A stretch of 64,000 nt of DNA from an uncultured Gammaproteobacteria bacterium (lineage in GTDB: Bacteria > Patescibacteriota > Patescibacteriia > PEXW01), in the NCBI GenBank assembly GCA_964486505.1, contig CAZAMC010000001.1, forward strand, positions 26,748 through 90,747, given 5' to 3'. A program made the position numbers and the translations under genes. The notes beneath the pieces were generated by a model. That model was not told the DNA's origin. It made no database searches and was given only the letters and a program-made list of their open reading frames with translations. Positions 1 to 64,000 of this stretch are shown here, one piece after another; positions within the stretch are counted from its first letter, which is position 1; each line of letters starts with the position of its first letter.

Positions 1-336
1 GATGACGCCGAATTGGGCGTGCTCTATCGGAATGCTTTCGCCTACGTCTTCCCGAGTTTGTACGAAGGTTTTGGCCTGCCCCCACTCGAAGCAATGGCGC
101 AGGGCACGCCGGTGATTTCTTCAGACGCGGCGTGTATGCCAGAAGTGCTTGGCACTGCGGCGTTGTATTTTACGCCGAAGAGTGTTCGGAGTTTTACCGA
201 CGCCCTTCAGCAGCTAGCGAACGATCCAGGAGTCCGGCCGCGCTTAATTGCGGCTGGCCACCAACAAGTGGCGCAGTACTCATGGCAGGACTTGGCGACC
301 GCAACACTCCAGGTGTACCATGCCAACGCACGATAA
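1..336 (+). CDS. Glycosyltransferase family 4 (GT1 fold), C-terminal fragment; the gene starts upstream of the window
   Basis: Motif [21 protein letters not shown] matches the GT4 E-x7-E sugar-donor binding region. The frame is open to the window edge. Confidence 0.7.
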
Positions 337-342
337 CCTTGT

Positions 343-2574
343 ATGAGCACCCGACGAACTGGCGATATTCCCGATGAAAACATCCTCGACCTGCGCGCTC
401 AGCCGCAGGAAGACCCCCATGGGCTAAAACCAAAGCGGGGGAAGAAGCAACACGTGGATTTCCTCTCGCTGGTAGAAGAAGGTGAAGAGCGAGTAACCGA
501 AAAAGTTCACAGCTTTTTTCGGCGTCGGGAGAAGCCACAATCAACAGTTGCACCAGTTGAAGTACCGACCATTGTTGAAACGGCGGCACCGCCGCCCTCA
601 CCGCGCTCCGCATCTCTACCAAATCGAAAGGTGCCCTTTGGGGCGGCGATTCGTTTTGCCGTTTTACTCCTCCTCCTGACGGCGGGGGTTGTTGGTGCCC
701 GCACGCTCGGTAATGTGCAACGTGCGAAGGCTGACGTTTTAGGAACGTCGGCCGAAGCCTTGCAACGCGTCTTGGCTGCTGGCACTGCCGCGCAGGATTT
801 GCAGTTCAACACTTCTGCCGATGAGCTGCAGGCAGCGCAGCAAGCATTCGCTACTGCTGAACAGCAACTCCTGGATGTGGCTGGGTCGCTTTCCAGCCTG
901 CCCGGCGCAGGCAAAGTTCGCCGCGCGCAAGCGTTGCTGGAAGCCGGGCAAGTGGTCACGCAAGCAGCGGCCAAACTGGCGCATGGCGCTCAGGCTTTGG
1001 CCGACGAAGGTGACGGTCTGCCCCTGCTGCGTATCGTCGAGCAATTCCGCACAAGCCTTGCTCCGGCAGCGGTTGACTTGGCTCGTGCAGCAGAGCTCCT
1101 GCAGGAAGTCCAACCAGCGGATATTCCAGAGACGTACCGCGATGCCTTTACAGCTATGCAAGCGCAACTGCCTAGCTTGGAGCAGCAGTTCCGACGGTTG
1201 GAACGGGTGGGCAGTTTCTTGGAGCAGTTTTTAGCCGTTGATGGCACGCCGAAGCGCTACCTCTTCCTTTTTCAGAATTCCAACGAACTGCGGCCTACCG
1301 GTGGCTTCCTTGGGAGCATGGCGGTTGTGGATGTTTCCGGCGGCGCCATTGCGAAAGTAGAGATCCCCTCAGGCGGCATCTACGACATTGCGGGTCAAAC
1401 CGGCTTGCGCTACGTGGCGCCCGAACCCATGCAGCTGGTGCAAGCGAACTGGAACCTGCAGGATGCAAACTGGTTTCCAGATTTTCCCACCTCCGCCCAG
1501 AAGGTGCTGGCATTCTACGAGAGTGCGGGCGAGCCGTCCGTTGATGGCGTAGTTGCATTTACGCCCGCGGTTTTGGAATCGTTTTTGCGGCTCACCGGAC
1601 CGGTTGAAGTGCCCGAGGTCGGGGAGACGTTCACTGCCGAGACCTTTACTACGAAGTTACAAATCCTCATAAAAGAAGCAGAGAAGAAGGATTACACGAA
1701 ACCCAAGCTGGTGCTGGGGTACTTAGCGCCAAAGATTCTTTCGCGGGCGCTTAGCCTAGAGCGCGCGCAGCTCTGGGAGATGTTGGGGAAGTTGCAGGAG
1801 CATTTGGTTAGCCGTGACATTCAGCTGTACTTCACCGATGCCCAGGCACAGGCCACAGTAGCTGACTTGGGGTGGACGGGCGCCCTGCAGACATCGCCGC
1901 GCGATTTCCTCCACGTGAATCGGACCAACCTGGGCGGCGGTAAAACTGATGGGGCCATTGAAGAAGTTGATAGTCATGAGGTGAGCATTGCTCCCGATGG
2001 AACGGTTACCGCCACGCTCACGATAATTCGTAAACACAATGGCCTTGTCGGCGATAAGTTTACCGGGGATCGGAATGTGAGCTACCTGCGTGCGTACGTC
2101 CCGCAGGGGAGTGAGCTCTTGAGTGCGTCGGGATTTGAGCGGATTGACCCCAAGCGGTTTCGGGCGCCCTCGCCCGACCGCGTGCCCGATCCTGATCTTG
2201 TGGCGCTGGACGCGGGCGCAATCGTTGATGCCACATCGGGGACGCGCGTGAGTCAGGAAGGGGGGCGTACCGTGTTTGGGAACTGGATGGGTGTGGGCCC
2301 GGGTGAAGTAGCAAAGGCAACAATCACGTACCGTTTACCTTTCACGCTGAAGGTGGGAGGGCTGCTAGATCGGTCGGATTCGTACAGCCTGTTAGTGCAA
2401 ATGCAGCCTGGAACGCGCGTCAACTTCTCATCCAAACTTTTCTTCCCTCAGGGTTGGGTAACGTCGTGGACAGGAAGCACGGCGCAGGTGTTCACCCAGG
2501 AGTCCGCCGGCACCTACCGCATGAGCGCAGTGCTGGATCGGGATGCGTACTACGGGATGGTGCTAAAAAAGTAA
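343..2574 (+). CDS. DUF4012-like membrane-anchored protein (single N-terminal TM, large extracytoplasmic domain)
   Basis: 743-aa ORF with an N-terminal hydrophobic segment (FAVLLLLLTAGVVGA). Central motif FLFQNSNELRPTGGFLGSMAVVDVSGG matches the DUF4012 signature recalled from surface-polysaccharide loci. Confidence 0.55.
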   Translation: MSTRRTGDIPDENILDLRAQPQEDPHGLKPKRGKKQHVDFLSLVEEGEERVTEKVHSFFRRREKPQSTVAPVEVPTIVETAAPPPSPRSASLPNRKVPFGAAIRFAVLLLLLTAGVVGARTLGNVQRAKADVLGTSAEALQRVLAAGTAAQDLQFNTSADELQAAQQAFATAEQQLLDVAGSLSSLPGAGKVRRAQALLEAGQVVTQAAAKLAHGAQALADEGDGLPLLRIVEQFRTSLAPAAVDLARAAELLQEVQPADIPETYRDAFTAMQAQLPSLEQQFRRLERVGSFLEQFLAVDGTPKRYLFLFQNSNELRPTGGFLGSMAVVDVSGGAIAKVEIPSGGIYDIAGQTGLRYVAPEPMQLVQANWNLQDANWFPDFPTSAQKVLAFYESAGEPSVDGVVAFTPAVLESFLRLTGPVEVPEVGETFTAETFTTKLQILIKEAEKKDYTKPKLVLGYLAPKILSRALSLERAQLWEMLGKLQEHLVSRDIQLYFTDAQAQATVADLGWTGALQTSPRDFLHVNRTNLGGGKTDGAIEEVDSHEVSIAPDGTVTATLTIIRKHNGLVGDKFTGDRNVSYLRAYVPQGSELLSASGFERIDPKRFRAPSPDRVPDPDLVALDAGAIVDATSGTRVSQEGGRTVFGNWMGVGPGEVAKATITYRLPFTLKVGGLLDRSDSYSLLVQMQPGTRVNFSSKLFFPQGWVTSWTGSTAQVFTQESAGTYRMSAVLDRDAYYGMVLKK

Positions 2575-2697
2575 CGTCATTGCGACCCCCATGAGGTCGT
2601 TGTTCAGAAACCACGAAAGAGCCAGCATAGCCAGCATTTAATAGCGTCAGTAAATGGCTCAGTTGAGCCATTTTGGCTTACCTTAGCCATATTTAGT

Positions 2698-2726
2698 CTT
2701 GACACAGTATGCACAGGCGTGTATAC
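2698..2726 (+). promoter_or_regulatory. Consensus sigma70-type promoter (TTGACA-17 nt-TATACT)
   Basis: Direct read: ttgaca cagtatgcacaggcgtg tatact. No convincing long ORF lies downstream; the repeats and small ORFs follow. Confidence 0.5.
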
Positions 2727-2915
2727 TGCTCCGTTACGTTGAAAATCTAGCATTTCCCCTAGTAGTCCAGTTTGCCGAAAGAGAGAGCGGCCAGCCGGAC
2801 AAGCCCAATGTTGCTATTGGGCGTATCCCAGGTGCTCTCTCGCAGAGGACCTGCGTTTTGTGTGCAGCGATATGGAGGGGGTTGTGCTTACGAAAGTAAG
2901 CGCAAGCGAGATGTG

Positions 2916-3020
2916 AGGGAGCGGTATCGCGTGGGGTTTACTCCACAAAGACACTTAACCTTCGTTGGGGTGCGGGCTTCGGTCCAAAGCACCCTACGTC
3001 TCACCTCCAGATCGTTACGC
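2916..3020. repeat. Copy A of a ~100-nt direct repeat (shared 38-nt identical core ggagcggtatcgcgtggggtttactccacaaagacact)
   Basis: Aligned by eye to copy B at 3075-3185, roughly 85 percent identity. Both end with tcacctccagat. Confidence 0.6.
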
Positions 3021-3074
3021 GCAATCGCCCATGCAATTTGACAATTCTTTCTATCAACTTGGAGGCGAATTTTT

Positions 3075-3185
3075 CGATGGAGCGGTATCGCGTGGGGTTT
3101 ACTCCACAAAGACACTCAACCGTCACTCGGGCGTGGGCTTCGGTCCAAAACGCCTTTCACTCACCTCCAGATTGATGGAAGGAAC
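3075..3185. repeat. Copy B of the ~100-nt direct repeat
   Basis: See copy A. Spacing between copies is about 60 nt. The reading frames differ between copies, which argues against a protein-coding repeat. Confidence 0.6.
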
Positions 3186-3208
3186 ATGATTTTATTCTCG
3201 GAGGATGT

Positions 3209-3415
3209 ATGGCAGTTGTTGAGTTCTTACGGCGTAGTCTGCGGTATCTCTATGGGGCACTGCTTCTTATGACCATTCCGGATGAATGGTTTCACGCAGA
3301 GATGGTAGTGCAGGGGATATCCCAACCGAGTATCTGGCGTTCGCGTCAGGATTACATGGGTGGAGCACTACTCTACCGCGCATCGTTTACAAGGGCGTTG
3401 CATTACTTTCAGTAA
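3209..3415 (+). CDS. Hypothetical small protein (68 aa)
   Basis: Strong RBS ggagga 5 nt upstream of ATG. No recognisable domain. Confidence 0.2.
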   Translation: MAVVEFLRRSLRYLYGALLLMTIPDEWFHAEMVVQGISQPSIWRSRQDYMGGALLYRASFTRALHYFQ

Positions 3416-3717
3416 TCGCTACCCCAGTTGACCTTTGGGCAAGAGAGTTGGATGAAACCTTCTCTCTTTCTCATCCCGAACGATCTTCATCGAAGGTCAC
3501 TCGAGATGAGCAACATTTCCCTCTTCGATATGGAGGGGTTTGGGTACTGGTGGTGCTAGCATTGCGGCGGGTTTCACTCGCCAAAAACGTTTGGCCCATC
3601 ACCGCGCATCGCAGCTTCGGCTGCAAAGGTGCGCACATGTCCAGGGGTTTCCCCTGGCTCTCTTGCCCACGCCTCCAGATCGAAGAAGGAAAACAAGAAT
3701 CTCAAAGCGAGGTAGAT

Positions 3718-3972
3718 ATGCAGATCATAAGACTGTTTCGTGCGGTAAAGACGACTGTCCGATGGCAATACGAAGAGTACCAGCATCGCAAAAGGCAGCG
3801 AAAAGCGTGGCAAGATACCATCCGCACAATCGACCAGTATATGGCCGAAGCGCGGGAAAAACGCTTCCGGTATTCAGAAGCCGGTCTGACCAAGGCGGTC
3901 CTTCGCATGCACAGGTTTGAATTGAGGTTGGTGTTCGCGAAGGAAATCTGCGTGGCGATGTTGAGTCGCTAA
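3718..3972 (+). CDS. Hypothetical small basic protein (84 aa)
   Basis: RBS gaggt 4 nt upstream of ATG. Helical, Lys/Arg-rich sequence, no recognisable domain. Confidence 0.2.
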   Translation: MQIIRLFRAVKTTVRWQYEEYQHRKRQRKAWQDTIRTIDQYMAEAREKRFRYSEAGLTKAVLRMHRFELRLVFAKEICVAMLSR

Positions 3973-4002
3973 GCAATTACCAAATCCAGTTAAGGGAGGA
4001 AA

Positions 4003-4125
4003 GATGATAGCATTGTTCATTTCAGCAAGCGTGGTACTGGCCATCGTCATTCTATACTCGGTGGTGTACTACCGGGTGATAACTGCGGTCAGTTCGTGCG
4101 TTGCTAAGTTCGCCCCGTTGCGCTA
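4003..4125 (+). CDS. Hypothetical 40-aa hydrophobic peptide (MIALFISASVVLAIVILYSVVYYRVITAVSSCVAKFAPLR)
   Basis: RBS agggagg 5-6 nt upstream of ATG. Single predicted TM helix. Not in the ORF track because it is under 60 aa. Confidence 0.3.
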
Positions 4126-4347
4126 AGCGGGAAGAGGTAAGCAGGAGCCTTTGTTCTTATCCTGCACTTCCCTCAAACGGTTTCACGACGAAGCCGGGTG
4201 AGGGAAGTAAAAAAATTACGGCTGGTGTGGCGAGGGGCCACCGGATGATAGCCCGGAGCGAAGGAACGCTCGGCACGCAAGTGCACAGGGATCGAAACCC
4301 TTCCAGCCTACAAAATGTTCCAGCGGACTCCCTGCCGCTGGTTTACC

Positions 4348-4387
4348 GAGAAGGGCAGCCAATAGTGTTGCTCCGGCTGCCCTTCTC
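4348..4387 (+). promoter_or_regulatory. Perfect 13-bp stem / 14-nt loop hairpin followed by T-rich tract (candidate terminator/attenuator arm)
   Basis: gagaagggcagcc-aatagtgttgctcc-ggctgcccttctc, then tttctc. Its 3' side overlaps the 5' arm of the downstream leader hairpin, so the two structures are mutually exclusive. Confidence 0.4.
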
Positions 4388-4431
4388 TTTCTCCCCCAAG
4401 CGTTGAAATACTTCGACGGGTGGGGGAGAAG
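4383..4431 (+). promoter_or_regulatory. Leader hairpin element copy 1 (ttctccccc...gcgttgaaatacttcgacgggt...gggggagaa), ~35 nt upstream of the ATG of the 4465 gene
   Basis: Outer stem is ttctccc/gggagaa, with an inner 7-bp stem cgttgaa/ttcgacg. The core is 30/31 identical to copy 2 at 4949-4979. Confidence 0.5.
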
Positions 4432-4464
4432 ATAAGAAAAAGTGAACATAAAAGGAGGCAGTGT

Positions 4465-4893
4465 ATGCGGAAGTTTTTGCTGGACGTGCTGATAATTTTC
4501 GCATTTATCGAAGTCTATCTGTTGTTCGTGGTGGCCTCCATTGACATACTGCCCTTTGCGTATGTCAGTGGCGTGACCTTCTCCGGGTATGTGTGGGCAA
4601 GTTTATTCATCGTTGTGACAATTACGGTCCTACGGTGGGCTCGTAAGAAGCTCGCCGTACGTGACGATGAGTATTTCTTGAAGCTCAAGTACCATTCGGA
4701 AACGTGCAGCGTGGCAATTTTTGTCTTGCTTGCCTGGGAAACCGGCAAAGCTTGGTACATCTGCGGATTGCCCGTGGTCCTCCAGTGCCTATGGGGGATC
4801 ATTACATGTGTCGTGGTCACAGCGTTTGTTGGAATAGTGGTCAGGAGCCATCTCAAACAGAGATACCAGCGCATCCTTTCGGCGCAGCGATAA
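4465..4893 (+). CDS. Small polytopic membrane protein (about 4 TM), hypothetical
   Basis: RBS aaggagg 7 nt upstream of ATG 4465. Hydrophobic segments LLDVLIIFAFIEVYLLFVVA, VWASLFIVVTITVL, VAIFVLLAW and LWGIITCVVVTAFVGIVV. Confidence 0.55.
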   Translation: MRKFLLDVLIIFAFIEVYLLFVVASIDILPFAYVSGVTFSGYVWASLFIVVTITVLRWARKKLAVRDDEYFLKLKYHSETCSVAIFVLLAWETGKAWYICGLPVVLQCLWGIITCVVVTAFVGIVVRSHLKQRYQRILSAQR

Positions 4894-4936
4894 AAAGATT
4901 CTTTGGAAAAGTGGCGAGTTGCACCTGCAGCTCGTC

Positions 4937-4979
4937 CTTCTCCCTCACGCGTTGAAACACTTCGACGGGTGGGGGAGAA
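4937..4979 (+). promoter_or_regulatory. Leader hairpin element copy 2, ~32 nt upstream of the ATG of the 5011 gene
   Basis: ccttctccctcacgcgttgaaacacttcgacgggtgggggagaa has the same nested hairpin as copy 1. Confidence 0.5.
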
Positions 4980-5010
4980 ACACAACAGAACCCACTATCA
5001 AGGAGGATAC

Positions 5011-5433
5011 ATGCAAGGATACCGGCATGTTTTCGAAGGATCACTCTTCATGCTTGGGTGCTTCACTGGGGTGACCTGTGTCATCCTGCTCATGAACCCC
5101 AGTGTGGACGCGCTGCAATTCGTGTGGCAGTACGGCCGTTTCCCGTTTGGCATTGTCATCGCTGCTCTCTACCTAGGAGCGCGAGGTATAGCCTGTACAC
5201 GGACGGAGTTTATCTCGTACAGTCGGGTTGTACTCTTCGTCATCGGGGGGCTGTTCACACTCTTCGGTGTGATTAGCACCGTGGGGAACCTCGTCGGCGA
5301 CGGTACCCAGGATCAAACACTGAATACAGCGTCGGTACTCGCGGTCGGAGCAGCAATGCTTACTGTCAGCTGGTTAACCCGGCGCATTGCCGGCACTTCC
5401 TGCTGGCCACAGGTAAAATCAATGCTCTCGTAG
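5011..5433 (+). CDS. Small polytopic membrane protein (about 4 TM), hypothetical
   Basis: RBS aggagga 5 nt upstream of ATG 5011. Hydrophobic helices throughout. Confidence 0.55.
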   Translation: MQGYRHVFEGSLFMLGCFTGVTCVILLMNPSVDALQFVWQYGRFPFGIVIAALYLGARGIACTRTEFISYSRVVLFVIGGLFTLFGVISTVGNLVGDGTQDQTLNTASVLAVGAAMLTVSWLTRRIAGTSCWPQVKSMLS

Positions 5434-5728
5434 GTCATTGAGGAAGGTGAGTGACATAGGATTGTCGCTCGCCTCTCTCCCAGAGTCCCGCAGTGCGGGA
5501 TTGCGGGAGGGGCTTGCAACCGTAAGGCACGGGCCTATACTCGAGGCGCCTCCTCTGCCCCCGCCCACCGGATACCTTCCTACGATCTCAGGTTTGAAGA
5601 AATCCACTAGGACTCTCTCCCTGCTGGATAGACGTGAACCCGGGTATTAGTCGCACGGTATCGGTGGGCAAGGACAGAGGGGAAAGAGAGAGCGAAAGCA
5701 CCACGCTTGATAAAAGCGTGGTTTTTTC
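5434..5728 (+). ncRNA. Candidate structured leader/cis-regulatory RNA or sRNA ending in an intrinsic terminator immediately upstream of murJ
   Basis: No credible ORF in the region. GC-rich paired segments include ctcccagagtcccgcagtgcgggattgcgggagg. It ends in the terminator at 5700-5728. Confidence 0.3.
5700..5728 (+). terminator. Rho-independent terminator (9-bp stem accacgctt / aagcgtggt, loop gataa, then TTTTTT)
   Basis: Direct read. It lies 18 nt before the murJ ATG (5746) and inside the TTG-started ORF of the track, so it forces the later start. Confidence 0.6.
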
Positions 5729-5745
5729 GTATTCTGCATCCACCT

Positions 5746-7371
5746 ATGTGGACGAAACTCTGGACAAAACTCTCCACCACTATCCTTGGCGGAGCCATCG
5801 TTATTGGCTTTACGGGCATCATTAGCCGGTTCCTGGGGTTGCTCCGTGACCGGCTTCTGGCCAGTGAGTTTGGCGGTAGCGGTGCGCTCGACCCGTACTT
5901 CGCTGCATTTAAGCTACCCGACTTCATCTTTAACGTCCTCGTCCTGGGGGCGCTTTCGTCTTCGTTCATTCCAGTTTTTGTTCAGTACCTGAAGAAAGAA
6001 GAAGGTGGCCTCACACGAGATAGCGAAGCGTGGCGCATTGCGAACTCTGTGCTCAATCTCTTGCTCATCGTTCTCATTGGACTCGGCATTCTCTTCTTCG
6101 CTTTTGCCAACCAGCTCGTCCCCCTCATCGCCCCGGGCTTTTCCGGAGAGCAATTGGAAACGACAATCCACCTAAGCCGTATCATGTTGGTGGCAATTAT
6201 TTTCTTTGGCGCGAGCAATATTGTTTCGGCAATCCTTAACTCCTTCAAGCGCTTCTTCGCGTTCGCGCTAGCGCCGGTTCTCTACAACCTCGGCATCATC
6301 TTGGGCATTGTGGTCTTTGTCCCGAAGTGGGGGCTTGTCGGGCTTGCTTACGGTGTGGTTGTGGGCGCCTTTGCGCACCTGGTCATACAGCTACCAGGCG
6401 TCTTCCGAGTGGGCTTTCGGTACCAACGCATTCTGGATCTGAAGCACGCGGGCGTGAGGCAAATTGGCAAGCTCATGTTACCGCGAACATTTGGTTTGGC
6501 GGTTAATCAAATTGACCAGCTGGTGAGCACCATCATTGCCTCGGGCCTTGCTGCTGGGAGCCTGACGCAATTCAACTTTGCGAATAACCTCCAGAATTTT
6601 CCAATTAATGTGTTTGGCGTTTCTCTGGCCATTGCGGTGTTCCCAGCATTTTCCGAAGCGTATGCGGCAAAAGATATGCAGGCTTTTGTCGTACACTTTT
6701 CTCGAACCGTTCGCCGCTTGTTGGTTGTCATGATCCCGGCCTCGATCCTGCTTCTCATTCTGCGGGCGCAGATTGTGCGGGTGGTCGTGGGCGCACAGGC
6801 TTTTGACTGGGACGCCACCTACCAGACAGCCCAAGTGCTGGGCTACTTCACTCTTTCCATTTTTGCTCAGGCGCTCATTCCCATCCTGGCACGGTCGTTC
6901 TACGCTCTGCACGATACGGCAACTCCGGTGAAGGTTGGCATTGTGGCTGTTGCGGTTGACATTGCCGCCGCCCTCAGCCTGGCGCCGCGGTATGGGGTCA
7001 TTGGTCTAGCGCTCGCTTTTTCCATTTCCAGTTTGGTAAACATGCTGAGCCTCTACATTATTCTTCGGCGCCGCATAGGGGACTTGGACGATGCACGCAT
7101 TTCTCGCACGACCCTAAAAATTGTGCTTGCCTCGTTGGTGGCAGGCGGGGTGGCGTGGTTGGTACTGCGCTTTGCCGCGCTCGGTGTTGATATGCGCTCG
7201 CTCGTTGGCATCTTCTTGCAAGGTTTCGTTGCGGGGTGTGCCGGAATTTTTGCCTTCCTCGTTGCGGCCTCGATCTTGCGGGTTGAAGAGGTGCAAGTTC
7301 TGCATAGCTGGTGGAGACGGGTCGTGGCATTCCTTCGCAATGGCTCGCGTAACGGGACCGTTCAGCCATGA
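5746..7371 (+). CDS. murJ: Lipid II flippase MurJ (MviN)
   Basis: FAAFKLPDFIFNVLVLGALSSSFIPVF is the MurJ N-terminal signature. The protein has about 14 TM segments, and the C-terminal region is also typical. Start is placed at the first ATG after the terminator. Confidence 0.85.
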   Translation: MWTKLWTKLSTTILGGAIVIGFTGIISRFLGLLRDRLLASEFGGSGALDPYFAAFKLPDFIFNVLVLGALSSSFIPVFVQYLKKEEGGLTRDSEAWRIANSVLNLLLIVLIGLGILFFAFANQLVPLIAPGFSGEQLETTIHLSRIMLVAIIFFGASNIVSAILNSFKRFFAFALAPVLYNLGIILGIVVFVPKWGLVGLAYGVVVGAFAHLVIQLPGVFRVGFRYQRILDLKHAGVRQIGKLMLPRTFGLAVNQIDQLVSTIIASGLAAGSLTQFNFANNLQNFPINVFGVSLAIAVFPAFSEAYAAKDMQAFVVHFSRTVRRLLVVMIPASILLLILRAQIVRVVVGAQAFDWDATYQTAQVLGYFTLSIFAQALIPILARSFYALHDTATPVKVGIVAVAVDIAAALSLAPRYGVIGLALAFSISSLVNMLSLYIILRRRIGDLDDARISRTTLKIVLASLVAGGVAWLVLRFAALGVDMRSLVGIFLQGFVAGCAGIFAFLVAASILRVEEVQVLHSWWRRVVAFLRNGSRNGTVQP

Positions 7372-9224
7372 GTAGTGCCATCCGAAATTTTTGCATCATT
7401 GCCCACATCGACCACGGGAAGTCAACGTTGGCTGATCGGCTGCTTGAAGTTACGGGTACGGTTTCCAAGCGGGAAATGCGCAGCCAACTTTTGGATCAAA
7501 TGGACATTGAGCGGGAGCGAGGCATAACCATAAAATTAGCACCAGTCCGGATGGCGTATACGTCCGCCGGGCGCGCCTTTGAGCTCAACCTCATTGATAC
7601 CCCCGGGCATGTAGACTTCACGTACGAAGTCTCACGCTCACTTGCTGCCGTTGAAGGGGCAGTGCTTCTGGTGGATGCCACCCAGGGCGTTGAAGCGCAG
7701 ACCTTAGCCAACCTCTACCTCGCTGTTGAGCAAGGGCTCACCATTATCCCCGCTATCAATAAGATTGACCTTCCGAACGCCCGCGTTGAGGAAACTGCCC
7801 ATGAAATTGTAAAAATTTTGGGTTGCCAGCGCGAGGACATCCTGCTGGTGTCTGGGAAAACTGGTGTGGGCGTGCCCGAACTTCTCGAGCGGGTGGTGCG
7901 GGATGTGCCGCCGCCCACCGGGGATTCTGCAGCCGCCTTACAAGCGTTGGTTTTTGATTCGACGTTTGATGACTACCGGGGAGTAATAAGTTACGTGCGG
8001 GTGGTGCAAGGGCACATCCAGCGGGGTACCAATGTGCAGTTCATGGGGAGTAAAGTGCACAACATTGCATTAGAAGTTGGAACGTTTCAGCCCAAGCTCA
8101 CACCCGCAGACAGCATTCAGGCTGGAGAAATTGGCTACGTGGTAACCGGGGTAAAGAGTGTAGCCGATGCCCGCGTGGGCGACACGATGACCGACGAGAA
8201 GCGCCCAGCCGACGCACCATTGCCCGGCTACCGGGAAGTGCGGTCAATGGTGTACGCCAGTTTATTTACCAAAGAGGGCGATGACTACCCGCTCCTGCGC
8301 GAAGGTCTGGCCAAGCTAAAGTTGAATGATGCCGCCCTCAGCTTTGAGCCCGAACACTCGCAAGCGCTCGGCCATGGTTTCCGTTGTGGATTCTTGGGCC
8401 TGCTGCACGTAGACATTGTGCAGGAACGTTTGAAACGAGAGTACAACCTGGATCTCATTGTGACTGTACCGTCTGTGGCGTACCGTGTGCACCTCAATCC
8501 TGCCGGCCAGCACGCTCGCCAGCGCTTAGTGAAGCAATTGGGTTACGAAGCCGCAGACCAATTGGGCGTCGTGACCGTCACCAGCCCGCTGGATCTACCG
8601 GAGTCTTCCCACGTGGAGCGCATAGAAGAACCGTGGGCGAATGTCGACATTGTAACGCCCGCTACGACCATTGGACCGCTTCTCGCCCTCATCGTGGAGA
8701 AGCGCGGTGAACACACGAGCACGGAGTACTTGGATGAGGCGCGTGTGGTCATCCATGGTCGTGTGCCGCTCGCTGGTATTCTCGTGGATTTCTATGATAG
8801 ATTGAAGAGTGCATCCAGTGGTTACGCCTCGTTGAACTACGAAATTCTTGGAACCAAACCGGCAGATGTGGTGCGGTTGGATATCCTCGTAGCGGGCGAG
8901 CGCGTCGATGCCTTGGCCAACATGGTGTACCAGGATGAAGCGCAACGGGCCGGGCGTCAGATTGTTGAGTACTTGAAGACCATTCTGCCGCGCCAGATGT
9001 TTGAAGTGAAGATCCAAGCGGCGCTGGGGGCTAAGGTCATCGCCTCGGCGACGCTGCCCGCAATGCGTAAAGACGTTACGGCAAAGCTCTACGGCGGCGA
9101 CGTAACCCGCAAACGGAAGCTCTTAGAAAAGCAGAAAAAGGGCAAGCGCCGGATGCGCGCCATGGGAAAAGTTGATATCCCGCAGGAGGCGTTCTTCGCG
9201 GTTCTGCGTCGCGATCGTCCTTAG
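7368..9224 (+). CDS. lepA: Elongation factor 4 (LepA), translational GTPase
   Basis: Contains the G1 motif IRNFCIIAHIDHGKSTL, the G3 motif DTPGHVDF and the LepA-specific C-terminal domain. ATGA overlap with the murJ stop. Confidence 0.95.
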   Translation: MSSAIRNFCIIAHIDHGKSTLADRLLEVTGTVSKREMRSQLLDQMDIERERGITIKLAPVRMAYTSAGRAFELNLIDTPGHVDFTYEVSRSLAAVEGAVLLVDATQGVEAQTLANLYLAVEQGLTIIPAINKIDLPNARVEETAHEIVKILGCQREDILLVSGKTGVGVPELLERVVRDVPPPTGDSAAALQALVFDSTFDDYRGVISYVRVVQGHIQRGTNVQFMGSKVHNIALEVGTFQPKLTPADSIQAGEIGYVVTGVKSVADARVGDTMTDEKRPADAPLPGYREVRSMVYASLFTKEGDDYPLLREGLAKLKLNDAALSFEPEHSQALGHGFRCGFLGLLHVDIVQERLKREYNLDLIVTVPSVAYRVHLNPAGQHARQRLVKQLGYEAADQLGVVTVTSPLDLPESSHVERIEEPWANVDIVTPATTIGPLLALIVEKRGEHTSTEYLDEARVVIHGRVPLAGILVDFYDRLKSASSGYASLNYEILGTKPADVVRLDILVAGERVDALANMVYQDEAQRAGRQIVEYLKTILPRQMFEVKIQAALGAKVIASATLPAMRKDVTAKLYGGDVTRKRKLLEKQKKGKRRMRAMGKVDIPQEAFFAVLRRDRP

Positions 9225-9334
9225 GTGCCCACTCCGAAGCCGAAGAGGGGTAGCAGGGTGAAGAACACCATGCTCAGCGTGCCGATGATAGCAACGATGA
9301 TCCACAGCGCTCTAACAATTCGTTTCCGTTTCAT
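9221..9334 (-). CDS. Hypothetical 37-aa hydrophobic peptide (MKRKRIVRALWIIVAIIGTLSMVFFTLLPLFGFGVGT)
   Basis: Own translation of the minus strand. Its stop overlaps the lepA stop, and its ATG abuts the ATG of the 9335 gene (catatg). Confidence 0.2.
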   Translation of the reverse strand: MKRKRIVRALWIIVAIIGTLSMVFFTLLPLFGFGVGT

Positions 9335-9952
9335 ATGTTTGAGCAACGGCTACTAGAAAACGTGAAGGAAGGGGAAGAGGTTGTCGCACTTGTGCGCCGA
9401 ACGCCTCTCGTTTCTTTGGGCGCGAATCTGGTAACAGTGGTTCTCATTATAGCACCGTTTTTCTTCCTCTACCCTCTCCTTAAGTTGGGGCCAGGCGGCG
9501 TGATAATCATTACGTTGAGCCTGCTCGTTGGGGTCATCCTGGGTATTCGGACGCTGTGGGTGCAGCAACTCAACGCCTTCATCCTCACTGAACAGCGCAT
9601 AATTGACGTGGACCAGCGGGGCTTCTTCCATCGGGTGGTATCCGAGACCACGTATGATAAAGTTCAGGATGTGAGCTACGTGGTGAAGGGTATTGTGCCA
9701 ACGATGCTGCGGTTTGGCACGGTGTTGGTACAGACGGCTGGGTCTAGCGCAAACTTGGAGTTGCAAGGAGTGCGCCAACCCCAGCGCGTGCAAGACCTTA
9801 TCCTCCGTCTCCAGCGGGAAACTTCTAGCCGTTCGTCCACGGATCAGCTTTCTGCTGACGAACTCTTAGCCATGATCCAGCGCATTAAGGCGGGGATAGG
9901 GGAGGAACAATTTCGCCGTCTCGTTGCAAACCGACCGCGGAAGCAGGTATGA
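9335..9952 (+). CDS. Bacterial PH-domain (bPH_2/DUF304-like) membrane protein
   Basis: Two N-terminal TM helices are followed by a PH-like domain. Confidence 0.5.
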   Translation: MFEQRLLENVKEGEEVVALVRRTPLVSLGANLVTVVLIIAPFFFLYPLLKLGPGGVIIITLSLLVGVILGIRTLWVQQLNAFILTEQRIIDVDQRGFFHRVVSETTYDKVQDVSYVVKGIVPTMLRFGTVLVQTAGSSANLELQGVRQPQRVQDLILRLQRETSSRSSTDQLSADELLAMIQRIKAGIGEEQFRRLVANRPRKQV

Positions 9953-10584
9953 CGCGCGTGGAACCCCCCGTACAGGCCCAGGCAGCGCCACGATCGCATT
10001 TCCACCTGCCTGTTCCGCGATTTACCATAAAACGGTTTGTTGGTCTAGTTTTTTTAGTTGCAGTTTTTTGGGCGGGCATGCAAGTAGCGCGGACTGGGCT
10101 TGTTCGTTTGCCATTTTTTACAAACGTTTTTTACACTGCACCCGAGCCGCGAGCAACAGCCGCTGGTCTTGAGCCAGGGAATGTAGAAGAGCAGCTCCGA
10201 GCAGCGGCCCGTGGGACAGTCACACTTTCTAACAGGACACTTTCGGACTTGGCGCAGGTCGGCGCTGATCGGTTGCACCTAGGGATTGCCAACGTGCATG
10301 TCGTCGGCGGCACTGATGTTCCACTGGAGCTATCCTTCATCATTCCTCAGCGGAACAATGCGATCGTCCGGATTGATTTGGCACCGGAGGTCGTTGATGG
10401 GGATCTTCATTTCCGCAGTGCCCGCACGAGGATAGGGACAGTAGATGTCCCGACGTGGCTCATTGGTGAGCCCACGCGACTCCTGCTCACTGCCCAGTTG
10501 CAGCCTCTTCTTCGGATCGCTCCCCCTATTGGAACAGCAAGGGTTGTCGAGCGGGGTCTATCCCTCACCTTCACATCTCCATGA
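9949..10584 (+). CDS. Hypothetical protein with N-terminal TM anchor
   Basis: ATGA overlap with the upstream gene. Hydrophobic segment FVGLVFLVAVFWAGMQVA. No recognisable domain. Confidence 0.45.
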   Translation: MTRVEPPVQAQAAPRSHFHLPVPRFTIKRFVGLVFLVAVFWAGMQVARTGLVRLPFFTNVFYTAPEPRATAAGLEPGNVEEQLRAAARGTVTLSNRTLSDLAQVGADRLHLGIANVHVVGGTDVPLELSFIIPQRNNAIVRIDLAPEVVDGDLHFRSARTRIGTVDVPTWLIGEPTRLLLTAQLQPLLRIAPPIGTARVVERGLSLTFTSP

Positions 10585-11342
10585 TTCTCTTCCTTCGATC
10601 CCTGCCCGTCATTTTGGGGTTCGTCGTGCTAGCGGGTTTAAGCTTTGCTACCCGCTCAGCCGAGCTCTTTTGGTACGCCTCGGGCGCGACGTTCCTCTGC
10701 ACTCTGGCAGGCATGTGGCTCATCTTGCGTCGGACCCTGCGGGCGCGTGAAGCTGTGGTAACCCTAACTTTTCCCGCCCTCACGTTACTGACCGCTATTG
10801 GCGTTCTGCTTTTTTCTGAGCTGAATACCTTTCGGTACCTTTTGGCATTGGCTCTTGCCGCAGTGTTCTGGATTTTTTGTGAGCAAGCTTTCTACTTTGC
10901 GTACCAGCCATCCCGGTACCAGCCGAATGCGCTTGTGAACTTGAATTCCCTGCTGTGCATTGTGAGTACATTTTTTGCTAGCGTGGCGGTCTTTGACATG
11001 CAGCTTTTTGCAAGTTTACCGTTGTGGGGGGCCATCGTGGCCTTTAGCGCATTCATGTTGGTGTGCACGTTCGCCCTCCTGTATGTCCTCAGCGTACCCG
11101 CACTGTCTCGCTGGACGTGGGGCACTGTGGTGTTCCTTGCCATCGTGGCGTGCTTTGGGGTGTTGGCGTGGTTACCGGCGCTTCCGGTAGTGAAAGCAGC
11201 TGTTCTTACGTTGCCTTTCGCCTATGCGGTTGTGAAAATTCGTGAAGATATTGCGGGCACCCCTTTACCGAGTCGCTGGACTTTCATCGTGGCCAGTCTC
11301 GTGCTACTCTTGCTTCTAGCTACCACTCGTTGGTTCGTTTGA
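10581..11342 (+). CDS. Hypothetical polytopic membrane protein (about 7 TM)
   Basis: ATGA overlap. Continuous hydrophobic helices. No recognisable domain. Confidence 0.5.
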   Translation: MILFLRSLPVILGFVVLAGLSFATRSAELFWYASGATFLCTLAGMWLILRRTLRAREAVVTLTFPALTLLTAIGVLLFSELNTFRYLLALALAAVFWIFCEQAFYFAYQPSRYQPNALVNLNSLLCIVSTFFASVAVFDMQLFASLPLWGAIVAFSAFMLVCTFALLYVLSVPALSRWTWGTVVFLAIVACFGVLAWLPALPVVKAAVLTLPFAYAVVKIREDIAGTPLPSRWTFIVASLVLLLLLATTRWFV

Positions 11343-11349
11343 GGACATC

Positions 11350-12594
11350 ATGAAAGCGAAGATCGTTCCAACATCACCAAAAGAGCGACTTCCAGCAGAC
11401 CGTTCTGCTGATGTTGAAGCATTTATGCGGGAGTCCACCGAAATTGCCAAACCCACCGTGGTGCGATTTCCAGTGGGGTTTCTCATGCTCGTGGTAGTGC
11501 TCAGTCTCTTCGCGGGGCTTGTTGGTACGGCCGTCTTTTCGTATGGGAAAGAGTCGTGGCCCTGGCTGGCGCAGTGGTTTGGTTCGGCGAGTTCCGATTC
11601 AACAGTTATTCGAACTTCCCCAAAAAGCGACGCTACGGTTGTGAACAACGCCGATGTGGTTCGTGAAGTTGGGCAGTCCGTGGTGAGCATCTTCGTGCGA
11701 CGTACTCCAGCGAAGGGCCCAGAAACGCTTAACCAGATGTACGTCCCCGAAGATTTTCGAGGGGCGGGAGTTATTGTCACCGAAGATGGCATTGGCGTTA
11801 CCACCCGTCGCACCATTCCAGATTTAGCAAAGGAAGTCGCCGTGGTTACCAGTGATCGCACGGTGTACTTAACAAAAGATTTTTCTGTGGATCCAGCCTC
11901 CGATCTGGTCTACTTTCGAGTTAGCGGTAAGGGTTTCCCGGTTGTAGATTTTGCCGACGGTGCATCGCTCCTGGTTACCCAGCGAGCGGTGACGGTTAGT
12001 CTGGATCCAACCACGTTAGCATACGTAGCGGCGACGGCGGACATTACGGCAACACATACTTTCCGAGTTTCATCCCGGTCGGATTTGCTGCGCAGCACTG
12101 AGCGCCTTTCACATCTCCTACGCCTTTCTCGATCAACGAGCGTACCCGCAGAACCCGTGTTTACCACCGAGGGAAAGCTCGTTGGTTTACAAACTGGGAC
12201 GAATGGCGATGTCCTGCCCATAGATGTTGTGGCCAGCGGCTTGCAGCGGCTCCAGCGTGATGGCGGAGTATCGCGGAATACTCTGGGGCTTCGCTACGTC
12301 GACCTACCCGTAGTGAAGGGGTTGCTCCTCACGCCCTTGGATGTCGGCTCACGGGGGGCTTTGATAACCGGCGACGCTGGAATAGCGGCGGTGACTCCTG
12401 ACAGCCCCGCGGATCGAGCCGGCGTGGAGGCCGGTGATGTGGTTTTGCGGGTTGATGATCGGGCAATAGGGGAGAATCCGTCATTCGCCCAGGTCGTACA
12501 GTCTTTGCCCGCGCGCTCATCCATTACTCTCACCGTTCTCCGGGATGGGGAAGAGAAGCGCCTTCCGGTAACCCTAGAAACCTTGACGCCATGA
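11350..12594 (+). CDS. HtrA/DegP-like trypsin-fold protein with C-terminal PDZ domain, with His and Ser of the catalytic triad apparently substituted (candidate pseudoprotease)
   Basis: The HtrA scaffold is recognisable:
- GAGVIVTEDGIGVTTRRTI corresponds to GSGFII..DGYILTNNHVV, with Arg in place of the catalytic His.
- DLVYFRV corresponds to DLAVLKI; the Asp is kept.
- No GNSGGP motif precedes TEGKLVGLQTG.
- A PDZ domain follows (GDVVLRVDDRAI...ITLTVLRDGEEK).
The N-terminus has a TM anchor. Confidence 0.55.
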   Translation: MKAKIVPTSPKERLPADRSADVEAFMRESTEIAKPTVVRFPVGFLMLVVVLSLFAGLVGTAVFSYGKESWPWLAQWFGSASSDSTVIRTSPKSDATVVNNADVVREVGQSVVSIFVRRTPAKGPETLNQMYVPEDFRGAGVIVTEDGIGVTTRRTIPDLAKEVAVVTSDRTVYLTKDFSVDPASDLVYFRVSGKGFPVVDFADGASLLVTQRAVTVSLDPTTLAYVAATADITATHTFRVSSRSDLLRSTERLSHLLRLSRSTSVPAEPVFTTEGKLVGLQTGTNGDVLPIDVVASGLQRLQRDGGVSRNTLGLRYVDLPVVKGLLLTPLDVGSRGALITGDAGIAAVTPDSPADRAGVEAGDVVLRVDDRAIGENPSFAQVVQSLPARSSITLTVLRDGEEKRLPVTLETLTP

Positions 12595-14729
12595 CGTGGC
12601 GGACGTGGGTGAGTCTGGTGTGCGCAACGAGTGTGCTTTGGAGCGTTGTACCAGCTCGGGCTTTGGCCGGCGAAGCGCCTTTTTCAGTGGTTGTGGAGTA
12701 TGCTGATGGTCATTTAGAAACAGTTCAGGAGTATGCGGCGAACGCCAGCGCGGCGCTTGAGCAGGCACAGCAACGCACGCAGGGTGTGCATGTGGAGCTT
12801 GACGTTGCCTACCACCTCGCCCTGGTTCCCAACGATCCGCTTTTTGCCGCCCAGGTACAGTTGGAGCAAATAGGTGCGCCTGCTGCGTGGGACACGCGCA
12901 CAGATGCAGGCGAGGTCATTGTGGCCGTCCTTGATTCGGGGGTTGATACCAGTAACCCCGAGTTGGCGAGTAACCTTTGGGTGAATCCCCGGGAGATTGC
13001 AGGCAATGGCGTAGACGATGACAGCAATGGGTATACGGACGACGTGAATGGCTGGAACTTCGTAGAGGATAGTGCTGACCCTCGGCCGCAGATTACCGAA
13101 GGAGCCACCGCCGCCGGCCTTCACCATGGCACTGTGGTTGCGGGTATCATAGGCGCTGAAGGCAACAATGGGGTGGGCGTTGTCGGTGTAACCTGGAATG
13201 TCCAAATTCTCCCCGTACGTGTGCTCGATAGCACTGGCTCGGGTACGACCGTGACGGTAGCGGAAGGTATTCGGTATGCCACCGCCGTGGGCGCTGATGT
13301 TATTAATCTTAGCTTTGTTGGTTCAGGAGTTAGTCCTACGTTGGCAAACGCGATTAGCGCTGCTCAAGCCGCGGGGGTGGTTATTGTGGCTGCTGCCGGG
13401 AATGAAAATTTGGATGTCGATACCACACCACAGTATCCCGTTTGTTACAGCGGCGTCATTGGGGTGGGCTCCGTAAACGCGAGTGACGTAAAGTCGAGTT
13501 TCTCAAATTATGGTTCCTGCGTAGACATCGTTGCACCAGGTGAGAATGTCACCAGTACTCTGCTCTATGCGCCTGCCTCTGGGCACACCAGCCCTACCGG
13601 TGGTGGCTGGTATGGGACATCTGTTGCCTCGCCTTTTGTCAGTGGAGCTGCGGCCCTCATCCGAGCGAGTATGCCAAACGCGTCGGTTGAGAATGTTGAG
13701 CAGATCCTCAAGAGTCATGCGGTATCAATTGCCGGTAGTAATCCTGGATTCGGCGATGACTTAGGGGCAGGCCGGCTGAGCGTGAGCACGCTGGTTGCCG
13801 ATGCAACAGTCGTCGCGGCGAATCGGGTGAGCATTTTGACCATTCCTCGCGCAGGGGATAGCCCTCGCGTCCGTGAGTACAGTGATGCCGGTAAGGTGCT
13901 GCAGCAATTTTACGGTGCACCCCAGAAGTTACAAAACGGGGCAATGGTTCGGAGTGGGGATGTCAATGGTGATGGGAGCGCAGAAGTGGTAACCGCTACG
14001 TTGCAGGGTAGTGATGCGCGCGTCCGTACCTACTCACGCACGGGGCAGCAGTTGAAGTCGTTCCTCGTGTTCCCGTCAACGTATCGCGGGGGCGTCTCAC
14101 TCGCGGTTGGTGACGTGACAGGTGATGGCGCGGCCGAGATTGTTGTGGGTACGCAACTCGGCTCCTCACAGATTCGGGTGTTTTCTGGGGACGGGGCACT
14201 GCTCGGCCAGTTTTTCGCTTTCACGAAGCAGTATCGCGGCGGCGTATCTTTGGCGGTGGGCGATCTCAATGCCGACGGGGTGAATGAAGTACTCGTCGCC
14301 AAGCGCGCTGGAGAAGCACGGATTTCGGCATACACGTTTGCTGGGAAGTTGACCCGTTCTTTCTTGGCGTTTCCCCGCACGTACCGAAGTGGCGTTACGG
14401 TAGCTGTTGGGGATGTAACCGGGGACGGGCAGCCTGACGTGGTAGTTGGAGCAGTCCAGGGTTCACCAACTGTGCGCGTACTCTCCGCTAGCGGAGTGCT
14501 CATTCGGAATTACTCTGCGTACGATCGCGCCCAAACCGGCGGAGTGAGTGTAGCCGTTGGGGATGTTGACGGCGACGGCATTGCTGAAATTCTCACCGGC
14601 ACGGGACCCGGGGCAAAACCCGAAGTGCGCGTGTGGCGTAAGGCTGGGCAGCAACGGTCGCTATTGTTTAACGCGTACACCTCTGTATCTCGAACGGGCA
14701 TTGACGTTAGCGTACTCGCCAGCATATGA
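12591..14729 (+). CDS. Secreted subtilisin-like serine peptidase (S8) with C-terminal FG-GAP/integrin-alpha-like repeat region
   Basis: Signal peptide present. Catalytic motifs: VAVLDSGVD (Asp), HGTVVAGIIGA (His) and GTSVASPFVSGAAALI (Ser). Seven or more repeats of GDV(T/N/D)GDGxxEhVVG with YRGGVS(L/V)AVGD spacing. Confidence 0.85.
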   Translation: MTWRTWVSLVCATSVLWSVVPARALAGEAPFSVVVEYADGHLETVQEYAANASAALEQAQQRTQGVHVELDVAYHLALVPNDPLFAAQVQLEQIGAPAAWDTRTDAGEVIVAVLDSGVDTSNPELASNLWVNPREIAGNGVDDDSNGYTDDVNGWNFVEDSADPRPQITEGATAAGLHHGTVVAGIIGAEGNNGVGVVGVTWNVQILPVRVLDSTGSGTTVTVAEGIRYATAVGADVINLSFVGSGVSPTLANAISAAQAAGVVIVAAAGNENLDVDTTPQYPVCYSGVIGVGSVNASDVKSSFSNYGSCVDIVAPGENVTSTLLYAPASGHTSPTGGGWYGTSVASPFVSGAAALIRASMPNASVENVEQILKSHAVSIAGSNPGFGDDLGAGRLSVSTLVADATVVAANRVSILTIPRAGDSPRVREYSDAGKVLQQFYGAPQKLQNGAMVRSGDVNGDGSAEVVTATLQGSDARVRTYSRTGQQLKSFLVFPSTYRGGVSLAVGDVTGDGAAEIVVGTQLGSSQIRVFSGDGALLGQFFAFTKQYRGGVSLAVGDLNADGVNEVLVAKRAGEARISAYTFAGKLTRSFLAFPRTYRSGVTVAVGDVTGDGQPDVVVGAVQGSPTVRVLSASGVLIRNYSAYDRAQTGGVSVAVGDVDGDGIAEILTGTGPGAKPEVRVWRKAGQQRSLLFNAYTSVSRTGIDVSVLASI

Positions 14730-15136
14730 AGATGCCCTTTGCGCAGAATCCGATGTTCCGTCAGTTCGGCCGCTTCCTGATCATTGGATTCATGAATACC
14801 GGGCTGGACTGGATTGTGTTCTTTGCGCTGACCTCGTGGGTGGGCTGGTTTGGGCAGCATCTGTTGGTAGCGAATGCAATTGCATTTGGCGTTGGTTTTA
14901 CGAATAGCTTTATTTTCAATCGGCGCTGGACGTTCCGGTCAGGCGATCCACGGGTGGCCCGCCAGCTCATTATTTTCCTCCTCATCAATCTTGCCGGTTT
15001 GGGGATAAGCCAGACAATTTTGGCCACAGTGTACGCCTTTACGACGTCACGTCTACTTAGTAAGACCGCCGCAGTTGGACTGACGATGTTCTGGAATTTT
15101 TTTGCCGGCCGCGCCTTTGCTTTTCGGTCGTCGTGA
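14726..15136 (+). CDS. GtrA-family membrane protein (polysaccharide synthesis/translocation accessory)
   Basis: 136 aa with 4 TM segments. FLIIGFMNTGLDWIVFF...FIFNRRWTFRS is the GtrA signature. Confidence 0.7.
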   Translation: MKMPFAQNPMFRQFGRFLIIGFMNTGLDWIVFFALTSWVGWFGQHLLVANAIAFGVGFTNSFIFNRRWTFRSGDPRVARQLIIFLLINLAGLGISQTILATVYAFTTSRLLSKTAAVGLTMFWNFFAGRAFAFRSS

Positions 15137-15172
15137 CCTTGCGTAACTGGCTAGAAAGTGGTAGAGTGTGAG

Positions 15173-15193
15173 CACCCGTAGTGGGTGTTTTTT
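15173..15193 (+). terminator. Weak intrinsic terminator (caccc-gtagt-gggtg then TTTTTT) after gtrA
   Basis: Direct read. The stem is short. Confidence 0.3.
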
Positions 15194-15202
15194 CGACGAA
15201 CC

Positions 15203-15928
15203 ATGCAACTTTCTATAGTCATTCCGGCATACAACGAGGCCGCGTACATTCGCAAGAAGTTAGACCAGTACCTCGCGGTTTTTGGCGAGGCGGCAGAATT
15301 CATTGTGGTGCCTAATGGCTGCACAGATGAAACCCCGCATATTGCTGCGGCATATGCGAAGCAGTACTCGAATGTTCGGGTTACCGTCATTGCTGAATCA
15401 GTTGGAAAGGCGCGGGCCGTCCGGGAAGGTTGGCGTGTAGCCCAGGGGGAGTGGGTAGCGTTCCTAGACGCTGATGAATCCACAAGCGCCGAAGAATTCC
15501 AGCGCCTCTTCGCCGCCCGTCGCGATGCCGACGGAGTTATCGCTTCTCGGTGGGCACCGGGGGCGCGTGTGGAAAACCGTTCTCCACTTCGCAAGGTTGC
15601 GAGTTACGTGTTTGCCGGCATTGTGAAGCTGCTGTTTTGGATGCCCTACCGCGATACGCAGTGTGGGGCCAAGATATTTCGGCAGAAGCTGGTGCAGCGT
15701 ATCCTCCCGCACACCCGCGTTGATAATATCGCCTTTGATGTTGAACTCCTTCTCCTCTGTCGCCGGGCGGGCGCGCGGATAGTTGAATACCCAACGCACT
15801 GGGTTGATCGTTCCGATTCTGTAATTATTGGTTCTTTTGGCAAGCTCTTGCGTAGCAGTCTCTCTATGCTCTGGACACTCTTCATCCTCCGTCTTCGCTT
15901 TCTCCCTTTCATCGCCCCACGTGTATGA
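15203..15928 (+). CDS. Glycosyltransferase family 2 (polyprenyl-phosphate sugar synthase-like)
   Basis: LSIVIPAYNEAAYI and FLDADES (DxD). The C-terminus is hydrophobic. Confidence 0.8.
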   Translation: MQLSIVIPAYNEAAYIRKKLDQYLAVFGEAAEFIVVPNGCTDETPHIAAAYAKQYSNVRVTVIAESVGKARAVREGWRVAQGEWVAFLDADESTSAEEFQRLFAARRDADGVIASRWAPGARVENRSPLRKVASYVFAGIVKLLFWMPYRDTQCGAKIFRQKLVQRILPHTRVDNIAFDVELLLLCRRAGARIVEYPTHWVDRSDSVIIGSFGKLLRSSLSMLWTLFILRLRFLPFIAPRV

Positions 15929-16944
15929 CTCAACGTCGCCCAATTTTTGATAAGAAAAATGTCATTGTGGCTGGCGGTGCCGGTTTCTTAGGCTCGCACC
16001 TGTGTGATGAGCTCATTAAGAGTGCCAAGGTCATTTGTGTGGACAACTTTAGTACCAGCAGTATCGAAAATATTAACCACCTGCTACAAAATCCGGACTT
16101 TAAATTCATTAAGCACGATCTCACTGAGCCCCTCGACCTCGAAAAGTTTCCCGAACTGCACCCTTTTAAAGTTGCATTTCAAGGCGTGCAAGAAATCTAC
16201 AATTTTGCCTGCCCAACGTCGCCCAAAGAGTATACGCGCGTGCCCATCGAGACCCTCCTGGCCAATGCTTTTGCTTCCCGCCATCTCCTCGATCTTGCGG
16301 TGAAGTACGACGCGAAGTACCTCCTGGCGTCGTCTTCGGCCGTGTACGGCGAGCCTGTTGACTCGCAACCGTTCCGGGAGCAGTACTGGGGCTTTGTTGA
16401 TCCGGTTGGACCGCGGAGCTGCTACAACGAGGGCAAGCGCTTTTCTGAAAGTTTGACGCTCACGTACCGCGAGCAGAGGAAAATTGACGCCAAAGTACTT
16501 CGCATTTTCAATACTTACGGCCCTCGGATGCGGTTGACCGATGGCCGGCTCATCCCGGATCTGGTGAAGAGTGCCTTAGCTGGGGAGCCCTTGCAGATTT
16601 ACGGGCGCCCCGACGCGACCAGTACGTTCTGCTACGTATCCGATCTCGTGGATGGCATTGTGAAGATGATGAAGTCAAGTGACGGCGGGCCAATCAACCT
16701 TGGCAGCGCAGAGCCTGTGCTGCTGGTGACCGTTGCCGAAAAAATACTTTCGCTCACGCAATCAACGAGCCCGATCGAACACCTGGACGCCCATCCATTT
16801 GCGAGTCGCCAAGGGGTGCCCGATATTCGTCAAGCCAAGGACAAGCTAGGTTGGTTTCCCACAATACCCTTGGAGGATGGCCTGTTGGAAACTATAGAGG
16901 CAATGAAAGCGAGCCGAGTGCTAACCTACGAGCAAACGACATGA
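15925..16944 (+). CDS. UDP-glucuronate decarboxylase / UDP-xylose synthase-like SDR (NAD-dependent epimerase/dehydratase family)
   Basis: GGAGFLGSHLCDEL...VICVDNFSTSS...CYNEGKRFSESL resembles the UXS/ArnA-decarboxylase signatures (YDEGKR). Confidence 0.65.
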   Translation: MTQRRPIFDKKNVIVAGGAGFLGSHLCDELIKSAKVICVDNFSTSSIENINHLLQNPDFKFIKHDLTEPLDLEKFPELHPFKVAFQGVQEIYNFACPTSPKEYTRVPIETLLANAFASRHLLDLAVKYDAKYLLASSSAVYGEPVDSQPFREQYWGFVDPVGPRSCYNEGKRFSESLTLTYREQRKIDAKVLRIFNTYGPRMRLTDGRLIPDLVKSALAGEPLQIYGRPDATSTFCYVSDLVDGIVKMMKSSDGGPINLGSAEPVLLVTVAEKILSLTQSTSPIEHLDAHPFASRQGVPDIRQAKDKLGWFPTIPLEDGLLETIEAMKASRVLTYEQTT

Positions 16945-17873
16945 ACCTGCGCATTCTTGTTACTGGTGGGGCGGGATTCATTGGGTCACACCTCGTGGAT
17001 GCGCTTGTGGCACGCGGAGAAAGCGTCCTAGTCTTGGACGATCTTTCGTCCGGCAAACGGGAGTACGTGAACGAACAAGCCCAGTTCGAGCAGGTGGATA
17101 TTCGCACGTCGGCTGCTCAGGACGCGATACGGAATTTTAAACCCGAATTCATTTTCCACCTTGCAGCACAGAAGAGTGTCCCGGACTCGTTGAAGCAACC
17201 TCGGAAGGACGCCGATATAAACCTCGTGGGGTTATGCAATATTTTAGAAGCCCTGCCGGGTTTAGGGCTGAAAAAATTTATTTTTTCTTCAACGGGCGGT
17301 GCCATGTATGGCGATCATGCCCGTCTTCCTGCGACTGAAGAACAGGAAGCACAACCCTCGTCACCGTACGGCTTGGCAAAGTTTGCCTCGGAACGGTACC
17401 TGCAACTCTGGGGCGGTTTGCACAAGTTTCCGGTAACCGTTTTACGACCCGCTAATGTGTACGGGCCGCGTCAGGACCCATACGGTGAGGCGGGGGTCAT
17501 TGCCATTTTTTGCAAACGGGCTGTTGCCGGGCAGCCCATGCGAGTTTTTGGCACCGGTACGCACACGCGTGATTACGTATACGTTTCTGACATTGTGGCC
17601 GCATTCCTTGCCGCTCTGGACCTGGACGCAGCGGGAACGTTCAATCTTGGAACAGGCCAGGAGACTTCGGTGCAGGACATCATTGCAGCCCTTGAGCAGG
17701 AGACGAAGCAGACGTATCCAATCGACCGGCAGCCAGAGGTTGTGGGCGAGATGGAGCGAAGCGCACTCGACGCGAGCGTTGCTCGTCAGGCCCTTCACTG
17801 GCGGCCGAGCGTTGCGCTCGGTGAGGGCATCCGCCAGACGTACTCGTGGTTTTCGTCACATCCTAACGTGTAA
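16941..17873 (+). CDS. NAD-dependent nucleotide-sugar epimerase (GalE/UDP-glucose 4-epimerase family)
   Basis: ILVTGGAGFIGSHLVDAL, then YGLAKFASERY (YxxxK). ATGA overlap with the upstream gene. Confidence 0.75.
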   Translation: MNLRILVTGGAGFIGSHLVDALVARGESVLVLDDLSSGKREYVNEQAQFEQVDIRTSAAQDAIRNFKPEFIFHLAAQKSVPDSLKQPRKDADINLVGLCNILEALPGLGLKKFIFSSTGGAMYGDHARLPATEEQEAQPSSPYGLAKFASERYLQLWGGLHKFPVTVLRPANVYGPRQDPYGEAGVIAIFCKRAVAGQPMRVFGTGTHTRDYVYVSDIVAAFLAALDLDAAGTFNLGTGQETSVQDIIAALEQETKQTYPIDRQPEVVGEMERSALDASVARQALHWRPSVALGEGIRQTYSWFSSHPNV

Positions 17874-17878
17874 CCCCT

Positions 17879-19171
17879 ATGGCAAAGCGAAAAGGGAAAA
17901 AGGCAGCGGTGGCGATAGTGGGCTTGGGGTATGTTGGCCTGCCCCTTGCTGCTTTGGCTGTTGAAAAGGGTTACCGCGTGTACGGCATTGCCCGCAGCCG
18001 TCAGAAAGTGAATATGCTCAACCGGGGCGTGAGTACGCTGCCGGATGAACCTTCTATTGCGCCAACAATTGCAAAGAAGCAGATTATCGCTTCCACGACC
18101 TACGATGCCATCCGCAAGTCAGACGTGGTCGTCGTGTGCGTTCCAACACCCGTTGACCATCAGTACAATCCTGACTTGGGACCGGTGATTTCCGCATCGA
18201 AGAATATCCTCAAGAACCTCCGGAAAGGCCAGCTCATTATCATTGAGTCCACTATCAATCCGGGAGTGTGTGAAGAAGTGGTATTGCCTATCCTGGAGTC
18301 TACGGGGAAAAAAGTGGGGAAAGACTTTGAGCTCGCACACTGCCCGGAGCGCATTGATCCCGGGAATGCCAAGTGGAACGTCCGGAACATTCCCCGGTGC
18401 GTTGGCGGCGTAACGCCGCGGGGCGCGCAGCAAGCAGCAAAATTTTACCGCTCGCTCCTCGACGGGGAGGTGCGGGTTATGAAATCTATTAAGGAAGCCG
18501 AAGCAACGAAGATTATTGAAAATACTTTTCGGGATATTAATATTGCCTATGTGAATGAGCTAGCGAAGTCGTTCGATGTCTTGGGGATTGATGTGTACGA
18601 TGTCATCCAAGGCGCTGCCACAAAGCCATTTGCGTTCATGGCGCACTACCCATCGGTGGGGGTTGGTGGTCACTGTATCGCCGTAGACCCGTACTACCTC
18701 ATTGAGCGAGCTCGGAAGGCGGGGTTCGACCACAAGTTCCTCAAGCTGGCGCGGGAAATTAACAACAGCATGCCCGCGTATACGGTGGGAAAATTACAAA
18801 TTGCCTTGAATGAGCTCGGCAAGTCTCTCAAAGGTACGCACGTTGGCGTTCTGGGCCTTTCCTATAAAGCAAATGTGGGTGATATTCGCGAAAGCCCAAG
18901 TTTGAAAGTTATTGAGCTATTGCAGCAACTGGGAGCCAAGGTGCATGTCTACGATCCATACTTTCCTGACCGTTCGACCGAGAAAGACATCGAGAGGTTC
19001 CTGCATAGCGTTGAGGCGGCTGTGCTTGCTACGAATCACAAGCCGTTTTTGGCCGTGACGCCTGCCCAGTATAGGAAGGCTAAAGTTCGCGTCGTCATTG
19101 ATGGCAAGAACGCTCTCGACAAAGTCGCGCTGCAGAAAGCGGGGATTATCTACAAGGGGATTGGCAGATGA
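17879..19171 (+). CDS. Nucleotide-sugar dehydrogenase (UDP-glucose/GDP-mannose dehydrogenase family; likely UDP-glucose 6-dehydrogenase or UDP-ManNAc dehydrogenase)
   Basis: VAIVGLGYVGLPLA Rossmann motif and catalytic Cys in GGHCIAVDPYY. Confidence 0.8.
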   Translation: MAKRKGKKAAVAIVGLGYVGLPLAALAVEKGYRVYGIARSRQKVNMLNRGVSTLPDEPSIAPTIAKKQIIASTTYDAIRKSDVVVVCVPTPVDHQYNPDLGPVISASKNILKNLRKGQLIIIESTINPGVCEEVVLPILESTGKKVGKDFELAHCPERIDPGNAKWNVRNIPRCVGGVTPRGAQQAAKFYRSLLDGEVRVMKSIKEAEATKIIENTFRDINIAYVNELAKSFDVLGIDVYDVIQGAATKPFAFMAHYPSVGVGGHCIAVDPYYLIERARKAGFDHKFLKLAREINNSMPAYTVGKLQIALNELGKSLKGTHVGVLGLSYKANVGDIRESPSLKVIELLQQLGAKVHVYDPYFPDRSTEKDIERFLHSVEAAVLATNHKPFLAVTPAQYRKAKVRVVIDGKNALDKVALQKAGIIYKGIGR

Positions 19172-19842
19172 AGGTATTTGTTGTCATACCAGCATTCAAC
19201 GAAGAACGGGTTATAGATCAAGTGCTTCGGGATTTGCAGTCCACCGGATACCGCGTGGTGGTCGTTGATGATGCATCTGATGATGCCACGGTGCGCATTG
19301 CGTCGAAGTATACTCCAGACGTTCTTGAGCACTTAATTAACCGTGGCCAAGGGGCGGCGTTGAAAACGGGTATAACCTATGCCCTTGCCGAAGGCGCCGA
19401 GATTATCGTTACCTATGACGCTGATGGCCAGCATCGCGTAGAAGATATCACTGCGCTCGTACGACCGATTGAAGCCGGCGAGTGCGAAGTTACGCTGGGG
19501 TCGCGGTACCTTACGGAACTCTCAACGCAGCGCGTGCCTTTTACGCGCAAGGTACTTCATCGTTTAGCTGTTGCGTATACCAATCTGACCACGGGTCTTC
19601 ACTTAACGGATACACACAATGGTCTGCGAGCATTCACTGCCACAGCCGCTCAGCGTATTCAGTTCCAGCAGGATCGCATGGCGCATGCCTCCGAAATTCT
19701 TGATGAAATTGCTCGGAAGCACATTGCTTTTAAAGAAGTACCAGTAAATGTGTACTACACTGAGTACTCATTAGCGAAAGGGCAGCACGTGGGAGATTTT
19801 GTGAAGATTCTATTCAAGATATTCATTAATAAGTTGAAGTAG
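19168..19842 (+). CDS. Glycosyltransferase family 2 (ArnC/DPM1-like polyprenyl-phosphate glycosyltransferase)
   Basis: MKVFVVIPAFNEERVI, VVVVDDASDD and YDADGQH. Confidence 0.8.
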   Translation: MKVFVVIPAFNEERVIDQVLRDLQSTGYRVVVVDDASDDATVRIASKYTPDVLEHLINRGQGAALKTGITYALAEGAEIIVTYDADGQHRVEDITALVRPIEAGECEVTLGSRYLTELSTQRVPFTRKVLHRLAVAYTNLTTGLHLTDTHNGLRAFTATAAQRIQFQQDRMAHASEILDEIARKHIAFKEVPVNVYYTEYSLAKGQHVGDFVKILFKIFINKLK

Positions 19843-19843
19843 T

Positions 19844-20170
19844 ATGGTTATTAAGATTCTCATAACCATCTTCGTTGCCTTTGCCGTTTCACGTGTCTAC
19901 CTCCGCTACCGTGATAAAAGTTTTGGCCTCTTCGCTCTAGTCTTTTGGTCACTCATCTGGGGGGTTGTGCTTTTTTTCGCCTGGCTACCCCGGTCAAGCG
20001 ATACAATTGCCCGCATCCTAGGGGTGGGCCGTGGTGTGGAGGCGTTGCTCGCAATTGCGGTGGTAGGGCTTTTCTACGCAGTTTTTCGACTATACGTGAA
20101 GCTTGAGTGGGTTGAGCATGAAATAACTACGTTCGTGCGCAAGATTGCCCTTCAGAAGAAGAACAAGTGA
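19844..20170 (+). CDS. DUF2304-like small membrane protein (commonly paired with ArnC-like GT2)
   Basis: 108 aa with 3 TM segments. Sits directly downstream of a GT2 gene, the arrangement recalled for DUF2304. Confidence 0.45.
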   Translation: MVIKILITIFVAFAVSRVYLRYRDKSFGLFALVFWSLIWGVVLFFAWLPRSSDTIARILGVGRGVEALLAIAVVGLFYAVFRLYVKLEWVEHEITTFVRKIALQKKNK

Positions 20171-21339
20171 TCGGTGAATTATTTTTATACGTTGGGGGAG
20201 GCTTGCTGGTCTGGCTTTACGTTGGATACCCCGTTGTGACCTTTACGTTTGCACGATTCCGAAAGCCCACGAGTCGTACGCCACTTTCTAGGCCCTCAGT
20301 TGCCGTACTCATCATTGCGTATAATGAGAAGGCGGTTATTGCGAAGAAGTTACAGAATACCCTCGCCCTTCACTACGCACCTGGGAAAAAACACATTGTT
20401 GTTGTCGACAGCGGCTCAACCGATGGTATGCGAGAAGAAGTGGAGAAGTTTACGAAAGATGGTGTGCAGTACCTCAATCAGGAGCAGCGTGAGGGCAAGG
20501 CCTCGGCAATTCACTTTGGGGCGCAGCGGGTCTCCACGGACCTTATTCTCTCAACCGATGCAAATGCGTACTTTGCGCCGGATGCCTTGGAACACATGGT
20601 TTCGTATTTTGCCGATCCAACAATTGGCGGCGTGACAGCTGCAATGCGCCAAGCTGCGACTACGGGCCAAGCGGCAGAAGCCGAAAGTGAGCGGTACTGG
20701 AAGTACGAGCGGTACATACGCAGTGCAGAAGCGCGCCTTGCATCGGTGTGTAACTTGAGTGGCGAAGCAGCGCTTTTTCGACGGGAAACCTTGTCCTCTC
20801 GGGAGCTTTCCTCTTGGTACCCCGCGGGAACGGCAGATGACCTTTCACTTAGCGTGGCGTTGGTGCGCGCCGGGTTTCGGCTCGCCTACGCGGTAGATGC
20901 CGATGTGTGGGAAGTGGCACCCGCAACGTACCATGACTACTTCAAGCAGAAAGTGCGCATTGTCGTGCAAACCATTGCTACAGTTTTTGCTTCTTTGCCA
21001 ACGCTCCTGCTCAAACCGAGTGGGTACAGTTACTGGGTTTTCCCAAATCGGAAAGTACTGCCCCTGCTTTCACCACTGGGTTTTCTTTTCATGCTCTTCG
21101 GGGTTGCAAGTGTAGCGTGGCCGTTTGCGCTGGTCCTTTTGGGCCTCTACGGTGTTTTGCTCACTTCTCGACTCCTTCATTCTTCCAAAGGGGTCATTCG
21201 GGCGGGAGCTCAGGCCGCCGCCCTCTTTGGGCTGCTCAATGTGGCGGTAGTGCTTGGGTGGATTCAATTTTTTAGCGGGAAGAGGTATACAGTGTGGGAT
21301 CAGGCGGCGAGCACGCGTTCACAAGGGGCCGTTAGGTAA
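20167..21339 (+). CDS. Membrane-bound glycosyltransferase family 2 (processive/synthase-like GT2 with flanking TM segments)
   Basis: GTG start. N-terminal TM, VAVLIIAYNEKAVI and VVDSGSTDG. C-terminal TM helices. Confidence 0.7.
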   Translation: MIGELFLYVGGGLLVWLYVGYPVVTFTFARFRKPTSRTPLSRPSVAVLIIAYNEKAVIAKKLQNTLALHYAPGKKHIVVVDSGSTDGMREEVEKFTKDGVQYLNQEQREGKASAIHFGAQRVSTDLILSTDANAYFAPDALEHMVSYFADPTIGGVTAAMRQAATTGQAAEAESERYWKYERYIRSAEARLASVCNLSGEAALFRRETLSSRELSSWYPAGTADDLSLSVALVRAGFRLAYAVDADVWEVAPATYHDYFKQKVRIVVQTIATVFASLPTLLLKPSGYSYWVFPNRKVLPLLSPLGFLFMLFGVASVAWPFALVLLGLYGVLLTSRLLHSSKGVIRAGAQAAALFGLLNVAVVLGWIQFFSGKRYTVWDQAASTRSQGAVR

Positions 21340-21347
21340 ACCGTCAC

Positions 21348-22940
21348 ATGGGAAGCACGAACCGCATACAGAATTTTCTCCCGCTCCTGATTGTAGCGGC
21401 ATTGGCGCTGGCGGGGGCGACGATTATTGGCGTGTACGTGTACCAAGTGCACGGCGCCGGGTTTTTTGGTTGGGATGCACCATACTACATTGCTAAAACC
21501 AAGACTCTCGTTGAGGAGGGGTTGCCTGCACTCATTCGCACGCACGGTGGTCTGCGGATTGGTTATACGCTTTTTAGTGGTGCGGTGGCCATCGCTACCC
21601 CGCTTTCGTATATTGAAATCGAACGGTATGTACCGTACTTCTTCATCGCGCTCATTGCATTTTCCAGCGGATGGCTAGTGCTGCAAATGTTCCGGAAGAC
21701 TATCCTTGCTGCTATTGCCGTGGTTGTATCGTGCTCGTACTTTGGTCTCACCGACCTTGCGCTACGAAACAATTCCGATAACCTCTTCGCCTTTGCGCTG
21801 CTCGGGATTCTTGTCAATATCTTTGCGGCGTATTTTCTTGAACGCATTTCAGCGCGCGTAACCTTGGGGCTGTCTGCGCTCGTGCTCGGCATCATTGGCA
21901 TTACCCATCTTGAGACCTACGCCCTCGCGGGGATTCTGTATGTCTTCATGCTGGCCATTTTTGGCATTTCTATGCGAACCCAGTGGCGGGCGTGGTTACG
22001 GCTGATGGCGCCGTTGCTCGCGGCAGGTGGGCTAGCGACAGCAGTTGTGTTCATTCTTTGGGGTCCACGACTTTTTCAAGTAACAGATGCTGTATCGGTG
22101 CATGCGGGGAGTACGACGGTGGGCCAGGTCGCGGGCACCTACCAGCTGCCCATTTCCCCAGGCACGATTTTTTCCTCTATTGATCAGCCATACGCGTTGG
22201 TCTGGGCGGTACCATTGCTCATCGCCGCGGGCATAGCCGTGGGTCGCCGTCTGCGCCAGGCAGACCGGTTGGGCATCTTAGTATCCGCTTGGGCGTTAGC
22301 ATTTGTGGCCGCCTATGTGATTTTTTGGATTGCGCGCTTTGACTACAACTTCTTTATCCGGATTGTTTCGCTCCTTCCCATTGGGGTTTTCGTCGCTATC
22401 GGCGTGGCGGCCGCACGCTCTAGGGGGATAGTTGTGCAACTCGCCTTGCTCGCAATTACCATTGTGGGTTTCACCTCTTCGCTTGCCCAGCACATTCGGG
22501 CGTCAAAATCGTATGCACCTGAGGGACTGGTTGAGCAAATTCAGGGAGTCACGCGGTTTGCGAATACCCATTGGTCTCCTACCGATCCAATATTCATTTC
22601 TTCTACGACGACGAAGCATGATACTGGCGAATTCGCTACGTATACCATGTGGCAAAATTGGATCGCTGCTTCGATTCCGGAAAATTTTTCACACCCACTT
22701 ATTCTGCATTTCGGTAAGCCAACGGACCTAGAAAAATGCAAACCCTCTCAACCGGCCCAGGCCACGCAAACCGAGTATTTTGGTGTCAGCGAACAATCGG
22801 TGGCTACGATTTGCGATACCTACGGCACCCCCAAGCAGTACTTTGTTCTTCGCTCAATTAGCAAGGGGTACTACGATCAACTAAAACCAGCAGGCGAAGT
22901 AGTGGCGCCTGGCGTGCTACTCGTTGCGGCTACTCCCTAG
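21348..22940 (+). CDS. Large polytopic membrane protein (candidate Wzy-like polymerase or GT-C glycosyltransferase)
   Basis: 530 aa with about 12 TM segments. No conserved motif recognised. Confidence 0.45.
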   Translation: MGSTNRIQNFLPLLIVAALALAGATIIGVYVYQVHGAGFFGWDAPYYIAKTKTLVEEGLPALIRTHGGLRIGYTLFSGAVAIATPLSYIEIERYVPYFFIALIAFSSGWLVLQMFRKTILAAIAVVVSCSYFGLTDLALRNNSDNLFAFALLGILVNIFAAYFLERISARVTLGLSALVLGIIGITHLETYALAGILYVFMLAIFGISMRTQWRAWLRLMAPLLAAGGLATAVVFILWGPRLFQVTDAVSVHAGSTTVGQVAGTYQLPISPGTIFSSIDQPYALVWAVPLLIAAGIAVGRRLRQADRLGILVSAWALAFVAAYVIFWIARFDYNFFIRIVSLLPIGVFVAIGVAAARSRGIVVQLALLAITIVGFTSSLAQHIRASKSYAPEGLVEQIQGVTRFANTHWSPTDPIFISSTTTKHDTGEFATYTMWQNWIAASIPENFSHPLILHFGKPTDLEKCKPSQPAQATQTEYFGVSEQSVATICDTYGTPKQYFVLRSISKGYYDQLKPAGEVVAPGVLLVAATP

Positions 22941-23851
22941 GCAGTTCGGCGTCCGTACCGCTTCTGTAAACCATCCCGCACAGCGCCGTAGATGGTTTTG
23001 GCATTGGCGGAGCGATTGCGACGAAGTGACAAGTACAGGTAGCCCACAATGTTCCGGGGAGCGTAGACCACCATGAAGTAGAGCAGAAATGTGCTACTGG
23101 ACAGTGATGACCGTGCAAAGAGCAGCTTGTTGCGGAGCATGTAGTACAGGTAGGTTGCAGAAAGGTACTTCGTAGTGGCAGCAACTCGGTGCCGGGCAAC
23201 TGCTTTGGGGGCGTAGTCAAGTTTCCAACCGGCGCGCTGAGCACGGCGGCAGAGGTCAGTTTCCTCAAAGTAGGCAAAGTAGTGCTCGTCAAAGTAGCCA
23301 ACCTGTTGGCAAACAGTGTGGCGGATGAGTAGGCAACACCCCGAGATGTAGCCAAGTGATTGGCGGACTTGTGCTGCCGGAAGCAGCGTTTTTTTGGTGC
23401 GATTCCGGCCGATTAGCCGGAAGTTGTCGCGCCAGAGTTTTGCATATCCACCTGCTTGGCAGTAGACCCGGTCACTCTGGTCCACGTACACTGTGGCCCC
23501 AACAATGCCAACCTGGCTGTCTGCATGGAGGGCCTCCACGAGTTTGGTGATGGCATCGGGAGCTACGGCCGCGTCATTGTTGAGCAGGAGGTAGTATTCG
23601 GGGGTAGGGAAGTGATTAGACTGCATGCCATCATTGCATCCGCCAGCAAACCCGCGGTTCTCTGGGTTTGCAAGTACCTGGACGGTGGGGAAGGTTTCGG
23701 CTAGACGTTGGGCCTCGTTGTGCTCAGATCCATTGTCGACAATAACAATATCTACGCCGGGGTAGTCGCTCTTCTGTAGGGACTCGATACAGCGGACAGT
23801 GTCGGCAAAGCCGTTCCAGTTAAGGACAACAGCTCTAACGCGCCCGGGCAT
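22937..23851 (-). CDS. Glycosyltransferase family 2 (rhamnosyl/galactosyl-transferase-like)
   Basis: RAVVLNWNGFADTVRCIESL and DIVIVDNGS. Confidence 0.8.
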   Translation of the reverse strand: MPGRVRAVVLNWNGFADTVRCIESLQKSDYPGVDIVIVDNGSEHNEAQRLAETFPTVQVLANPENRGFAGGCNDGMQSNHFPTPEYYLLLNNDAAVAPDAITKLVEALHADSQVGIVGATVYVDQSDRVYCQAGGYAKLWRDNFRLIGRNRTKKTLLPAAQVRQSLGYISGCCLLIRHTVCQQVGYFDEHYFAYFEETDLCRRAQRAGWKLDYAPKAVARHRVAATTKYLSATYLYYMLRNKLLFARSSLSSSTFLLYFMVVYAPRNIVGYLYLSLRRNRSANAKTIYGAVRDGLQKRYGRRTA

Positions 23852-24833
23852 AGCGATGGGTTATGAAGGCGAGTTCAGTAATCCAGAGTGTACATGCGTA
23901 CCACGTGAGGAGTGTGAACGCTTCGTGGGCAGAAAGCGCGTAGTGTTTACTAGCGTAGATTGTGGCAACTATGCCGCAGCCAAAAATTCCGGCCAGCATC
24001 CAGCCTCCTGCGGCTAAGTTCAGGAACGCCACTATTACCGTGGCCAGAATTGCAAGAGGCGCGTAAGCAAAGAAGCGGTAGGGGAGAACTTCGTGCCCGT
24101 ACTGGCCAAGTTCAGGTGTGCCCCGGTGCTTACGCCAGAGAAGTGCTCGGCCAATTCCTTGTCGCCAGTAGCGGGTGAGCATCAAGCGCAGCGAAGTCAG
24201 GTCATTACGCAAACCAAGGTCGTGGAGGATCATTGGCGCCGGCAGCTTAAGGAAAGTAAATCCAGACCGCCGTACGAGCATGCCAAAATCTACTTCATCT
24301 TCGGCCGGAAGTTTTGGATCAAAATTTACGCCGTGGGCGATGACCGCCTGACGAATGAGGCCCGTGCCCGCGTTGTGCAACACGGCAGTGGCCTTCTTTG
24401 CTCCAGCCCGCAGGCCCAGTGAGAGAACGTAGTTGAAGAAAGAATTCAGGGGGTGTTGTTCAATAGTCGCACCGCCAATGACCCCAACGTGGTGGTTTTC
24501 AGTTTTGGAAAATTCACCTATAGCAGTGGTGAGCCACTGTGGGTGAAGAAGCGAGTCGGCAGCAACGTATTGGAGGTAGTCACCCGACGCAGCGGCTATG
24601 CCTGCGGCCAGTCCAGCAGCGGCAGACGGGGGCTGCGTGGACGAGGATACAACGCGGGCTCCGTGCTGTTTAGCAATTTCCTTGGTCTGGTCAGTAGAGC
24701 CAGTATCGCAAACTACGACCTCCACTTGCTGTTGGGGATAGTTTGCACGTTGGATTGAGGCAAGACACGCGGGGAGGTGAGCTTCCTCGTTTAAGGTTGG
24801 AATAACGATGCTTATTTTTGGGTACGAGGTCAT
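23835..24833 (-). CDS. Glycosyltransferase family 2 with C-terminal TM region
   Basis: ISIVIPTLNEEAHL and VVVCDTGSTD. C-terminal hydrophobic helices. Confidence 0.8.
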   Translation of the reverse strand: MTSYPKISIVIPTLNEEAHLPACLASIQRANYPQQQVEVVVCDTGSTDQTKEIAKQHGARVVSSSTQPPSAAAGLAAGIAAASGDYLQYVAADSLLHPQWLTTAIGEFSKTENHHVGVIGGATIEQHPLNSFFNYVLSLGLRAGAKKATAVLHNAGTGLIRQAVIAHGVNFDPKLPAEDEVDFGMLVRRSGFTFLKLPAPMILHDLGLRNDLTSLRLMLTRYWRQGIGRALLWRKHRGTPELGQYGHEVLPYRFFAYAPLAILATVIVAFLNLAAGGWMLAGIFGCGIVATIYASKHYALSAHEAFTLLTWYACTLWITELAFITHRYARAR

Positions 24834-26065
24834 GCAACCTCATCCTGCTCAGCGTACCCATACGCTTCACGGACTAGCGGATTGGTCTGAACCGCCTTGA
24901 AAGTCCGTGACCGGGCAAAGTACCCGGAAGTAATCCGCTTTGTAAGGTCGGCAAATACCAGATCGCTCGGACTCGTTTTCATGGGGTTCAGGGTGTAGCG
25001 GTCCCAGTCTTTTTTAAGACGCAGCGCCTTTAGAGCATTCTCGTACACATCTTCATTACTCAGAATTGTTGCGCCCGCAAAGATTGTCTCTGGTCGCTCG
25101 GTTGAGAGCCTGGTGATGAGCGCGGGCACGCCGAGAATCATTGCTTCTTCCTGCACAGTGCCACTATCAGATACGATGAGCTTCGCTTCCTTTTCTAGTT
25201 TTAAAAATTCAAAAAATCCAAGCGGTGCAACGGTCCGAATTTTTGACTTCCGGATTTTTGACCACAAGCCAAAACGTTTCAAATTTGCGCTCACCCGCGG
25301 CATAACCGGCCAGATGATTGGCATTTTGCGAGAAAGCTTTACAAAGCCCATGACCTTATTTGTCAGCGATATGCGATCGTCGGTATTTTCTTCACGGTGT
25401 AACGTGACCGCACAGTAACTCTTTGGCTTAAGTTGCAGCTCCTGGAGAATCTTCGTCTTGTCAGCTTTGGGGAGGAATTGTTCGACCGCATCGTAGATGA
25501 TGTTCCCAATAACCACAATTCTATCTGACGAAACCCCCTCTTGGAGGAGATTCTCACGGTGCCTAGGCATGTAGGCGTACAGGAGATCAGACATGTGGTC
25601 AATGAGGATACGGCACTTTTCTTCGGGCATTCGCCAATCAAACGACCGACCACCAGCCTCGAGGTGGATGACGGGTACCTTTGCTCGCGCAGCGATGAAG
25701 GACGACGTGACGCTATTGGTATCGCCAAGGTACATGACGGCGTCCGGTTTATACTTCTGGAGCATTTCTTCCATGCGCTCGAAGAGGAGTGACGTTTGGT
25801 ACGCATGGGTTGTAGGGCCGCCTCGTTCTTTGAGGGTTTTGCCGATGCCCAAGTTGAAATCCGGCTTGCGGATCCCCAGTTCTCGGTAAAACACCTCGTC
25901 CAATTCTTTGCTGTAGTGCTGGCCAGTATGCATGAAGAGGTGCTCGTACTTAAATTCTTTTTGGCCCCGGTCTAGGAGTTTTATGAGTTTATACATCCGA
26001 ATGAGATCGGGTCGGATGCCCAGGAGCGTGATGAGACGGAAGGGTTTTTTTGGCATGGCCTGCAT
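24830..26065 (-). CDS. wecB: UDP-N-acetylglucosamine 2-epimerase (non-hydrolysing), WecB family
   Basis: Matches to E. coli WecB: GIRPDLIRMY corresponds to GTRPEAIKM, and VIHLEAGGRSFDWRMPEE corresponds to VGHVEAGLRTGD..PEE. The ORF extends to 26254 but the N-terminal extension looks non-native, so start is set at MQAMPKK. Confidence 0.75.
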   Translation of the reverse strand: MQAMPKKPFRLITLLGIRPDLIRMYKLIKLLDRGQKEFKYEHLFMHTGQHYSKELDEVFYRELGIRKPDFNLGIGKTLKERGGPTTHAYQTSLLFERMEEMLQKYKPDAVMYLGDTNSVTSSFIAARAKVPVIHLEAGGRSFDWRMPEEKCRILIDHMSDLLYAYMPRHRENLLQEGVSSDRIVVIGNIIYDAVEQFLPKADKTKILQELQLKPKSYCAVTLHREENTDDRISLTNKVMGFVKLSRKMPIIWPVMPRVSANLKRFGLWSKIRKSKIRTVAPLGFFEFLKLEKEAKLIVSDSGTVQEEAMILGVPALITRLSTERPETIFAGATILSNEDVYENALKALRLKKDWDRYTLNPMKTSPSDLVFADLTKRITSGYFARSRTFKAVQTNPLVREAYGYAEQDEVA

Positions 26066-26142
26066 TGACAAGACGAGAGGGCGGTGGTAGCGTGCACCGA
26101 TTAGAGAATACCAGAATAACGCGAAAAAACAAGGAGAAATAG

Positions 26143-26736
26143 ATGAGTAGTGAGCGTTTGTTAGGTCCTGACTCGCCCTTTGATATCGACGTAACGTGGC
26201 GCGGTGATCCTCGACATCCAGATGAGATTTGCGTAGCCACGCGATACGCGACATTCACCAGTAGGGTGGAGCAGTCCGTGCATGGTCAGCCTGAGCAGTG
26301 GAATGTGCTTGAGACGCGTCCGGCTTTTGAAGTTGGGTTTCTCAAGCTCATCCAGTACGTTCCGTACATCTTGCTCATGCGCAAACGCCGGAAGGCCACG
26401 GATGCTCCGCGAACGAAAGCGCCGGGTGGCTACCTGTGGCGCGCGATTGCCGAAGCGGCACCGGAGAAGATTTTGGCCGATACGGGCGTGACGTTTGACT
26501 TTTCAACCACCCGCAGACTCCCGAACGTCATCGGGCACGCGGAAATCCAAACCCCCATTGAACTGTACTACACGTTTCAATGGGAACGTACGCAGGATCC
26601 TCGTGAGGGCGTTGAAGTTCTCGAAGTGCCGCTGAGCGAAGCCATTGAAATGGCGAGTCGAGGAGAAATTGAAAATGACAGCTCGTTTTCCCTCCTCATG
26701 TGGCTGTGGTACCTGCACACGAACCGTCAGTTATAA
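26143..26736 (+). CDS. Hypothetical protein, NUDIX-fold-like with degenerate Nudix box
   Basis: The C-terminus LSEAIEMASRGEIENDSSFSLLMWLW resembles the NudF C-terminal region. No clean GX5EX7REUXEEXGU box. Confidence 0.3.
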   Translation: MSSERLLGPDSPFDIDVTWRGDPRHPDEICVATRYATFTSRVEQSVHGQPEQWNVLETRPAFEVGFLKLIQYVPYILLMRKRRKATDAPRTKAPGGYLWRAIAEAAPEKILADTGVTFDFSTTRRLPNVIGHAEIQTPIELYYTFQWERTQDPREGVEVLEVPLSEAIEMASRGEIENDSSFSLLMWLWYLHTNRQL

Positions 26737-26794
26737 ACACCAAAAAGGCGAGGCTCACAAGAGTCCTCGCCTTTTCCACGTTTGCAAAGATTCT

Positions 26795-27682
26795 TTACAG
26801 GTCAGCAAGCATGTCTTGGAATGTCGGTACTTGAAGTTTGGGACAAAGATCTTTTACCGTCCCTAAACGACGATCTACAGGTGCCGGGGTAGCCTCTTCA
26901 ATAGTGACGTTCACGTTGTACTTCTGCTTGAAGGCCTGGACCATATCGTACTTCGATACGTCGTTGCTGAAGACGTGGTAAAGACCATTCGTTGGCCACT
27001 GGTTTCGGTTGGTAATAATTGTATGGCAGATCTTGCCGAACTGCTTGGTCGTAATACCGTTCCAGAAGTGGTTGGTAAAGCCTTTAATGGTTTTGCCATC
27101 TTGCTGTTTAAACCATTCGATGAGCGACACGTTGCTGTGCAACTCGGGACCAATGATGGACGTCCGGAGCACCAGACTGCGGTCGGCGGGCTCACCAAGG
27201 GCTTTGGACAGGCCGTAGAGGTCATTTGGTGACTTGGGTGATGCCTCGGTGTAGGGCGCGCCTTCTAGGCCGCTGTATGCGCAGTCTGTTGTAATTTGGA
27301 TGAGCTTTGGGCCGTAGTGCGCGGCGAGGATATGGGGGAAGGCTCCGTTGATGAACAACGTCATGGCCGGGTCTTTGGTGCTGTACGGTTTAATGACACC
27401 GACGGCGTTCACCACCCCGTCAACCTCGCCAACTTCTTTAGTCAGCGCTGCAAACTTTGGGCTCTGGTGGAGTTTACTAAAGCCCTCGAGGTAATCCTGG
27501 TAAAGTTCGGCAACGTCAAACCGAACAAAGCGGTGTTTGCTAACACTGCCGTAGGCATCATCGAGAAGCTTAAGTTTCTCTTCGTCACGCGAGAGCAAGA
27601 TGAGCTCATGTTGAGTACTCAGCACACCGTAGACAGCACTACCTAACATTCCGGTGGGGCCGAAGAGGGCAATGCGGGCCAT
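26795..27682 (-). CDS. NAD(P)-dependent sugar reductase/epimerase, RmlD-like SDR
   Basis: IALFGPTGMLGSAV and YGLSKALGE (YxxxK). Confidence 0.6.
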   Translation of the reverse strand: MARIALFGPTGMLGSAVYGVLSTQHELILLSRDEEKLKLLDDAYGSVSKHRFVRFDVAELYQDYLEGFSKLHQSPKFAALTKEVGEVDGVVNAVGVIKPYSTKDPAMTLFINGAFPHILAAHYGPKLIQITTDCAYSGLEGAPYTEASPKSPNDLYGLSKALGEPADRSLVLRTSIIGPELHSNVSLIEWFKQQDGKTIKGFTNHFWNGITTKQFGKICHTIITNRNQWPTNGLYHVFSNDVSKYDMVQAFKQKYNVNVTIEEATPAPVDRRLGTVKDLCPKLQVPTFQDMLADL

Positions 27683-27684
27683 AC

Positions 27685-28212
27685 TTAGGCTATTTTTTTA
27701 ACGGCGAAAGTGTTGCCGTCAATTTCTGTGGTTTCTACGTCGTACCCTTGGGCCTTGAACTCATCCTGAGAGACCAAGCACTTGTGCGCCTGGTGTGGGT
27801 TGTCATCCATGCCCCAAGCGTGGGCGACGTGCTCTTCATTGGAGTGGAAGTGTTTCGGCGTGTACGCGATAACTGCTTTACGGGCAATACGTTCCATCTC
27901 ACGCAAAAGTTTCATTGCTGCATCTTTCTCAAGGTGCTCCAGCAAGTCAGTACACAAAACCACGTCGTAACTCTTGTCAACAAATACGGATGTTTGCGTA
28001 ACATCGAGTCGAATAGTTGCGTATCGTTGTTTCACGATGTTGAGGTAGCGCTCGTCAATGTCCACGCCAACAATGTTTTTGCACTTTATGTTGCCTTCAT
28101 TTCCAGGGGTGCCAATGAAGTCGGTTGTGGCTTGCATAATGCCGCAACCAATATCAAGTACAGTATCATTCTTCCCGACATGCCGTTGGATTTTTTTGCC
28201 AAGCCAATTCAT
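27685..28212 (-). CDS. Class I SAM-dependent methyltransferase
   Basis: Motif I VLDIGCGIMQ. Acidic post-I motif VLCTDLLEHL. Confidence 0.7.
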   Translation of the reverse strand: MNWLGKKIQRHVGKNDTVLDIGCGIMQATTDFIGTPGNEGNIKCKNIVGVDIDERYLNIVKQRYATIRLDVTQTSVFVDKSYDVVLCTDLLEHLEKDAAMKLLREMERIARKAVIAYTPKHFHSNEEHVAHAWGMDDNPHQAHKCLVSQDEFKAQGYDVETTEIDGNTFAVKKIA

Positions 28213-28215
28213 AGG

Positions 28216-28668
28216 TTAGCGTCCTTTTACCGCCCACACATCGCCGAACTTGTACGGGTCCATACGTTTGTCGTCGTTAATGGACTCCTCAAAGCTGGCT
28301 GTGGATCCACATATGAGGATTGTATTGGGTTCAAGGGAAACCCAGCCATTTGCAAAGCCTGGTGGAACGACAATCACTTGCGGTTTGCGGCTAGAGCTGA
28401 TGAACGTGAACTTTTCGTCGGGATTCTTGGGGTCGAGGGCTACAAACTTTGCCGAGCCGTTGCAAATAGTGAAGATTTTCCACTCGCGTTCATGGAAGTG
28501 GAAGCCGCGCACAACACCCGCGCCGTAGTTGTACACGTAGTAGACCCGCTTCACCTTGAGGTCGGGCGCGTAGGGGAGTTTGTCGGTTTCTTGGAGCCAC
28601 GGTACAAAGGTGCCGCGGTCATCGGAAGAAACTTTCGATTCGTAGATAAATGGTTTTGTGTAGTCCAT
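28216..28668 (-). CDS. FdtA/WxcM-like cupin (dTDP-4-oxo-6-deoxy-hexose 3,4-ketoisomerase family)
   Basis: KRVYYVYNYGAGVVRGFHFHEREWKIFTICNGSAKFVALD aligns to the FdtA core KRVYYIFD...RGFHAHKKLEQVLVCLNGSCRVIL. Confidence 0.6.
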   Translation of the reverse strand: MDYTKPFIYESKVSSDDRGTFVPWLQETDKLPYAPDLKVKRVYYVYNYGAGVVRGFHFHEREWKIFTICNGSAKFVALDPKNPDEKFTFISSSRKPQVIVVPPGFANGWVSLEPNTILICGSTASFEESINDDKRMDPYKFGDVWAVKGR

Positions 28669-28672
28669 AGGT

Positions 28673-29668
28673 CTAAGCTTCTTGGTTGCGGTGAAAACTG
28701 GCGTAGTGGTCAACAATCGCGAGCATGCGCTTCTCATTGCTGTAGAACTCGTGTTCCAGGTCCACGACGCGATTTGCGTTGACGAGCTCCTTCACTTGCT
28801 GAATGCCGTGCAGGATTGTTCGTGCCGTGGTCGTTGGCAAAAGACCCGCAGCGCGCGCTTTCTTTGTATCGGCGTTGTAGTTGCGATTGTCTTGGAATTT
28901 TACGGGTGTGGTTTCAATGTTGCATCCCGTTTCCTGTTGAATTTGCTTCGCCAAGTCAATAATCGTAATGTTTTGGGTTGCTAAGTTATGGATTCCGGTT
29001 TGTTCCTTATTCAGGGCATCGACAATGAATTCACCAATGTCGTTCACGTGGATGAAGGGCCGCCACTGAGCACCGCCAAAGACCTTGAGGCTGCCTTTCT
29101 TGATGGCGTTCATGGTCATGTAGTTCACGGCCAGGTCCATGCGGATGCGTGAGTAGGTGTCGGATATGCCAAAGGCTGTTCCCAGCCGGAAAATGAGGGC
29201 ATTCTTATCTTTCAAGAAACTTTCGGCCGCGAGTTTCGTCTTGGCGTACACCGAGAGGGGATTTGTGGCCGAATCTTCAGTTACTGGCTTATCGTTTGCC
29301 CCGTACACCGAACAGGTTGAAAGAAAAATAATCCGGCCGTCAAAGTTTTTGGAAAGCCATTCCACCGCGTCTTGGTTGATTTGTTTGGTGAGTTCCGGAT
29401 TAATGGCGCAGGCACCGTCGCCTACCAGTGCCGCTAACCAAATAACGTGCGTGTATGACGAGAGGACTCGCTTGAGTTTCTCGCCATCGCGAACATCCCC
29501 GTATATGAAGTCCACGGGCTTAAGGTAGTGATTTTCGTAGGTGAGGTTGTCGTATACAGAAAAAGGAATGCCCTTGGCAAGGAGGGCCTCTGTTGTACCG
29601 CCACCGATGTAACCCGCACCGCCAACCACGAGGACTTTCATACTCATAGGATAGTAAAACAAAGCCAA
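28673..29668 (-). CDS. NAD-dependent epimerase/dehydratase (GalE-like SDR)
   Basis: MKVLVVGGAGYIGGGT. Catalytic YAKTKLAAE (YxxxK). Exact start uncertain (M1, M8 or M10). Confidence 0.7.
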   Translation of the reverse strand: MALFYYPMSMKVLVVGGAGYIGGGTTEALLAKGIPFSVYDNLTYENHYLKPVDFIYGDVRDGEKLKRVLSSYTHVIWLAALVGDGACAINPELTKQINQDAVEWLSKNFDGRIIFLSTCSVYGANDKPVTEDSATNPLSVYAKTKLAAESFLKDKNALIFRLGTAFGISDTYSRIRMDLAVNYMTMNAIKKGSLKVFGGAQWRPFIHVNDIGEFIVDALNKEQTGIHNLATQNITIIDLAKQIQQETGCNIETTPVKFQDNRNYNADTKKARAAGLLPTTTARTILHGIQQVKELVNANRVVDLEHEFYSNEKRMLAIVDHYASFHRNQEA

Positions 29669-29684
29669 CGGCGAAGCGTGGGAA

Positions 29685-30923
29685 TCATACCAAGTTGAGG
29701 ATTTTCGTCAATTTCTGAGCATTCTTGCGGGCGTCGTGGTTTTCCTGGAAGCTGCGCAGTGCATTCGTAATGTACTCTTGTCCTTTTGCGGGATTGCGCA
29801 AAAAAGTTCGGATTGCTTCCGCGAGTGTGCGTGGGTCATTTTGGTCAACGACCAAGCCCAGGTTGTGCTGCCGGGCGTAGGCGCAAACAAAAGCGTAGTT
29901 AGGGGCGTGGATGAGCATGGGCCTGCCCGAAGCTAAGTAATCTGTAAATTTGCCGGGTGTGGCGGTAGCAATGATCTCCGGTGCCTGCGTATTCCAGGCC
30001 AGGGGCAGGAAGAGGAGTGTGGCAGCCGACTGGATAGCTGGCATCTCGGCTTGGCTAGCGGCCCCTAGCCAAATATTTTTCTTGCCCGCCACCGCTTGGC
30101 GTATAGCGACTGTGGGGGTGGGGCTGTAGAGCTTTAGTTGAACGGGAATATCCTGCAGGTACTCCAAAGCGTGAATGAGATTGAGTACCGATTGTTCCTG
30201 TGCCCAGTACACGTTACCGGTAAAGGTAATAGTGAATGGTGGCTTCGGGTCGTACTGTGGTTGGGCTGTAAATAGCTCTGGAAAAGTTGCGTTGTGCACA
30301 ACGGCAGTGACAATTTTTGTGCCGTACCGTTGGTGGTAGAGTTGTTCAGTGCCTTCGTTAGTAAGGACAACGTACTTGGCATGGGTAAAAAGCCGACGTT
30401 CGATGAGTTTTGCTAGTAGGTTGTCGGAAAAGGAAAAATTGTTCCCGCGGTAGAGGTCAAAGAGGTAGAGCACGTACGGCCGGCCGGTAAAAAAGCTCGT
30501 AATCCCCGCTGCAATGAGCGCCGGTCCGTGGTCTGATATGCCCAAAATTATTGAGCACCTATCTCGCCGGACAATGCGGATAGCTTTTCGGGCCATGAGA
30601 AAGATTTTAATCGGAGTGGCAAAGTACGCCACCAGCGTGCGGATGCCAAACGGATATCGTGTTCCTGGGTTTGCGTCTGTGGGAACGGCGCCGCTTGGTT
30701 GCCAAGGGCCCGGGGGCAGTGGCTTGTCGAAGTACTCGTACTGCCCGGCGAGTGCGCTTCCTGACGTAAGGCCGGGAGTGTGCGTGGCCTGGTAGCTGGT
30801 GAGAATGCTGTAGCTATTGTTTGGAAATTGCGAAAAGAGGTTGTACATATTCTGAGGGCCGCCGACCATTGGCGGCGCCCAGCTTGTGACAACGAGAACT
30901 CGCTGGTGATCAGGCGTACTCAC
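29685..30923 (-). CDS. Glycosyltransferase, GT-B fold (family 1/4-like), divergent
   Basis: 412 aa. The C-terminal region PGKFTDYLASGRPMLIHAPNYAFV resembles the GT4 donor-binding segment. The N-terminus is unusual. Confidence 0.5.
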   Translation of the reverse strand: MSTPDHQRVLVVTSWAPPMVGGPQNMYNLFSQFPNNSYSILTSYQATHTPGLTSGSALAGQYEYFDKPLPPGPWQPSGAVPTDANPGTRYPFGIRTLVAYFATPIKIFLMARKAIRIVRRDRCSIILGISDHGPALIAAGITSFFTGRPYVLYLFDLYRGNNFSFSDNLLAKLIERRLFTHAKYVVLTNEGTEQLYHQRYGTKIVTAVVHNATFPELFTAQPQYDPKPPFTITFTGNVYWAQEQSVLNLIHALEYLQDIPVQLKLYSPTPTVAIRQAVAGKKNIWLGAASQAEMPAIQSAATLLFLPLAWNTQAPEIIATATPGKFTDYLASGRPMLIHAPNYAFVCAYARQHNLGLVVDQNDPRTLAEAIRTFLRNPAKGQEYITNALRSFQENHDARKNAQKLTKILNLV

Positions 30924-32106
30924 GGTACATTTGGGTTAGCGTACGGGTATGGTTCTCCCAGGAAAGAGTGCGCGCGGTTTCTTGGCCCGCCTGCACAAGT
31001 GCCCGCCGACGGTCTGGTGATTGGGCAAGCTCGGTCACCGCAGAGTCTAGGGCCTTTTGGTCATCAGGTTGGATGACGATAGCATCGGTGCCTGGTCGCA
31101 GGTATTCCACCAGGCCAATGCCGCTCGTGCATACTACGGCACAACCGTAGGTCATGGCTTCCAGGCAGGCCATGGAGAAACTTTCAAGTACGCTTGGATG
31201 TACAAGAATGTCTGCATTTCGGTAGAGCTCGATCATGTCTTGGGATGAAGCTGTTCCGTAGAAGGTTACCCACTGCGCCACGTGAAGCTCTCGCGTAAGT
31301 TGTCGAAGTTCTTTGGCCTGTGCGCCTTCGCCGACGATCGTTAGCGTGGCAGGAAGTTTACGTGCAGTGCGCAGGTGCGCCAGTGTACGAATAGACATGG
31401 CAAAGCGTTTTTCGGGAGCCAGAAAGCCAACAGAAAGAAGGTGGATGTCTGCTGAGGGTTTGTGCGTTGGTGCCGCTGGATCCGGGAGGGAGGTTGGCGA
31501 AATACCGTTGGGTAACGATTGGAAGTTCTGGCGCACACCGTGGTCTGTGTAGGAATTCGCCGCAAGCTTTGAAACCGAAAAGCATTTATGCATACCATTG
31601 ATATTCGCAATTGCACTTTCTACTACGGCGGCGCCAAAGTTGTTTCTGTGGTTCTCGTACACACCGTGCAGCGTGAAGAGCGAGGGTATGCCAAGGGCTG
31701 TGGCGATGGGGGCGGCCTCATCGCCCACATATACTTCGTGGCCGTGGACGAGTGAAAATGCTTCAGTGGCATGAAGTCGTCTCGCCATTGCGAGCAATCG
31801 GCGTGCATTGCGCTGTTTGTTGAGCGTAAATTCTGTATGCTTACTTATGATGTGTAGGGCTTCAAGCCCAACGATCCACCACGGGTATGTCGGCAAAGAG
31901 TAAATGGTGATACCACCTTCTTTGCGGACTCTGGGTTGGTGTAGCTGCAAGCGCTTGGTGTACCAGATAAAGTGTGTCGTGAGAACTGTAATCTCAAATT
32001 CTGCAGCAATACGCTCCAGGGGCTTCTGCACAAAATTTCCTAGGTACTTGTTCGCCGCGGTCGGGTAGAGTTCAGTGATGATGAGTAGTCGTTGACGTTT
32101 AGGCAT
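30910..32106 (-). CDS. Glycosyltransferase family 4
   Basis: VHPSVLESFSMACLEAMTYGCAVVCT is the E-x7-E motif region. Start placed at MPKRQRLLIITELYP to avoid a long overlap with the Wzx gene. Confidence 0.75.
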   Translation of the reverse strand: MPKRQRLLIITELYPTAANKYLGNFVQKPLERIAAEFEITVLTTHFIWYTKRLQLHQPRVRKEGGITIYSLPTYPWWIVGLEALHIISKHTEFTLNKQRNARRLLAMARRLHATEAFSLVHGHEVYVGDEAAPIATALGIPSLFTLHGVYENHRNNFGAAVVESAIANINGMHKCFSVSKLAANSYTDHGVRQNFQSLPNGISPTSLPDPAAPTHKPSADIHLLSVGFLAPEKRFAMSIRTLAHLRTARKLPATLTIVGEGAQAKELRQLTRELHVAQWVTFYGTASSQDMIELYRNADILVHPSVLESFSMACLEAMTYGCAVVCTSGIGLVEYLRPGTDAIVIQPDDQKALDSAVTELAQSPDRRRALVQAGQETARTLSWENHTRTLTQMYREYA

Positions 32107-33454
32107 TGGATGTTTGCTGGTCTTGGAGCTTCCGGAGTGTATAGAAAATTCGGATAAAACCCACCAGGTTGACAAGAACAATAGTTACTGTGGTTACACC
32201 CACGGCACCCATGTTCCCGTAGCGGGGGATAAAAATAAGGTTGCCAATGATGTGTAGAAAAAGCTGAACAACGGTTACGATCGCTAAGAATTTTTCCTGC
32301 TGCATGACGAGCAAGAAGTTGACAACTGGATTTAGCAGCAAACTCACAACAAAGCCCCCAAGCATTAAGGCCAGCACTGGCATGGAAGCGTCGAATTTAT
32401 TTTGAAATACCAGGTGGACAAGCGGCCGAATGGCAAAAAATGTTGGGATGGTGGCAATGGTAAGGAGGGTAGATACTCGGCTGACCGTTTTTATGGCGTT
32501 GCGAAAGTCCTCGTACTTCTGCAACTGTGACATCTTCGGGAGGAGAATGGTGTTCACCGTGCTCAGCACGAGGAGGTAGGCAGTGTAAATTGAATTCGCA
32601 AATGAGTAGAGCGCAACTTCTTTCAGTGAGACGTACGACGTGAGCATGAACACATCGAGTTTGAGAAAAATAAAGGTAGCGGTGGTCATGACCACCACCC
32701 ACTTGCTATACCGCAGAATGGCGCGGAGGGTTTCTTTCGGGATTGGTTTTCGGGGAATGCGCGCTAAGTTTGACGTGAAGTAGAAGATCACGCTGGCAAT
32801 AAAAATGCACAACATGAGGCCCAGAGTGAAGGTGACGTACCCTTTGGCTGTGAGTACGTTAAGGGCTTTCAGAGCGAATACGCCGGCAGTCCCGAGTGCT
32901 GCCTGAGCAATCGTAATGACGGCATAGAGCCGGAAGCGCTGCTGGGCTTGAAAAATGGTTTGGTAAAACGAGGTGAGTAAGGTAAGAGCAACCCCTGCCC
33001 CAGCAAGCTGGATGTAGGGGATGAGTTCAGGCTTGTTGAAAAAGAGATCATTTACCTGAGCTGCAAAAAAACCAAGCACCAAGAGGGCAGTCGCCGCGAG
33101 AATGAGCTGTATCCGGAGGACGGAACGGAGAATCCCCTTCGCTACTCCGGGGTCACTGGCTAAGAACTGGCTGACAAATCGGACGGTCACGGTATTCATG
33201 CCGCCGAGGATGATACCCGACGCCAGGGTGACCACATTGTTGTAGATTGCCAATGTGCCTAACGCGCTGTAGTCCAGGACCCGCTGGATGACCAAGACCC
33301 CAACCAGGCTTACAACGGTGCCAACAACGTTTGCAATAAAGACGGTAGAAGTATCCCGAAACGCTTTCGTTTGGAAGAAAGAAAAGTACGTTCGCAAGTG
33401 GTGGCGAATGCCAGTTGGGGGATGTACAGCCTGGTTTTGCGATTCCAAAGGCAT
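32099..33454 (-). CDS. Polysaccharide/oligosaccharide flippase, MOP superfamily (Wzx-like)
   Basis: About 12-14 TM helices with Wzx-like architecture. Start chosen at MPLESQ so as not to overlap the divergent gene at 33535. Confidence 0.6.
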   Translation of the reverse strand: MPLESQNQAVHPPTGIRHHLRTYFSFFQTKAFRDTSTVFIANVVGTVVSLVGVLVIQRVLDYSALGTLAIYNNVVTLASGIILGGMNTVTVRFVSQFLASDPGVAKGILRSVLRIQLILAATALLVLGFFAAQVNDLFFNKPELIPYIQLAGAGVALTLLTSFYQTIFQAQQRFRLYAVITIAQAALGTAGVFALKALNVLTAKGYVTFTLGLMLCIFIASVIFYFTSNLARIPRKPIPKETLRAILRYSKWVVVMTTATFIFLKLDVFMLTSYVSLKEVALYSFANSIYTAYLLVLSTVNTILLPKMSQLQKYEDFRNAIKTVSRVSTLLTIATIPTFFAIRPLVHLVFQNKFDASMPVLALMLGGFVVSLLLNPVVNFLLVMQQEKFLAIVTVVQLFLHIIGNLIFIPRYGNMGAVGVTTVTIVLVNLVGFIRIFYTLRKLQDQQTSNA

Positions 33455-33534
33455 AGGTATTCGGTGTTCAATACTGTACCATAAAGCTGTAAATTTCCTA
33501 CTTTTCTTGAGGGTATAAGTATGGTAACCTTTGG

Positions 33535-35466
33535 ATGATTTTAGCGCGTATGGACATGCTACAACGGTTGAAACCCGCAGCCTTCGGAATACTCCGTGCA
33601 CACTGGCGCAGGACGGCAGCAGTGTTCACTGCTGTTGCTTTAGTGAGTGCAAGTACCTCGTACGTTCTTCTTGTTGTCGTTGAGCGGATAATTCCGGGCG
33701 CCGTGAGCCGGTATGTCGCCTTGCCCACACTCGGGTACATTGTGGTGGCCTTCTTTATCCTCACCTACGTCTTTGCGCTACCCGGGCCTACCACAAGTGT
33801 CGTAGCAGGGAGAACACTCCGGCGACAGGTAGTTGCCAGCGTAATTGCGGTGACAGCATTCGTGATATTTCTGCTTGTCCTTGGGAGCGGCTTGGTTGGG
33901 TGGCTGTGTGCAGTTCTGGCCGCTGCGCTTGCATTGGCCCTCAGTCTTCAAGATGGCTCATTCCTCCCTTCGTTGCAGGTTCCTGGCCAGTCGCGGACTG
34001 CTCAACTTTTCTCTCAGTGCCTAGGGGCGGTGCCCGTCGTTGGCTTCCTCATTTTCTTAGGGTGGGTCGCCAATGAAAATTTGGCGTTTACCGGGGTACA
34101 CAGAATAGAAATTGCTAATCCCATTCACGCACCCCGCTCGGTGCAGTTTAATCCGGCGTACGAATTGGGCATGCTGCGTGATGGAAGCACTACCGTAACA
34201 AGACCATTTCGGGACCGCATAGATTTTTCGGCCACCCTGCCCCGAGGTTTTGACACGGTAGAACTTTCTCTTGCGTACCAATCGGATGCTTCCACCACTA
34301 TTTCCCTTCAGGCAGGGGGGTCCTTGAACCATGGTGAGCAAAACGTAACTTTCCGGCATCCCCAGCTTGTGCCCGGAGATCGTAAAGTTTTACTAGAAGG
34401 CGATGATGGTCGAGTGTACGTGCCCAATGATTTTCCAAGCAGTCCAGAAGACTTTTGGCGTACAACCTTCTCACACGAAAAAACCATTGGCATTGGCCCT
34501 CGGCCCGCCAACCTCATTGTACTCCCTTCCACATTTGCTGATTACCAAAAGTTCCAGAATGTACCTATAGAAGTCCGCGGAAGTTTTTCGATTACGGCCC
34601 TCCTGGGGCCGAAGAGCAGCTCGCTGACTTTCGTAAAGAGGGACCTCAACTACTCCGCGGGTGACGATACCTTGTCCCTTACGCTCCTTGGTCCGAATAA
34701 CTTTAGTTTAACGCAGTCCATTGGAGATAGTGATAGGGCCAAAGCTGGAGACTTTGCCGCAAACGAGGAAGAAATTTCGGTGTCTTTACCTGCTTTGCCG
34801 ACCGGAATTTACGTGATGAAGTTTTCTGCGAACAACGTTGATAGTGTTGTTCATCACGTGCGGTATTATGGGGGCGAGCCCCAGCTCAGCGGGGACATTT
34901 TTTTCGCCGATTCGCAAGATCAAGTCTCCCTCTACACCCAATGTTCGTCAGTGATTTTTGAAGCCGTGAAGCAGTCTGGCACGCAATCGGTTACCGTGGG
35001 GGGAAAAGTTGTTAGCGTTGCTACACCAAAGCAGCCAGTGAAGCACGCCCTGTCCGCGGGTACGCCGAGTATTGTCATTGCTCATGGGGGGATTGCCGTA
35101 CGGTCAAAGTGCGGGTTTCAATTGCAACCTGAACTTGCGTGGCGATTGAAGTACGACGAATTCCTGAAGAACTTTAAAGTCGTATCATCACCGCTGGCGG
35201 CAAATCTTGTGGCTTCCCCAGTTATTCTGGATAGTTTTAAGCTGCCCGCAACGAAAGGCGAAGCGTTAGTGGCCTCGGTGACGTTTGATACGAAAGAGTT
35301 GGTAATACGTAATCGGACAATCAACTTTACGATTAGCGCCCCAAATGCTTCCACGAAAGATGGACATTACCTACACGTGAAGTCCATAACCATCACTGCT
35401 CGGCGAGCTCCTTTTCAACTTTCGGATATTGCAAAAGCAGTACAACAGTTTGGAGCATCGAAATGA
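33535..35466 (+). CDS. Hypothetical large membrane protein (N-terminal TM bundle, about 450-aa extracytoplasmic domain)
   Basis: 4-5 N-terminal TM helices, then a soluble, beta-rich-looking domain. No motif recognised. Confidence 0.45.
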   Translation: MILARMDMLQRLKPAAFGILRAHWRRTAAVFTAVALVSASTSYVLLVVVERIIPGAVSRYVALPTLGYIVVAFFILTYVFALPGPTTSVVAGRTLRRQVVASVIAVTAFVIFLLVLGSGLVGWLCAVLAAALALALSLQDGSFLPSLQVPGQSRTAQLFSQCLGAVPVVGFLIFLGWVANENLAFTGVHRIEIANPIHAPRSVQFNPAYELGMLRDGSTTVTRPFRDRIDFSATLPRGFDTVELSLAYQSDASTTISLQAGGSLNHGEQNVTFRHPQLVPGDRKVLLEGDDGRVYVPNDFPSSPEDFWRTTFSHEKTIGIGPRPANLIVLPSTFADYQKFQNVPIEVRGSFSITALLGPKSSSLTFVKRDLNYSAGDDTLSLTLLGPNNFSLTQSIGDSDRAKAGDFAANEEEISVSLPALPTGIYVMKFSANNVDSVVHHVRYYGGEPQLSGDIFFADSQDQVSLYTQCSSVIFEAVKQSGTQSVTVGGKVVSVATPKQPVKHALSAGTPSIVIAHGGIAVRSKCGFQLQPELAWRLKYDEFLKNFKVVSSPLAANLVASPVILDSFKLPATKGEALVASVTFDTKELVIRNRTINFTISAPNASTKDGHYLHVKSITITARRAPFQLSDIAKAVQQFGASK

Positions 35467-35499
35467 AAATTCCTCCTGGGTGCACAGGAGGAATTATTT

Positions 35500-36582
35500 C
35501 TAGAGAGCAAGTTTTTGAGCGATAAATTCTGCTGCCGCGAGAGCCGCAGTGAACCCTGGGGATTCGTAGCCGAAGACGTGCAGGGCACGATCATGCAAGT
35601 GGAAGACAAAGTCTCCACTGGCAGATTTTGTTCGAATGCCAGCCGGTCCTAGCGCGAGTTGAACGTCGTGGACGCCTGGCCAGAACGGTGCCACCCGATC
35701 CCGGAAGAATTCCAGGGCTGCACGGGGGACGCTATCTCCATAGTCATCCGGGTGTTGCACAGCAACCGTGTTTGGCCCTAGCAGGAGCCGGCCATCAACG
35801 GTTGGCGTAATGTGGACACCCAGCCCGCCCTCGCCTGGCCGGGGTGTGGGGTACACCAGGGAGTGAAAGCGTCCTTGGTTTCCGCCAACAACTTCGGCGT
35901 ACTCGCCTCGCACGTAGTGCACAGGGTGATGCACCCCGCACCATCGAGCTACAGCTTGCGCGTGCGTTCCGGCCGCGTTAATGAGCAGGTCCGCGCGTAC
36001 GGCACCGTGCGGGGTTTGCAGTTCCCATACCGAAGAAGTTCGCGTTACGGCGGTGACAGGCGCTGAAAAAGTGAAGGTTGCACCAGCAGCGCGGGCGTCA
36101 TTGAAGATTTCCGCCACGTACTGTTCTCGATCAACAATGGCAACGTCATCTGCAACGATGCCAACGAGCCCTCGAACGTGCGGCTCGCGTTGGCGTATCT
36201 GCCAGGGTGATAAAACATCGAGGTGGATGCCTAGTCGCTTGCCCTGCCGAAGAATTCTGAGGAATTCTGGCGCTTGTTGAAATGCCGAAAGCCCATCACG
36301 CCAGGTGCCGGTGATGAGCATGCCGCTTTGCTTTACCGCAATGCGTTTTTGCCTGCAGAAGTCTAGGGCGTACTGGTGACCGCGCTGGGCCAGGGCAGCT
36401 TTGAGTGAGCCAGGTTTCAGGTGCATGCCCGCATGCAGCACGCCGCTGTTGTGCTTGCTGGTTACTAGGCCGGGGCCGGCTTGTTCTTCGAGTACGGTGA
36501 CGTTGTGTATGGGGTAGCGTTGACGCACGTGGCGGGCAATAGCACACCCGAGTACGCCAGCACCAATGATGACAATGTGCAT
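35500..36582 (-). CDS. FAD-dependent oxidoreductase, L-2-hydroxyglutarate oxidase (LhgO)-like
   Basis: MHIVIIGAGVLGCAIA (GxGxxG). HNSGVLHAGMHLKPGSLKA closely matches E. coli LhgO HNSGVIHAGVYYTPGSLKA. Confidence 0.7.
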   Translation of the reverse strand: MHIVIIGAGVLGCAIARHVRQRYPIHNVTVLEEQAGPGLVTSKHNSGVLHAGMHLKPGSLKAALAQRGHQYALDFCRQKRIAVKQSGMLITGTWRDGLSAFQQAPEFLRILRQGKRLGIHLDVLSPWQIRQREPHVRGLVGIVADDVAIVDREQYVAEIFNDARAAGATFTFSAPVTAVTRTSSVWELQTPHGAVRADLLINAAGTHAQAVARWCGVHHPVHYVRGEYAEVVGGNQGRFHSLVYPTPRPGEGGLGVHITPTVDGRLLLGPNTVAVQHPDDYGDSVPRAALEFFRDRVAPFWPGVHDVQLALGPAGIRTKSASGDFVFHLHDRALHVFGYESPGFTAALAAAEFIAQKLAL

Positions 36583-36663
36583 TGTGTCTCCTTGCTTTTC
36601 GTATGTTTTCCTCGTACCCTATCAGTAGTTCACACCCCCGTCAACGATTTAACGCACGCACGT

Positions 36664-37092
36664 ATGTCTGTCACCCTTGCGCACGCAGAACCGGCGAAAA
36701 AAGTTACTACCTACACCGCTGACCGCACTGAAAATGGTTTTCTCGTAGAGCTTTATAAAGACGGCGATAAAACCGTTGCCTACCTTACGGCAGCGCAGCC
36801 CGGAGCTTTTAAGGGGTACCACCTCCACCGCGTTCGCGCCGCCCGGTACGTGTGCATCCGCGGCAAGATGCGAATCATTCTGTATAAGGACAAGCAGCGC
36901 GAAGAGCATATCCTTGATGCGTCGCAGCCTAGCCGGCTGTTTATCCCGCCCCAGGTGGCAACCGGTTTAGAGAACATCGGCGATGAAGAGGCCTGGCTTA
37001 TTAACTACCCTGACCCGGCGTACGACCCGTCTTTGAAGGACGAGCAAGTTGAGTACACGCAAGCAGAGCTCGAGCAGGGGATAGTGAAGTAG
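36664..37092 (+). CDS. FdtA/WxcM-like cupin (sugar 3,4-ketoisomerase family), second paralogue
   Basis: NGFLVELY...KGYHLHRVRAARYVCIRGKMRIIL aligns with the FdtA core RGFHAHKKLEQVLVCLNGSCRVIL. Confidence 0.55.
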   Translation: MSVTLAHAEPAKKVTTYTADRTENGFLVELYKDGDKTVAYLTAAQPGAFKGYHLHRVRAARYVCIRGKMRIILYKDKQREEHILDASQPSRLFIPPQVATGLENIGDEEAWLINYPDPAYDPSLKDEQVEYTQAELEQGIVK

Positions 37093-37093
37093 C

Positions 37094-37558
37094 ATGCGCA
37101 AGATTGACACTGAACTTCTGGAAGGCCTCACGCACGAGGCCGCTGCACTGCCGCGAAAAAGAAAGAACTTCAATTTCCATCAGCCACAGGATGCGGCCCA
37201 GCGCTTTCTAAACGCCATGGAGCCGGGGACGTACGTGCGGCCACACCGGCACCTGGATCCAGATAAGTGCGAAACCACGGTGGTGCTGCGGGGAAAGATT
37301 GGGTTTATTATTTTTGGGGATGACGGCGCGGTTGTAGATACATTCCTCGCTCAGACTGGCGGGCCAGTGTTTGGCGTTGATCTGGCGCCAGCTGATTGGC
37401 ATACCTTGGTGGTCTTGGAACCTGGCTCCGTGATCCTGGAGTGCAAGCCCGGACCCTACGTGCCCGCTACAGACAAGGACTTTGCTGCCTGGGCACCGCA
37501 AGAGGGAACCCCAGAGGCAGTTACTCAGGTTGCGGCCTGGGAAAAACTTTTTCACTAG
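37094..37558 (+). CDS. WbuC-family cupin-fold metalloprotein
   Basis: RKRKNFNFHQPQDAAQRFLNAMEPGTYVRPHRH matches the WbuC family N-terminal signature as recalled. Confidence 0.55.
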   Translation: MRKIDTELLEGLTHEAAALPRKRKNFNFHQPQDAAQRFLNAMEPGTYVRPHRHLDPDKCETTVVLRGKIGFIIFGDDGAVVDTFLAQTGGPVFGVDLAPADWHTLVVLEPGSVILECKPGPYVPATDKDFAAWAPQEGTPEAVTQVAAWEKLFH

Positions 37559-37563
37559 CGACT

Positions 37564-38112
37564 ATGCAAAACCGCTGGCGCCGCTTGAGCCGAACGAAGA
37601 AGTACCAGAACCCTTGGATACACGTGGTTGAGGATAACGTCATTCGACCGGATAAGAAGCGCGGTATTTACGGTTTTCTTGTTCTCCGTGCCTCGGTGGG
37701 GGTCTTGGCAATTGATAGCCGCAACCGCGTTGCCTTGGTAGAAGAGTATCGGTATCCCCTTAAGGTCACTACTTTTGAATTACCACGCGGCCTATCGGAA
37801 CGGGGAGAGACCCCATTGCACGCAGCAAAACGCGAAGCCCAGGAGGAAGCCGGCATTTCCGGTGGACGCTGGCAGGCGATGGGCGTGCTGAATCCGGGCC
37901 CCGGTTTCACGAATGAATTCCTTCACTTGTACGTTGTCCGCGGTTTCCGGGTTGGGGAAACACACCCCGAAGGTGTAGAGGTGCAGCGGGTGCACTGGGT
38001 GCCTTTCCCGACGTTGCGGCAGTGGATTCATAAAGGCAAATGTAACGACGCCATGACCCTTGCCGCCGTGGCCCGGTACGATACACTTGCAAAGAAGCAG
38101 AAAGCAGGGTAA
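37564..38112 (+). CDS. NUDIX hydrolase (ADP-ribose/nucleotide-sugar pyrophosphatase-like)
   Basis: Nudix box RGLSERGETPLHAAKREAQEEAGI (GX5EX7REUXEEXGU). Confidence 0.7.
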   Translation: MQNRWRRLSRTKKYQNPWIHVVEDNVIRPDKKRGIYGFLVLRASVGVLAIDSRNRVALVEEYRYPLKVTTFELPRGLSERGETPLHAAKREAQEEAGISGGRWQAMGVLNPGPGFTNEFLHLYVVRGFRVGETHPEGVEVQRVHWVPFPTLRQWIHKGKCNDAMTLAAVARYDTLAKKQKAG

Positions 38113-38121
38113 CCCATTCCT

Positions 38122-39135
38122 ATGAAGCTATTTATTACAGGTGGCGCAGGGTTCATTGGTTCTAACTTCATTCACTACATCTTACGGGAACACCCGGAAG
38201 ACACGGTTGTAAATTTTGACAAGCTCACCTATGCCGGGAATTTAGCGAACCTAAAAGATGTAGAAAATGATCCGCGCTATTCTTTTGTACGAGGTGACAT
38301 TGCGGAAGTAGAAGAAGTGCGCAAGGCTCTGCCCGCCGATAGTGATGCCATTATCAACTTTGCCGCTGATTCGCACGTCGACCGCTCGATTCTAGACCCC
38401 GAAGCCTTTTTGCGGACGGACATCTTTGGCACGCGGGTGCTTTTAGAAGTTGCCAAAGAGCGCAAGCTTGAACGCTACGTGCAAATTTCTACCGACGAAG
38501 TGTACGGCGATATCGAACCCGGACAGTTTTCTAAGGAATCCGATCGGCTCCACCCCTCCAGCCCGTACTCGGCGTCGAAAGCCGCTGGAGATCTCATGGT
38601 TCTTGCTTACGTTCGGACCTACGGTGTGCCTGCGCTCATAACGCGATGTACGAATAATTACGGCCCAAATCAGTACCCCGAGAAGTTTATTCCCCTCGCC
38701 GTCACAAATCTCATCGAAGGAAAAGCTGTTCCGGTATACGGCGACGGTCAGCAAGTTCGCGACTGGTTACACGTCGATGACCATTGCCGGGGGATAGACC
38801 TCGCCCTGCGAAAGGGACGGGTAGGTGAGATTTACAACTTCGGCGCCAATCAGAATCCGGAATGGCCCAACCTTACCATCCTGGAAGCAATCTTGAAGCA
38901 GCTGGGCAAGGGCGAGGACCTGAAGACTTTTGTTAAGGATCGGGAGGGCCATGATCGCCGTTACGCTGTTGACACGACCAAAGCAACGCACGAGTTAGGC
39001 TGGAAACCAACCCGGTCATTGGCAGAAGGTCTGCAGCAAACCGTGCAGTGGTATGTTGATCGTCCGGAGTGGTGGCAGCCGTTGAAGAGCGGTGAGTACA
39101 TGGAGTACTACAAGAAGCAGTATAACCACCGCTAG
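38122..39135 (+). CDS. rfbB: dTDP-glucose 4,6-dehydratase
   Basis: MKLFITGGAGFIGSNF, YSASKAAGDLMV (YxxxK) and typical RmlB length of 337 aa. Confidence 0.9.
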   Translation: MKLFITGGAGFIGSNFIHYILREHPEDTVVNFDKLTYAGNLANLKDVENDPRYSFVRGDIAEVEEVRKALPADSDAIINFAADSHVDRSILDPEAFLRTDIFGTRVLLEVAKERKLERYVQISTDEVYGDIEPGQFSKESDRLHPSSPYSASKAAGDLMVLAYVRTYGVPALITRCTNNYGPNQYPEKFIPLAVTNLIEGKAVPVYGDGQQVRDWLHVDDHCRGIDLALRKGRVGEIYNFGANQNPEWPNLTILEAILKQLGKGEDLKTFVKDREGHDRRYAVDTTKATHELGWKPTRSLAEGLQQTVQWYVDRPEWWQPLKSGEYMEYYKKQYNHR

Positions 39136-39136
39136 C

Positions 39137-39985
39137 ATGCAGAAAGTCGTCGTCACCGGCGCACAGGGAATGCTCGGGCAGGAAGTTGTTCGAGTATTTT
39201 CAGCAGACCCACTGTGGCAAGTTGTGGGCTGGGACTTCGAGAACTTGGATATTACCGATGCGAAGAGCGTAGAGGACAAACTGACAGCGGCTGAGGCCCA
39301 ACTGGTCATCAATTGCGCCGCGTACAACAACGTTGATAAAGCTGAAGAGGAGCCCAGCAAGGCACAGCTGCTTAATGCAACGGCGGTGTCGAACCTGGCC
39401 CAGACCTGCACGGCCATTGGCGCCACGCTTGTGCACTTTTCTACGGATTACGTTTTCGACGGTACACGGCGCGAGGGGTACAAGGAAGATGACGTGCCAA
39501 ATCCGCAGAGTGCCTACGCCCGCTCTAAAGCGGCCGGTGAACTCGCGGCCGCACAGACGCCCAAGTACTACGTTATTCGGCTTTCCCGCCTCTTTGGAAA
39601 GCCCGCGGCGTCGGTAAATGCCAAGAAGAGCTTCGTCGACACCATGCTGGCGCTTGCCCAAACTCGACCCAGCCTGGAAGTGGTGGATGCAGAGTATTCC
39701 AGCCCAACCTATGCTCCGGATTTAGCCCAAGCGACGTACGATGTTGTTCGGTTGCAAGCACCGTACGGTATGTACCACCGGACAAATGCTGGTGCTTGCA
39801 CGTGGCACGCCTTTGCCATTGAAGTATTCCGTCTCGCGAAACAGTCCGTAAGCGTTACCCCCGTTGGGCCCGAGCGGTACCCACGGCCGGCGGTACGGCC
39901 CGCGTACTCGCAGCTCATCACCACAAAGCTCCCGGCTTTGCGACCGTGGCAGGAAGCTTTGGCGGAGTACTTGAACGTTCAGTAG
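39137..39985 (+). CDS. rfbD: dTDP-4-dehydrorhamnose reductase
   Basis: MQKVVVTGAQGMLGQEV, YARSKAAGE and about 280 aa, the typical RmlD architecture. Confidence 0.85.
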   Translation: MQKVVVTGAQGMLGQEVVRVFSADPLWQVVGWDFENLDITDAKSVEDKLTAAEAQLVINCAAYNNVDKAEEEPSKAQLLNATAVSNLAQTCTAIGATLVHFSTDYVFDGTRREGYKEDDVPNPQSAYARSKAAGELAAAQTPKYYVIRLSRLFGKPAASVNAKKSFVDTMLALAQTRPSLEVVDAEYSSPTYAPDLAQATYDVVRLQAPYGMYHRTNAGACTWHAFAIEVFRLAKQSVSVTPVGPERYPRPAVRPAYSQLITTKLPALRPWQEALAEYLNVQ

Positions 39986-39993
39986 GCACGTAC

Positions 39994-41985
39994 ATGTTTG
40001 TGGACTGGCATACGAAGCTTACTCCCCGCTGGCAGTGGGCCGTTTTTTGCATCGTTGTCCTGGGGGCACTTTTCTTTCTCCACCATGATGGTTTGCAGGC
40101 AAATTTTTTGGCGGATGACTACGACTGGCTCCGGATTGCTCGGGAAGACAGCACCAACGGTTGGTTGAGCACATTTACCCACTCACACGGGGGGAATTTT
40201 TACCGCCCGGTCGTTGCCCTGGGCTTCCATTTCGACTATGCAATGTGGCAGTACAATCCTTTGGGCTTCCACCTGCACCAGCTGGTTCTTCAGCTGCTGC
40301 TCATCTTCGGGGTAACGCTGCTCGTTCGACGAGTGACACGATCACCGTGGCTCGGCTTTGCTACCGGCGCCCTTTTCGCTGTCCACCCGGCCCAGCACGA
40401 AGTGGTAACGTGGTTAGCTGGCCGGCCCGATCTTTACGCTGCTATGTTCAGTGTCTGGGCACTCGTCGCTTTTTCCACCTGGCTTGAGCAAAAAAAGTGG
40501 CACTGGCTCGTAGTCAGCGCCGTGGCCGGCCTTTTGGGGATGCTGAGTAAGGAAACGGCATTTGTTCTGCCCGCCCTTGCTGGGTTACTCGCTGCGCCTG
40601 GACTTCGGCACCATACGCTAACCTGGAAGCGCGCGAGTGTGGGGGTTGCGCTTTTCGTCGTGCTCTTGAGCAGTGTACTCATTGCCAGGGGCAACGTGCT
40701 CACCAGTGCAATTGGGGGGTACCTGGTCGGGGGTGAACAATCGGGAACAAACTTTACCCTCGAGAACATTAATCGCCCGTTTACCTCACCGTTTAAGTTC
40801 GTGAACTGGGATTACGCATTGGAGCGCTATGGGGACGCCGGCATCGTTGGCTTGCTGGCTCGAGCCTACAATCATTTGGAAAAAGGTTGGGCTCTCTGGG
40901 GCACTCTGTTGCTCGTCGTTTTGGTTGCCTTGTGGTGGCGTCGGCGGAAGACTGCAGCCGCCTCACTACTTATCGGTGGTTTGCTTTGGTCGAGCATTGC
41001 CTTCATTCCGGTATACGGCTTGAGCGGTGATATTCGTTCTTCGCTCATGGGTACGCGGCTACTTTTCTTTGCGTCGATCGGGTACGTGGCTGCGCTGGTT
41101 GGTGCTCTGGGGCTGTTGGATTTTCAGGGACGTTTGTGGCCCACCCTGCGGGTTGTCGCTGTAGGCATTATTTTTGTGTGCGCAGCAGTTCTCTGGCGAA
41201 TAAATGTTGCACCGTGGCGTGTGGCCAGCGATCGTGTGGGCCAGGTGCGGGAGGCATTTGCTCAGCAACTTCCAGACGTACAGTCTGCTCAGGCGCAAGC
41301 CCTATTCTTCCGTCGTCTGCCAGGCTTGTACTTTGGCGCGTACGAGTACTTTGGACCGCGGAGTGTAAGTGAAATGGTGCGGTCTGTCGTTGGCGGAGCA
41401 CAACCCGCCGGGTACCTGGTCGGGAGTCGGGCTTTTGCAGATTCACCCTACTGTGCGTCACCGGTACCGGCCAGCAGCCTGCAGGTACTATCCTGGGACG
41501 CTACGGTAAAACAGTTTGCGCTTGCACCCGTTGCTGCTGTCCAGGAGGGGGTATCAAAAGTGTGGGATTTTCAATTGGGGTCCATGCCAGCGGGTTGGGT
41601 GGCATCAAGCCTTTCCATTGCGAGCACAGAAGGCGGTGTGCAATTTACGCCCGTTGAGCATGGGCAGTACATTGAGTCGCCGTCGCTAGAGGCTTTTACG
41701 GGTTCAGCGTACCGCACGCTCATCGTTCGCTTCCGACTGGTTGGTGAAGGGGACTTTGGCCGCCGCCGCTTCCGTGTAGATTGGCGCCAGAATGGTTCAT
41801 ACAGCCCTGGGCAGTACATCCGGCATGCGTACGACGCGTCTGACGGAAGTTACAGCGTGCGGATTCCGCTCTGCCAGTACTTGCCGTGGGCACTGAGCGA
41901 TGGGGTAGACCAGCTGCGTATACTCCCGGCTACGTCTGGCGCATTTGTTGTGGAGCAGGTTATCCTGTCTCCAGATGCACCCTAA
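39994..41985 (+). CDS. Large polytopic membrane protein, GT-C-like (candidate glycosyltransferase; DD motif in first loop)
   Basis: About 11 N-terminal TM helices, a LADDYDWLR loop motif and a roughly 250-aa C-terminal extracytoplasmic domain. Confidence 0.45.
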   Translation: MFVDWHTKLTPRWQWAVFCIVVLGALFFLHHDGLQANFLADDYDWLRIAREDSTNGWLSTFTHSHGGNFYRPVVALGFHFDYAMWQYNPLGFHLHQLVLQLLLIFGVTLLVRRVTRSPWLGFATGALFAVHPAQHEVVTWLAGRPDLYAAMFSVWALVAFSTWLEQKKWHWLVVSAVAGLLGMLSKETAFVLPALAGLLAAPGLRHHTLTWKRASVGVALFVVLLSSVLIARGNVLTSAIGGYLVGGEQSGTNFTLENINRPFTSPFKFVNWDYALERYGDAGIVGLLARAYNHLEKGWALWGTLLLVVLVALWWRRRKTAAASLLIGGLLWSSIAFIPVYGLSGDIRSSLMGTRLLFFASIGYVAALVGALGLLDFQGRLWPTLRVVAVGIIFVCAAVLWRINVAPWRVASDRVGQVREAFAQQLPDVQSAQAQALFFRRLPGLYFGAYEYFGPRSVSEMVRSVVGGAQPAGYLVGSRAFADSPYCASPVPASSLQVLSWDATVKQFALAPVAAVQEGVSKVWDFQLGSMPAGWVASSLSIASTEGGVQFTPVEHGQYIESPSLEAFTGSAYRTLIVRFRLVGEGDFGRRRFRVDWRQNGSYSPGQYIRHAYDASDGSYSVRIPLCQYLPWALSDGVDQLRILPATSGAFVVEQVILSPDAP

Positions 41986-43555
41986 CCTCCAAAACCTGCA
42001 GAAGTACCGTTGGCCAGCTCTTGCCTGGCTCTTGCTTGTTGCGTTGTACAGCATTATCGCTGTGCATGTGGCCGATTGGCCCGTGTTTAGTTCTCCTGAC
42101 GAAACAGCAAATTTTGCCTTTGCCACGCAGTTTACCGAGGATAGTCAGCTTGGCATTGCCACACCACTTCCATCGGGCGGCCCGCGCAGTGTCGTCAACC
42201 AAGGGCATACGCTCGTTCCCACTAGCTTTGCATTCTTTCCGGCGTTCCTGGGTACGGTAGGCAGCATTGCGGGTAACCTGGGGATGCTCTTGCTCGGGCC
42301 AATCCTTGCCGCGTCCGCGGTGCTGTGTTTGTGGGCGATGGCCAAAATCATCCTGCAGCACCGCATTTCAGCGCTCTGGGTTGGAGTGCTTTTCGCCACC
42401 ACACCAACGTACTGGTTCTACGCGAGTCGGAGTTTTTGGCAGAACGGCATCTTTGTGAGCCTTCTGGTTATTGCGGTGTGGTTGGGCATGCAGGCGGCAA
42501 AGCGACGGTGGTGGCTCGTTGCAGCCCTCAGTGGGCTCGTGGCTGGGGTCGCAGTTGCAATTCGCCCTAGCGAGCTGGTTTGGCTCGTGCCCGCCGTACT
42601 CGCAGGGGTGCTGCTGCTATGGCGAAGCATTTGGTGGCGCTACCTTGTTGTGGGGTGCGTAGCTGCGCTTTTGCCAATCCTCAGTCTTCTGAGCTTGCAA
42701 AAGGTGACGTACGGCGACCCCCTCGCCACCGGCTACCGGCAGGAAAGCATTCTTGAACCTACCCAAGCAAGTCCCGGGCAGTCGCAATTCCGCCAGTGGA
42801 AGAATGTGCTCTTTCCATTTGGAACGTCATTGAGCACAGCTATTGACCGGGTAGCCGCAAACGGGGTACCGCCCCTTTCGTACCTCGTGATTCCCGGGCT
42901 TGTGGGTTTGCTCTACCTCCTTGCTTGGCCGCGGACTCCAAGGGGGATCCGGCGTATGTTCCTGAGCGCTGTTGTCGGCGCCGTTGTCCTGATCGTGCTT
43001 TATGGGAACTACCGCTTTGTCGAATTTCCGGTAAGCCGGGTGCCCACTCTTGGTTCATCGTACTTGCGGTACTGGCTACCGTTCGTGCCGCTCCTGGGGC
43101 TTGGCGTTGGTGCCCTGTTGAATGTTCTTTTCCGACGGGGAGCAATAGCGAAACGTCTGGGCTGGATACTGGGGGCAGGAATTTTTTTGATCAACCTCAC
43201 CCTTATTTGCACGGCGGATATCGGTCTAGCAGACACCCTGCCACGTTTTACCCAATGGCAAGAGCACTCACAATGGGTTGTGCAGCAGACTTCTGCTGAT
43301 GCAGTGGTTGTGGCCGGAAGCAGTGACAAGCTCATTTTCCCTCGACGACAGGTTATTGGGTACGATGGGACCCTCCCCCCAATCACCTTTAGCTTCTCAA
43401 GCTTGGCAAAGGTTGCGCCAACCTACCTCCTGTTGCCAGCAGCAACTGATTTGGAGCAGCTCCAGGGTCGTTACCCCGATGTGCAGATTGGAGAGGCCAA
43501 AACCGGCCCCCAGGGAATTTTCCTCGTTCGGTGGGAAACGGTGCCGGAAATTTAG
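41975..43555 (+). CDS. Polytopic membrane protein, ArnT/PMT-like GT-C glycosyltransferase family (GT39/GT83-like)
   Basis: Many TM helices. The first loop SSPDETANFAF resembles the GT-C DE motif. Start uncertain (41945 or 41975). Confidence 0.45.
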   Translation: MHPNLQNLQKYRWPALAWLLLVALYSIIAVHVADWPVFSSPDETANFAFATQFTEDSQLGIATPLPSGGPRSVVNQGHTLVPTSFAFFPAFLGTVGSIAGNLGMLLLGPILAASAVLCLWAMAKIILQHRISALWVGVLFATTPTYWFYASRSFWQNGIFVSLLVIAVWLGMQAAKRRWWLVAALSGLVAGVAVAIRPSELVWLVPAVLAGVLLLWRSIWWRYLVVGCVAALLPILSLLSLQKVTYGDPLATGYRQESILEPTQASPGQSQFRQWKNVLFPFGTSLSTAIDRVAANGVPPLSYLVIPGLVGLLYLLAWPRTPRGIRRMFLSAVVGAVVLIVLYGNYRFVEFPVSRVPTLGSSYLRYWLPFVPLLGLGVGALLNVLFRRGAIAKRLGWILGAGIFLINLTLICTADIGLADTLPRFTQWQEHSQWVVQQTSADAVVVAGSSDKLIFPRRQVIGYDGTLPPITFSFSSLAKVAPTYLLLPAATDLEQLQGRYPDVQIGEAKTGPQGIFLVRWETVPEI

Positions 43556-44541
43556 AAAAGCTGGACTTCAACCCAGCGCCGTAGGTCGCCGTCTCGCACG
43601 AGCGCCTGGAATGTTCCGGGCGTGTCCGTTACGGCAACCGCAGTAACGTTGGCTTCAACTAGCGTGGTCACCTGGCCATTCGCTGCGTTGCGAATGGTAA
43701 TGTCTGTGTTGCGGATAGTCGCCGTTACCTGCCGGCCGAGGTGGATAACCTGCACAATGGGTTCGTACCAGCGGGAGAAGAGCTCTGGCTCATCGGTTCC
43801 ATTCGGCAGCAGCCACGCCGTGTCTGTACTGGTGAGGAACCAGCCACTCCCGTCAGGAATGTGCTGCACAGAGGTGAACTGCACATCTTCGCCAACTCGA
43901 TCGCGGATGCTCTTGGTTACGCCGGCCATTTCAACGGGGGCGCTGAGCCGAACGCCCGTACGATTGAGATAGGCGAGACGCTCATCATCATTGGTGCGTA
44001 CTTCCAGAACTTGGCCATCGTCTGACCAGAGAAGCTTTTGTGCGCTTGCAACCGTGGCCGCGTGCTGCGTACCCGTCGGTGCCGCAATGACAACCTGGTC
44101 CTGGTTAATCCAGGCGAGTGCATTGCCGGTCGGTGCCAAGCGGGCACTTGGGGGTATCCCAGTCCGGAGCGTGGTAGTGGGATTCTCTCGAATAAGCTGG
44201 ATGTCATCCAAAAAAACAGTTTCCCCTGGCCGAACATCTGCTCCGAGCACTTGCGTTCCATATCCAGGCGCGCCCACAAGGACGGTATGGTCGCCCGGTA
44301 GAACCCCGCGAGCAGTTACCGGGAGCGACGTCGTGCGGATATTCTGGCTATCAAGGCTAAGGTGAATGCGCTTGGGGAAGCCCGCTAAGGAAATGACCCC
44401 GGTTAGGCTTACCCGACGGTGCTTCATATCAACCCTGTACCCACGGCCGTAGGCAATGGTTAAGGGCGCAATTACCAGGAAGAGTAGGGCAAAAGTGAGT
44501 GCAATACCTCGTCGAACGTGGAGTTCCATAACCCAAAGCAT
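43552..44541 (-). CDS. Hypothetical membrane-anchored protein with PEGA-like domain
   Basis: N-terminal TM. LPGDHTVLVGAPGYGTQ resembles the PEGA motif. Confidence 0.4.
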   Translation of the reverse strand: MLWVMELHVRRGIALTFALLFLVIAPLTIAYGRGYRVDMKHRRVSLTGVISLAGFPKRIHLSLDSQNIRTTSLPVTARGVLPGDHTVLVGAPGYGTQVLGADVRPGETVFLDDIQLIRENPTTTLRTGIPPSARLAPTGNALAWINQDQVVIAAPTGTQHAATVASAQKLLWSDDGQVLEVRTNDDERLAYLNRTGVRLSAPVEMAGVTKSIRDRVGEDVQFTSVQHIPDGSGWFLTSTDTAWLLPNGTDEPELFSRWYEPIVQVIHLGRQVTATIRNTDITIRNAANGQVTTLVEANVTAVAVTDTPGTFQALVRDGDLRRWVEVQLF

Positions 44542-44601
44542 ACCGCACGCCCTCCCAGATGACTAGGCCGGATAGCGTGAATCCTGTATACTTGGTTTCG
44601 T

Positions 44602-45891
44602 ATGGAACGTTTCCGTATCACCGGAGGAACACCGCTCTCGGGTCGAACTCGCGTTGCAGGCGCGAAGAATGCCGCGACCAAGCTCATGGTCGCGTCGTTG
44701 TTAACTAATGAGCCGTGTCGCCTTGAGAATTGCCCAAATTTAGGGGACACACAAATCACGAGTGAGCTGCTAGAGCGGGTTGGTGCGGCAGTCGAGTGGG
44801 AAGGCTCCAATGTGCACATCCACACCCCGACCCTCACAACCACGGTTGTGCACCCACTCTCCAGGAAGAATCGCATCCCCATTTTGGCGCTGGCGCCGCT
44901 CATTCATCGTGGTCAGCACGCGCAAGTGCCCATTCTTGGGGGTGACAAAATCGGGCCCCGACCCGTGAATTTGCATCTGGATGCTTTGCGGGCAATGGGT
45001 GCGAAAGTGACCGAAACGAACGAGGCATACATTGCGGAAGCACAGCGACTTCGCGGCGCCGATATTCACTTGCCTTTCCCCAGCGTTGGCGCCACAGAGA
45101 CAATCCTCTTTGCGGCGGTCCTCGCGGAAGGGCGTACTCGGGTAACCAACGTTGCCATTGAGCCAGAAGTTCTTGAGCTCATAATGTTCCTACAGAATAT
45201 GGGGGCGCTGATTCACCTGGGCGCGGATCGTCGTTTAGAAGTTGAGGGGGTTCGCAAGCTGCACGGCGCGCGGCATCGAGTTGGTTTTGATCGCAATGAA
45301 GTAGTGTCTTTTGCGGCGGCGGCTATTGGTACGGGCGGAGATGTCTTCATCGAGGGCGCCGAACAGCAGCACATGATTACTTTCTTGAATGTCGTTCGAC
45401 GTTTGGGGGCAGCTTTTGAAGTGCAGCCAGACGGCATACGCTTCTGGCGACCCGGCGAGTTGCATGCCCTGGATTTGTGGACCGACACGCATCCCGGATT
45501 CATGACCGATTGGCAACAGCCCACCCTTACCCTCCTCACGCAAGCTCAGGGTACGTCGCACATTCATGAAACGATTTATGAGGATCGCTTTGGGTACACC
45601 CGTGACCTTGTACGCATGGGCGCCCAGGTGAGCGTTTCCGATGTTTGTGGGCAAGACCAATGCCGATTTGCTGAACGGCATGCCCAACACTATGCAGAAA
45701 TAAGCGGCCCAACGCCATTGCAGGCGGCCGACTTGGTTATTCCGGACATCCGCGCTGGCATGGCCCAGGTGGTGGCGGCGCTGTTGGCGAAAGGGACAAG
45801 CACGTTAGAGGGTATTGAGCATCTCGACCGCGGATACGTGAAGCTTGAAGACCGCCTCCGGCAGCTCGGCGCTGATATTTCTCGCATATGA
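44602..45891 (+). CDS. murA: UDP-N-acetylglucosamine 1-carboxyvinyltransferase
   Basis: FRITGGTPLSGRTRVAGAKNAATKLMVASLL matches the MurA N-terminus. 429 aa. Confidence 0.9.
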   Translation: MERFRITGGTPLSGRTRVAGAKNAATKLMVASLLTNEPCRLENCPNLGDTQITSELLERVGAAVEWEGSNVHIHTPTLTTTVVHPLSRKNRIPILALAPLIHRGQHAQVPILGGDKIGPRPVNLHLDALRAMGAKVTETNEAYIAEAQRLRGADIHLPFPSVGATETILFAAVLAEGRTRVTNVAIEPEVLELIMFLQNMGALIHLGADRRLEVEGVRKLHGARHRVGFDRNEVVSFAAAAIGTGGDVFIEGAEQQHMITFLNVVRRLGAAFEVQPDGIRFWRPGELHALDLWTDTHPGFMTDWQQPTLTLLTQAQGTSHIHETIYEDRFGYTRDLVRMGAQVSVSDVCGQDQCRFAERHAQHYAEISGPTPLQAADLVIPDIRAGMAQVVAALLAKGTSTLEGIEHLDRGYVKLEDRLRQLGADISRI

Positions 45892-47099
45892 ACGGTGACC
45901 AACCTTCCCGACCACCTCGAATTCCACTGGCAACGCTGCCCGTAACCTTTGCAATTTTGCTGTGTGTGGGGTTCATCGCTGGGTACTGGGTAGCCAATCG
46001 AGAGCAGGGCCTTACCAACCCCTTGGATGCCTTTCGAACTTCTGCGAACCTCGTGCCAAGCGCCGAGTCGGTTTTGGATTCGACCCTTGAACACATTCGC
46101 TCAGACTACGTTCGGCAGCCAATTGACCAGCAAGAGCTCTTCTACGGGGCTATGAACGGGTTAGTACGAAGTCTGGGTGATCCGTACTCAAATTTCCTCA
46201 CCCCTACGGCGGCAAAGCAATTTCGGGATGATTTGGATTTGAGCATCGAAGGTATTGGCGCCGAAATAGGGTATAAGGAAAAGCGCCCAGCAATCATTGC
46301 GCCGTTGCCTGATTCACCCGCGAAGAAAGCCGACTTACGCGCGGGGGACTACCTGCTTACAGTTAATGATGAAGACGTTACGAGTCTAAGCATTGATGAA
46401 GTCGTTCGTCGCATCCGGGGAGAAGCAGGCACCAAGGTTACCTTGCTTATCGAACGGGACGGCAAGCAGCAAACGGTTACCGTCACGCGCGCGCGCATTA
46501 CCATCTCCAGTGTTACGAATGAAAAGTTAGAAGGGAATATCGCGCACATTTCATTGGTGAGTTTCAATGATGATACGTTAGCGCGTTTGGATGCGATCAT
46601 TCGAGAACTTCTTCTCGATCTGCCCAACGGCATTGTGCTTGATGTGCGGAACAATCCCGGTGGTTTACTTGATGTTGCAGTGGAAGTCGCTGGGGAATTT
46701 ATGGGTAAGCAGCTTGTGGTCCGAGAGGTGAATGCGCGGGGTGAGGTTACAACTGATTCGGCTACGCGGGAGGCACGTCTGCCTCGTGTCCCACTAGTCA
46801 TTCTTGTGAATGAAGGAAGCGCTTCCGCTGCCGAAATACTCGCTGGCGCCCTGCAAGATGCGCAGCGCGCGACCATTGTGGGGGAGAAGACCTTTGGGAA
46901 AGGGAGCGTGCAAACGCTGCAGGACCTGCCCGATGGCTCTCAACTCAAGCTCACCGTTGCGACCTGGCAAACGCCAAAGGGCCGCTCTATCGATGGCACT
47001 GGCATCACTCCGGATGTTATCGTTGAGTTCAACGCGGACGTCTCGACGGATGTCCAGCTCGATAAGGCGGTGGAAATTGTAAAATCTTTAAAGCCATGA
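45888..47099 (+). CDS. Carboxy-terminal processing peptidase (S41, CtpA/Prc family) with PDZ domain
   Basis: PDZ domain (GDYLLTVNDEDV) and the S41 motif VILVNEGSASAAEILAGALQD. N-terminal TM. Confidence 0.85.
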   Translation: MNGDQPSRPPRIPLATLPVTFAILLCVGFIAGYWVANREQGLTNPLDAFRTSANLVPSAESVLDSTLEHIRSDYVRQPIDQQELFYGAMNGLVRSLGDPYSNFLTPTAAKQFRDDLDLSIEGIGAEIGYKEKRPAIIAPLPDSPAKKADLRAGDYLLTVNDEDVTSLSIDEVVRRIRGEAGTKVTLLIERDGKQQTVTVTRARITISSVTNEKLEGNIAHISLVSFNDDTLARLDAIIRELLLDLPNGIVLDVRNNPGGLLDVAVEVAGEFMGKQLVVREVNARGEVTTDSATREARLPRVPLVILVNEGSASAAEILAGALQDAQRATIVGEKTFGKGSVQTLQDLPDGSQLKLTVATWQTPKGRSIDGTGITPDVIVEFNADVSTDVQLDKAVEIVKSLKP

Positions 47100-47527
47100 A
47101 AGTAGTTTTTCTCAAATCACTGCCACCCTACAAAGTTGGGCAAGTCGCCTCGGTTGCCGATGGGTACGCCCAGAACTTTCTTTTCCCACGTAAACTGGCC
47201 CAGCCGGCAACGCAGAAAGCCTTGCAAGCGGCGCATGATCAGCAGCGCGCGGATGCAGCGGGAGTAGCGGAAAAAAATAAAGCAAATGCGCAGCTCCGAG
47301 AGGCTCTCAGCGGCGTTACTATTCGGCTCACTGCTCCCACGGCACCTAGCGGCACCCTGTACGCCGCGATTACTGCTCAGGCGGTCCGGCAGGCGGTGGC
47401 AAAGCAGTTACATGCCCCCGTCCCAGAACAGGTTGGTGAAGATATGGAGAATATTAAGTCAGCCGGTCAACATCGGGTAACCTGGAACCTTGACGGACAT
47501 CTCGTAACCTTTACAGTAGAAGTATGA
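47096..47527 (+). CDS. rplI: 50S ribosomal protein L9
   Basis: MKVVFLKSLPPYKVGQVASVADGYAQNFLFPRKLA is the L9 N-domain. Confidence 0.85.
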   Translation: MKVVFLKSLPPYKVGQVASVADGYAQNFLFPRKLAQPATQKALQAAHDQQRADAAGVAEKNKANAQLREALSGVTIRLTAPTAPSGTLYAAITAQAVRQAVAKQLHAPVPEQVGEDMENIKSAGQHRVTWNLDGHLVTFTVEV

Positions 47528-49176
47528 CGGCTCGCCGCACTCGGTACATTTTCGTTACAGGTGGAGTTTGTTCAGGCTTGGGGAAAGGCATTGCGGCCGC
47601 ATCCATTGGCGCGCTTTTGAAGGCCGCAAAATTTTCGGTTTTTTCCATTAAGTTTGACCCCTACCTCAACGTTGATCCGGGCACCATGAATCCGTACCAG
47701 CACGGGGAAGTGTTTGTGCTTCGGGACGGTACAGAAACCGATTTGGACCTGGGCCACTACGAGCGCTTTTTGGATGTTGAATTAACGAAGTCCTCCTCGG
47801 TATCCACGGGCCAGCTCTACCAACGGGTCATTGCCCAGGAACGGGCGGGTCGGTACCTGGGGAAAACTATTCAGATAATCCCGCACATTACCGAGGCACT
47901 GAAGCAGGCTATTCGAGAGGTGACAGAGGCGCAGAAGCCGGATGTCCTGATTATGGAAATTGGCGGTACGGTGGGGGACATTGAGGGCGAGCCTTTCCTC
48001 GAGGCAGCGCGGCAAATGCGTCATGAGTTTGGTAACCACGTCTTGTTTGTGCATGTAGGGCTGTTGCCGTACCTCAAAACTACTAAAGAGCTTAAGACGA
48101 AGCCCGTGCAGGCTTCGGTGCGAGAGTTACAGCGTGCCGGTATTCACCCAGACGTCATTATCGCCCGAGCAGATGAGACCATACGGAAAGACCATCTGGA
48201 GAAGCTGAGTCTTTTCTGTGGCGTGCCTTTGCACGCGGTTATTCCTGCCAAAACTTCCCGGAGCATCTACGACGTGCCTCTGGACATGGAAAAGCACGGG
48301 ATTACTAAGACCGTGCTCACCGCCTTAGATTTGGATAACCGACGCCCCCAGCTCACACCCTGGCGTGAACTTGTGCGACGATCACGAAATGGGAAGCCAA
48401 CCCTGAGCATTGTGCTCGTTGGGAAGTACGTTGAACACGGTGATGCCTACTTATCGGTCGTCGAGGCCCTGCGAGCCGCAGCCTACGCCAATGGAGCTAA
48501 ACTGACGCTTTCGTGGGTGGATGCTGAGAAGCTGGAAGAGCGTGACCGCCGATCTTGGGACACGCTACGGCAAGCAGATGGGATTGTCGTGCCCGGTGGG
48601 TTCGGCGCCCGTGGTGTAGAAGGAAAAGTCTCGGCCGTGCGGTATGCCCGTGAAGAGCAAGTCCCGTACTTTGGACTTTGCCTGGGTATGCAGATTGCAA
48701 CAATTGATTTTGCCCGCCATGTAGCGGGTCTGAAAGATGCAACGAGCACCGAGTTTCAACCAGATGCAAAGACGCCGGTTATTCACATTATGCCGGAGCA
48801 GGAAAAGAAATTGCTTTCGCAAGACTACGGCGCAACAATGCGCTTAGGCGACTGGTTGTGCGCCTTAACCCCGGGGAGCTTGAGTGCCCGGGCCTACGGT
48901 GAGACCCAAGTGCGTGAGCGTCACCGTCATCGGTATGAGTTTAATAACGAGTACCGTGAAACGCTTGAAAAAGCAGGTCTCCGGATTGCGGGGACGTCAA
49001 CAGACGGGAAACTTGTAGAAATTATTGAATTGAAAGATCACCCGTGGTTTGTGGGCGTGCAGTTCCATCCGGAGTTCACCTCCCGCCCCTTGCGGCCCCA
49101 GCCATTATTCCGAGATTTCATTGCGGCTGCAAAGAAACGAAAAATTGGCCGCAGCAGCGGGAAAGGGGAACGCTAG
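47524..49176 (+). CDS. pyrG: CTP synthase
   Basis: YIFVTGGVCSGLGKGI, the glutamine amidotransferase Cys in GLCLGMQ and HPEF. Confidence 0.95.
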   Translation: MTARRTRYIFVTGGVCSGLGKGIAAASIGALLKAAKFSVFSIKFDPYLNVDPGTMNPYQHGEVFVLRDGTETDLDLGHYERFLDVELTKSSSVSTGQLYQRVIAQERAGRYLGKTIQIIPHITEALKQAIREVTEAQKPDVLIMEIGGTVGDIEGEPFLEAARQMRHEFGNHVLFVHVGLLPYLKTTKELKTKPVQASVRELQRAGIHPDVIIARADETIRKDHLEKLSLFCGVPLHAVIPAKTSRSIYDVPLDMEKHGITKTVLTALDLDNRRPQLTPWRELVRRSRNGKPTLSIVLVGKYVEHGDAYLSVVEALRAAAYANGAKLTLSWVDAEKLEERDRRSWDTLRQADGIVVPGGFGARGVEGKVSAVRYAREEQVPYFGLCLGMQIATIDFARHVAGLKDATSTEFQPDAKTPVIHIMPEQEKKLLSQDYGATMRLGDWLCALTPGSLSARAYGETQVRERHRHRYEFNNEYRETLEKAGLRIAGTSTDGKLVEIIELKDHPWFVGVQFHPEFTSRPLRPQPLFRDFIAAAKKRKIGRSSGKGER

Positions 49177-49184
49177 GCCTCTTG

Positions 49185-49457
49185 TTAGACGACGTCGACG
49201 AAGCGGCTCTGGCGCAGTGAGCCGTCGAAACGGCGGACTTTGCGTACCCGGAAGCTGACCTTGCCTTTCAGAAGGGCGTAGAGGGTATCGTCCCCCCCAC
49301 GGCGGACGTTTTTGCCTGCTCGAATAGCCGTACCGCGCTGTCGGACGAGGATGGAGCCGGGCCGCACTACTTCACCGGCATACGCCTTTATTCCTAGGCG
49401 CTTCGATTGGGAATCTCGGCCTAGACTAGTTGTGCCTACCCCTTTTACGTGGGCCAT
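49185..49457 (-). CDS. rpmA: 50S ribosomal protein L27
   Basis: [24 protein letters not shown] matches the L27 N-terminus MAHKKGGGS..GRDS.SKRLG.K. Confidence 0.85.
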
Positions 49458-49524
49458 ACATCGCAAAAACCAAGTTAGAGTGCATGTACTCTACCGCGCC
49501 GGTCACTTGGCGTCAAGGTGGGCG

Positions 49525-49818
49525 TTAGAATGGATTTTCAGCTGCTGCCCGCTCGCTTTGCTTCTCCTCAAACTTCTTGCTGACGGTTTCAAAGTCCTTC
49601 ACATTCAGTTTCTCCTGCTTCTGCGTAATCCGTTCTTCGGGGACGGTGTTCACTATGTACGGCGTGTAGATTTTCGTATAGCCAAACCAACCGAGCCCGG
49701 CGAGCCCAATAACGCCAATGATGGCGCAGGTAATGCCCGCAATGAGAGGCACAGCGCTCATATTCAGCTGCAGGTGGCGCTTTTTACCTCGGAGTTTTTT
49801 TAGGAATGCTAGTGCCAT
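49525..49818 (-). CDS. Small membrane protein in the pilus operon (hypothetical; position compatible with PilP-like)
   Basis: A single TM (VPLIAGITCAIIGVIGLAGLGWFG) followed by a charged tail. Translationally coupled to the upstream pilO-like gene. Confidence 0.35.
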   Translation of the reverse strand: MALAFLKKLRGKKRHLQLNMSAVPLIAGITCAIIGVIGLAGLGWFGYTKIYTPYIVNTVPEERITQKQEKLNVKDFETVSKKFEEKQSERAAAENPF

Positions 49819-50354
49819 GGGATTGTGCCCGCTAGAGTGAGGGTTGCGCTTTCCTCGCTTGCCCGTTGGAGGGAGAAGGTGTTGACGAGCATGTACGCTG
49901 GTTGAATTTCAATATCCCGCAAGAAGGCCAGAACATTCTCGGTGCTGCCGGTAATGTTTAAGGAAAAATCCCGTTCTTCAACCGTGAATACGCCCGGTCG
50001 GGTGGTTGGGTTTCGGAGAGGCTCTACGGGACTAAAGTCCTCTTCCAAATTGTGCTTTGCGGCAAGCTGCTCAAAGTACTCAACCAGCTTTAGGGCTTCG
50101 GTTCGGCTTGCGAAAGCGACATCAAGTTTTGCAGCTTTGCTTTGAATCTCGGCCACTTGTTTTTGCAATGTGGAGATGTTCTGCGCTTCTCGGCGATTGA
50201 GCTCCACAGTAAGGAGGGCATCTTCGATTGTTGCCGCGTTGCTACTGAGCTTGCCACCAAAGAAAATGAGAATGAGCCATACGAAAGCTCCAGTGACAAC
50301 GACACCGGCACCAACCCAGACCCAGAGAAGCGCTTTGGGGGAAAGGGTGCGCAT
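49809..50354 (-). CDS. pilO: Type IV pilus assembly protein PilO-like
   Basis: N-terminal TM, a coiled-coil region, then an alpha/beta domain. Position after pilN. Confidence 0.5.
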   Translation of the reverse strand: MRTLSPKALLWVWVGAGVVVTGAFVWLILIFFGGKLSSNAATIEDALLTVELNRREAQNISTLQKQVAEIQSKAAKLDVAFASRTEALKLVEYFEQLAAKHNLEEDFSPVEPLRNPTTRPGVFTVEERDFSLNITGSTENVLAFLRDIEIQPAYMLVNTFSLQRASEESATLTLAGTIPWH

Positions 50355-50355
50355 A

Positions 50356-50895
50356 CTACAAAGTGAATACTGCTTTCATAGTAACGTTGAAGTCAAGGTT
50401 GGTCCGCTTCGTCATGAGCGGGAACACGACATTTGAGAAGTAGTCGCTCTCTTCTAGGGTTTTTTCGTACGCGGTGTAGGCTTCGCGGGTCGAGGCTATG
50501 CCACTCACCGTGCACGTGCCGTTCTTCACTGAGCAGCTTACAGTGCGGAGGGAGATAGTGCTTGGCGTTATACTTGCCAGGTGCTGGATGATGGGGGTCC
50601 AGAATACGAATCGTTTTTGGACGTCCATGAGTGATCGGACTTGGCTGTTGACCCGTTGGGTAGTTTCCGCAATCGAACCCTGGGACTGCGCGTTGAGGAG
50701 CAGGGTAGACTGCGCTGCTTCTTGCTCAACTGCGCTGGCGCGGCTTTTTAGTTGGGCTAGGCCAATGCCTGCAATTGCGGTGCCAACGAGCGCAGTGAGT
50801 GCGAGGGTGAGTACAACGCCGCGAACAGCAGCCAGCAGCACATGCTCGCGTAAGGTCTGCTGCATCTGGGGGGAGGTGAGATTCAGTAGCATCAT
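50356..50895 (-). CDS. pilN: Type IV pilus assembly protein PilN-like
   Basis: Short cytoplasmic N-terminus, a TM segment, then a periplasmic coiled coil. Directly follows pilM. Confidence 0.55.
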   Translation of the reverse strand: MMLLNLTSPQMQQTLREHVLLAAVRGVVLTLALTALVGTAIAGIGLAQLKSRASAVEQEAAQSTLLLNAQSQGSIAETTQRVNSQVRSLMDVQKRFVFWTPIIQHLASITPSTISLRTVSCSVKNGTCTVSGIASTREAYTAYEKTLEESDYFSNVVFPLMTKRTNLDFNVTMKAVFTL

Positions 50896-51971
50896 AGGTC
50901 TTTTGGTGCGGTCAGCGGCAATCGTTGAGCGCCTCGGAGAGCAAGACCTAGGGCAGTCAGGTAAGAGGCGCCTACGGACTTTACTTCTTTCGTGGGGGTG
51001 GAGATATTTTCGGGCCAGCTCCCAACCTGGACAGGGAGCGACAAGGTAGATTGCATGAGGGGGCTGAGGGCGATGAGTTGTGAGCCGCCGCCCACCAGGG
51101 TAATGTCCTGGACCTTTGCTTCCTTCGGTGCATGTTCTTCGTAGTAGCTAATGACTTCGAGCATGCGCTGGAAGAGCGGCCGAAACTCCGTTTCGAGAAT
51201 GCTCCGGACCGCGCCCTTGCCCCGTTTGGGGTCAAGGCCACAAATACGCTTTGCCTGTTCGGCTTCGTCGGCCGTTAATCCGAGCTTGGTTTGGAGGAGC
51301 GCGGTAAGCCCATTCCCCGAGAGAGGCATTGTGGATGCGTACGCTACCAGGTCGCCTTCCGTAATGATTATGCCTGTGCGAGTTGCACCCAGATCGATAA
51401 TCATGTGTCCGCCGGCTGCTTGGCGGGTATTGAGCACGACGCGGCTGAGCGCGGCGGATTCAGGTTCAAACACAATGGGGATAATCCCTGCTGCTTGGAA
51501 GGCAGCGATGTACCCTTCCACCAGTAACTGGGGGGCAACGCTCACTATAACTCGTGCCAGCTTATCGTTGGGTTGGGGCTGGGTAACGTACTGCCAGTCG
51601 ACGTAGGCCTCGTCGAGCTTCATAGGAATGTTTTGGACCAGACCTTGCTGGAGGGACGCCGAGAAAGGCGTGTCAGCGATGAGCGGAACGTCAATAATCT
51701 TTGTAAAAGTTTTTCGTTCGGGCAAGCAAATGATTGCCGCCCGAGAACTTGGATGACGGTGGTGAGGCTTGCTAATGAGGTCCTTTAGGACCGTTACCAT
51801 GGCTTGCTGGTCACGAACCTCGCCTTCCACAATGGTTTTATCGGGGAGCGGACGTGCACTTATTGAACGCAGCGAAAAACCTTTTCCGCGCGGCACGAGC
51901 TGCACCATGCGAACGACCTGGTCGCTCACATCGATGCCCATGGCATTACTGTAGGGGCGAAGCATGCTCAT
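50892..51971 (-). CDS. pilM: Type IV pilus assembly protein PilM (actin-like ATPase fold)
   Basis: MGIDVSDQVVRMVQL start. About 350 aa with ASKHA-like glycine motifs (DLGATRTGIII). Confidence 0.8.
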   Translation of the reverse strand: MSMLRPYSNAMGIDVSDQVVRMVQLVPRGKGFSLRSISARPLPDKTIVEGEVRDQQAMVTVLKDLISKPHHRHPSSRAAIICLPERKTFTKIIDVPLIADTPFSASLQQGLVQNIPMKLDEAYVDWQYVTQPQPNDKLARVIVSVAPQLLVEGYIAAFQAAGIIPIVFEPESAALSRVVLNTRQAAGGHMIIDLGATRTGIIITEGDLVAYASTMPLSGNGLTALLQTKLGLTADEAEQAKRICGLDPKRGKGAVRSILETEFRPLFQRMLEVISYYEEHAPKEAKVQDITLVGGGSQLIALSPLMQSTLSLPVQVGSWPENISTPTKEVKSVGASYLTALGLALRGAQRLPLTAPKDL

Positions 51972-51972
51972 G

Positions 51973-53190
51973 CTAGTTGATTTGGTCGGTTAACGAGTAA
52001 ATTGGCAGAATGACAGCGACCACGATGCCAGCAACGCCGCCGCCGAGGAGCAAGATGAGGATAGGTTCCAGAATAGAAGTTAGGTTCGCCATGATTTGGT
52101 CCACTTCTTCTTCGTAAAACTTGGCGATTTCTTCGCTTATTGTATCAAGAGTACCGCTCTCTTCGCCAACGGCAACCATTTGCGATACTACTGGGGGGTA
52201 GAGCTTTGGGCTGGTCATGAGCACCTTGGCAACGCTGGAACCCTTCTTGAGTTCTTCTGCCGTGCGCTCTAGCGACTGTCGGAAAACGACATTCCCAATT
52301 GTTCGAGAAATAATTTGGAACGTCTGTACAATTGGAATATCTGTCTTTAAGAGTGAACTTAAGTTTCGAGTGAAGCGTGCAAGGTTTATCTTCTTTAAAA
52401 TGGGACCAATAATTGGTAAGCGAAGAAGAAATTTATGCCAAAGTAATCGGCCTTTTGGAGTGTGGATCCACCACCGGAAAAGGAAAATAAGCCCAATTGT
52501 TCCGGGGATGATAAACGCGATGTAGTGGCGCAAGAAGTCTGAGAGAGCAATGAGAATTCGCGTTGGCAGGGGCAGGGTGCCGCCTGACTGGGTGAATATT
52601 TCTAAAAGTTTCGGGACCACCGCAACCATCATGACAAAGCCCAGGACAATCATAGCCACCACAACAATCGTCGGGTAGGTTAAGGCGCCCCGCACCTTCG
52701 CGACCAGCTGGTGGTCTTTCTTTAGCTGCACCGTGAGGCGCAAGAGCACCTCATCGAGTTTTCCCGATACTTCGCCTGCGGCCACCATGTTGACGAAGAG
52801 TTCGGGGAAGACCTTTGGGTGCTTGGCCAAGGAAGACGAAAGGGTTTCCCCGCCTTCAACGTCATGGGCAAGCTCTTGGATGATTCCCCGAAAACCCTTA
52901 TGTTCGGTTTGCTGGGTAAGGACGTCGAGGGCATGACCCAGGGAAAAACCCGTCCGGACCATGACCTGCAGGTTCTGTAGAAAAACAATTTTCTGCATGA
53001 CCGGCACCCCGCCAAAACTGATGTTCAGTGAGAACTTCTTTTTCTGCTGGACTGTCGTTGGGCGGCTACTCACGAGCGTAAGACCCCGCACCCGCAGCAA
53101 AGAAGCGAGAAAGTGTTCGTCTTTCGCGTCCTGTGCACCGTGGATGGTTGCGCCCTGCAGGTTACGGGCGACGTAGGAGTAGACGGGCAT
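51973..53190 (-). CDS. pilC: Type IV pilus inner-membrane platform protein PilC (GspF family)
   Basis: Two T2SS-F repeats, each followed by TM helices. 405 aa. Confidence 0.85.
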   Translation of the reverse strand: MPVYSYVARNLQGATIHGAQDAKDEHFLASLLRVRGLTLVSSRPTTVQQKKKFSLNISFGGVPVMQKIVFLQNLQVMVRTGFSLGHALDVLTQQTEHKGFRGIIQELAHDVEGGETLSSSLAKHPKVFPELFVNMVAAGEVSGKLDEVLLRLTVQLKKDHQLVAKVRGALTYPTIVVVAMIVLGFVMMVAVVPKLLEIFTQSGGTLPLPTRILIALSDFLRHYIAFIIPGTIGLIFLFRWWIHTPKGRLLWHKFLLRLPIIGPILKKINLARFTRNLSSLLKTDIPIVQTFQIISRTIGNVVFRQSLERTAEELKKGSSVAKVLMTSPKLYPPVVSQMVAVGEESGTLDTISEEIAKFYEEEVDQIMANLTSILEPILILLLGGGVAGIVVAVILPIYSLTDQIN

Positions 53191-53192
53191 GG

Positions 53193-54920
53193 TTACTCTT
53201 TAGTAACGCGGAGTACTTCTTCGATCGTCGTTATGCCGTACTTGGCCTTAATGAATCCGTCTTCGGCCATAGTGAGCATGCCCTGCTTCGCGGCGGCTCG
53301 CCGCAGGTCCTCGGTTGTCCCTTTATTCAATATGAGGTCAGCAATGTCGTGCGAAACCTCCATAATTTCGTAGATGCCAATACGGCCCTTGTAGCCTTCG
53401 TGGTTGCACTGCTTGCACCCCTTACCGCGGTAGAAGAGTAAGGACTCGATTGGCGCAGTTTCCGACATAATCGCCCCTTCACGGGCAAGCGTCTTCATGA
53501 TGAACTGGACGTCAAACTGCTTGTTGAGGTCTTCGACAGCTGCTTTGGAGAGCGTGTAACTTTGGATACAGTGAAGGCAAATTTTTCGGACCAGACGCTG
53601 GGCCATGAGAATGTTTGTGGTGGATGCGATCAGGAACGAGGGTACGCCCATTTCTCCAAGGCGGGGGAGCGCGGTAACGGCGTCATTGGTGTGCAACGTA
53701 GAAAGCACCAGGTGCCCAGTCATGGCCGCGTTCGCGGCAATTTCCGCAGTCTCGTTGTCACGGATTTCTCCAACCATAATGATGTTCGGGTCTTGGCGTA
53801 AAAGGGAGCGCAAGCCACCGGCAAAAGTAAAGCCGATTTTCGGGTTCACCTGGCTTTGGTTAACCCGGGGCATGCGGTACTCAATTGGGTCTTCCACGGT
53901 TGAAATATTAACCTCGGGTTTATTGAGGATGTTGAGTACCGTGTAGAGGGTTGTGGTTTTCCCTGAACCGGTTGGCCCAGTGACCAAGATGATTCCGTGG
54001 GGCTTCTTAATATTGCGCTTGAGCATTTCTAAGGGCTTTGGCTGCAAGCCAAGTTGCTCCAGGGAGAGTACCTGCGCGGACTCATTGAGCAAACGGAGGA
54101 CCGCTTTTTCACCGTCGTACACCGGCAGGATGGAAACCCGGAAAGCGACTTTGTAGTCTTTTGTGGTTATGGTAAAGCGGCCATCTTGCGGGAGTCGGTG
54201 TTCGTCTATTTTGAGGTTTGAGAGAATTTTAATACGGGCAATGATCCCCGATTGCGTAGTTTTCGGAAGGGTCATGACCTGCTTCAACCGGCCATCAATG
54301 CGATACCGGACGACGAGGTCGGCCTCCTGCGGTTCGATGTGGATGTCTGAGGCGCTTTCGAATATCGCATACTCCAACATACTGTCGACGATGCGGATAA
54401 TTGGCACATCCTCAGCAAGTTCAGTGAGCTTCTTCCCACCCTCAGCGTCGGTATCGACTGGCTCCCTCGCGATTTCCTTGAAGGTAGCGGATAAACCTTT
54501 GTGGAACTGTGACAGCGCATTCTTAATGCTTGACGGGGTGGTAATGGCAATGTCGGCTTGGAGGCCCGTTTTTTTCTTAATGAACTCAATGGTCTGGAGG
54601 TCACGGGGGTCCAATGTGGCGAGCTTTATGCGCTTAGGGTCCATGTCGTAGGCCACGACTTGGTGGACTTGTACCAGCGGTTCGGGGACGGCTTCCAGCA
54701 CGTCTTTACGAATGGTGACTTGGCGCAAGTCTATGAACGGCAGCTTGTAGTACGACGCTATGGTTTCGTACAATACGTTCTCAGACAAAATGTTATGGTC
54801 AACAAGGTACCGGTCTAAATCAAGGTTGGCTTTTTCTGCAGCCGAAACCGCCCCCGAAAGATCTGCTTCGGGGAGGACATTGGCATTGGTGAGGATTTTT
54901 GCCAGGGTCGCCGACTTCAT
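53193..54920 (-). CDS. pilB: Type IV pilus assembly ATPase PilB (GspE family) with N-terminal GSPII_E_N domain
   Basis: Walker A GPTGSGKTT, tetracysteine CLHC...CKQC and the N-terminal MshEN-like domain. Confidence 0.9.
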   Translation of the reverse strand: MKSATLAKILTNANVLPEADLSGAVSAAEKANLDLDRYLVDHNILSENVLYETIASYYKLPFIDLRQVTIRKDVLEAVPEPLVQVHQVVAYDMDPKRIKLATLDPRDLQTIEFIKKKTGLQADIAITTPSSIKNALSQFHKGLSATFKEIAREPVDTDAEGGKKLTELAEDVPIIRIVDSMLEYAIFESASDIHIEPQEADLVVRYRIDGRLKQVMTLPKTTQSGIIARIKILSNLKIDEHRLPQDGRFTITTKDYKVAFRVSILPVYDGEKAVLRLLNESAQVLSLEQLGLQPKPLEMLKRNIKKPHGIILVTGPTGSGKTTTLYTVLNILNKPEVNISTVEDPIEYRMPRVNQSQVNPKIGFTFAGGLRSLLRQDPNIIMVGEIRDNETAEIAANAAMTGHLVLSTLHTNDAVTALPRLGEMGVPSFLIASTTNILMAQRLVRKICLHCIQSYTLSKAAVEDLNKQFDVQFIMKTLAREGAIMSETAPIESLLFYRGKGCKQCNHEGYKGRIGIYEIMEVSHDIADLILNKGTTEDLRRAAAKQGMLTMAEDGFIKAKYGITTIEEVLRVTKE

Positions 54921-54977
54921 GATCGCGCGTTTCCTGTGAGCATGGTAGTTACATTATGCTAAAAAAAGCTCGTAGCG

Positions 54978-56834
54978 TCAATGAGCAGGTCTAGGCGCTC
55001 GGCCGTCGCGGAAGTCGAAGACATTAATGGACCCGCCGATTCGGGCATCGGGCTCGTACGCATTGAGCCACCAGTATGCTCCGTCCTGCGAAAGCTGGCT
55101 GGTAATGCTAATGGCAACGACGCAGTTTACGTCGGCGGGGGAATGGGGATCTGCAGCTGTGGGCAAGTAGCGGTAGTCAATGCCGTAGTACGTAAGGTCA
55201 GCTTGGCCAAAATAGCTCATGCACACGAAGGGGATGTTCCGCTCGCGCAGGTAGTGTGCAAGCCGTTTGAGGTCTTGGCCCCAATCAATGTTCGAATCCA
55301 CGAGGTAGCGAGAACCTTGCGAAGAACCCCCGGCAAACTCTGAGAAGTACGACGTGTAGGCCGGGTAGGCGAGCGCACTCGTAAGAATGTAGATCAGCAC
55401 AATGCCCCCCAGCACGATGCGGAGGAAACGCTTTGTATGGCTAAATGCATTTGTGAGGAATGTGCCAATGCCCACGAAAAACGCTGCGTACACCGGGAAG
55501 ATGTGGCGAATGCCAAGGTTCAGGCTGCTGGACATGCTCCAGAATAAGTACGCAATCGCTGCACCCATGATCAGGCTGTAGCCAGTCGCAAACTTTTGCT
55601 GTTTAACCAGGCGTGCGTACAGAAAGCCGGCAAAGGCCAGGAGACTCATCACCAACGTAGCGGCGGGCAGTTTGACAAAGAGTGCAAAGGGGAAGTACCA
55701 CCACCAGCCAAAGTTCGAGTACATGCCATTGAGGTAGGCGAGGTGGCCCCAGTACTCGTGGTTGACCACGAGGGCGAAGCCTTTGAGGTACGACCATGCG
55801 GGTACAGGGGTGTGTAGAACGAGGGTTTGCACTGTCCGGCCCAGACGGGTAGTGGGATCAGTCAGGCGAATGACCCGCTGGACAGCTGACGGCTGCTGCT
55901 CGATGCGATCTTGGGTGACGACACGCTCGCGTTCAGCGAGAAGGGCGGCTACCCACGGGTCATCGTTGCCCGTGCGAACTTGCCCAAAGTAGCAGACCAT
56001 CGCCGTAACAATTGTTCCAACTATGCTCACGAGGAGAATGGTTGCTGATTTGCGCAGTCCCACTCGGAAATTTCGTGATTGCCTAACAAAGAAGATGAAC
56101 GTTGCGCAGACGGCGATGATGAGTAAGAAGGCGGCAGAGAATTTGGCCATTTGGGCCAGACCGAATACTAGGGCAAAGATGAGTAACCGTTTGCGGGTCC
56201 AGTTTTCGAAGAGCCTCACTAAAAGGTAGAGGGTTGCGGCGTACCCAAGGGTCACGCCGACGTCAGTAGTGATGTAGCGTCCGTGGGCTAGGAAATTTGG
56301 ATCGAGAGCATACCACCCAAGGGTAAAAAGCCCACCCACGTCACCCGCGAGTTTCCGACCCCAGAGGTACAGCATGAGCCCCAGTCCTGCACCAAGCGCC
56401 ACCATGGCCAGCCTGCCCAGGAAGAGGAGCTGATCAGCATTATTCCCGCTGTGGTAAAGGAAATCGCGGGCAAATGCCCACTGGTTGCCTTCTTGCCACG
56501 ATGGTGCATCCAGCGGAATCGTTGGTCGAGCCAGGAGGACTGGTACCGCCGCAAGCAGCTTGATGAGTGGCGGGTGCTCCTCGTTGAGGCGGAAATCTCG
56601 GGTTACCCAGTAACTTACACCGGAAGCGAGGTGGACACCTTCGTCTACGGTCTGGACTTCCTCCCGCATCGAGGTAATCTGGAGTGTAGCCATGACCCCT
56701 ATAAGCACACCAACAATAACTCGGCGTACCCAAGGCCGAAGGTGGATCCACCGGGCAGTTGCGCCGCTTTGGAAATCGTCAGAACGCTGGCCTGCCATTG
56801 GGTCAGGTATTGGATTAGCGCTTGCGTGGGGCAT
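54978..56834 (-). CDS. Large polytopic membrane protein, GT-C-like (PMT/ArnT-like candidate glycosyltransferase)
   Basis: 618 aa with about 12 TM helices. The first loop carries a DEG motif (VQTVDEGVHLASG). Confidence 0.45.
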   Translation of the reverse strand: MPHASANPIPDPMAGQRSDDFQSGATARWIHLRPWVRRVIVGVLIGVMATLQITSMREEVQTVDEGVHLASGVSYWVTRDFRLNEEHPPLIKLLAAVPVLLARPTIPLDAPSWQEGNQWAFARDFLYHSGNNADQLLFLGRLAMVALGAGLGLMLYLWGRKLAGDVGGLFTLGWYALDPNFLAHGRYITTDVGVTLGYAATLYLLVRLFENWTRKRLLIFALVFGLAQMAKFSAAFLLIIAVCATFIFFVRQSRNFRVGLRKSATILLVSIVGTIVTAMVCYFGQVRTGNDDPWVAALLAERERVVTQDRIEQQPSAVQRVIRLTDPTTRLGRTVQTLVLHTPVPAWSYLKGFALVVNHEYWGHLAYLNGMYSNFGWWWYFPFALFVKLPAATLVMSLLAFAGFLYARLVKQQKFATGYSLIMGAAIAYLFWSMSSSLNLGIRHIFPVYAAFFVGIGTFLTNAFSHTKRFLRIVLGGIVLIYILTSALAYPAYTSYFSEFAGGSSQGSRYLVDSNIDWGQDLKRLAHYLRERNIPFVCMSYFGQADLTYYGIDYRYLPTAADPHSPADVNCVVAISITSQLSQDGAYWWLNAYEPDARIGGSINVFDFRDGRAPRPAH

Positions 56835-56854
56835 AGTGATCAGCGGCTATCCGC

Positions 56855-57105
56855 CAGGAACAGAGAATATCGTCACTCATTATAGCATTCCGTTTGGCAT
56901 TGATGGCATTGGCTCCTGGTGGCAAGTCTGGCTGGTGCCGGGCATTGCCACCGTCATGACAATCCTTTGCATTATTGGTATGCTGCCTGTCCTGCGTCGT
57001 CGTCAACCCAAGACCATTGGCCTCCTGCACAGCGCCGCGGTGTTCTGTAATTTCGGTATCGCTTGGGGGCTCTTCCTCCTGCGTATCCAGCAAGTGCCCG
57101 TATGA
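56855..57105 (+). CDS. Small membrane protein, DUF1648-like (hypothetical; GTG start)
   Basis: IVTHYSIPFGIDGIGS resembles the DUF1648 P..H....G..D motif. Two TM helices. Confidence 0.25.
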
Positions 57106-58151
57106 TTGATGAAGTTCCGGTTATCCGCATTTTTTTTCTCGCCACCTTCGCGTTCATTGCGGCGATGCTCTTTACGCCATTGTGGGCGGGTTTTCTGTAC
57201 CGCTACCAGCTGGGCAAGAAAATTCGCGCCGCTGCCGACGCGCCAATCTTTGCGAAATTCCACGAGAAGAAGTCTGGGACACCCACAATGGGTGGTGTCA
57301 TCATTTGGTTAACTGCCGCTGTCATAGCGCTGTTGTTCTTCATCATTCGGCAAATTGTACCGAGCGGCTTTTGGCATGAGTTGAATTTCCTTACTCGTCA
57401 GCAGACATGGCTGCCTATTGGGGCCCTTGTGGCGTCGGCGGTGGTTGGTTTGGTTGACGACTACTTCAATGTCCGGGGGTGGGGGCCCAAGGGCGGCGGA
57501 TTGCAGGTTCGGCACAAACTGCTCATCTACACCGTTATTGCCGTCGTGGGAGCGTGGTGGTTCTTCTCAAAACTTGGGTTTAGTACCATGCACGTTCCCT
57601 TCCTGGGGAATTTTGAAATTGGCTTGTGGTATATCCCGCTTTTCATCATCGTCATTGTTTCGACGGCGTTTTCAGTAAATGAGATCGACGGCCTTGATGG
57701 TCTGGCCGGGGGTACGCTCCTTGCTGCTTTCGTGGCGTTTGGCGCCATCGCTTTTGCGCAAGGACGGTATGAACTCGCTACCTTCTGCGCCGTCATTGCC
57801 GGTGGCCTGCTCGCGTTCCTGTGGTTCAACATCCCGCCCGCCCGGTTCTTCATGGGGGACACCGGGGCCATGTCTTTAGGCGTTACCTTAGGCATAGTAG
57901 CCATGCTCACGAATACCGCTCTCCTCCTGCCAATTATTGGGCTGCTGTTTGTTTTGGAGTCGGGGAGCGTCATTGTACAGCTCACCTCGAAGCGTTTGCG
58001 TGGGAAAAAGGTATTCCTCTCCGCGCCCCTGCACCACCACTTGGAAGCAATTGGTTGGCCGGAGTCAAAAATTGTCATGCGCTTCTGGGTCATCGCCGCG
58101 GTCATGGCCGTCATTGGCGTGGTCCTCTACCTCATCGACCGGACGCTCTAA
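57102..58151 (+). CDS. mraY: Phospho-N-acetylmuramoyl-pentapeptide transferase
   Basis: KKSGTPTMGG, a DD motif (VDDYFNV) and about 10 TM helices. Confidence 0.9.
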   Translation: MIDEVPVIRIFFLATFAFIAAMLFTPLWAGFLYRYQLGKKIRAAADAPIFAKFHEKKSGTPTMGGVIIWLTAAVIALLFFIIRQIVPSGFWHELNFLTRQQTWLPIGALVASAVVGLVDDYFNVRGWGPKGGGLQVRHKLLIYTVIAVVGAWWFFSKLGFSTMHVPFLGNFEIGLWYIPLFIIVIVSTAFSVNEIDGLDGLAGGTLLAAFVAFGAIAFAQGRYELATFCAVIAGGLLAFLWFNIPPARFFMGDTGAMSLGVTLGIVAMLTNTALLLPIIGLLFVLESGSVIVQLTSKRLRGKKVFLSAPLHHHLEAIGWPESKIVMRFWVIAAVMAVIGVVLYLIDRTL

Positions 58152-58193
58152 TAGTTTTTCGACCTTGACGAATGCCCATGGTATGCTGGATGC

Positions 58194-60281
58194 ATGCAGG
58201 TTTTTCAGTCAGCGATTCTGCGTACACTGCCAGGAATTACACACGGGACGGCGCCAAAATCAGCGCAGCCGCTCACTTTTTCCGGTCACACCCGGCAGAG
58301 TGTTCGGCGCTCGCGCGCGCATTTTGCGAAACAGCTTCATGTTAACGTTCATCACCTTACCTTAGGGCGGCAGGTGCATGGTACAAAGGTGCGGATTGTT
58401 GACGACGAGCAGTGTGGTGCAGGCGCCCTTGACCCGGCTACGTACCTTCCGCGCACTGACGGTCTGCTTACCCAGCGACCGGGAATCGCTTTGGGAATCT
58501 TTACCGCTGACTGCGTACCGGTGCTTTTGGCGGATCCCCGTACGGGTTGGATTGGTGCGCTCCATGTGGGTTGGCGGGGTGCTGTGAACGGGATCGCGGC
58601 CGTGGCCTTGGCGGCACTGCAGAAGCACGGTGTACGCATGCAGGATGTCCGGGTGTGGCTGGGTCCAGCAATCTGCGGTGATTGTTATTCGGGCCACGAT
58701 CGGCAGCGCACGCAAAAGTTAGCCCGCGCTTTTGGCGGTCACGGTGTAGGGCGCCATGCAGGGCATGTGCACGTCGATCTTCGACAGGGGTTGCACTGGC
58801 AGCTTCGTCGCTCTGGCATTCTCACCCGGCATATCGAAATTTCTCCGGTTTGCACTTTTGAGGAACGGCGACTCCCTTCCCACCGCCGAGAAGGGCACGG
58901 TCACGCAAATACCTTGACCGTCATCTCACGTGCTTCATTGCCGGGTGATGTTCGAGGTTTACGGGTAGCAGTCCTTGGTCTGGGCGTACAGGGTGGGGGA
59001 GAAGCCAGTGTCCGGGCAGCGGCGCTCGGGCACGCGCAGTCAGTTTTGGCTCTTGATGAAAAGCCAGCGGCGGTTTTCAAGGACGTCAGGCGGCGGCTGA
59101 GAGCGCTGAACATCGCGTATGCGTTTGGGCCCACGGTTCGTACGGCGTCGGCGAAAGTTGATTGGGTGGTGAAGAACCCTGGCGTACCGCTCACTCATCC
59201 CTACCTCAAGCGGGCCCGGCAGGCAGGAGCAAGTCTGGTAACCGATATTGGCTGGTTTCGCGCGTTGCACGACAACCCGGTCATTGCGGTGACGGGTACC
59301 AAGGGGAAGTCTACTGTCGTTTCGTGGCTAGCGCATGTGCTCCGGGGGGTTCACCGGCGCGTAGAACTGGCGGGAAATGTTCGGCGGTCCCCATTGGACA
59401 TTCAGAAATTGCAGCCTGAGACGCCGGTGATTCTCGAGTTATCATCATTCCAACTCGAAGCACTGGAAGTTCCCCTGGCGGCAAAACTCGCGATTGTTAC
59501 TAATCTCTACCCCGACCATTTGAATCGACACCGGTCTATGCGGACGTATGCGCGGGTGAAGTCCAGGTTGTCGGCCGGGCAGGATCGGCACAGCACACTC
59601 ATCCTGCCACTGGATAGTGAGTGGCCACAGTTTGGAAATATTCAATCTCCGGCGAAACGATTTTTTTCGAGCCTCGTATCCCAGCCAAAGTCAGATGCCT
59701 ACATCCGTAATGGGTGGATTGTGCTCCACGGTCGGCGCCTTGTGCAAACTCGCACACTCCGCATTCAGGATGTGGGTTCGCTCCGTAATGCGGTTACCGT
59801 TGCTCTTGCGGCTGCTGCTTGGGGCGTGCCCCGAAGGGTCATTACGAAGCGGCTCTGCACCTTCACGGGGGTGCCGGAACGTTTCCAGGTCATACGCAGG
59901 TATAGGGGGCGGACCTTTATCAACAATACAACCGCGACGAACCCAATCTCAGCAGCCTTTGGCATGCAGAGCGTGGCCGGCTCGTTCATACTCATTGCGG
60001 GGGGCGCTGACAAGGGCTTACCACTTGGCCCTATGTTGCATGCAGCAAAGCGTTCTCGGTGTGTGGTGCTCTTACCTGGTTCAGCGACCAAATTACTCAA
60101 GAAGCGCTTAGAGTGTCCCACGGTGGCTGCAACTTCCATGCGTGAAGCTGTGCGAGTAGCCTGGAAGCAGTCTCAAACCGGAGATACTATTCTGCTTTCG
60201 CCAGGCGCTGCGAGTTTTGGCATATTTACGAATGAATTTGATCGGGGCGCGCAGTTCACCACTGCAGTCCGCGCATTATGA
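58194..60281 (+). CDS. murD: Fusion protein: N-terminal YfiH/PgeF (DUF152, peptidoglycan-editing factor / purine nucleoside phosphorylase family) domain plus C-terminal UDP-N-acetylmuramoylalanine--D-glutamate ligase MurD
   Basis: - **PgeF part, residues 1-~240:** FTADCVPVLLAD...GALHVGWRG is the PgeF/YfiH signature, followed by a His/Cys-containing C-terminal region.
- **MurD part, residues ~245-695:** VAVLGLGVQGG, the P-loop AVTGTKGKSTV and the C-terminal ligase domain.
A single uninterrupted frame. Confidence 0.8.
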   Translation: MQVFQSAILRTLPGITHGTAPKSAQPLTFSGHTRQSVRRSRAHFAKQLHVNVHHLTLGRQVHGTKVRIVDDEQCGAGALDPATYLPRTDGLLTQRPGIALGIFTADCVPVLLADPRTGWIGALHVGWRGAVNGIAAVALAALQKHGVRMQDVRVWLGPAICGDCYSGHDRQRTQKLARAFGGHGVGRHAGHVHVDLRQGLHWQLRRSGILTRHIEISPVCTFEERRLPSHRREGHGHANTLTVISRASLPGDVRGLRVAVLGLGVQGGGEASVRAAALGHAQSVLALDEKPAAVFKDVRRRLRALNIAYAFGPTVRTASAKVDWVVKNPGVPLTHPYLKRARQAGASLVTDIGWFRALHDNPVIAVTGTKGKSTVVSWLAHVLRGVHRRVELAGNVRRSPLDIQKLQPETPVILELSSFQLEALEVPLAAKLAIVTNLYPDHLNRHRSMRTYARVKSRLSAGQDRHSTLILPLDSEWPQFGNIQSPAKRFFSSLVSQPKSDAYIRNGWIVLHGRRLVQTRTLRIQDVGSLRNAVTVALAAAAWGVPRRVITKRLCTFTGVPERFQVIRRYRGRTFINNTTATNPISAAFGMQSVAGSFILIAGGADKGLPLGPMLHAAKRSRCVVLLPGSATKLLKKRLECPTVAATSMREAVRVAWKQSQTGDTILLSPGAASFGIFTNEFDRGAQFTTAVRAL

Positions 60282-61375
60282 CCACCCTTCGTCAACCCGA
60301 CTCCCTTTTCCTGGCGCTCATCGTTCTCCTGTGCGTATTTGGCATTATTATTTTTTCTTCCGCCAGCAGCGTTGTCTCATTCCAGTCTCTGGGTGACCCA
60401 AATGCGCTGTTGAAGAAACAGGCAATTGCCTTGGTCCTCGGCCTATTGCTCATGGTGGTTACCATGCGACTAGATTTGCGTTTGCTGGAGAAATTCGCCA
60501 CACCCCTCTTTGTTTTTTCCGTTGCCCTCATGCTCCTGCCGTTTGTTCCCGGTTTGGGGCCTGAACTGCTGGGTGCTAAGCGCTGGGTAGTCCTCGGCGG
60601 TTTTTTCTTCCAACCTTCGGAACTGGTAAAGCTCACCATCGTTGTCTTTCTCGGTCGGTGGCTTACGGGCTTGCGCATCGACCGTGCGGAGCCGCGAGAA
60701 ACCCTTTTCCCCCTCCTGGGCATTCTTGGAACAGTTGTCCTCATCTTGGTCCTTCAGCCTGACTTAGGCACCGCGATTGTCATCATGGCGGTGAGCATAA
60801 TCTTGTACTTTGTGGTGGGGGCGCCAGTGAAGCACTTTGCATGGATCGCCGCCATTACCGCGATTGGGCTGGCGTTACTCATCCAGGTAGCTCCGTACCG
60901 CGCTGCTCGACTCACCGTTTTCCTCAATCCAAGTGACGACACCCAGGGCTCTGCGTACCACATTAACCAGTCGCTCCTCGCTATTGGTTCGGGTGGCCTT
61001 TTTGGGCGGGGTCTCGGGCACTCTATTCAGAAGTTCAACTACCTGCCCGAAGCAGAAGGGGATTCTATTTTTGCCATCGCCGCAGAGGAACTCGGTTTCT
61101 TCCTGAGCGCGGGCCTCATTGCCCTTTACGTGGCAGTGGTTTGGCGAGGTGTCCATCTAGCCCGACGGGCGTCAGACAGCTACGTGAAACTCGTCATTAC
61201 TGGCATCGTGTGCTGGTTTGGGATGCAGGCTTTTATAAATATTGGAGCACTCACGTCAGTTTTGCCGCTTACCGGTGAACCTTTGCCATTCATTTCCAAC
61301 GGCGGGTCATCACTGGTCATTTCATTAGTCGCGGCAGGTATCCTCTTGAATTACTCACGGACTATTCGCGTATGA
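60278..61375 (+). CDS. ftsW: Peptidoglycan glycosyltransferase FtsW (SEDS family)
   Basis: 365 aa with 10 TM helices and SEDS motifs (GAKRWV, PSELVK and GGSSL near the C-terminus). Confidence 0.85.
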   Translation: MTTLRQPDSLFLALIVLLCVFGIIIFSSASSVVSFQSLGDPNALLKKQAIALVLGLLLMVVTMRLDLRLLEKFATPLFVFSVALMLLPFVPGLGPELLGAKRWVVLGGFFFQPSELVKLTIVVFLGRWLTGLRIDRAEPRETLFPLLGILGTVVLILVLQPDLGTAIVIMAVSIILYFVVGAPVKHFAWIAAITAIGLALLIQVAPYRAARLTVFLNPSDDTQGSAYHINQSLLAIGSGGLFGRGLGHSIQKFNYLPEAEGDSIFAIAAEELGFFLSAGLIALYVAVVWRGVHLARRASDSYVKLVITGIVCWFGMQAFINIGALTSVLPLTGEPLPFISNGGSSLVISLVAAGILLNYSRTIRV

Positions 61376-62424
61376 GCACTATTCTTTTGGTTGGGGGCGG
61401 GACGCTGGGATCGGTGAACCCATTGCTCGCTGTAGCCAGCGCACTCAAACGGGCAAAACCAGGAACGGTAGTGCATTTTTGGGGTTCACGGCGGGGGCTG
61501 GAGCGGCAGGTTGTGGGGGACGCCGGGATTCCATTCTCTGCAATTCCAGCTGGAAAGTTGCGACGGTACTTTTCACTTCGGACTCTTGTTGATGTTCCGG
61601 TCATTGCTTGGGCAACCCTTCTTGCCTGGACTCGGCTTCGCCGCCTGCACCCGGCTTTGGTTGTTTCGGCTGGAAGTTATGTTGCCGTGCCAGTGGCCTG
61701 GGCAGCGCGGGCGTTGCGCATCCCCGTCCTCTTGTACCAGCAAGACGCGACGCTCGGCCTTGCCAACCGGCTTATCGCCGGGGTTTCCCGGATCCGTACC
61801 GCCACAACGGAGCAGGCCGCGCATTTGCTCAAGCCTCCAGTTACGGTCGTTGGCTTTGCACTCCGAGCCGACCTCTATACCGGAGATCGTGATCGTGCGG
61901 CCGCCGCGTACGGCCTCGATGTACGTCGTCCAGCACTCCTAGTTATTGGCGGGAGTTCCGGCGCGCTAGGCATGAACCAGAAGTTTGGCGAAGCACTGCC
62001 GTTCCTCCACCCCGACCTTCAAGTTGTGCACATCACGGGGACTGGGAAGGAAATTCAGTTTCAGCGGAAGGGTTACGTGCAAATCCCTTTCACGAATGCG
62101 GCATTGCCAGACCTCTACGCCTTGGCCACGGTAGTGGTAAGCCGTGCGGGGAGTAATGTCCTGGCCGAATTGGTGGCGCTCCGAAAACCATTAGTCATCA
62201 TTCCTTTGCCCCACTCTCACCAAGTGCAGAATGCTGTCGTCTTTGAAGAGCGGGGTATTCCTGTGCGTGATCAAAACGCGGTGAGTGGTCAGTCATTGGC
62301 CTCTGACCTCAATGCACTATGCTTTGATCCGCAACAGCTTCAGAAGTTGAGCCAAGCCGTGTCATCCTTGTGGGATACTGATGGGGCCCACACACTGGTA
62401 GCGCTCATGAGCCCATACTTATGA
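61372..62424 (+). CDS. murG: UDP-N-acetylglucosamine--N-acetylmuramyl-(pentapeptide) pyrophosphoryl-undecaprenol N-acetylglucosamine transferase
   Basis: LLVGGGTLGSVNPLLAV matches the MurG N-terminus. 350 aa. Confidence 0.9.
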   Translation: MSTILLVGGGTLGSVNPLLAVASALKRAKPGTVVHFWGSRRGLERQVVGDAGIPFSAIPAGKLRRYFSLRTLVDVPVIAWATLLAWTRLRRLHPALVVSAGSYVAVPVAWAARALRIPVLLYQQDATLGLANRLIAGVSRIRTATTEQAAHLLKPPVTVVGFALRADLYTGDRDRAAAAYGLDVRRPALLVIGGSSGALGMNQKFGEALPFLHPDLQVVHITGTGKEIQFQRKGYVQIPFTNAALPDLYALATVVVSRAGSNVLAELVALRKPLVIIPLPHSHQVQNAVVFEERGIPVRDQNAVSGQSLASDLNALCFDPQQLQKLSQAVSSLWDTDGAHTLVALMSPYL

Positions 62425-63791
62425 ACCTCCACACCGCAAAGCATGTTCACTTCATAGGGATTGGAGGAATTGGCGTTTCTGCTATAGCCAAATGGTCTAT
62501 TGAGCGGGGGCTCGTGGTCTCGGGCAGTGATTTAACGGAATCACCTTCGGCAATGTGGCTTCGCCAACATGGTGCGCAGGTGCGGATTGGGCCTCACCAG
62601 GCTAGCGCTATACCAGAGTTGTGTGACCTCGTCGTTTGCTCTGTGGCGATACGGGCAAATAACCCCGAACGTCTCGAGGCCGAAAAACGCCGGATACCGG
62701 TTCTGCCCTACCCTGAAGCGCTGGCACAACTCTTCGAGCGGCACGTTGGCATTGCAGTGGCGGGTTCACATGGAAAGTCTACGACGACCGCTCTTCTCGG
62801 CTCGATTCTCACCGCTGCGCAACGTGACCCAACAGTTATTGTTGGAACGCGGGTGCGGGATTTTGGTGATACCAATGAGCGAATTGGCAAGGGCCAGGAG
62901 GTGCTCGTTGAAGCTGATGAGTACAACCAAGCGATTCTCTTCGTACAGCCGGAACACGCGGTTGTATTGAATGTCGACCATGAGCACGTTGATGTGTACC
63001 CCACGCTCGAAAAGCTGCAGAGCGCGTTTGGCCGATTTGTGGCTAGTGTTCCCTCAACGGGGAGTGTCACCCTTTGGGCACAGGATCCCAGTGTTGAGTT
63101 ACTACGAAAACGGGCACAAGGTACAGTCAAAACCTTTGGTTTTCAAGATGCTGACCTGGTTGCTGGAGAGGTCATTGCGTCCGCGGCTGGCACGTCTTTT
63201 ACCGTGCGGGGTCTTTACCGGGGAACCGTACAGACGAAGCTTTTTGGTGAACACAACGTTCGCAACATCCTCGCGGCAATGTGCGTGAGTCATAGCCTTG
63301 GTATTCCTTTTGATACCATTGTTCAGGCGGTGCAAGAATTTCCCGGTACCTGGCGACGGTTTGAAAACCGTGGCACCTGGCAGGGCGCCACGATTATTGA
63401 TGACTACGCGCACCACCCCACAGAACTTCGAGCAACCCTTGCGGCGGCTCGTCAGGCTTTCCCGGGCAAGCGAATAGTTTGTGTGTTCCAGCCGCACTTG
63501 CATAGCCGCACAAAAGCGTTTCTTAAAAATTTTGTGAAGGAGCTAGCGGTTGCTGATCGAGTTATCGTGGTGGAAGTGTACGACGTTGTCGGGCGTGAAG
63601 ATGGGGAACGAGTTTCGAGCCAGGAGATTGTTACCGCTCTTGGCGAGCAGGCCTCATATGCGGCAAAAGTTTTTGACGCCGTTGAAATACTACAAGCCGA
63701 AGTATCGTCATCCGACGTGGTGCTCACGGTTGGGGCGGGTGACATTACGCACTTTACCGAAATTGCCCGACATGAAAACCCTCCTCAGTGA
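62421..63791 (+). CDS. murC: UDP-N-acetylmuramate--L-alanine ligase
   Basis: VHFIGIGGIGVSAIA, the P-loop GSHGKSTTT and DDYAHHP. Confidence 0.9.
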   Translation: MNLHTAKHVHFIGIGGIGVSAIAKWSIERGLVVSGSDLTESPSAMWLRQHGAQVRIGPHQASAIPELCDLVVCSVAIRANNPERLEAEKRRIPVLPYPEALAQLFERHVGIAVAGSHGKSTTTALLGSILTAAQRDPTVIVGTRVRDFGDTNERIGKGQEVLVEADEYNQAILFVQPEHAVVLNVDHEHVDVYPTLEKLQSAFGRFVASVPSTGSVTLWAQDPSVELLRKRAQGTVKTFGFQDADLVAGEVIASAAGTSFTVRGLYRGTVQTKLFGEHNVRNILAAMCVSHSLGIPFDTIVQAVQEFPGTWRRFENRGTWQGATIIDDYAHHPTELRATLAAARQAFPGKRIVCVFQPHLHSRTKAFLKNFVKELAVADRVIVVEVYDVVGREDGERVSSQEIVTALGEQASYAAKVFDAVEILQAEVSSSDVVLTVGAGDITHFTEIARHENPPQ

Positions 63792-64000
63792 GGTGAGGAG
63801 GGTTCTATAGGAATGTACGTGAAGAGGGTTTGCTTGTACTGCACAGCATCGCCGTAGTGAATGTGCTGACGCACAATTCGCAGACGAACCGGCGCCACAA
63901 TTGGTTCCTTGATGCTGCCCATGAGGAATGAGACAACACCGAGAACGGTTCCAGCTTCAACGACACGGCCGACGTAGGTTGTAACATCACCTTCGGGCGC
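63785..64000 (-). CDS. Partial CDS (C-terminal 71 codons), hypothetical; weak resemblance to the C-terminal segment of M23/LytM-type peptidase domains
   Basis: Own translation of the minus strand gives an open frame from the window edge, ...APEGDVTTYVGRVVEAGTVLGVVSFLMGSIKEPIVAPVRLRIVRQHIHYGDAVQYKQTLFTYIPIEPSSPH*. Its stop overlaps the murC stop. Confidence 0.3.
   Translation of the reverse strand, partial: APEGDVTTYVGRVVEAGTVLGVVSFLMGSIKEPIVAPVRLRIVRQHIHYGDAVQYKQTLFTYIPIEPSSPH

Follow-up and report, generated by a model that had tools for sequence, protein, structure and literature searches.

A gene at positions 11350 to 12594 of the window, by which we mean the whole 64,000-nucleotide stretch of DNA analyzed here, is predicted to encode a catalytically dead homologue of the HtrA serine proteases. 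The nucleophilic serine, the oxyanion loop and the general-base histidine are all gone. The protein represents one clade of a much larger, undescribed family, which we call pseudo-HtrA, in which the non-catalytic parts are conserved. The parts of this gene and the neighboring genes described below lie on the plus strand.

The 414-residue product comprises a cytoplasmic tail, one transmembrane helix, a dead chymotrypsin-fold domain and one PDZ domain. Its tail opens with MKAKIVPTSPK (aa 1-11; positions 11350..11382), an instance of the family signature M-K-x-K-x-x-P-T-S-P-K. The hydrophobic anchor, PVGFLMLVVVLSLFAGLVGTAVFSYG (aa 41-66; 11470..11547), is predicted as a helix (aa 42-69) and holds a conserved position across the family. 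It is followed by the degenerate trypsin/HtrA-like domain (aa ~104-300; 11659..12249), identified by alignment to DegP-like and MucD chains and by fold match, and by the PDZ domain (aa 305-414; 12262..12591), which matches the Pfam models PDZ_2 (E 7.9e-13) and PDZ_6 (E 5.6e-11). Both the anchor and the PDZ domain are thus kept, as the original prediction had held. The carboxylate-binding loop of the PDZ domain, R309-N-T-L-G-L314 (12274-12291), is intact, fits the pattern R-x-x-L-G-Phi and resembles the corresponding loop of DegS and DegP.

Protease models score the protein poorly. A Trypsin_2 match over aa 138-280 reaches 24.9 bits, under the Pfam gathering score of 27.6, and NCBIfam models for HtrA, DegP and DegS return 50-85 bits against cut-offs of 408-756 (for example, 84.8 bits for TIGR02037, with a cut-off of 416.2, and 66 bits for the DegS model, with a cut-off of 423). 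The HtrA chymotrypsin fold and the single PDZ domain are kept: an AlphaFold model has a pLDDT of 74 overall (80-90 in most 10-residue blocks within the protease and PDZ domains), and its best Foldseek matches are MucD, DegP and DegS, with E values of 6e-21 to 1e-16 (~1e-20 for the strongest). In addition, a profile of the family aligns to DegP-like chains in the PDB with an E value of 1e-22.

The positions of the catalytic triad were established with four independent alignments, namely phmmer against the PDB, MAFFT with canonical HtrAs, MAFFT of 167 relatives, and the family profile against the PDB, and all four agree. Arg154 (11809..11811) occupies the position of the catalytic His, where 'TTRRTI' aligns with 'TNNHVV', and Arg or Lys is found there in 22/22 close relatives. 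Pro266 (12145..12147) occupies the position of the catalytic Ser, where 'SV--PAEPVF' aligns with 'NPGNSGGPLL' and a two-residue deletion shortens the GNSGGP oxyanion loop. Only the equivalent of the catalytic Asp is retained, as Asp185 (11902..11904; 'DPASDLVYF' versus 'DPRSDVAVL'), a residue that is invariant in the clade but not in the wider family. These results bear out the manual alignment behind the original prediction, which had the His and Ser replaced and the Asp kept at DLVYFRV. A triad displaced to other positions is ruled out, because the four alignments are concordant and because the protein has only two His residues (236 and 255), both of which vary across the 22 close relatives. 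The pattern in which only Asp is left is common to every one of these relatives, whose identities range from 45 to 100% and whose open reading frames are full length and intact, and therefore reflects more than chance or decay. Within the clade, a structural salt bridge between R/K154 and D185 probably stands in for the His-Asp contact.

The gene is not an isolated inactive paralogue but belongs to a very large family, the scale of which the original prediction had missed. An exhaustive profile search recovered 243 representatives at E<=1e-30, mostly full length, and more than 100 of the best 150 matches carry degenerate triads. Wherever a taxon is named, it is Patescibacteria, the bacteria of the candidate phyla radiation (CPR). 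Public databases label members as 'S1C family serine protease' or 'serine protease'. In the alignment of 167 relatives, all three triad positions vary freely. Conservation lies elsewhere. Among family sequences, 101 with an overall identity of only ~25-40% carry the motif P[TS]SP[KR] within their first 40 residues, and in a family alignment P7, S9 and P10 are nearly invariant. Among 126 distant members the PDZ domain is the best-conserved region, with R309 kept in 94%, L312 in 86% and G313 in 98%. A further family motif, 'SSE', is represented in the window by S249-T250-E251 (12094..12102) and lies, in alignments, immediately before the 'FIQTD' strand of the canonical HtrAs; positions S249 and S250 of the motif are each conserved in 82-83% of the same 126 members. 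The family profile aligns it to 'NES' of a DegP-like chain, and we infer that it corresponds to the L3 sensor-loop region. Selection therefore seems to act on the non-catalytic parts of the protein, that is, on the tail motif, the transmembrane helix, the PDZ loop and the 'SSE' motif.

The gene immediately upstream encodes a 253-residue DUF5656-family protein with nine transmembrane segments (10581..11342) and ends 7 nt before the pseudo-HtrA start codon. Its product can be aligned over its full length with DUF5656 proteins confirmed by Pfam, with which it shares a PxRYQPxALxN motif and an ARW tail. A DUF5656 gene stands directly upstream of pseudo-HtrA in 18/18 loci. The AlphaFold2 model (pLDDT 88.5) has nine helices, and the positive-inside rule gives a topology with the N-terminus in and the C-terminus out, such that the 'PxRYQPxALxN' loop is predicted to be cytoplasmic. 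This predicted fold offered no functional clue and no likeness to a glycosyltransferase, and our literature search for DUF5656 returned nothing relevant. We also considered whether the PDZ domain binds the extracytoplasmic DUF5656 C-terminus. This is attractive for the large 'KWIPVI' subfamily of DUF5656, in which the last residue is hydrophobic in 110/112 sequences, but weak here, given that the tail reads 'TTRWFV' in the window and TA(R/K)W plus one or two residues, with a variable end, in the sampled loci. Binding of this tail by the pseudo-HtrA PDZ domain is accordingly no more than speculative.

Downstream, a stop/start overlap of the form ATGA (12591..12594), read directly in the sequence, joins pseudo-HtrA to a gene for a secreted S8 subtilase of 712 residues (12591..14729). 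The product consists of a signal peptide, a short pro-region, a catalytic domain and a C-terminal FG-GAP beta-propeller, and Pfam reports Peptidase_S8 (E 1e-50), FG-GAP and FG-GAP_3. Its Asp/His/Asn/Ser set is intact, and the residues concerned (D115, H179, N271 and S344) are invariant in five close orthologues. Judged with simple patterns, the catalytic motifs are all matched in these five and partly matched in four distant orthologues, and a signal peptide is present in all nine full-length orthologues that were read. The pro-region was recognized by eye, with a weak Fervidolysin_NPro-like match in one orthologue; no membrane anchor motif was noticed by eye. Comparison with NCBIfam gave 164.7 for T7SS_mycosin (cut-off 278.75) and 82.2 for denti_PrtP (cut-off 300). 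The enzyme is a generic S8 protease with an FG-GAP propeller, scoring too low for the mycosin and dentilisin PrtP types.

The overlap with the S8/FG-GAP gene described in the original prediction is present, and the same 4 bp recur in 8/8 junctions with exact ORF ends (the window, L001-L004, L007, L009 and L011, where L numbers denote related loci). This arrangement suggests translational coupling of the two genes. Co-occurrence of the two genes holds in part. An S8 gene lies directly downstream of pseudo-HtrA in 13/17 assessable loci, down to ~25% pseudo-HtrA identity, but the remaining 4/17, each a separate pseudo-HtrA lineage (L008, L010, L012 and L013), have no adjacent S8 gene. DUF5656 is the invariant partner of pseudo-HtrA, and the S8 subtilase a frequent one. 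The subtilase C-termini vary (ASI, SAL, VVK, QIQ, EPR, EPK, TQN and ATP), and because this end is not conserved the subtilase is not an obvious PDZ ligand; binding of its C-terminus by the PDZ domain is likewise unsupported.

These genes are part of a longer string of overlapping genes. A bacterial PH-domain membrane protein of 205 residues (9335..9952; bPH_2 E 2.1e-8) belongs to the same string, and its gene is often conserved upstream (L001-L003, L016, L018 and L020). It is followed by a gene for a 211-residue protein with an N-terminal hydrophobic segment (9949..10584), which overlaps both neighbors by 4 bp, has no family match in Pfam or NCBIfam and is conserved in the close clade only. 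On the other side, the subtilase stop overlaps by 4 bp a gene for a GtrA-family membrane protein (14726..15136; GtrA_DPMS_TM E 3.1e-23), the usual downstream neighbor (L001-L004, L007-L009, L011, L012 and L019). A GT2 glycosyltransferase gene (15185..15928; Glycos_transf_2 E 8.5e-26) then opens a conserved sugar-nucleotide and glycosylation block that is kept in related loci. A search for related loci with a narrower seed yielded seven metagenome loci. As controls, three loci that encode canonical HtrAs with the His/Asp/Ser triad (L005, L006 and L021) lack a DUF5656 or S8 neighbor. Searching the 64-kb window by tblastn with canonical HtrAs revealed no second HtrA domain; the sole match elsewhere in the window fell in an S41 Ctp-like protease (45888-47099) and was confined to its PDZ domain. 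Scans of the window for Rfam families and for tRNA genes gave no match. No magnetosome genes were seen in the window, and no flagellar genes in any of the gene contexts examined.

Several characterized systems offer points of comparison. With canonical HtrA, DegP and DegS (MEROPS S1C), pseudo-HtrA shares the fold and the order of a transmembrane or signal anchor, a protease domain and a PDZ domain. It departs from them in the absence of His and Ser, the shortened oxyanion loop, scores far under the cut-offs and a different genomic context. MamO of magnetotactic bacteria is a degenerate HtrA/trypsin-fold protein with non-catalytic roles, one of which is to promote the activity of a protease of the same cluster, and pseudoproteases of this kind arose repeatedly within one lineage (PMC4794232). 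Both MamO and pseudo-HtrA carry a degenerate triad on an HtrA/trypsin scaffold. However, MamO ends in a TauE transporter domain and has a di-His metal site on its surface, whereas pseudo-HtrA has no TauE domain in Pfam and no conserved His. Similarly, the partner of MamO is the active HtrA MamE in the magnetosome island, whereas the adjacent protease of pseudo-HtrA is of the S8 type and its constant partner is DUF5656. The invariant cytoplasmic tail motif is a further feature of the family that sets it apart from MamO.

PflC, from the flagellar motor of Campylobacter jejuni, is an HtrA homologue that lacks the triad, has a PDZ domain regulating oligomerization, and serves purely as a structural scaffold (PMC12222027). 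Both proteins combine an HtrA fold with a PDZ domain and have no catalytic triad. Nonetheless, PflC is soluble and forms part of a periplasmic lattice, the motor disk, in a diderm, whereas pseudo-HtrA has a membrane anchor and a cytoplasmic tail, and its operon holds envelope, protease and glycosylation genes and none for flagella. For the subtilase, the closest likeness is to the dentilisin complex PrcB-PrcA-PrtP of Treponema denticola, whose S8 subtilase needs accessory proteins encoded upstream for its stability (PMC8167434). There the S8 gene closes an operon whose preceding genes encode accessory envelope proteins, and the protease requires these for accumulation and surface display. The accessory proteins, however, are lipoproteins with no relationship to HtrA or DUF5656, and the subtilase described here carries an FG-GAP propeller. 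The iRhom pseudoproteases are membrane-embedded dead proteases that escort or regulate an active protease, ADAM17, from a family unrelated to their own. Because iRhoms are eukaryotic, have a rhomboid fold and act in ER-to-surface trafficking, the analogy to pseudo-HtrA is one of logic only. For HtrA in Patescibacteria and FG-GAP proteins in the CPR, our literature search found nothing relevant.

The best explanation of these data as a whole, which we rate at slightly better than even, is that pseudo-HtrA is a non-catalytic, membrane-anchored PDZ scaffold or holdase that works with DUF5656 and has the subtilase as a frequent client. Pseudo-HtrA would sit at the outer surface of the cytoplasmic membrane and, in a complex with DUF5656, would bind peptides through its PDZ domain without cleaving them. 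Most often it would act on the co-translated subtilase emerging from the Sec channel, which it would capture, retain or position, with the outcome that a protease without a membrane anchor of its own would be tethered or gated. In lineages that lack the subtilase, pseudo-HtrA would serve other exported clients. DegP provides a precedent in that it has a protease-independent chaperone mode, and its S210A mutant keeps chaperone activity. A simple holdase model does not account for the cytoplasmic tail motif being the most invariant feature of the family.

The original prediction suggested a dedicated chaperone or maturation factor for the S8/FG-GAP subtilase, or a regulator of it; on this reading the protein would exist only to fold, activate or restrain that protease. 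The 4-bp overlap and a gene order kept to ~25% identity in 13/17 loci are consistent with this proposal, as are the promotion of MamE proteolysis by MamO and the need of PrtP for PrcB in order to accumulate. We nonetheless consider it rather unlikely. In L008, L010, L012 and L013, pseudo-HtrA and DUF5656 are retained although no subtilase gene adjoins them, and hence the subtilase is not the sole reason for the family; the unvarying partner is DUF5656 (18/18), and the word 'dedicated' is not supported. Moreover, the subtilase retains its own pro-region, and therefore has less need for a foldase, and it offers no conserved C-terminus resembling a PDZ ligand. An exclusive tie to the subtilase also leaves unexplained both the invariant cytoplasmic tail and the obligate DUF5656 neighbor.

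Another reading, which we regard as quite unlikely, makes pseudo-HtrA a transmembrane sensor or signal relay, comparable to DegS but without proteolysis. Exported or misfolded peptides, or envelope cues, would be perceived by the PDZ domain and the L3-like loop, and the signal would travel along the single transmembrane helix to the invariant PTSPK tail. This tail would either engage a cytoplasmic partner or receive a modification from it, such as Ser/Thr phosphorylation, with DUF5656 as a possible intermediary. Such a route agrees with the exceptional invariance of the tail motif, with conservation of the PDZ carboxylate-binding loop and the L3-region motif where the catalytic loops are lost, and with the conserved 'PxRYQPxALxN' loop of DUF5656, predicted to lie on the same side of the membrane as the tail. 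Conversely, the loci have no recurrent neighbor that is a kinase, a sigma or anti-sigma factor or a response regulator, the one ECF sigma factor being ~5 kb away and in L008 only. The tail motif might just as well function in membrane insertion or in complex assembly, and we know of no precedent for non-proteolytic signaling by an HtrA.

The neighboring glycosylation genes raise the prospect that DUF5656 and pseudo-HtrA form a scaffold for envelope glycan or cell-wall synthesis together with GtrA, GT2, sugar-nucleotide enzymes and MurJ, for instance by positioning the glycosylation of surface proteins or polymers, with the subtilase as an add-on. A GtrA-GT2-epimerase series follows the module in most loci, including L008 and L012, which lack S8, and MurJ-LepA lies upstream in several. 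Even so, we judge this reading very unlikely, as the GtrA/GT2 block is absent from L010 and L013, adjacency to envelope genes can be incidental in small, gene-dense CPR genomes, and DUF5656 shows no glycosyltransferase-like fold. That pseudo-HtrA is still an active peptidase with unconventional residues, or else a decaying pseudogene, is barely credible: the conserved Ser-Ser-Glu motif and the serine protease names in public annotations are set against the lack of a conserved His, the shortened oxyanion loop and triad columns that take almost any residue across the family on the one hand, and against more than 100 divergent clusters of full-length intact ORFs with a strongly conserved PDZ domain and tail on the other.

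A bolder proposal, to which we assign a low probability, is that DUF5656, pseudo-HtrA and (usually) the S8/FG-GAP subtilase constitute an undescribed envelope machine built around a two-sided adaptor, the taxon being Patescibacteria in every case where one is named. Outside the cell, the half containing the PDZ domain and the L3-like region would recognize exported polypeptides or else the C-terminal tail of DUF5656, and the invariant PTSPK tail would couple this recognition to a cytoplasmic partner or modification. Pseudo-HtrA would then be a non-proteolytic descendant of DegS-type sensing that controls the display of a surface protease.

Patescibacteria account for a large share of bacterial diversity, and their envelope biology is almost unknown. 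The analysis defines a large conserved family in this group that is annotated as serine protease although its sequences indicate that it cannot be one, and ties it to the uncharacterized DUF5656 family and to a secreted subtilase. Beside MamO and PflC, pseudo-HtrA is a third and much more widespread example of an HtrA scaffold repurposed after catalytic death. Its recognition corrects the protease inventories used for inferring nutrient acquisition in the CPR, and the PTSPK tail, the PDZ loop and the DUF5656 tail provide handles for experiments. If the two-sided adaptor exists, it may be relevant to the epibiotic lifestyle.

The catalytic residues of pseudo-HtrA, a 414-aa HtrA-like protein encoded on the plus strand at 11350-12594 (N-terminus MKAKIVPTSPK in the ORF listing), were placed by four independent alignments: phmmer against PDB chains, MAFFT with canonical HtrAs, MAFFT with 167 relatives, and the family profile against the PDB. 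Catalytic positions are identical in all four. The segment 'GIGVTTRRTIPD' aligns to the canonical 'GYILTNNHVVAD', such that R154 replaces the catalytic His, and 'DPASDLVYF' aligns to 'DPRSDVAVL', which keeps the Asp as D185. At the third position, 'STSV--PAEPVF' aligns to 'AINPGNSGGPLL', with P266 in place of Ser and an oxyanion loop that is two residues short. The original prediction that His and Ser are replaced while Asp is retained is therefore borne out. A triad at shifted positions is ruled out, since the four alignments agree and the only two His residues of the protein, 236 and 255, are both missing from the invariant columns of a 22-member family alignment.

Pfam detects a PDZ domain (PDZ_2, E 7.9e-13) and a sub-threshold Trypsin_2 match at aa 138-280 (24.9 bits versus a gathering score of 27.6). 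The NCBIfam models for HtrA, DegP, DegS and DegQ all match at 35-85 bits, below cut-offs of ~400-750, which marks the protein as an evident but atypical HtrA relative. An AlphaFold2 model has a mean pLDDT of 74, with 10-residue blocks mostly at ~80-90 in the protease-like and PDZ regions. In line with the HtrA-like fold that had been proposed, Foldseek matches this model to MucD, DegP, DegQ and DegS (E 6e-21 to 1e-16). A long hydrophobic helix predicted at aa 41-66 is the membrane anchor, so that both anchor and PDZ domain are kept, as originally proposed. Pseudo-HtrA is an S1C peptidase homologue, but one that lacks the defining catalytic feature and falls under curated score thresholds; judged by its sequence, it should be classed as a non-peptidase homologue.

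A word-indexed search recovered 22 proteins with 45-100% identity to the window protein, followed after a sharp drop by canonical HtrAs at ~60-100 bits. The His column holds R or K and the Asp column D in 22/22, the Ser column is P in 21 and A in one, and the two-residue deletion is common to all. Genome matches of this clade are Patescibacteria MAGs, including Candidatus Kerfeldbacteria. The conserved R/K154-D185 pair of this clade is probably a structural salt bridge that stands in for the His-Asp contact. Searched exhaustively with HMMER, the family profile yielded 243 cluster representatives at E<=1e-30, the majority 400-430 aa long and matched end to end. When triad columns were read out for the top 150, only about a dozen proved to be canonical H/D/S with 'NPGNSGGP', and more than 100 carry nearly any residue at each position (Q/D/I, S/N/S, K/E/A, W/P/Q etc.). 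This variation defines a large pseudo-HtrA superfamily whose former active site is unconstrained, and the window protein represents one clade of it, of R/K-D-P type. Public names for members are 'S1C family serine protease', 'serine protease' and 'PDZ domain-containing protein'. Six homologues (P0140, P0277, P0020, P0006, P0008 and P0010) bear NCBI/JGI names that include 'serine protease Do', yet lack the catalytic His and Ser; protease naming of the family is thus a systematic over-annotation. P0023, a separate degenerate HtrA-like protein of 383 aa from outside the window, shares 29% identity with the window protein. Its substitutions differ (His to Asp, Asp to Asn, Ser to Ile) and its 'GGP' loop has no deletion, so it may be an intermediate or have lost activity independently.

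Conservation is concentrated elsewhere in the protein. The motif M-K-x-K-x-x-P-T-S-P-K at aa 1-11 (11350-11382, plus strand) is essentially invariant in ~100 family representatives, occurring in 101 retrieved sequences that are otherwise ~25-40% identical, and this tail is better conserved than any former active-site residue. It is cytoplasmic and may be a binding site, a phosphosite or a targeting signal. A looser motif, 'E.LY....L..I(E/D)KP', lies between it and the TM helix. Across 126 distant members the PDZ domain is the best-conserved region, and its carboxylate-binding loop retains R309 in 94%, L312 in 86% and G313 in 98%. A family-specific Ser-Ser-Glu motif (S249-T250-E251 in the window protein) aligns just before the canonical HtrA 'FIQTD' strand, in a region that we take to be the L3 sensor loop known from DegP. 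In short, the family has lost the catalytic half of the HtrA machine and retained the half that senses peptides.

The gene lies in a same-strand string that begins with MurJ (5707-7371) and LepA and continues with a bPH protein (9335-9952), a 211-aa protein (9949-10584) and, directly before pseudo-HtrA, a 253-aa membrane protein of the DUF5656 family (10581-11342). Directly after pseudo-HtrA come an S8/FG-GAP subtilase (12591-14729) and GtrA (14726-15136), then a GT2, two epimerase/dehydratases, UDP-glucose dehydrogenase and a second GT2. Four junctions overlap by 4 bp (bPH/211-aa, 211-aa/DUF5656, pseudo-HtrA/S8 and S8/GtrA), and short gaps separate LepA from bPH and GtrA from GT2. The predicted ATGA overlap is present: the pseudo-HtrA stop codon and the subtilase ATG share this tetranucleotide. 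The mechanically listed TTG start of the epimerase ORF at 16851-17873 overlaps the prior epimerase gene (15925-16944) by 94 nt; translation probably begins ~30 codons further on, at the internal Met that directly precedes 'NLRILVTGGAGFIGSH'. A 530-aa ORF that ends the glycosyltransferase block (21348-22940) has no Pfam match, and a large ORF at 343-2574 encodes a 743-aa DUF4012 protein. Besides pseudo-HtrA, a PDZ domain was detected in just one protein of the 64-kb window, an S41 C-terminal processing peptidase of CtpA/CtpB type at 45888-47099 that also has a CtpB_N-like domain (Peptidase_S41 E 1.9e-48). Cumulative GC skew rises monotonically over 1-64000, and in the first 22 kb the plus strand carries most genes. 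ARAGORN finds no tRNA or tmRNA in the window, and no Rfam family reaches its gathering score there.

Neighbours were scored by tblastn across 19 loci with a family member: the window, four genome loci, seven reached by looking up the exact proteins of distant members, and seven metagenome loci. A DUF5656-type protein lies directly upstream at all 18 loci with upstream sequence. The subtilase lies directly downstream at 13 of 17 assessable loci, and the 4-bp overlap recurs at 8/8 junctions for which exact ORF ends were read. Four loci (L008, L010, L012 and L013) keep pseudo-HtrA and lack the subtilase, so the co-occurrence whose analysis had been proposed holds only in part. A GtrA-GT2-epimerase block follows in most loci, two S8-less ones included. 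None of these neighbours occurs at three control loci with canonical H/D/S HtrAs, from Zixibacteria, Ignavibacteriaceae and a 1.03-Mb 'bacterium' contig in which HtrA adjoins ClpB, SOD and NifU. Thus, the association with the subtilase is real and ancient but not obligatory, and is probably functional; that with DUF5656 is, by adjacency, obligatory. At two of the S8-less loci, a Tricorn_N/PD40-like beta-propeller protein (336-350 aa; L008 5146-6198 and L012 4110-5120) is encoded immediately upstream of DUF5656 and could be an alternative partner in place of the FG-GAP propeller.

Pfam assigns DUF5656 to the upstream protein in distant loci, and the window copy aligns with these end to end and has the 'PxRYQPxALxN' motif and a C-terminal 'ARW' in common with them. 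By profile search the family is widely distributed across Patescibacteria, Moranbacteria and Parcubacteria among them, and always annotated as hypothetical; no mention of it was found in searchable papers, and no solved structural relative was found. The window copy is confidently predicted to be a 9-TM helical bundle. Positive-inside counts from a 57-sequence alignment are unambiguous (mean K+R of 1.75-2.72 in loops 2, 4, 6 and 8, and 0.00-0.77 in loops 1, 3, 5 and 7) and predict an N-in, C-out topology. The 'PxRYQPxALxN' loop would therefore be cytoplasmic, on the side of the PTSPK tail of pseudo-HtrA, and the conserved C-terminal tail would be outside, on the side of its PDZ domain. In the largest subfamily this tail reads [ST][AS]KW[IL]P[VI][IV]-COOH ('KWIPVI'), with a hydrophobic last residue in 110 of 112 sequences, the classic shape of a PDZ ligand. 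Docking of the tail by the PDZ domain stays speculative, because in the window clade and other sampled loci the tail is TA(R/K)W plus one or two residues with a variable end ('TTRWFV' in the window).

The 712-aa subtilase has a signal peptide and looks active, given that D115, H179, N271 and S344 do not vary among five orthologues. All five close orthologues (the window and L001-L004) have exactly this length despite only 52-58% identity. Distant lineages have a longer form of 931-961 aa (L007 8218-11013, L009 8263-11097, L011 7260-10091 and L019 2952-5837), and the three with gene calls (L007, L009 and L011) carry an extra Glucodextran_B-like domain (Pfam).

We slightly favor a model in which pseudo-HtrA is a non-proteolytic, membrane-tethered scaffold or holdase that would bind peptides alongside DUF5656, with the co-expressed subtilase as its commonest client. 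The subtilase, having no anchor of its own, would be held, positioned or gated at the cell surface. As established we count the dead site, the HtrA fold, the anchor, the conserved PDZ loop and tail, the DUF5656 adjacency, and the frequent subtilase adjacency with overlapping stop and start codons. The original proposal of a dedicated chaperone, maturation factor or regulator survives insofar as the subtilase is a frequent neighbor, but a strictly dedicated chaperone is rather unlikely given the four lineages without S8, and given a client that carries its own pro-region and has a non-conserved C-terminus. The invariant N-terminal tail would be best explained by a DegS-like sensor that signals through it without proteolysis; however, this has no precedent, no signaling gene is consistently adjacent, and we consider it distinctly improbable. 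There is only a slim chance that the protein serves the neighboring glycosylation and cell-wall genes as a scaffold. Scarcely credible are an active enzyme of unconventional type, which the freely varying triad contradicts, and gene decay, which the strong conservation elsewhere contradicts.

Dead HtrA homologues are already known. MamO, which promotes proteolysis by MamE, has a degenerate site, di-His metal binding and a TauE domain (PMC4794232). PflC, an HtrA-fold, PDZ-bearing protein with no triad, builds the lattice of the medial disk in the flagellar motor of Campylobacter (PMC12222027). Pseudo-HtrA shares this principle with both but none of their specific defining features: it lacks a TauE domain, a di-His motif and an HtrA partner, and its context is not flagellar. 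In its logic the operon is similar to that of dentilisin, in which the S8 protease PrtP does not accumulate without the upstream-encoded PrcB (PMC8167434); the resemblance to iRhom/ADAM17 is by analogy only. What is new here is the pseudo-HtrA family itself, which is very large, is marked by a PTSPK tail, a DUF5656 partner and a frequent S8/FG-GAP partner, and has no description that we found in searchable literature. This family, systematically mis-annotated as an active protease, overturns no concept but offers the study of CPR envelope biology and of pseudoenzyme evolution a solid lead.

What the first reader, a model, noticed from the sequence alone, without database searches (positions are those of the whole stretch)
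14726..43555. About 29 kb surface-glycan locus combining UDP-GlcA/UDP-Xyl and dTDP-6-deoxyhexose branches, with two FdtA-like ketoisomerases, a methyltransferase, an LhgO-like FAD oxidase and no rmlA or rmlC in the window
- **Encoded enzymes:**
  - GtrA.
  - Four or more GT2 and two or more GT4 transferases.
  - Nucleotide-sugar dehydrogenase plus UXS-like decarboxylase.
  - WecB.
  - rmlB and rmlD.
  - Two FdtA/WxcM-like 3,4-ketoisomerase cupins (28216-28668 and 36664-37092).
  - A WbuC cupin, an RmlD-like reductase and a SAM methyltransferase.
  - A Wzx flippase.
  - An FAD oxidase closely resembling L-2-hydroxyglutarate oxidase (HNSGVLHAGMHLKPGSLKA).
  - A NUDIX hydrolase.
  - Several large GT-C-like membrane proteins.
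- **Inferred sugar:** the reductase - methyltransferase - ketoisomerase - epimerase block on the minus strand (26795-29668) looks like a pathway to a methylated 3-keto-derived 6-deoxyhexose.
- **Missing genes:** glucose-1-phosphate thymidylyltransferase (rmlA) and a canonical RmlC are absent here. The LhgO-like oxidase is unexpected in a glycan cluster.
Basis: partly seen in the sequence, partly recalled or inferred. Interest (0 to 1): 0.5.

Follow-up and report, generated by a model that had tools for sequence, protein, structure and literature searches.

The report
Glycan locus with 2-hydroxyglutarate recycling oxidase
This is a real surface-sugar gene island of a tiny-genome (Patescibacteria) bacterium. 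Its "out-of-place" flavin oxidase most likely recycles the L-2-hydroxyglutarate made by a neighbouring Campylobacter-Cj1427-type sugar dehydrogenase, so the two genes would form one small redox cycle.

Summary
**Observation: confirmed.** Window 14726-43555 is a dense glycan-biosynthesis island in a Patescibacteria-type genome. It holds GtrA, five GT2, two GT4, UXS, a GalE-like SDR, an NDP-sugar dehydrogenase, WecB, Wzx, RmlB, RmlD, WbuC, NUDIX, two PMT_2-type GT-C proteins, two cupins, a methyltransferase and a DAO-family flavoenzyme. No nucleotidyltransferase is found anywhere in the 64 kb.

**Interpretation: partly wrong.**
- **Cupin 36664-37092** is CapF-cupin-like. In a related operon it sits in the RmlC slot (nucleotidyltransferase-cupin-NUDIX-RmlB-reductase).
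- **The "epimerase" 28673-29647** lacks the dehydratase Asp-Glu pair. By far its best solved relative is C. jejuni Cj1427 (34% identity, E 2e-41). Cj1427 is a ping-pong C4-dehydrogenase whose bound NADH is re-oxidised by 2-oxoglutarate, giving L-2-hydroxyglutarate.
- **The oxidase** keeps all six L-2-hydroxyglutarate/2-oxoglutarate contact residues of L2HGDH.

**Neighbourhood evidence.** Oxidase relatives sit beside Cj1427-like SDRs in at least nine independent loci, in different gene arrangements and in several oxidase subclades.

**Best reading** (confidence about 0.55): an oxidise-epimerise-reduce sugar module with its own L-2-hydroxyglutarate-to-2-oxoglutarate recycling enzyme. I class it as a new variant of a known kind. 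It rests on computation only.

The parts
14726..15136 (+). GtrA-family small membrane protein
   Evidence: PF04138 82.6 bits; about 3 hydrophobic segments.
15185..15928 (+). GT2 glycosyltransferase (a)
   Evidence: PF00535 91 bits.
15925..16944 (+). UDP-glucuronate decarboxylase (UXS)-like SDR
   Evidence: Human UXS1 structures 2b69/4gll, 265 bits, E 6e-78, full length.
16941..17873 (+). GalE-like NDP-sugar 4-epimerase
   Evidence: Thermotoga GalE 4zrm, 283 bits. TIGR01179 scores 187, below its cut-off of 262. The ATG at 16941 overlaps the UXS stop.
17879..19171 (+). Nucleotide-sugar 6-dehydrogenase; substrate not resolved
   Evidence: TIGR03026 416 bits. The best equivalog models are UDP-ManNAc dehydrogenase (300/237) and TviB (221), ahead of UDP-Glc dehydrogenase (184/158). 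All are below their cut-offs.
19168..20170 (+). GT2 (b) plus DUF2304 small membrane protein pair
   Evidence: PF00535 84 bits and PF10066 71 bits.
20167..21339 (+). GT2 (c) with C-terminal membrane segments
   Evidence: PF13641/PF00535; hydrophobic segments.
21348..22940 (+). Polytopic membrane protein, about 11 TM, no family
   Evidence: No Pfam or NCBIfam hit; hydropathy.
22937..24833 (-). Two GT2 glycosyltransferases (d, e), at the end of the minus-strand operon
   Evidence: PF13641/PF00535.
24830..26065 (-). WecB-type non-hydrolysing UDP-HexNAc 2-epimerase (start uncertain: 26065, 26056 or 26254)
   Evidence: TIGR00236 240 > 210. Start candidates. Homologues are linked to the SDR-cupin-reductase triad in L005, L096, L097 and L124.
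26795..27682 (-). RmlD-like SDR, predicted C4-ketoreductase of the module
   Evidence: PF04321 52.7 bits. GxxGxxG and YGLSK motifs present. Exact gene call on record. Homologues follow the cupin in L005, L008, L096 and L124.
27685..28212 (-). Small class-I SAM methyltransferase
   Evidence: PF08241/PF13649; exact gene call.
28216..28668 (-). Cupin 1: RmlC-type NDP-4-keto-sugar epimerase (C3 and/or C5)
28673..29647 (-). Cj1427-like NDP-sugar C4-dehydrogenase (predicted 2-oxoglutarate-dependent, L-2-hydroxyglutarate-forming)
   Evidence: PDB 6vo6 scores 122 bits, E 2.5e-34, full length; the next hit scores 68 bits. [quoted passage not shown] BLASTP 34% identity, E 2e-41. The motif is STCSVYG, with no Asp-Glu.
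29685..32181 (-). Two GT4 glycosyltransferases
   Evidence: PF00534/PF13692. Homologues lie next to the oxidase in L008.
32099..33454 (-). Wzx-type flippase
   Evidence: PF13440/PF01943; 451-aa gene call.
33622..35466 (+). Membrane protein (N-terminal TM segments plus a large domain), no family; conserved position in related genomes
   Evidence: No family. 28-31% identical homologues sit at the same place in L090 and L093.
35468..35495 (.). Hairpin with an 11-bp stem between convergent genes; likely bidirectional terminator
35500..36582 (-). LhgO/L2HGDH-like FAD enzyme, predicted L-2-hydroxyglutarate to 2-oxoglutarate
   Evidence: PF01266 182 bits. NF008726 scores 208.7, below its cut-off of 299. 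PDB 3dme and 8w75. S46, H50, Y244, L254, H257 and R317 correspond to dmL2HGDH Ser88, His92, Tyr289, Leu299, His302 and Arg393 (PMC10726252). Neighbourhood evidence.
36664..37092 (+). Cupin 2: CapF-cupin-like epimerase in the RmlC slot of the rml-type operon
37094..37558 (+). WbuC-family cupin
   Evidence: TIGR04366 151 > 42.
37624..38112 (+). NUDIX hydrolase
   Evidence: PF00293 54.8 bits; 162-aa gene call.
38122..39135 (+). RmlB, dTDP-glucose 4,6-dehydratase
   Evidence: TIGR01181 458 > 365. STDEVYG motif. Its 90% cluster is named as Patescibacteria RmlB.
39137..39985 (+). RmlD, dTDP-4-dehydrorhamnose reductase
   Evidence: TIGR01214 264 > 224; start at 39137.
39946..43555 (+). Two PMT_2-type GT-C membrane glycosyltransferases
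   Evidence: PF13231 38 and 27 bits. The second has 44-45% identical homologues at the same place in L090 and L093.

Best explanation
The region is a variable surface-glycan island in a Patescibacteria (CPR) genome. It is built from three nucleotide-sugar modules plus transferases and flippases.

**Module A (14726-22940, plus strand).** It makes UDP-GlcA and UDP-Xyl (dehydrogenase, UXS, GalE-like epimerase). GtrA, GT2 and DUF2304 proteins probably load sugars onto polyprenyl phosphate for the GT-C enzymes.

**Module B (minus-strand operon 33454 to 22937).** Gene order: Wzx, 2 x GT4, Cj1427-like SDR, RmlC-type cupin, methyltransferase, RmlD-like reductase, WecB, 2 x GT2. It is an oxidise-epimerise-reduce route that changes the stereochemistry of an NDP-sugar without 6-deoxygenation.
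- The sugar is probably a UDP-HexNAc, because WecB travels with the triad.
- As in C. jejuni Cj1427/Cj1430/Cj1428, the SDR would oxidise C4 with a permanently bound NAD. That NAD is re-oxidised by 2-oxoglutarate, releasing L-2-hydroxyglutarate.
- The cupin would then epimerise C3 and/or C5, and the reductase would reduce C4.
- The methyltransferase adds a methyl group at an unknown step.

**The oxidase.** The monocistronic LhgO-like flavoenzyme (35500-36582) would oxidise L-2-hydroxyglutarate back to 2-oxoglutarate. A catalytic amount of 2-oxoglutarate would then sustain the pathway in a cell that probably makes little of it.

**Module C (36664-43555, plus strand).** Gene order: CapF-type cupin, WbuC, NUDIX, RmlB, RmlD, 2 x GT-C. 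This is a dTDP-6-deoxy-L-hexose (rhamnose-type) branch in which small cupins replace canonical RmlC. RmlA is encoded elsewhere.

**Shown:** the family assignments, the active-site residues and the recurrent gene neighbourhoods.

**Inferred:** 2-oxoglutarate use by the SDR, the oxidase's substrate, the coupling of the two, and the identity of the sugar.
For: **The SDR resembles Cj1427**
- The SDR at 28673-29647 hits PDB 6vo6 over its full length (122 bits, E 2.5e-34). The next structure scores 68 bits.
- BLASTP gives 34% identity over 319 residues, E 2e-41.
- It shares family-specific motifs with Cj1427 (LAALVGxxxC, FRLxTxFGxS...R.R.DL.VN, D.R.Y). It lacks the Asp-Glu pair of 4,6-dehydratases that RmlB has.

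**Known chemistry.** Cj1427 holds NADH tightly, and 2-oxoglutarate re-oxidises it to give L-2-hydroxyglutarate. Cj1430 then epimerises C3/C5 and Cj1428 reduces C4 (PMC10680097; PMC7949155).

**The oxidase keeps the L-2-hydroxyglutarate site**
- All six 2-oxoglutarate/L-2-hydroxyglutarate contacts of Drosophila L2HGDH are conserved (PMC10726252). That paper makes the same point for Bp3253 (3dme), the oxidase's best PDB hit.
- The signature S-H-Y-(L/K)-H-R is kept in every SDR-associated relative. It is replaced by S-H-F-K-L-R in the 21 sequences of the large distant lower part of the tree.

**Neighbourhoods starting from the oxidase.** Among 86 loci of oxidase relatives, a Cj1427-like SDR lies within 10 kb in L005, L007, L008, L009, L012, L021 and L022.
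- The named genomes are Saccharibacteria, Uhrbacteria, Liptonbacteria and Nomurabacteria.
- In all but L012 the SDR is adjacent or one gene away.
- The arrangement is divergent in some loci, co-directional in others, and shows a 4-bp overlap in one.
- All seven fall in 26 loci of two upper clades of the tree, and none in the other 60 (Fisher p = 1.2e-4).

**Neighbourhoods starting from the SDR.** In a reciprocal scan, an oxidase lies directly downstream of the SDR in L100 and L119, and 7 kb away in L110. About 0.4 would be expected by chance.

**Independent recruitment**
- The associated oxidases sit in at least four subclades.
- In L008 the sugar genes are 66-81% identical to the window's, but the oxidase is only 39% identical.

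**Cassette-specific.** Close relatives of this genome (RmlB 86-88% identical) keep the backbone but carry other cassettes, with neither the SDR nor the oxidase.

**Precedent.** The D-enantiomer analogue is experimentally established: WbpB makes D-2-hydroxyglutarate and D2HGDH recycles it during P. aeruginosa LPS synthesis (PMC8651671).

**Module C.** The L177 operon runs NTP_transferase-cupin2(78%)-NUDIX-RmlB-reductase. CapF is cupin 2's best fold match, and CapF epimerises C3 of a 4-keto-6-deoxy sugar (PMC3699295).
Against: - There is no biochemistry. 34% identity to Cj1427 does not prove tight NADH binding or 2-oxoglutarate use.
- The association is facultative. 77 of 80 Cj1427-like SDR loci from metagenomes show no oxidase in the sequence held.
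- About half of the CPR-type oxidase loci show no Cj1427-like SDR within 10 kb (L002, L004, L006, L011, L014-L016).
- In the window itself the oxidase is 6 kb from the SDR. It is paired divergently with the rml-type operon instead.
- In Kerfeldbacteria L010 the oxidase sits inside NUDIX-RmlB-OX-RmlD with no Cj1427-like gene. In L025 and L057 it follows an NDP-sugar dehydrogenase. Its link may therefore be to glycan islands, or to NAD-linked sugar oxidation in general.
- The oxidase scores below NCBI's LhgO cut-off (208.7 against 299), and its last 80 residues do not align to that model.
- Its electron acceptor in a Patescibacteria cell is unknown.
- Cupin 1 carries the HxH motif typical of FdtA/QdtA. 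It has Cys where RmlC has its catalytic Tyr, so ketoisomerase activity is not excluded.
- The clade split behind the Fisher test was chosen after seeing the data.
Confidence: 0.55

Rival explanations
1. **First reader's model.** The two cupins are FdtA/WxcM-type 3,4-ketoisomerases. The block 26795-29668 turns RmlB's dTDP-4-keto-6-deoxyglucose into a methylated, 3-keto-derived 6-deoxyhexose. The oxidase is an unexplained passenger.
For: - Both cupins pass Pfam's FdtA threshold (36 and 30 bits against 23).
- Both carry an HxH motif, as FdtA and QdtA do.
- QdtA scores 42.8 bits against the cupin 1 profile, close to RmlC at 47.7.
- RmlB in the same island could supply the 4-keto-6-deoxy substrate.
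Against: - Higher-scoring models exist for both cupins (PF00908 and PF14667).
- No FdtB-type aminotransferase or acyltransferase is in the window.
- The SDR-cupin-reductase triad recurs in loci without any RmlB (L005, L096).
- The model leaves both the Cj1427 similarity and the recurrent oxidase linkage unexplained.
Confidence: 0.1
2. **Housekeeping enzyme.** The flavoenzyme really is an L-2-hydroxyglutarate oxidase/dehydrogenase, but a general one. It would repair L-2-hydroxyglutarate made by lactate or malate dehydrogenases, or serve as a general NADH sink. It would merely tend to lie in variable glycan islands and have no specific tie to the Cj1427-like SDR.
For: - About half of the CPR-type oxidase loci have no Cj1427-like SDR nearby.
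- 77 of 80 SDR loci have no oxidase.
- In L010, L025 and L057 the oxidase lies next to RmlB/RmlD or an NDP-sugar dehydrogenase instead.
- In the window it is a separate transcription unit with its own terminator hairpin.
Against: - Direct adjacency recurs in at least eight loci, in different orientations, including 4-bp overlaps or gaps (L022, L119). It is seen in several oxidase subclades and with two SDR subfamilies.
- The oxidase was swapped while the sugar genes were kept (L008 against the window).
- Close relatives of this genome that lack the SDR cassette also lack the oxidase at this place.
Confidence: 0.2
3. **Different substrate.** The flavoenzyme acts on something else connected with the glycan. 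It could act on glycerol-3-phosphate (GlpO-like, for a glycerol-phosphate or serinol-type decoration). Or it could act directly on a sugar hydroxyl, as the FAD-dependent 4'-oxidase SepI does in septacidin synthesis.
For: - The NCBIfam type-2 glycerol-3-phosphate oxidase model aligns over the full length (114 bits), whereas the LhgO model covers only residues 2-281.
- The M. pneumoniae GlpO structure is a hit.
- FAD-dependent sugar 4-oxidation has a precedent (PMC9978623).
Against: - The GlpO score is far below its cut-off (114 against 460) and below the LhgO score (208.7).
- The His302 equivalent (H257) is conserved. The L2HGDH paper's list of contact residues shared with GlpO does not include His302 (PMC10726252).
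- SepI belongs to the GMC family, not the DAO family.
- With a Cj1427-like dehydrogenase present, a second C4 oxidase would be redundant.
Confidence: 0.08
4. **Ordinary epimerase.** The SDR 28673-29647 is a GalE-type 4-epimerase, or a reductase. The cupin and RmlD-like reductase work on RmlB's product, so module B is a second 6-deoxy-L-hexose branch (for example 6-deoxytalose or a methyl-rhamnose).
For: - NCBIfam's best hit for the SDR is GalE (85 bits), then RmlD (60 bits).
- RmlB is present in the island.
- The reductase is RmlD-like.
Against: - GalE-type structures score 45-68 bits, against 122 for Cj1427.
- The family motifs are shared with Cj1427 and not with the window's own GalE-like protein.
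- The triad plus WecB recurs without RmlB (L005, L096, L097).
Confidence: 0.07

Closest known systems
C. jejuni heptose modification pathway Cj1427 (MlghA) / Cj1430 (MlghB) / Cj1428 (MlghC)
   Same: - The enzyme logic and gene order are the same: an SDR C4-dehydrogenase without a dehydratase pair, then an RmlC-fold epimerase, then an SDR C4-reductase, with a methyltransferase in the cluster.
- The window SDR is 34% identical to Cj1427.
   Different: - The host is a Patescibacteria genome, not Campylobacter.
- The module is linked to WecB rather than to GDP-heptose synthesis genes, so the substrate is probably a UDP-HexNAc.
- The reductase is RmlD-like. Whether it resembles Cj1428 was not tested.
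- The epimerase has Cys in place of the catalytic Tyr, and an HxH motif.
- An L-2-hydroxyglutarate oxidase gene accompanies the module. The C. jejuni papers I could read do not mention one.
WbpB-D2HGDH coupling in Pseudomonas aeruginosa LPS synthesis (PMC8651671)
   Same: A sugar-nucleotide dehydrogenase with tightly bound NADH is re-oxidised by 2-oxoglutarate. A flavoprotein 2-hydroxyglutarate dehydrogenase returns the product to 2-oxoglutarate, which sustains glycan synthesis.
   Different: - It involves the opposite enantiomer (D-2-hydroxyglutarate).
- WbpB is a GFO/IDH/MocA enzyme acting at C3, not an SDR acting at C4.
- D2HGDH has a VAO/FAD_binding_4 fold (my own knowledge), not the DAO fold.
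- In P. aeruginosa D2HGDH also serves SerA. In the window and its relatives the two genes are clustered.
LhgO / L2HGDH and Bordetella Bp3253 (PDB 3dme)
   Same: - DAO-fold FAD enzyme.
- All six substrate-contact residues are conserved (PMC10726252).
- Best PDB hits are 3dme (118 bits, full length) and Drosophila L2HGDH (115 bits).
   Different: - It is about 60 residues shorter than LhgO or L2HGDH (360 aa).
- It is below the NCBIfam LhgO cut-off (208.7 against 299).
- The context is a glycan island rather than glutarate/lysine catabolism (csiD-lhgO; my own knowledge) or mitochondria.
dTDP-L-rhamnose pathway RmlABCD
   Same: RmlB and RmlD pass their equivalog cut-offs. A cupin lies immediately upstream in the same operon.
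   Different: - There is no RmlA in 64 kb.
- There is no canonical RmlC. The slot holds a CapF-type cupin plus WbuC and a NUDIX hydrolase.
CapF/FnlB C-terminal cupin domain (UDP-L-FucNAc pathway)
   Different: It is a stand-alone 142-aa protein, not fused to an SDR reductase. It is paired with RmlB/RmlD (dTDP chemistry) rather than with CapE/CapG.
FdtA/QdtA 3,4-ketoisomerases
   Same: Small cupins with an HxH motif. The Pfam FdtA model is passed by both cupins.
   Different: - They are outscored by RmlC or CapF models.
- Fold comparison prefers RmlC-type for cupin 1 and CapF for cupin 2.
- No partner aminotransferase is present.

Membership tests
Cj1427-type ping-pong NDP-sugar C4-dehydrogenase | Extended SDR with a GxxGxxG NAD site and a Ser/Thr-Tyr-Lys triad | tested here: met
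   GGAGYIG, STCSVYG and YAKTK motifs; PF01370 109 bits.
Cj1427-type ping-pong NDP-sugar C4-dehydrogenase | Closest characterised relative is Cj1427; family-specific motifs are shared | tested here: met
   6vo6 122 bits against 68 for the next structure. 6vo6 is the C. jejuni GDP-heptose dehydrogenase. 34% identity, E 2e-41. Motif alignment.
Cj1427-type ping-pong NDP-sugar C4-dehydrogenase | No 4,6-dehydratase acid/base pair, so the product keeps its C6 hydroxyl | tested here: met
   STCSVYG, against STDEVYG in the window's RmlB.
Cj1427-type ping-pong NDP-sugar C4-dehydrogenase | Tightly bound NADH re-oxidised by 2-oxoglutarate, yielding L-2-hydroxyglutarate | not testable with these tools
   This is a biochemical property (PMC10680097). 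I could not read the papers that would name diagnostic residues.
Cj1427-type ping-pong NDP-sugar C4-dehydrogenase | Followed by an RmlC-fold epimerase and a C4 reductase | tested here: met
   Genes at 28216-28668 and 26795-27682 on the same strand with 2-4 bp spacers.
L-2-hydroxyglutarate oxidase/dehydrogenase (LhgO/L2HGDH) | DAO-fold FAD-binding domain | tested here: met
   PF01266 181.7 bits, residues 3-356.
L-2-hydroxyglutarate oxidase/dehydrogenase (LhgO/L2HGDH) | Substrate contacts Ser88, His92, Tyr289, Leu299, His302, Arg393 (dmL2HGDH numbering) | tested here: met
   S46, H50, Y244, L254, H257 and R317 by alignment to 8w75. Five of these (all but L254) are invariant in the 12-sequence alignment A1. 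Signature survey.
L-2-hydroxyglutarate oxidase/dehydrogenase (LhgO/L2HGDH) | Score at or above NCBIfam NF008726 equivalog cut-off | tested here: not met
   208.7 bits against 299. Only residues 2-281 align. I therefore file it as LhgO-like (Bp3253-type short form), not as an LhgO equivalog.
L-2-hydroxyglutarate oxidase/dehydrogenase (LhgO/L2HGDH) | Specific oxidation of L-2-hydroxyglutarate | not testable with these tools
   Needs an enzyme assay.
FdtA/QdtA 3,4-ketoisomerase | Pfam PF05523 above its gathering score | tested here: met
   Cupin 1 scores 36.0 and cupin 2 scores 30.2, against 23. Both are outscored, by PF00908 (44.2) and PF14667 (38.6) respectively.
FdtA/QdtA 3,4-ketoisomerase | Fold closest to FdtA-type enzymes | tested here: not met
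FdtA/QdtA 3,4-ketoisomerase | Partner 3-aminotransferase (FdtB/QdtB) or 3-ketoreductase context | tested here: not met
   No DegT or aminotransferase domain in any ORF of the window.
RmlC (dTDP-4-dehydrorhamnose 3,5-epimerase) | TIGR01221 equivalog cut-off | tested here: not met
   Cupin 1 scores 27.2 against 155.75. Cupin 2 has no hit.
RmlC (dTDP-4-dehydrorhamnose 3,5-epimerase) | Catalytic His, Lys and Tyr, plus the C-terminal R-x-D-P segment | tested here: inconclusive
   In cupin 1 the His (H57), a Lys (K64) and the C-terminal D/R/D-P segment are present, but Cys stands at the Tyr position, as in WbcA.
RmlC (dTDP-4-dehydrorhamnose 3,5-epimerase) | Occupies the epimerase slot of an rmlA/B/D operon | tested here: met
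   For cupin 2: window order cupin2-WbuC-NUDIX-RmlB-RmlD. L177 order NTP_transferase-cupin2-NUDIX-RmlB-reductase.
Complete dTDP-L-rhamnose pathway (RmlABCD) | Glucose-1-phosphate thymidylyltransferase (RmlA) present | tested here: not met
   No NTP_transferase domain in 64 kb, and tblastn finds nothing. The rest of the genome is not available.
UDP-GlcA / UDP-Xyl branch | UDP-glucuronate decarboxylase | tested here: met
   265 bits, E 6e-78 to human UXS1, full length.
UDP-GlcA / UDP-Xyl branch | UDP-glucose 6-dehydrogenase | tested here: inconclusive
   The protein is a generic NDP-sugar dehydrogenase. UDP-ManNAc and UDP-GlcNAc dehydrogenase models score higher than UDP-Glc dehydrogenase models, and all are below their cut-offs.

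The most novel reading that the evidence does not exclude
Patescibacteria, and some other bacteria, carry a portable two-enzyme redox cycle. A Cj1427-type SDR oxidises C4 of a nucleotide sugar using 2-oxoglutarate as the hydride sink. A dedicated short LhgO-type flavoenzyme regenerates the 2-oxoglutarate. Together they act as a nucleotide-sugar 4-oxidase that needs only catalytic 2-oxoglutarate. In this locus the cycle would feed an RmlC-type epimerase, a methyltransferase, a reductase and WecB, making a methylated, non-deoxy N-acetyl-L-hexosamine. No biosynthetic route to a sugar of that class is known to me (my own knowledge).
Probability: 0.35. Interest if true: 0.7.

Novelty: new variant of a known kind. 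Interest (0 to 1): 0.55.

Why it matters
- **Reach of the Cj1427 mechanism.** If true, the unusual ping-pong mechanism of Cj1427 extends well beyond the Campylobacter heptoses in which the papers I read describe it. It would cover a broad family of SDRs in candidate-phyla-radiation bacteria and in environmental metagenomes.
- **A role for an orphan gene.** It would give a concrete function to the LhgO-like genes that appear in genomes with almost no central metabolism.
- **A gene-clustered L-enantiomer counterpart.** The WbpB-D2HGDH coupling shown experimentally in Pseudomonas would gain a clustered L-enantiomer equivalent.
- **An annotation rule.** An LhgO-like gene next to a GalE-like SDR with no Asp-Glu pair, a small cupin and an RmlD-like reductase would mark an oxidise-epimerise-reduce sugar pathway, not a 6-deoxyhexose pathway.
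- **Correcting a likely mis-annotation.** Small HxH cupins labelled "WxcM/FdtA-like" may in fact occupy the RmlC slot of rml operons.
- **Testability.** All of this can be tested with four recombinant proteins.

Tried and rejected
- **Primary Cj1427 papers.** I tried to read the structural and functional papers (PMC7509852, PMC7500870, PMC8240034) to get residues diagnostic of tight NADH or 2-oxoglutarate binding. They are not held, so no residue-level test of the ping-pong property was possible.
- **Literature searches for PDB codes 6VO6 and 6VO8.** They returned only noise. I settled the identity of 6vo6 by an exact-sequence look-up instead.
- **Metagenome scan with the SDR alignment.** The 80 loci are therefore an arbitrary sample and many are short contigs. 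I use them as a reciprocal check, not as a frequency estimate.
- **NUDIX-remnant idea.** I considered whether the plus-strand ORF 26143-26736, in the gap between the reductase and WecB, is a degraded NUDIX gene. BLASTP gave E = 1.0 and Pfam gave no hit at E ≤ 1, so I rejected it.
- **WbpB-type pathway.** I considered a ManNAc(3NAc)A route as the source of 2-hydroxyglutarate. No GFO/IDH/MocA protein, aminotransferase or acetyltransferase is in the window, so I rejected it.
- **CapE/CapF/CapG-type route for module B.** The first SDR scores only 19.9 bits on Polysacc_synt_2, below its cut-off of 20.2, and it lacks dehydratase residues. I rejected this route.
- **RmlA search.** This counts only as support for the Pfam result.
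- **Promoter scan around the oxidase.** No sigma-70-like sites were found. This is uninformative for this phylum.

Full report
**1. What is in the sequence**

Plus strand, 14726-22940:
- GtrA
- GT2
- an SDR that is a clear UDP-glucuronate decarboxylase relative (265 bits, E 6e-78 to human UXS1)
- a GalE-like SDR (283 bits to Thermotoga GalE)
- a nucleotide-sugar dehydrogenase
- GT2 plus DUF2304
- GT2
- an 11-TM protein with no family

Minus strand, 33454 down to 22937:
- Wzx
- two GT4
- an SDR (28673-29647)
- a 150-aa cupin (28216-28668)
- a 175-aa SAM methyltransferase
- an RmlD-like SDR
- a gap of 0.5-0.7 kb
- WecB (240 bits against a cut-off of 210)
- two GT2

After these:
- a plus-strand membrane protein (33622-35466)
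- the minus-strand DAO-family flavoprotein (35500-36582)
- a plus-strand operon from 36664: a 142-aa cupin, WbuC (151 against 42), NUDIX, RmlB (458 against 365), RmlD (264 against 224) and two PMT_2-type GT-C proteins

Gene boundaries for four of the minus-strand genes coincide with deposited gene calls.

The flanks carry these genes:
- MurJ, LepA and a subtilase
- MurA, CtpA, ribosomal protein L9 and PyrG
- type IV pilus genes
- MraY, FtsW, MurG and MurC

None of the ORFs scanned across the 64 kb (all those of 90 aa or more in the non-overlapping set) carries an NTP_transferase domain. The RmlB falls in a 90%-identity cluster whose named members are "Patescibacteria group bacterium". The window lies on a 263-kb NCBI contig.

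**2. The two cupins are not best described as FdtA ketoisomerases**

Cupin 1:
- It passes Pfam's FdtA model (36 bits) but scores higher on the RmlC model (44 bits).
- A 30-sequence family profile hits RmlC (47.7 bits), the GDP-sugar epimerase WbcA (46.3) and QdtA (42.8).
- It carries the C-terminal R-x-D-P segment typical of RmlC.
- It does have an HxH motif, and Cys where RmlC has its Tyr. Its exact reaction (C3, C5 or both; isomerisation not fully excluded) stays open.

Cupin 2:
- It matches Pfam's CapF-C-terminal model better than FdtA (38.6 against 30.2).
- The family is remarkably conserved, at 75-94% identity in Dehalococcoidia, Gemmatimonadaceae and others.
- In locus L177 it sits in a tightly packed operon: NTP_transferase-cupin2-NUDIX-RmlB-reductase. 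That is the place of RmlC.
- Close relatives of the window genome (RmlB 86-88% identical) also keep a small cupin just upstream of RmlB.

So "no canonical RmlC" is true, but the rml-type operon does have a candidate epimerase.

**3. The key reassignment**

That is 6vo6 (122 bits, E 2.5e-34, end to end). The next structure scores 68 bits.

An exact-sequence look-up shows what 6vo6 is. [quoted passage not shown] BLASTP gives 34% identity and E 2e-41.

The window protein and its homologues share family-specific motifs with Cj1427. They have STCSVYG where the window's RmlB has the dehydratase motif STDEVYG.

The published chemistry is as follows. Cj1427 holds NADH so tightly that it is inactive until 2-oxoglutarate re-oxidises it, and 2-oxoglutarate is reduced to L-2-hydroxyglutarate in the process. 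The enzyme then oxidises C4 of the GDP-heptose. Cj1430, an RmlC-fold enzyme, epimerises C3/C5, and Cj1428 reduces C4 (PMC10680097; PMC7949155).

The window's order of SDR, RmlC-type cupin, methyltransferase and RmlD-like reductase is the same logic. It predicts a sugar that keeps its C6 hydroxyl, not a 6-deoxyhexose.

**4. The oxidase then makes sense**

Family placement:
- The flavoprotein is DAO-fold (182 bits).
- It is closest to NCBI's LhgO model, though below its cut-off (208.7 against 299, residues 2-281 only).
- Its best PDB hits are Bordetella Bp3253 (3dme) and Drosophila L2HGDH.

Active site:
- The L2HGDH structure paper lists the 2-oxoglutarate contacts as Ser88, His92, Tyr289, Leu299, His302 and Arg393. 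It notes that all are conserved in Bp3253 (PMC10726252).
- Mapping through the 8w75 alignment (chain index plus 40) gives S46, H50, Y244, L254, H257 and R317 in the window protein. All six are conserved.
- Among 91 relatives, the signature S-H-Y-(L/K)-H-R is kept in all members found next to Cj1427-like SDRs. It is replaced by S-H-F-K-L-R in the 21 sequences that make up much of the distant lower part of the tree.

**5. Comparative evidence for coupling**

Starting from the oxidase:
- Contexts of close homologues and 80 genome loci were screened by BLASTP against the window's proteins and Cj1427.
- A Cj1427-like SDR lies within 10 kb in seven of 86 loci: L005, L007, L008, L009 (Saccharibacteria), L012 (Uhrbacteria), L021 (Liptonbacteria) and L022 (Nomurabacteria).
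- In all but L012 it is adjacent or one gene away.
- The arrangement is divergent in L005 and L008, and in L007 with a nucleotidyltransferase between. It is co-directional in L009 and L021, and shows a 4-bp overlap in L022.
- All seven fall among 26 loci of two upper clades of a neighbour-joining tree, and none among the other 60 (Fisher p = 1.2e-4). The split was chosen after seeing the tree.

Starting from the SDR:
- A reciprocal scan of metagenome contigs gave 80 loci.
- Two have an oxidase directly downstream (L100, L119) and one has it 7 kb away (L110). About 0.4 would be expected by chance.

Independence of the pairings:
- The SDR partners belong to two subfamilies. One is 46-78% identical to the window's SDR. 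The other is closer to Cj1427 itself (28-43% identical in the alignment).
- In L008 the sugar genes are 66-81% identical to the window's, while the oxidase is only 39% identical and sits in another subclade.
- Repeated, independent pairing is what functional coupling predicts.
- Close relatives of this genome share the backbone (membrane protein, cupin, RmlB, RmlD, GT-C, MurA, CtpA, L9, PyrG). They carry other cassettes, and neither the SDR nor the oxidase.

**6. Limits**

- The link is facultative. Most Cj1427-like SDR loci have no oxidase in the sequence held. Several CPR oxidase loci have no such SDR nearby.
- In the window the oxidase is a monocistronic unit. It is divergent from the rml-type operon across an 81-bp spacer, has a strong hairpin after its stop, and lies 6 kb from the SDR.
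- In Kerfeldbacteria L010 the oxidase sits inside NUDIX-RmlB-OX-RmlD-cupin. In L025 and L057 it follows an NDP-sugar dehydrogenase.
- A looser role therefore cannot be excluded. That could be general L-2-hydroxyglutarate repair, or an NADH sink for glycan islands.
- The electron acceptor in a Patescibacteria cell is unknown.

**7. Which sugar?**

This cannot be read from the sequence.
- The window-type SDR subfamily travels with cupin 1, the RmlD-like reductase and WecB in the window, L005, L096, L097 and L124.
- That points to a UDP-HexNAc substrate. UDP-ManNAc is manno-configured, like Cj1427's substrate.
- The product would be an N-acetyl-L-hexosamine-type sugar, here methylated. This is inference only.

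**8. Comparison with what is known, and novelty**

- The closest system is the C. jejuni Cj1427/Cj1430/Cj1428 pathway.
- The closest precedent for the recycling idea is the WbpB-D2HGDH coupling shown experimentally in P. aeruginosa LPS synthesis. It involves the D-enantiomer and different protein folds (PMC8651671).
- My full-text searches for Cj1427 with 2-hydroxyglutarate, for L-2-hydroxyglutarate with ping-pong, nucleotide sugar and dehydrogenase and for L-2-hydroxyglutarate oxidase with nucleotide-sugar gene clusters found no description of an L-2-hydroxyglutarate oxidase clustered with a Cj1427-type enzyme.
- The library is incomplete, and the primary Cj1427 papers could not be read.
- I therefore rate the locus as a whole an ordinary, if rich, Patescibacteria glycan island. 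I rate the oxidase-dehydrogenase pairing a new variant of a known kind.

**9. Verdict**

- Observation: confirmed.
- Interpretation: partly supported.
- Best explanation: confidence about 0.55.
- Interest: 0.55.

Noticed in passing
window 35468-35495: A perfect hairpin with an 11-bp stem and a T-rich tail lies exactly between the convergent stops of the oxidase (35500) and the membrane-protein gene (35466). It is probably a bidirectional terminator, and it makes the oxidase a single-gene unit.
   Followed up: partly
window 26066-26794: A gap of 0.5-0.7 kb interrupts the otherwise tightly packed minus-strand operon, between the RmlD-like reductase and WecB. It holds only a plus-strand ORF (26143-26736, 197 aa) with no family hit and no similarity to the window's NUDIX protein.
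   Followed up: yes
window 36664-37092; L176 8001-8426; L177 8001-8429: The cupin 2 family is unusually conserved. It is 75-94% identical in proteins named as Dehalococcoidia and Gemmatimonadaceae. It is 77-78% identical in L176 (GC 70%) and L177 (GC 41%), while the adjacent RmlB in L177 is only 54% identical.
   Followed up: partly
L010 8208-12522; L025 8676-11074; L057 8591-11065: Oxidase relatives also occur inside a NUDIX-RmlB-OX-RmlD-cupin operon (Kerfeldbacteria chromosome). In two loci they lie directly downstream of an NDP-sugar dehydrogenase that is 39-40% identical to the window's. No Cj1427-like SDR is nearby in any of these.
   Followed up: partly
window 37624-38112; L009 1950-2429 and 8838-9383; L010 8208-8783; L167 6969-7700; L177 8432-8968: A NUDIX hydrolase recurs next to these sugar-nucleotide modules, including directly after a Cj1427-like SDR in L167. 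Its role is unknown; editing or regulation of nucleotide-sugar pools is one possibility.
   Followed up: no
L008 18-3685 compared with window 26795-29647 and 35500-36582: In L008 the SDR, cupin and reductase are 78%, 81% and 66% identical to the window's. The adjacent oxidase is only 39% identical and belongs to another subclade. The oxidase has therefore been exchanged or recruited independently.
   Followed up: yes
L090 and L093 compared with window 33622-49176: Related Patescibacteria genomes share the backbone membrane protein-cupin-RmlB-RmlD-GT-C-MurA-CtpA-L9-PyrG. Upstream they carry entirely different sugar cassettes: ABC-transporter type with DegT in one, PseB/DegT/acetyltransferase type in the other. 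L090 and L091 also have an AbiEii/DUF6922 pair inserted between rmlB and rmlD.
   Followed up: partly
window 58194-60281: A 695-aa ORF fuses a Cu-oxidase_4 (YfiH/PgeF-like) domain to a Mur-ligase middle and C-terminal domain, within the MraY-FtsW-MurG-MurC cluster.
   Followed up: no
window 19168-20170: A GT2 gene is followed immediately by a DUF2304 small membrane protein. From memory, this resembles the mycobacterial polyprenyl-phosphate-sugar synthase pair PpgS/Rv3632. It would fit the several GT-C enzymes in the window, which need lipid-linked donors.
   Followed up: no
window 12591-14729: A subtilase with FG-GAP repeats overlaps the GtrA start codon by 4 bp, so it may be co-transcribed with the glycan island. 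A third PMT_2-type GT-C lies outside the region at 54978-56834(-). A GT4 fragment and a DUF4012 protein lie at 13-2574.
   Followed up: no
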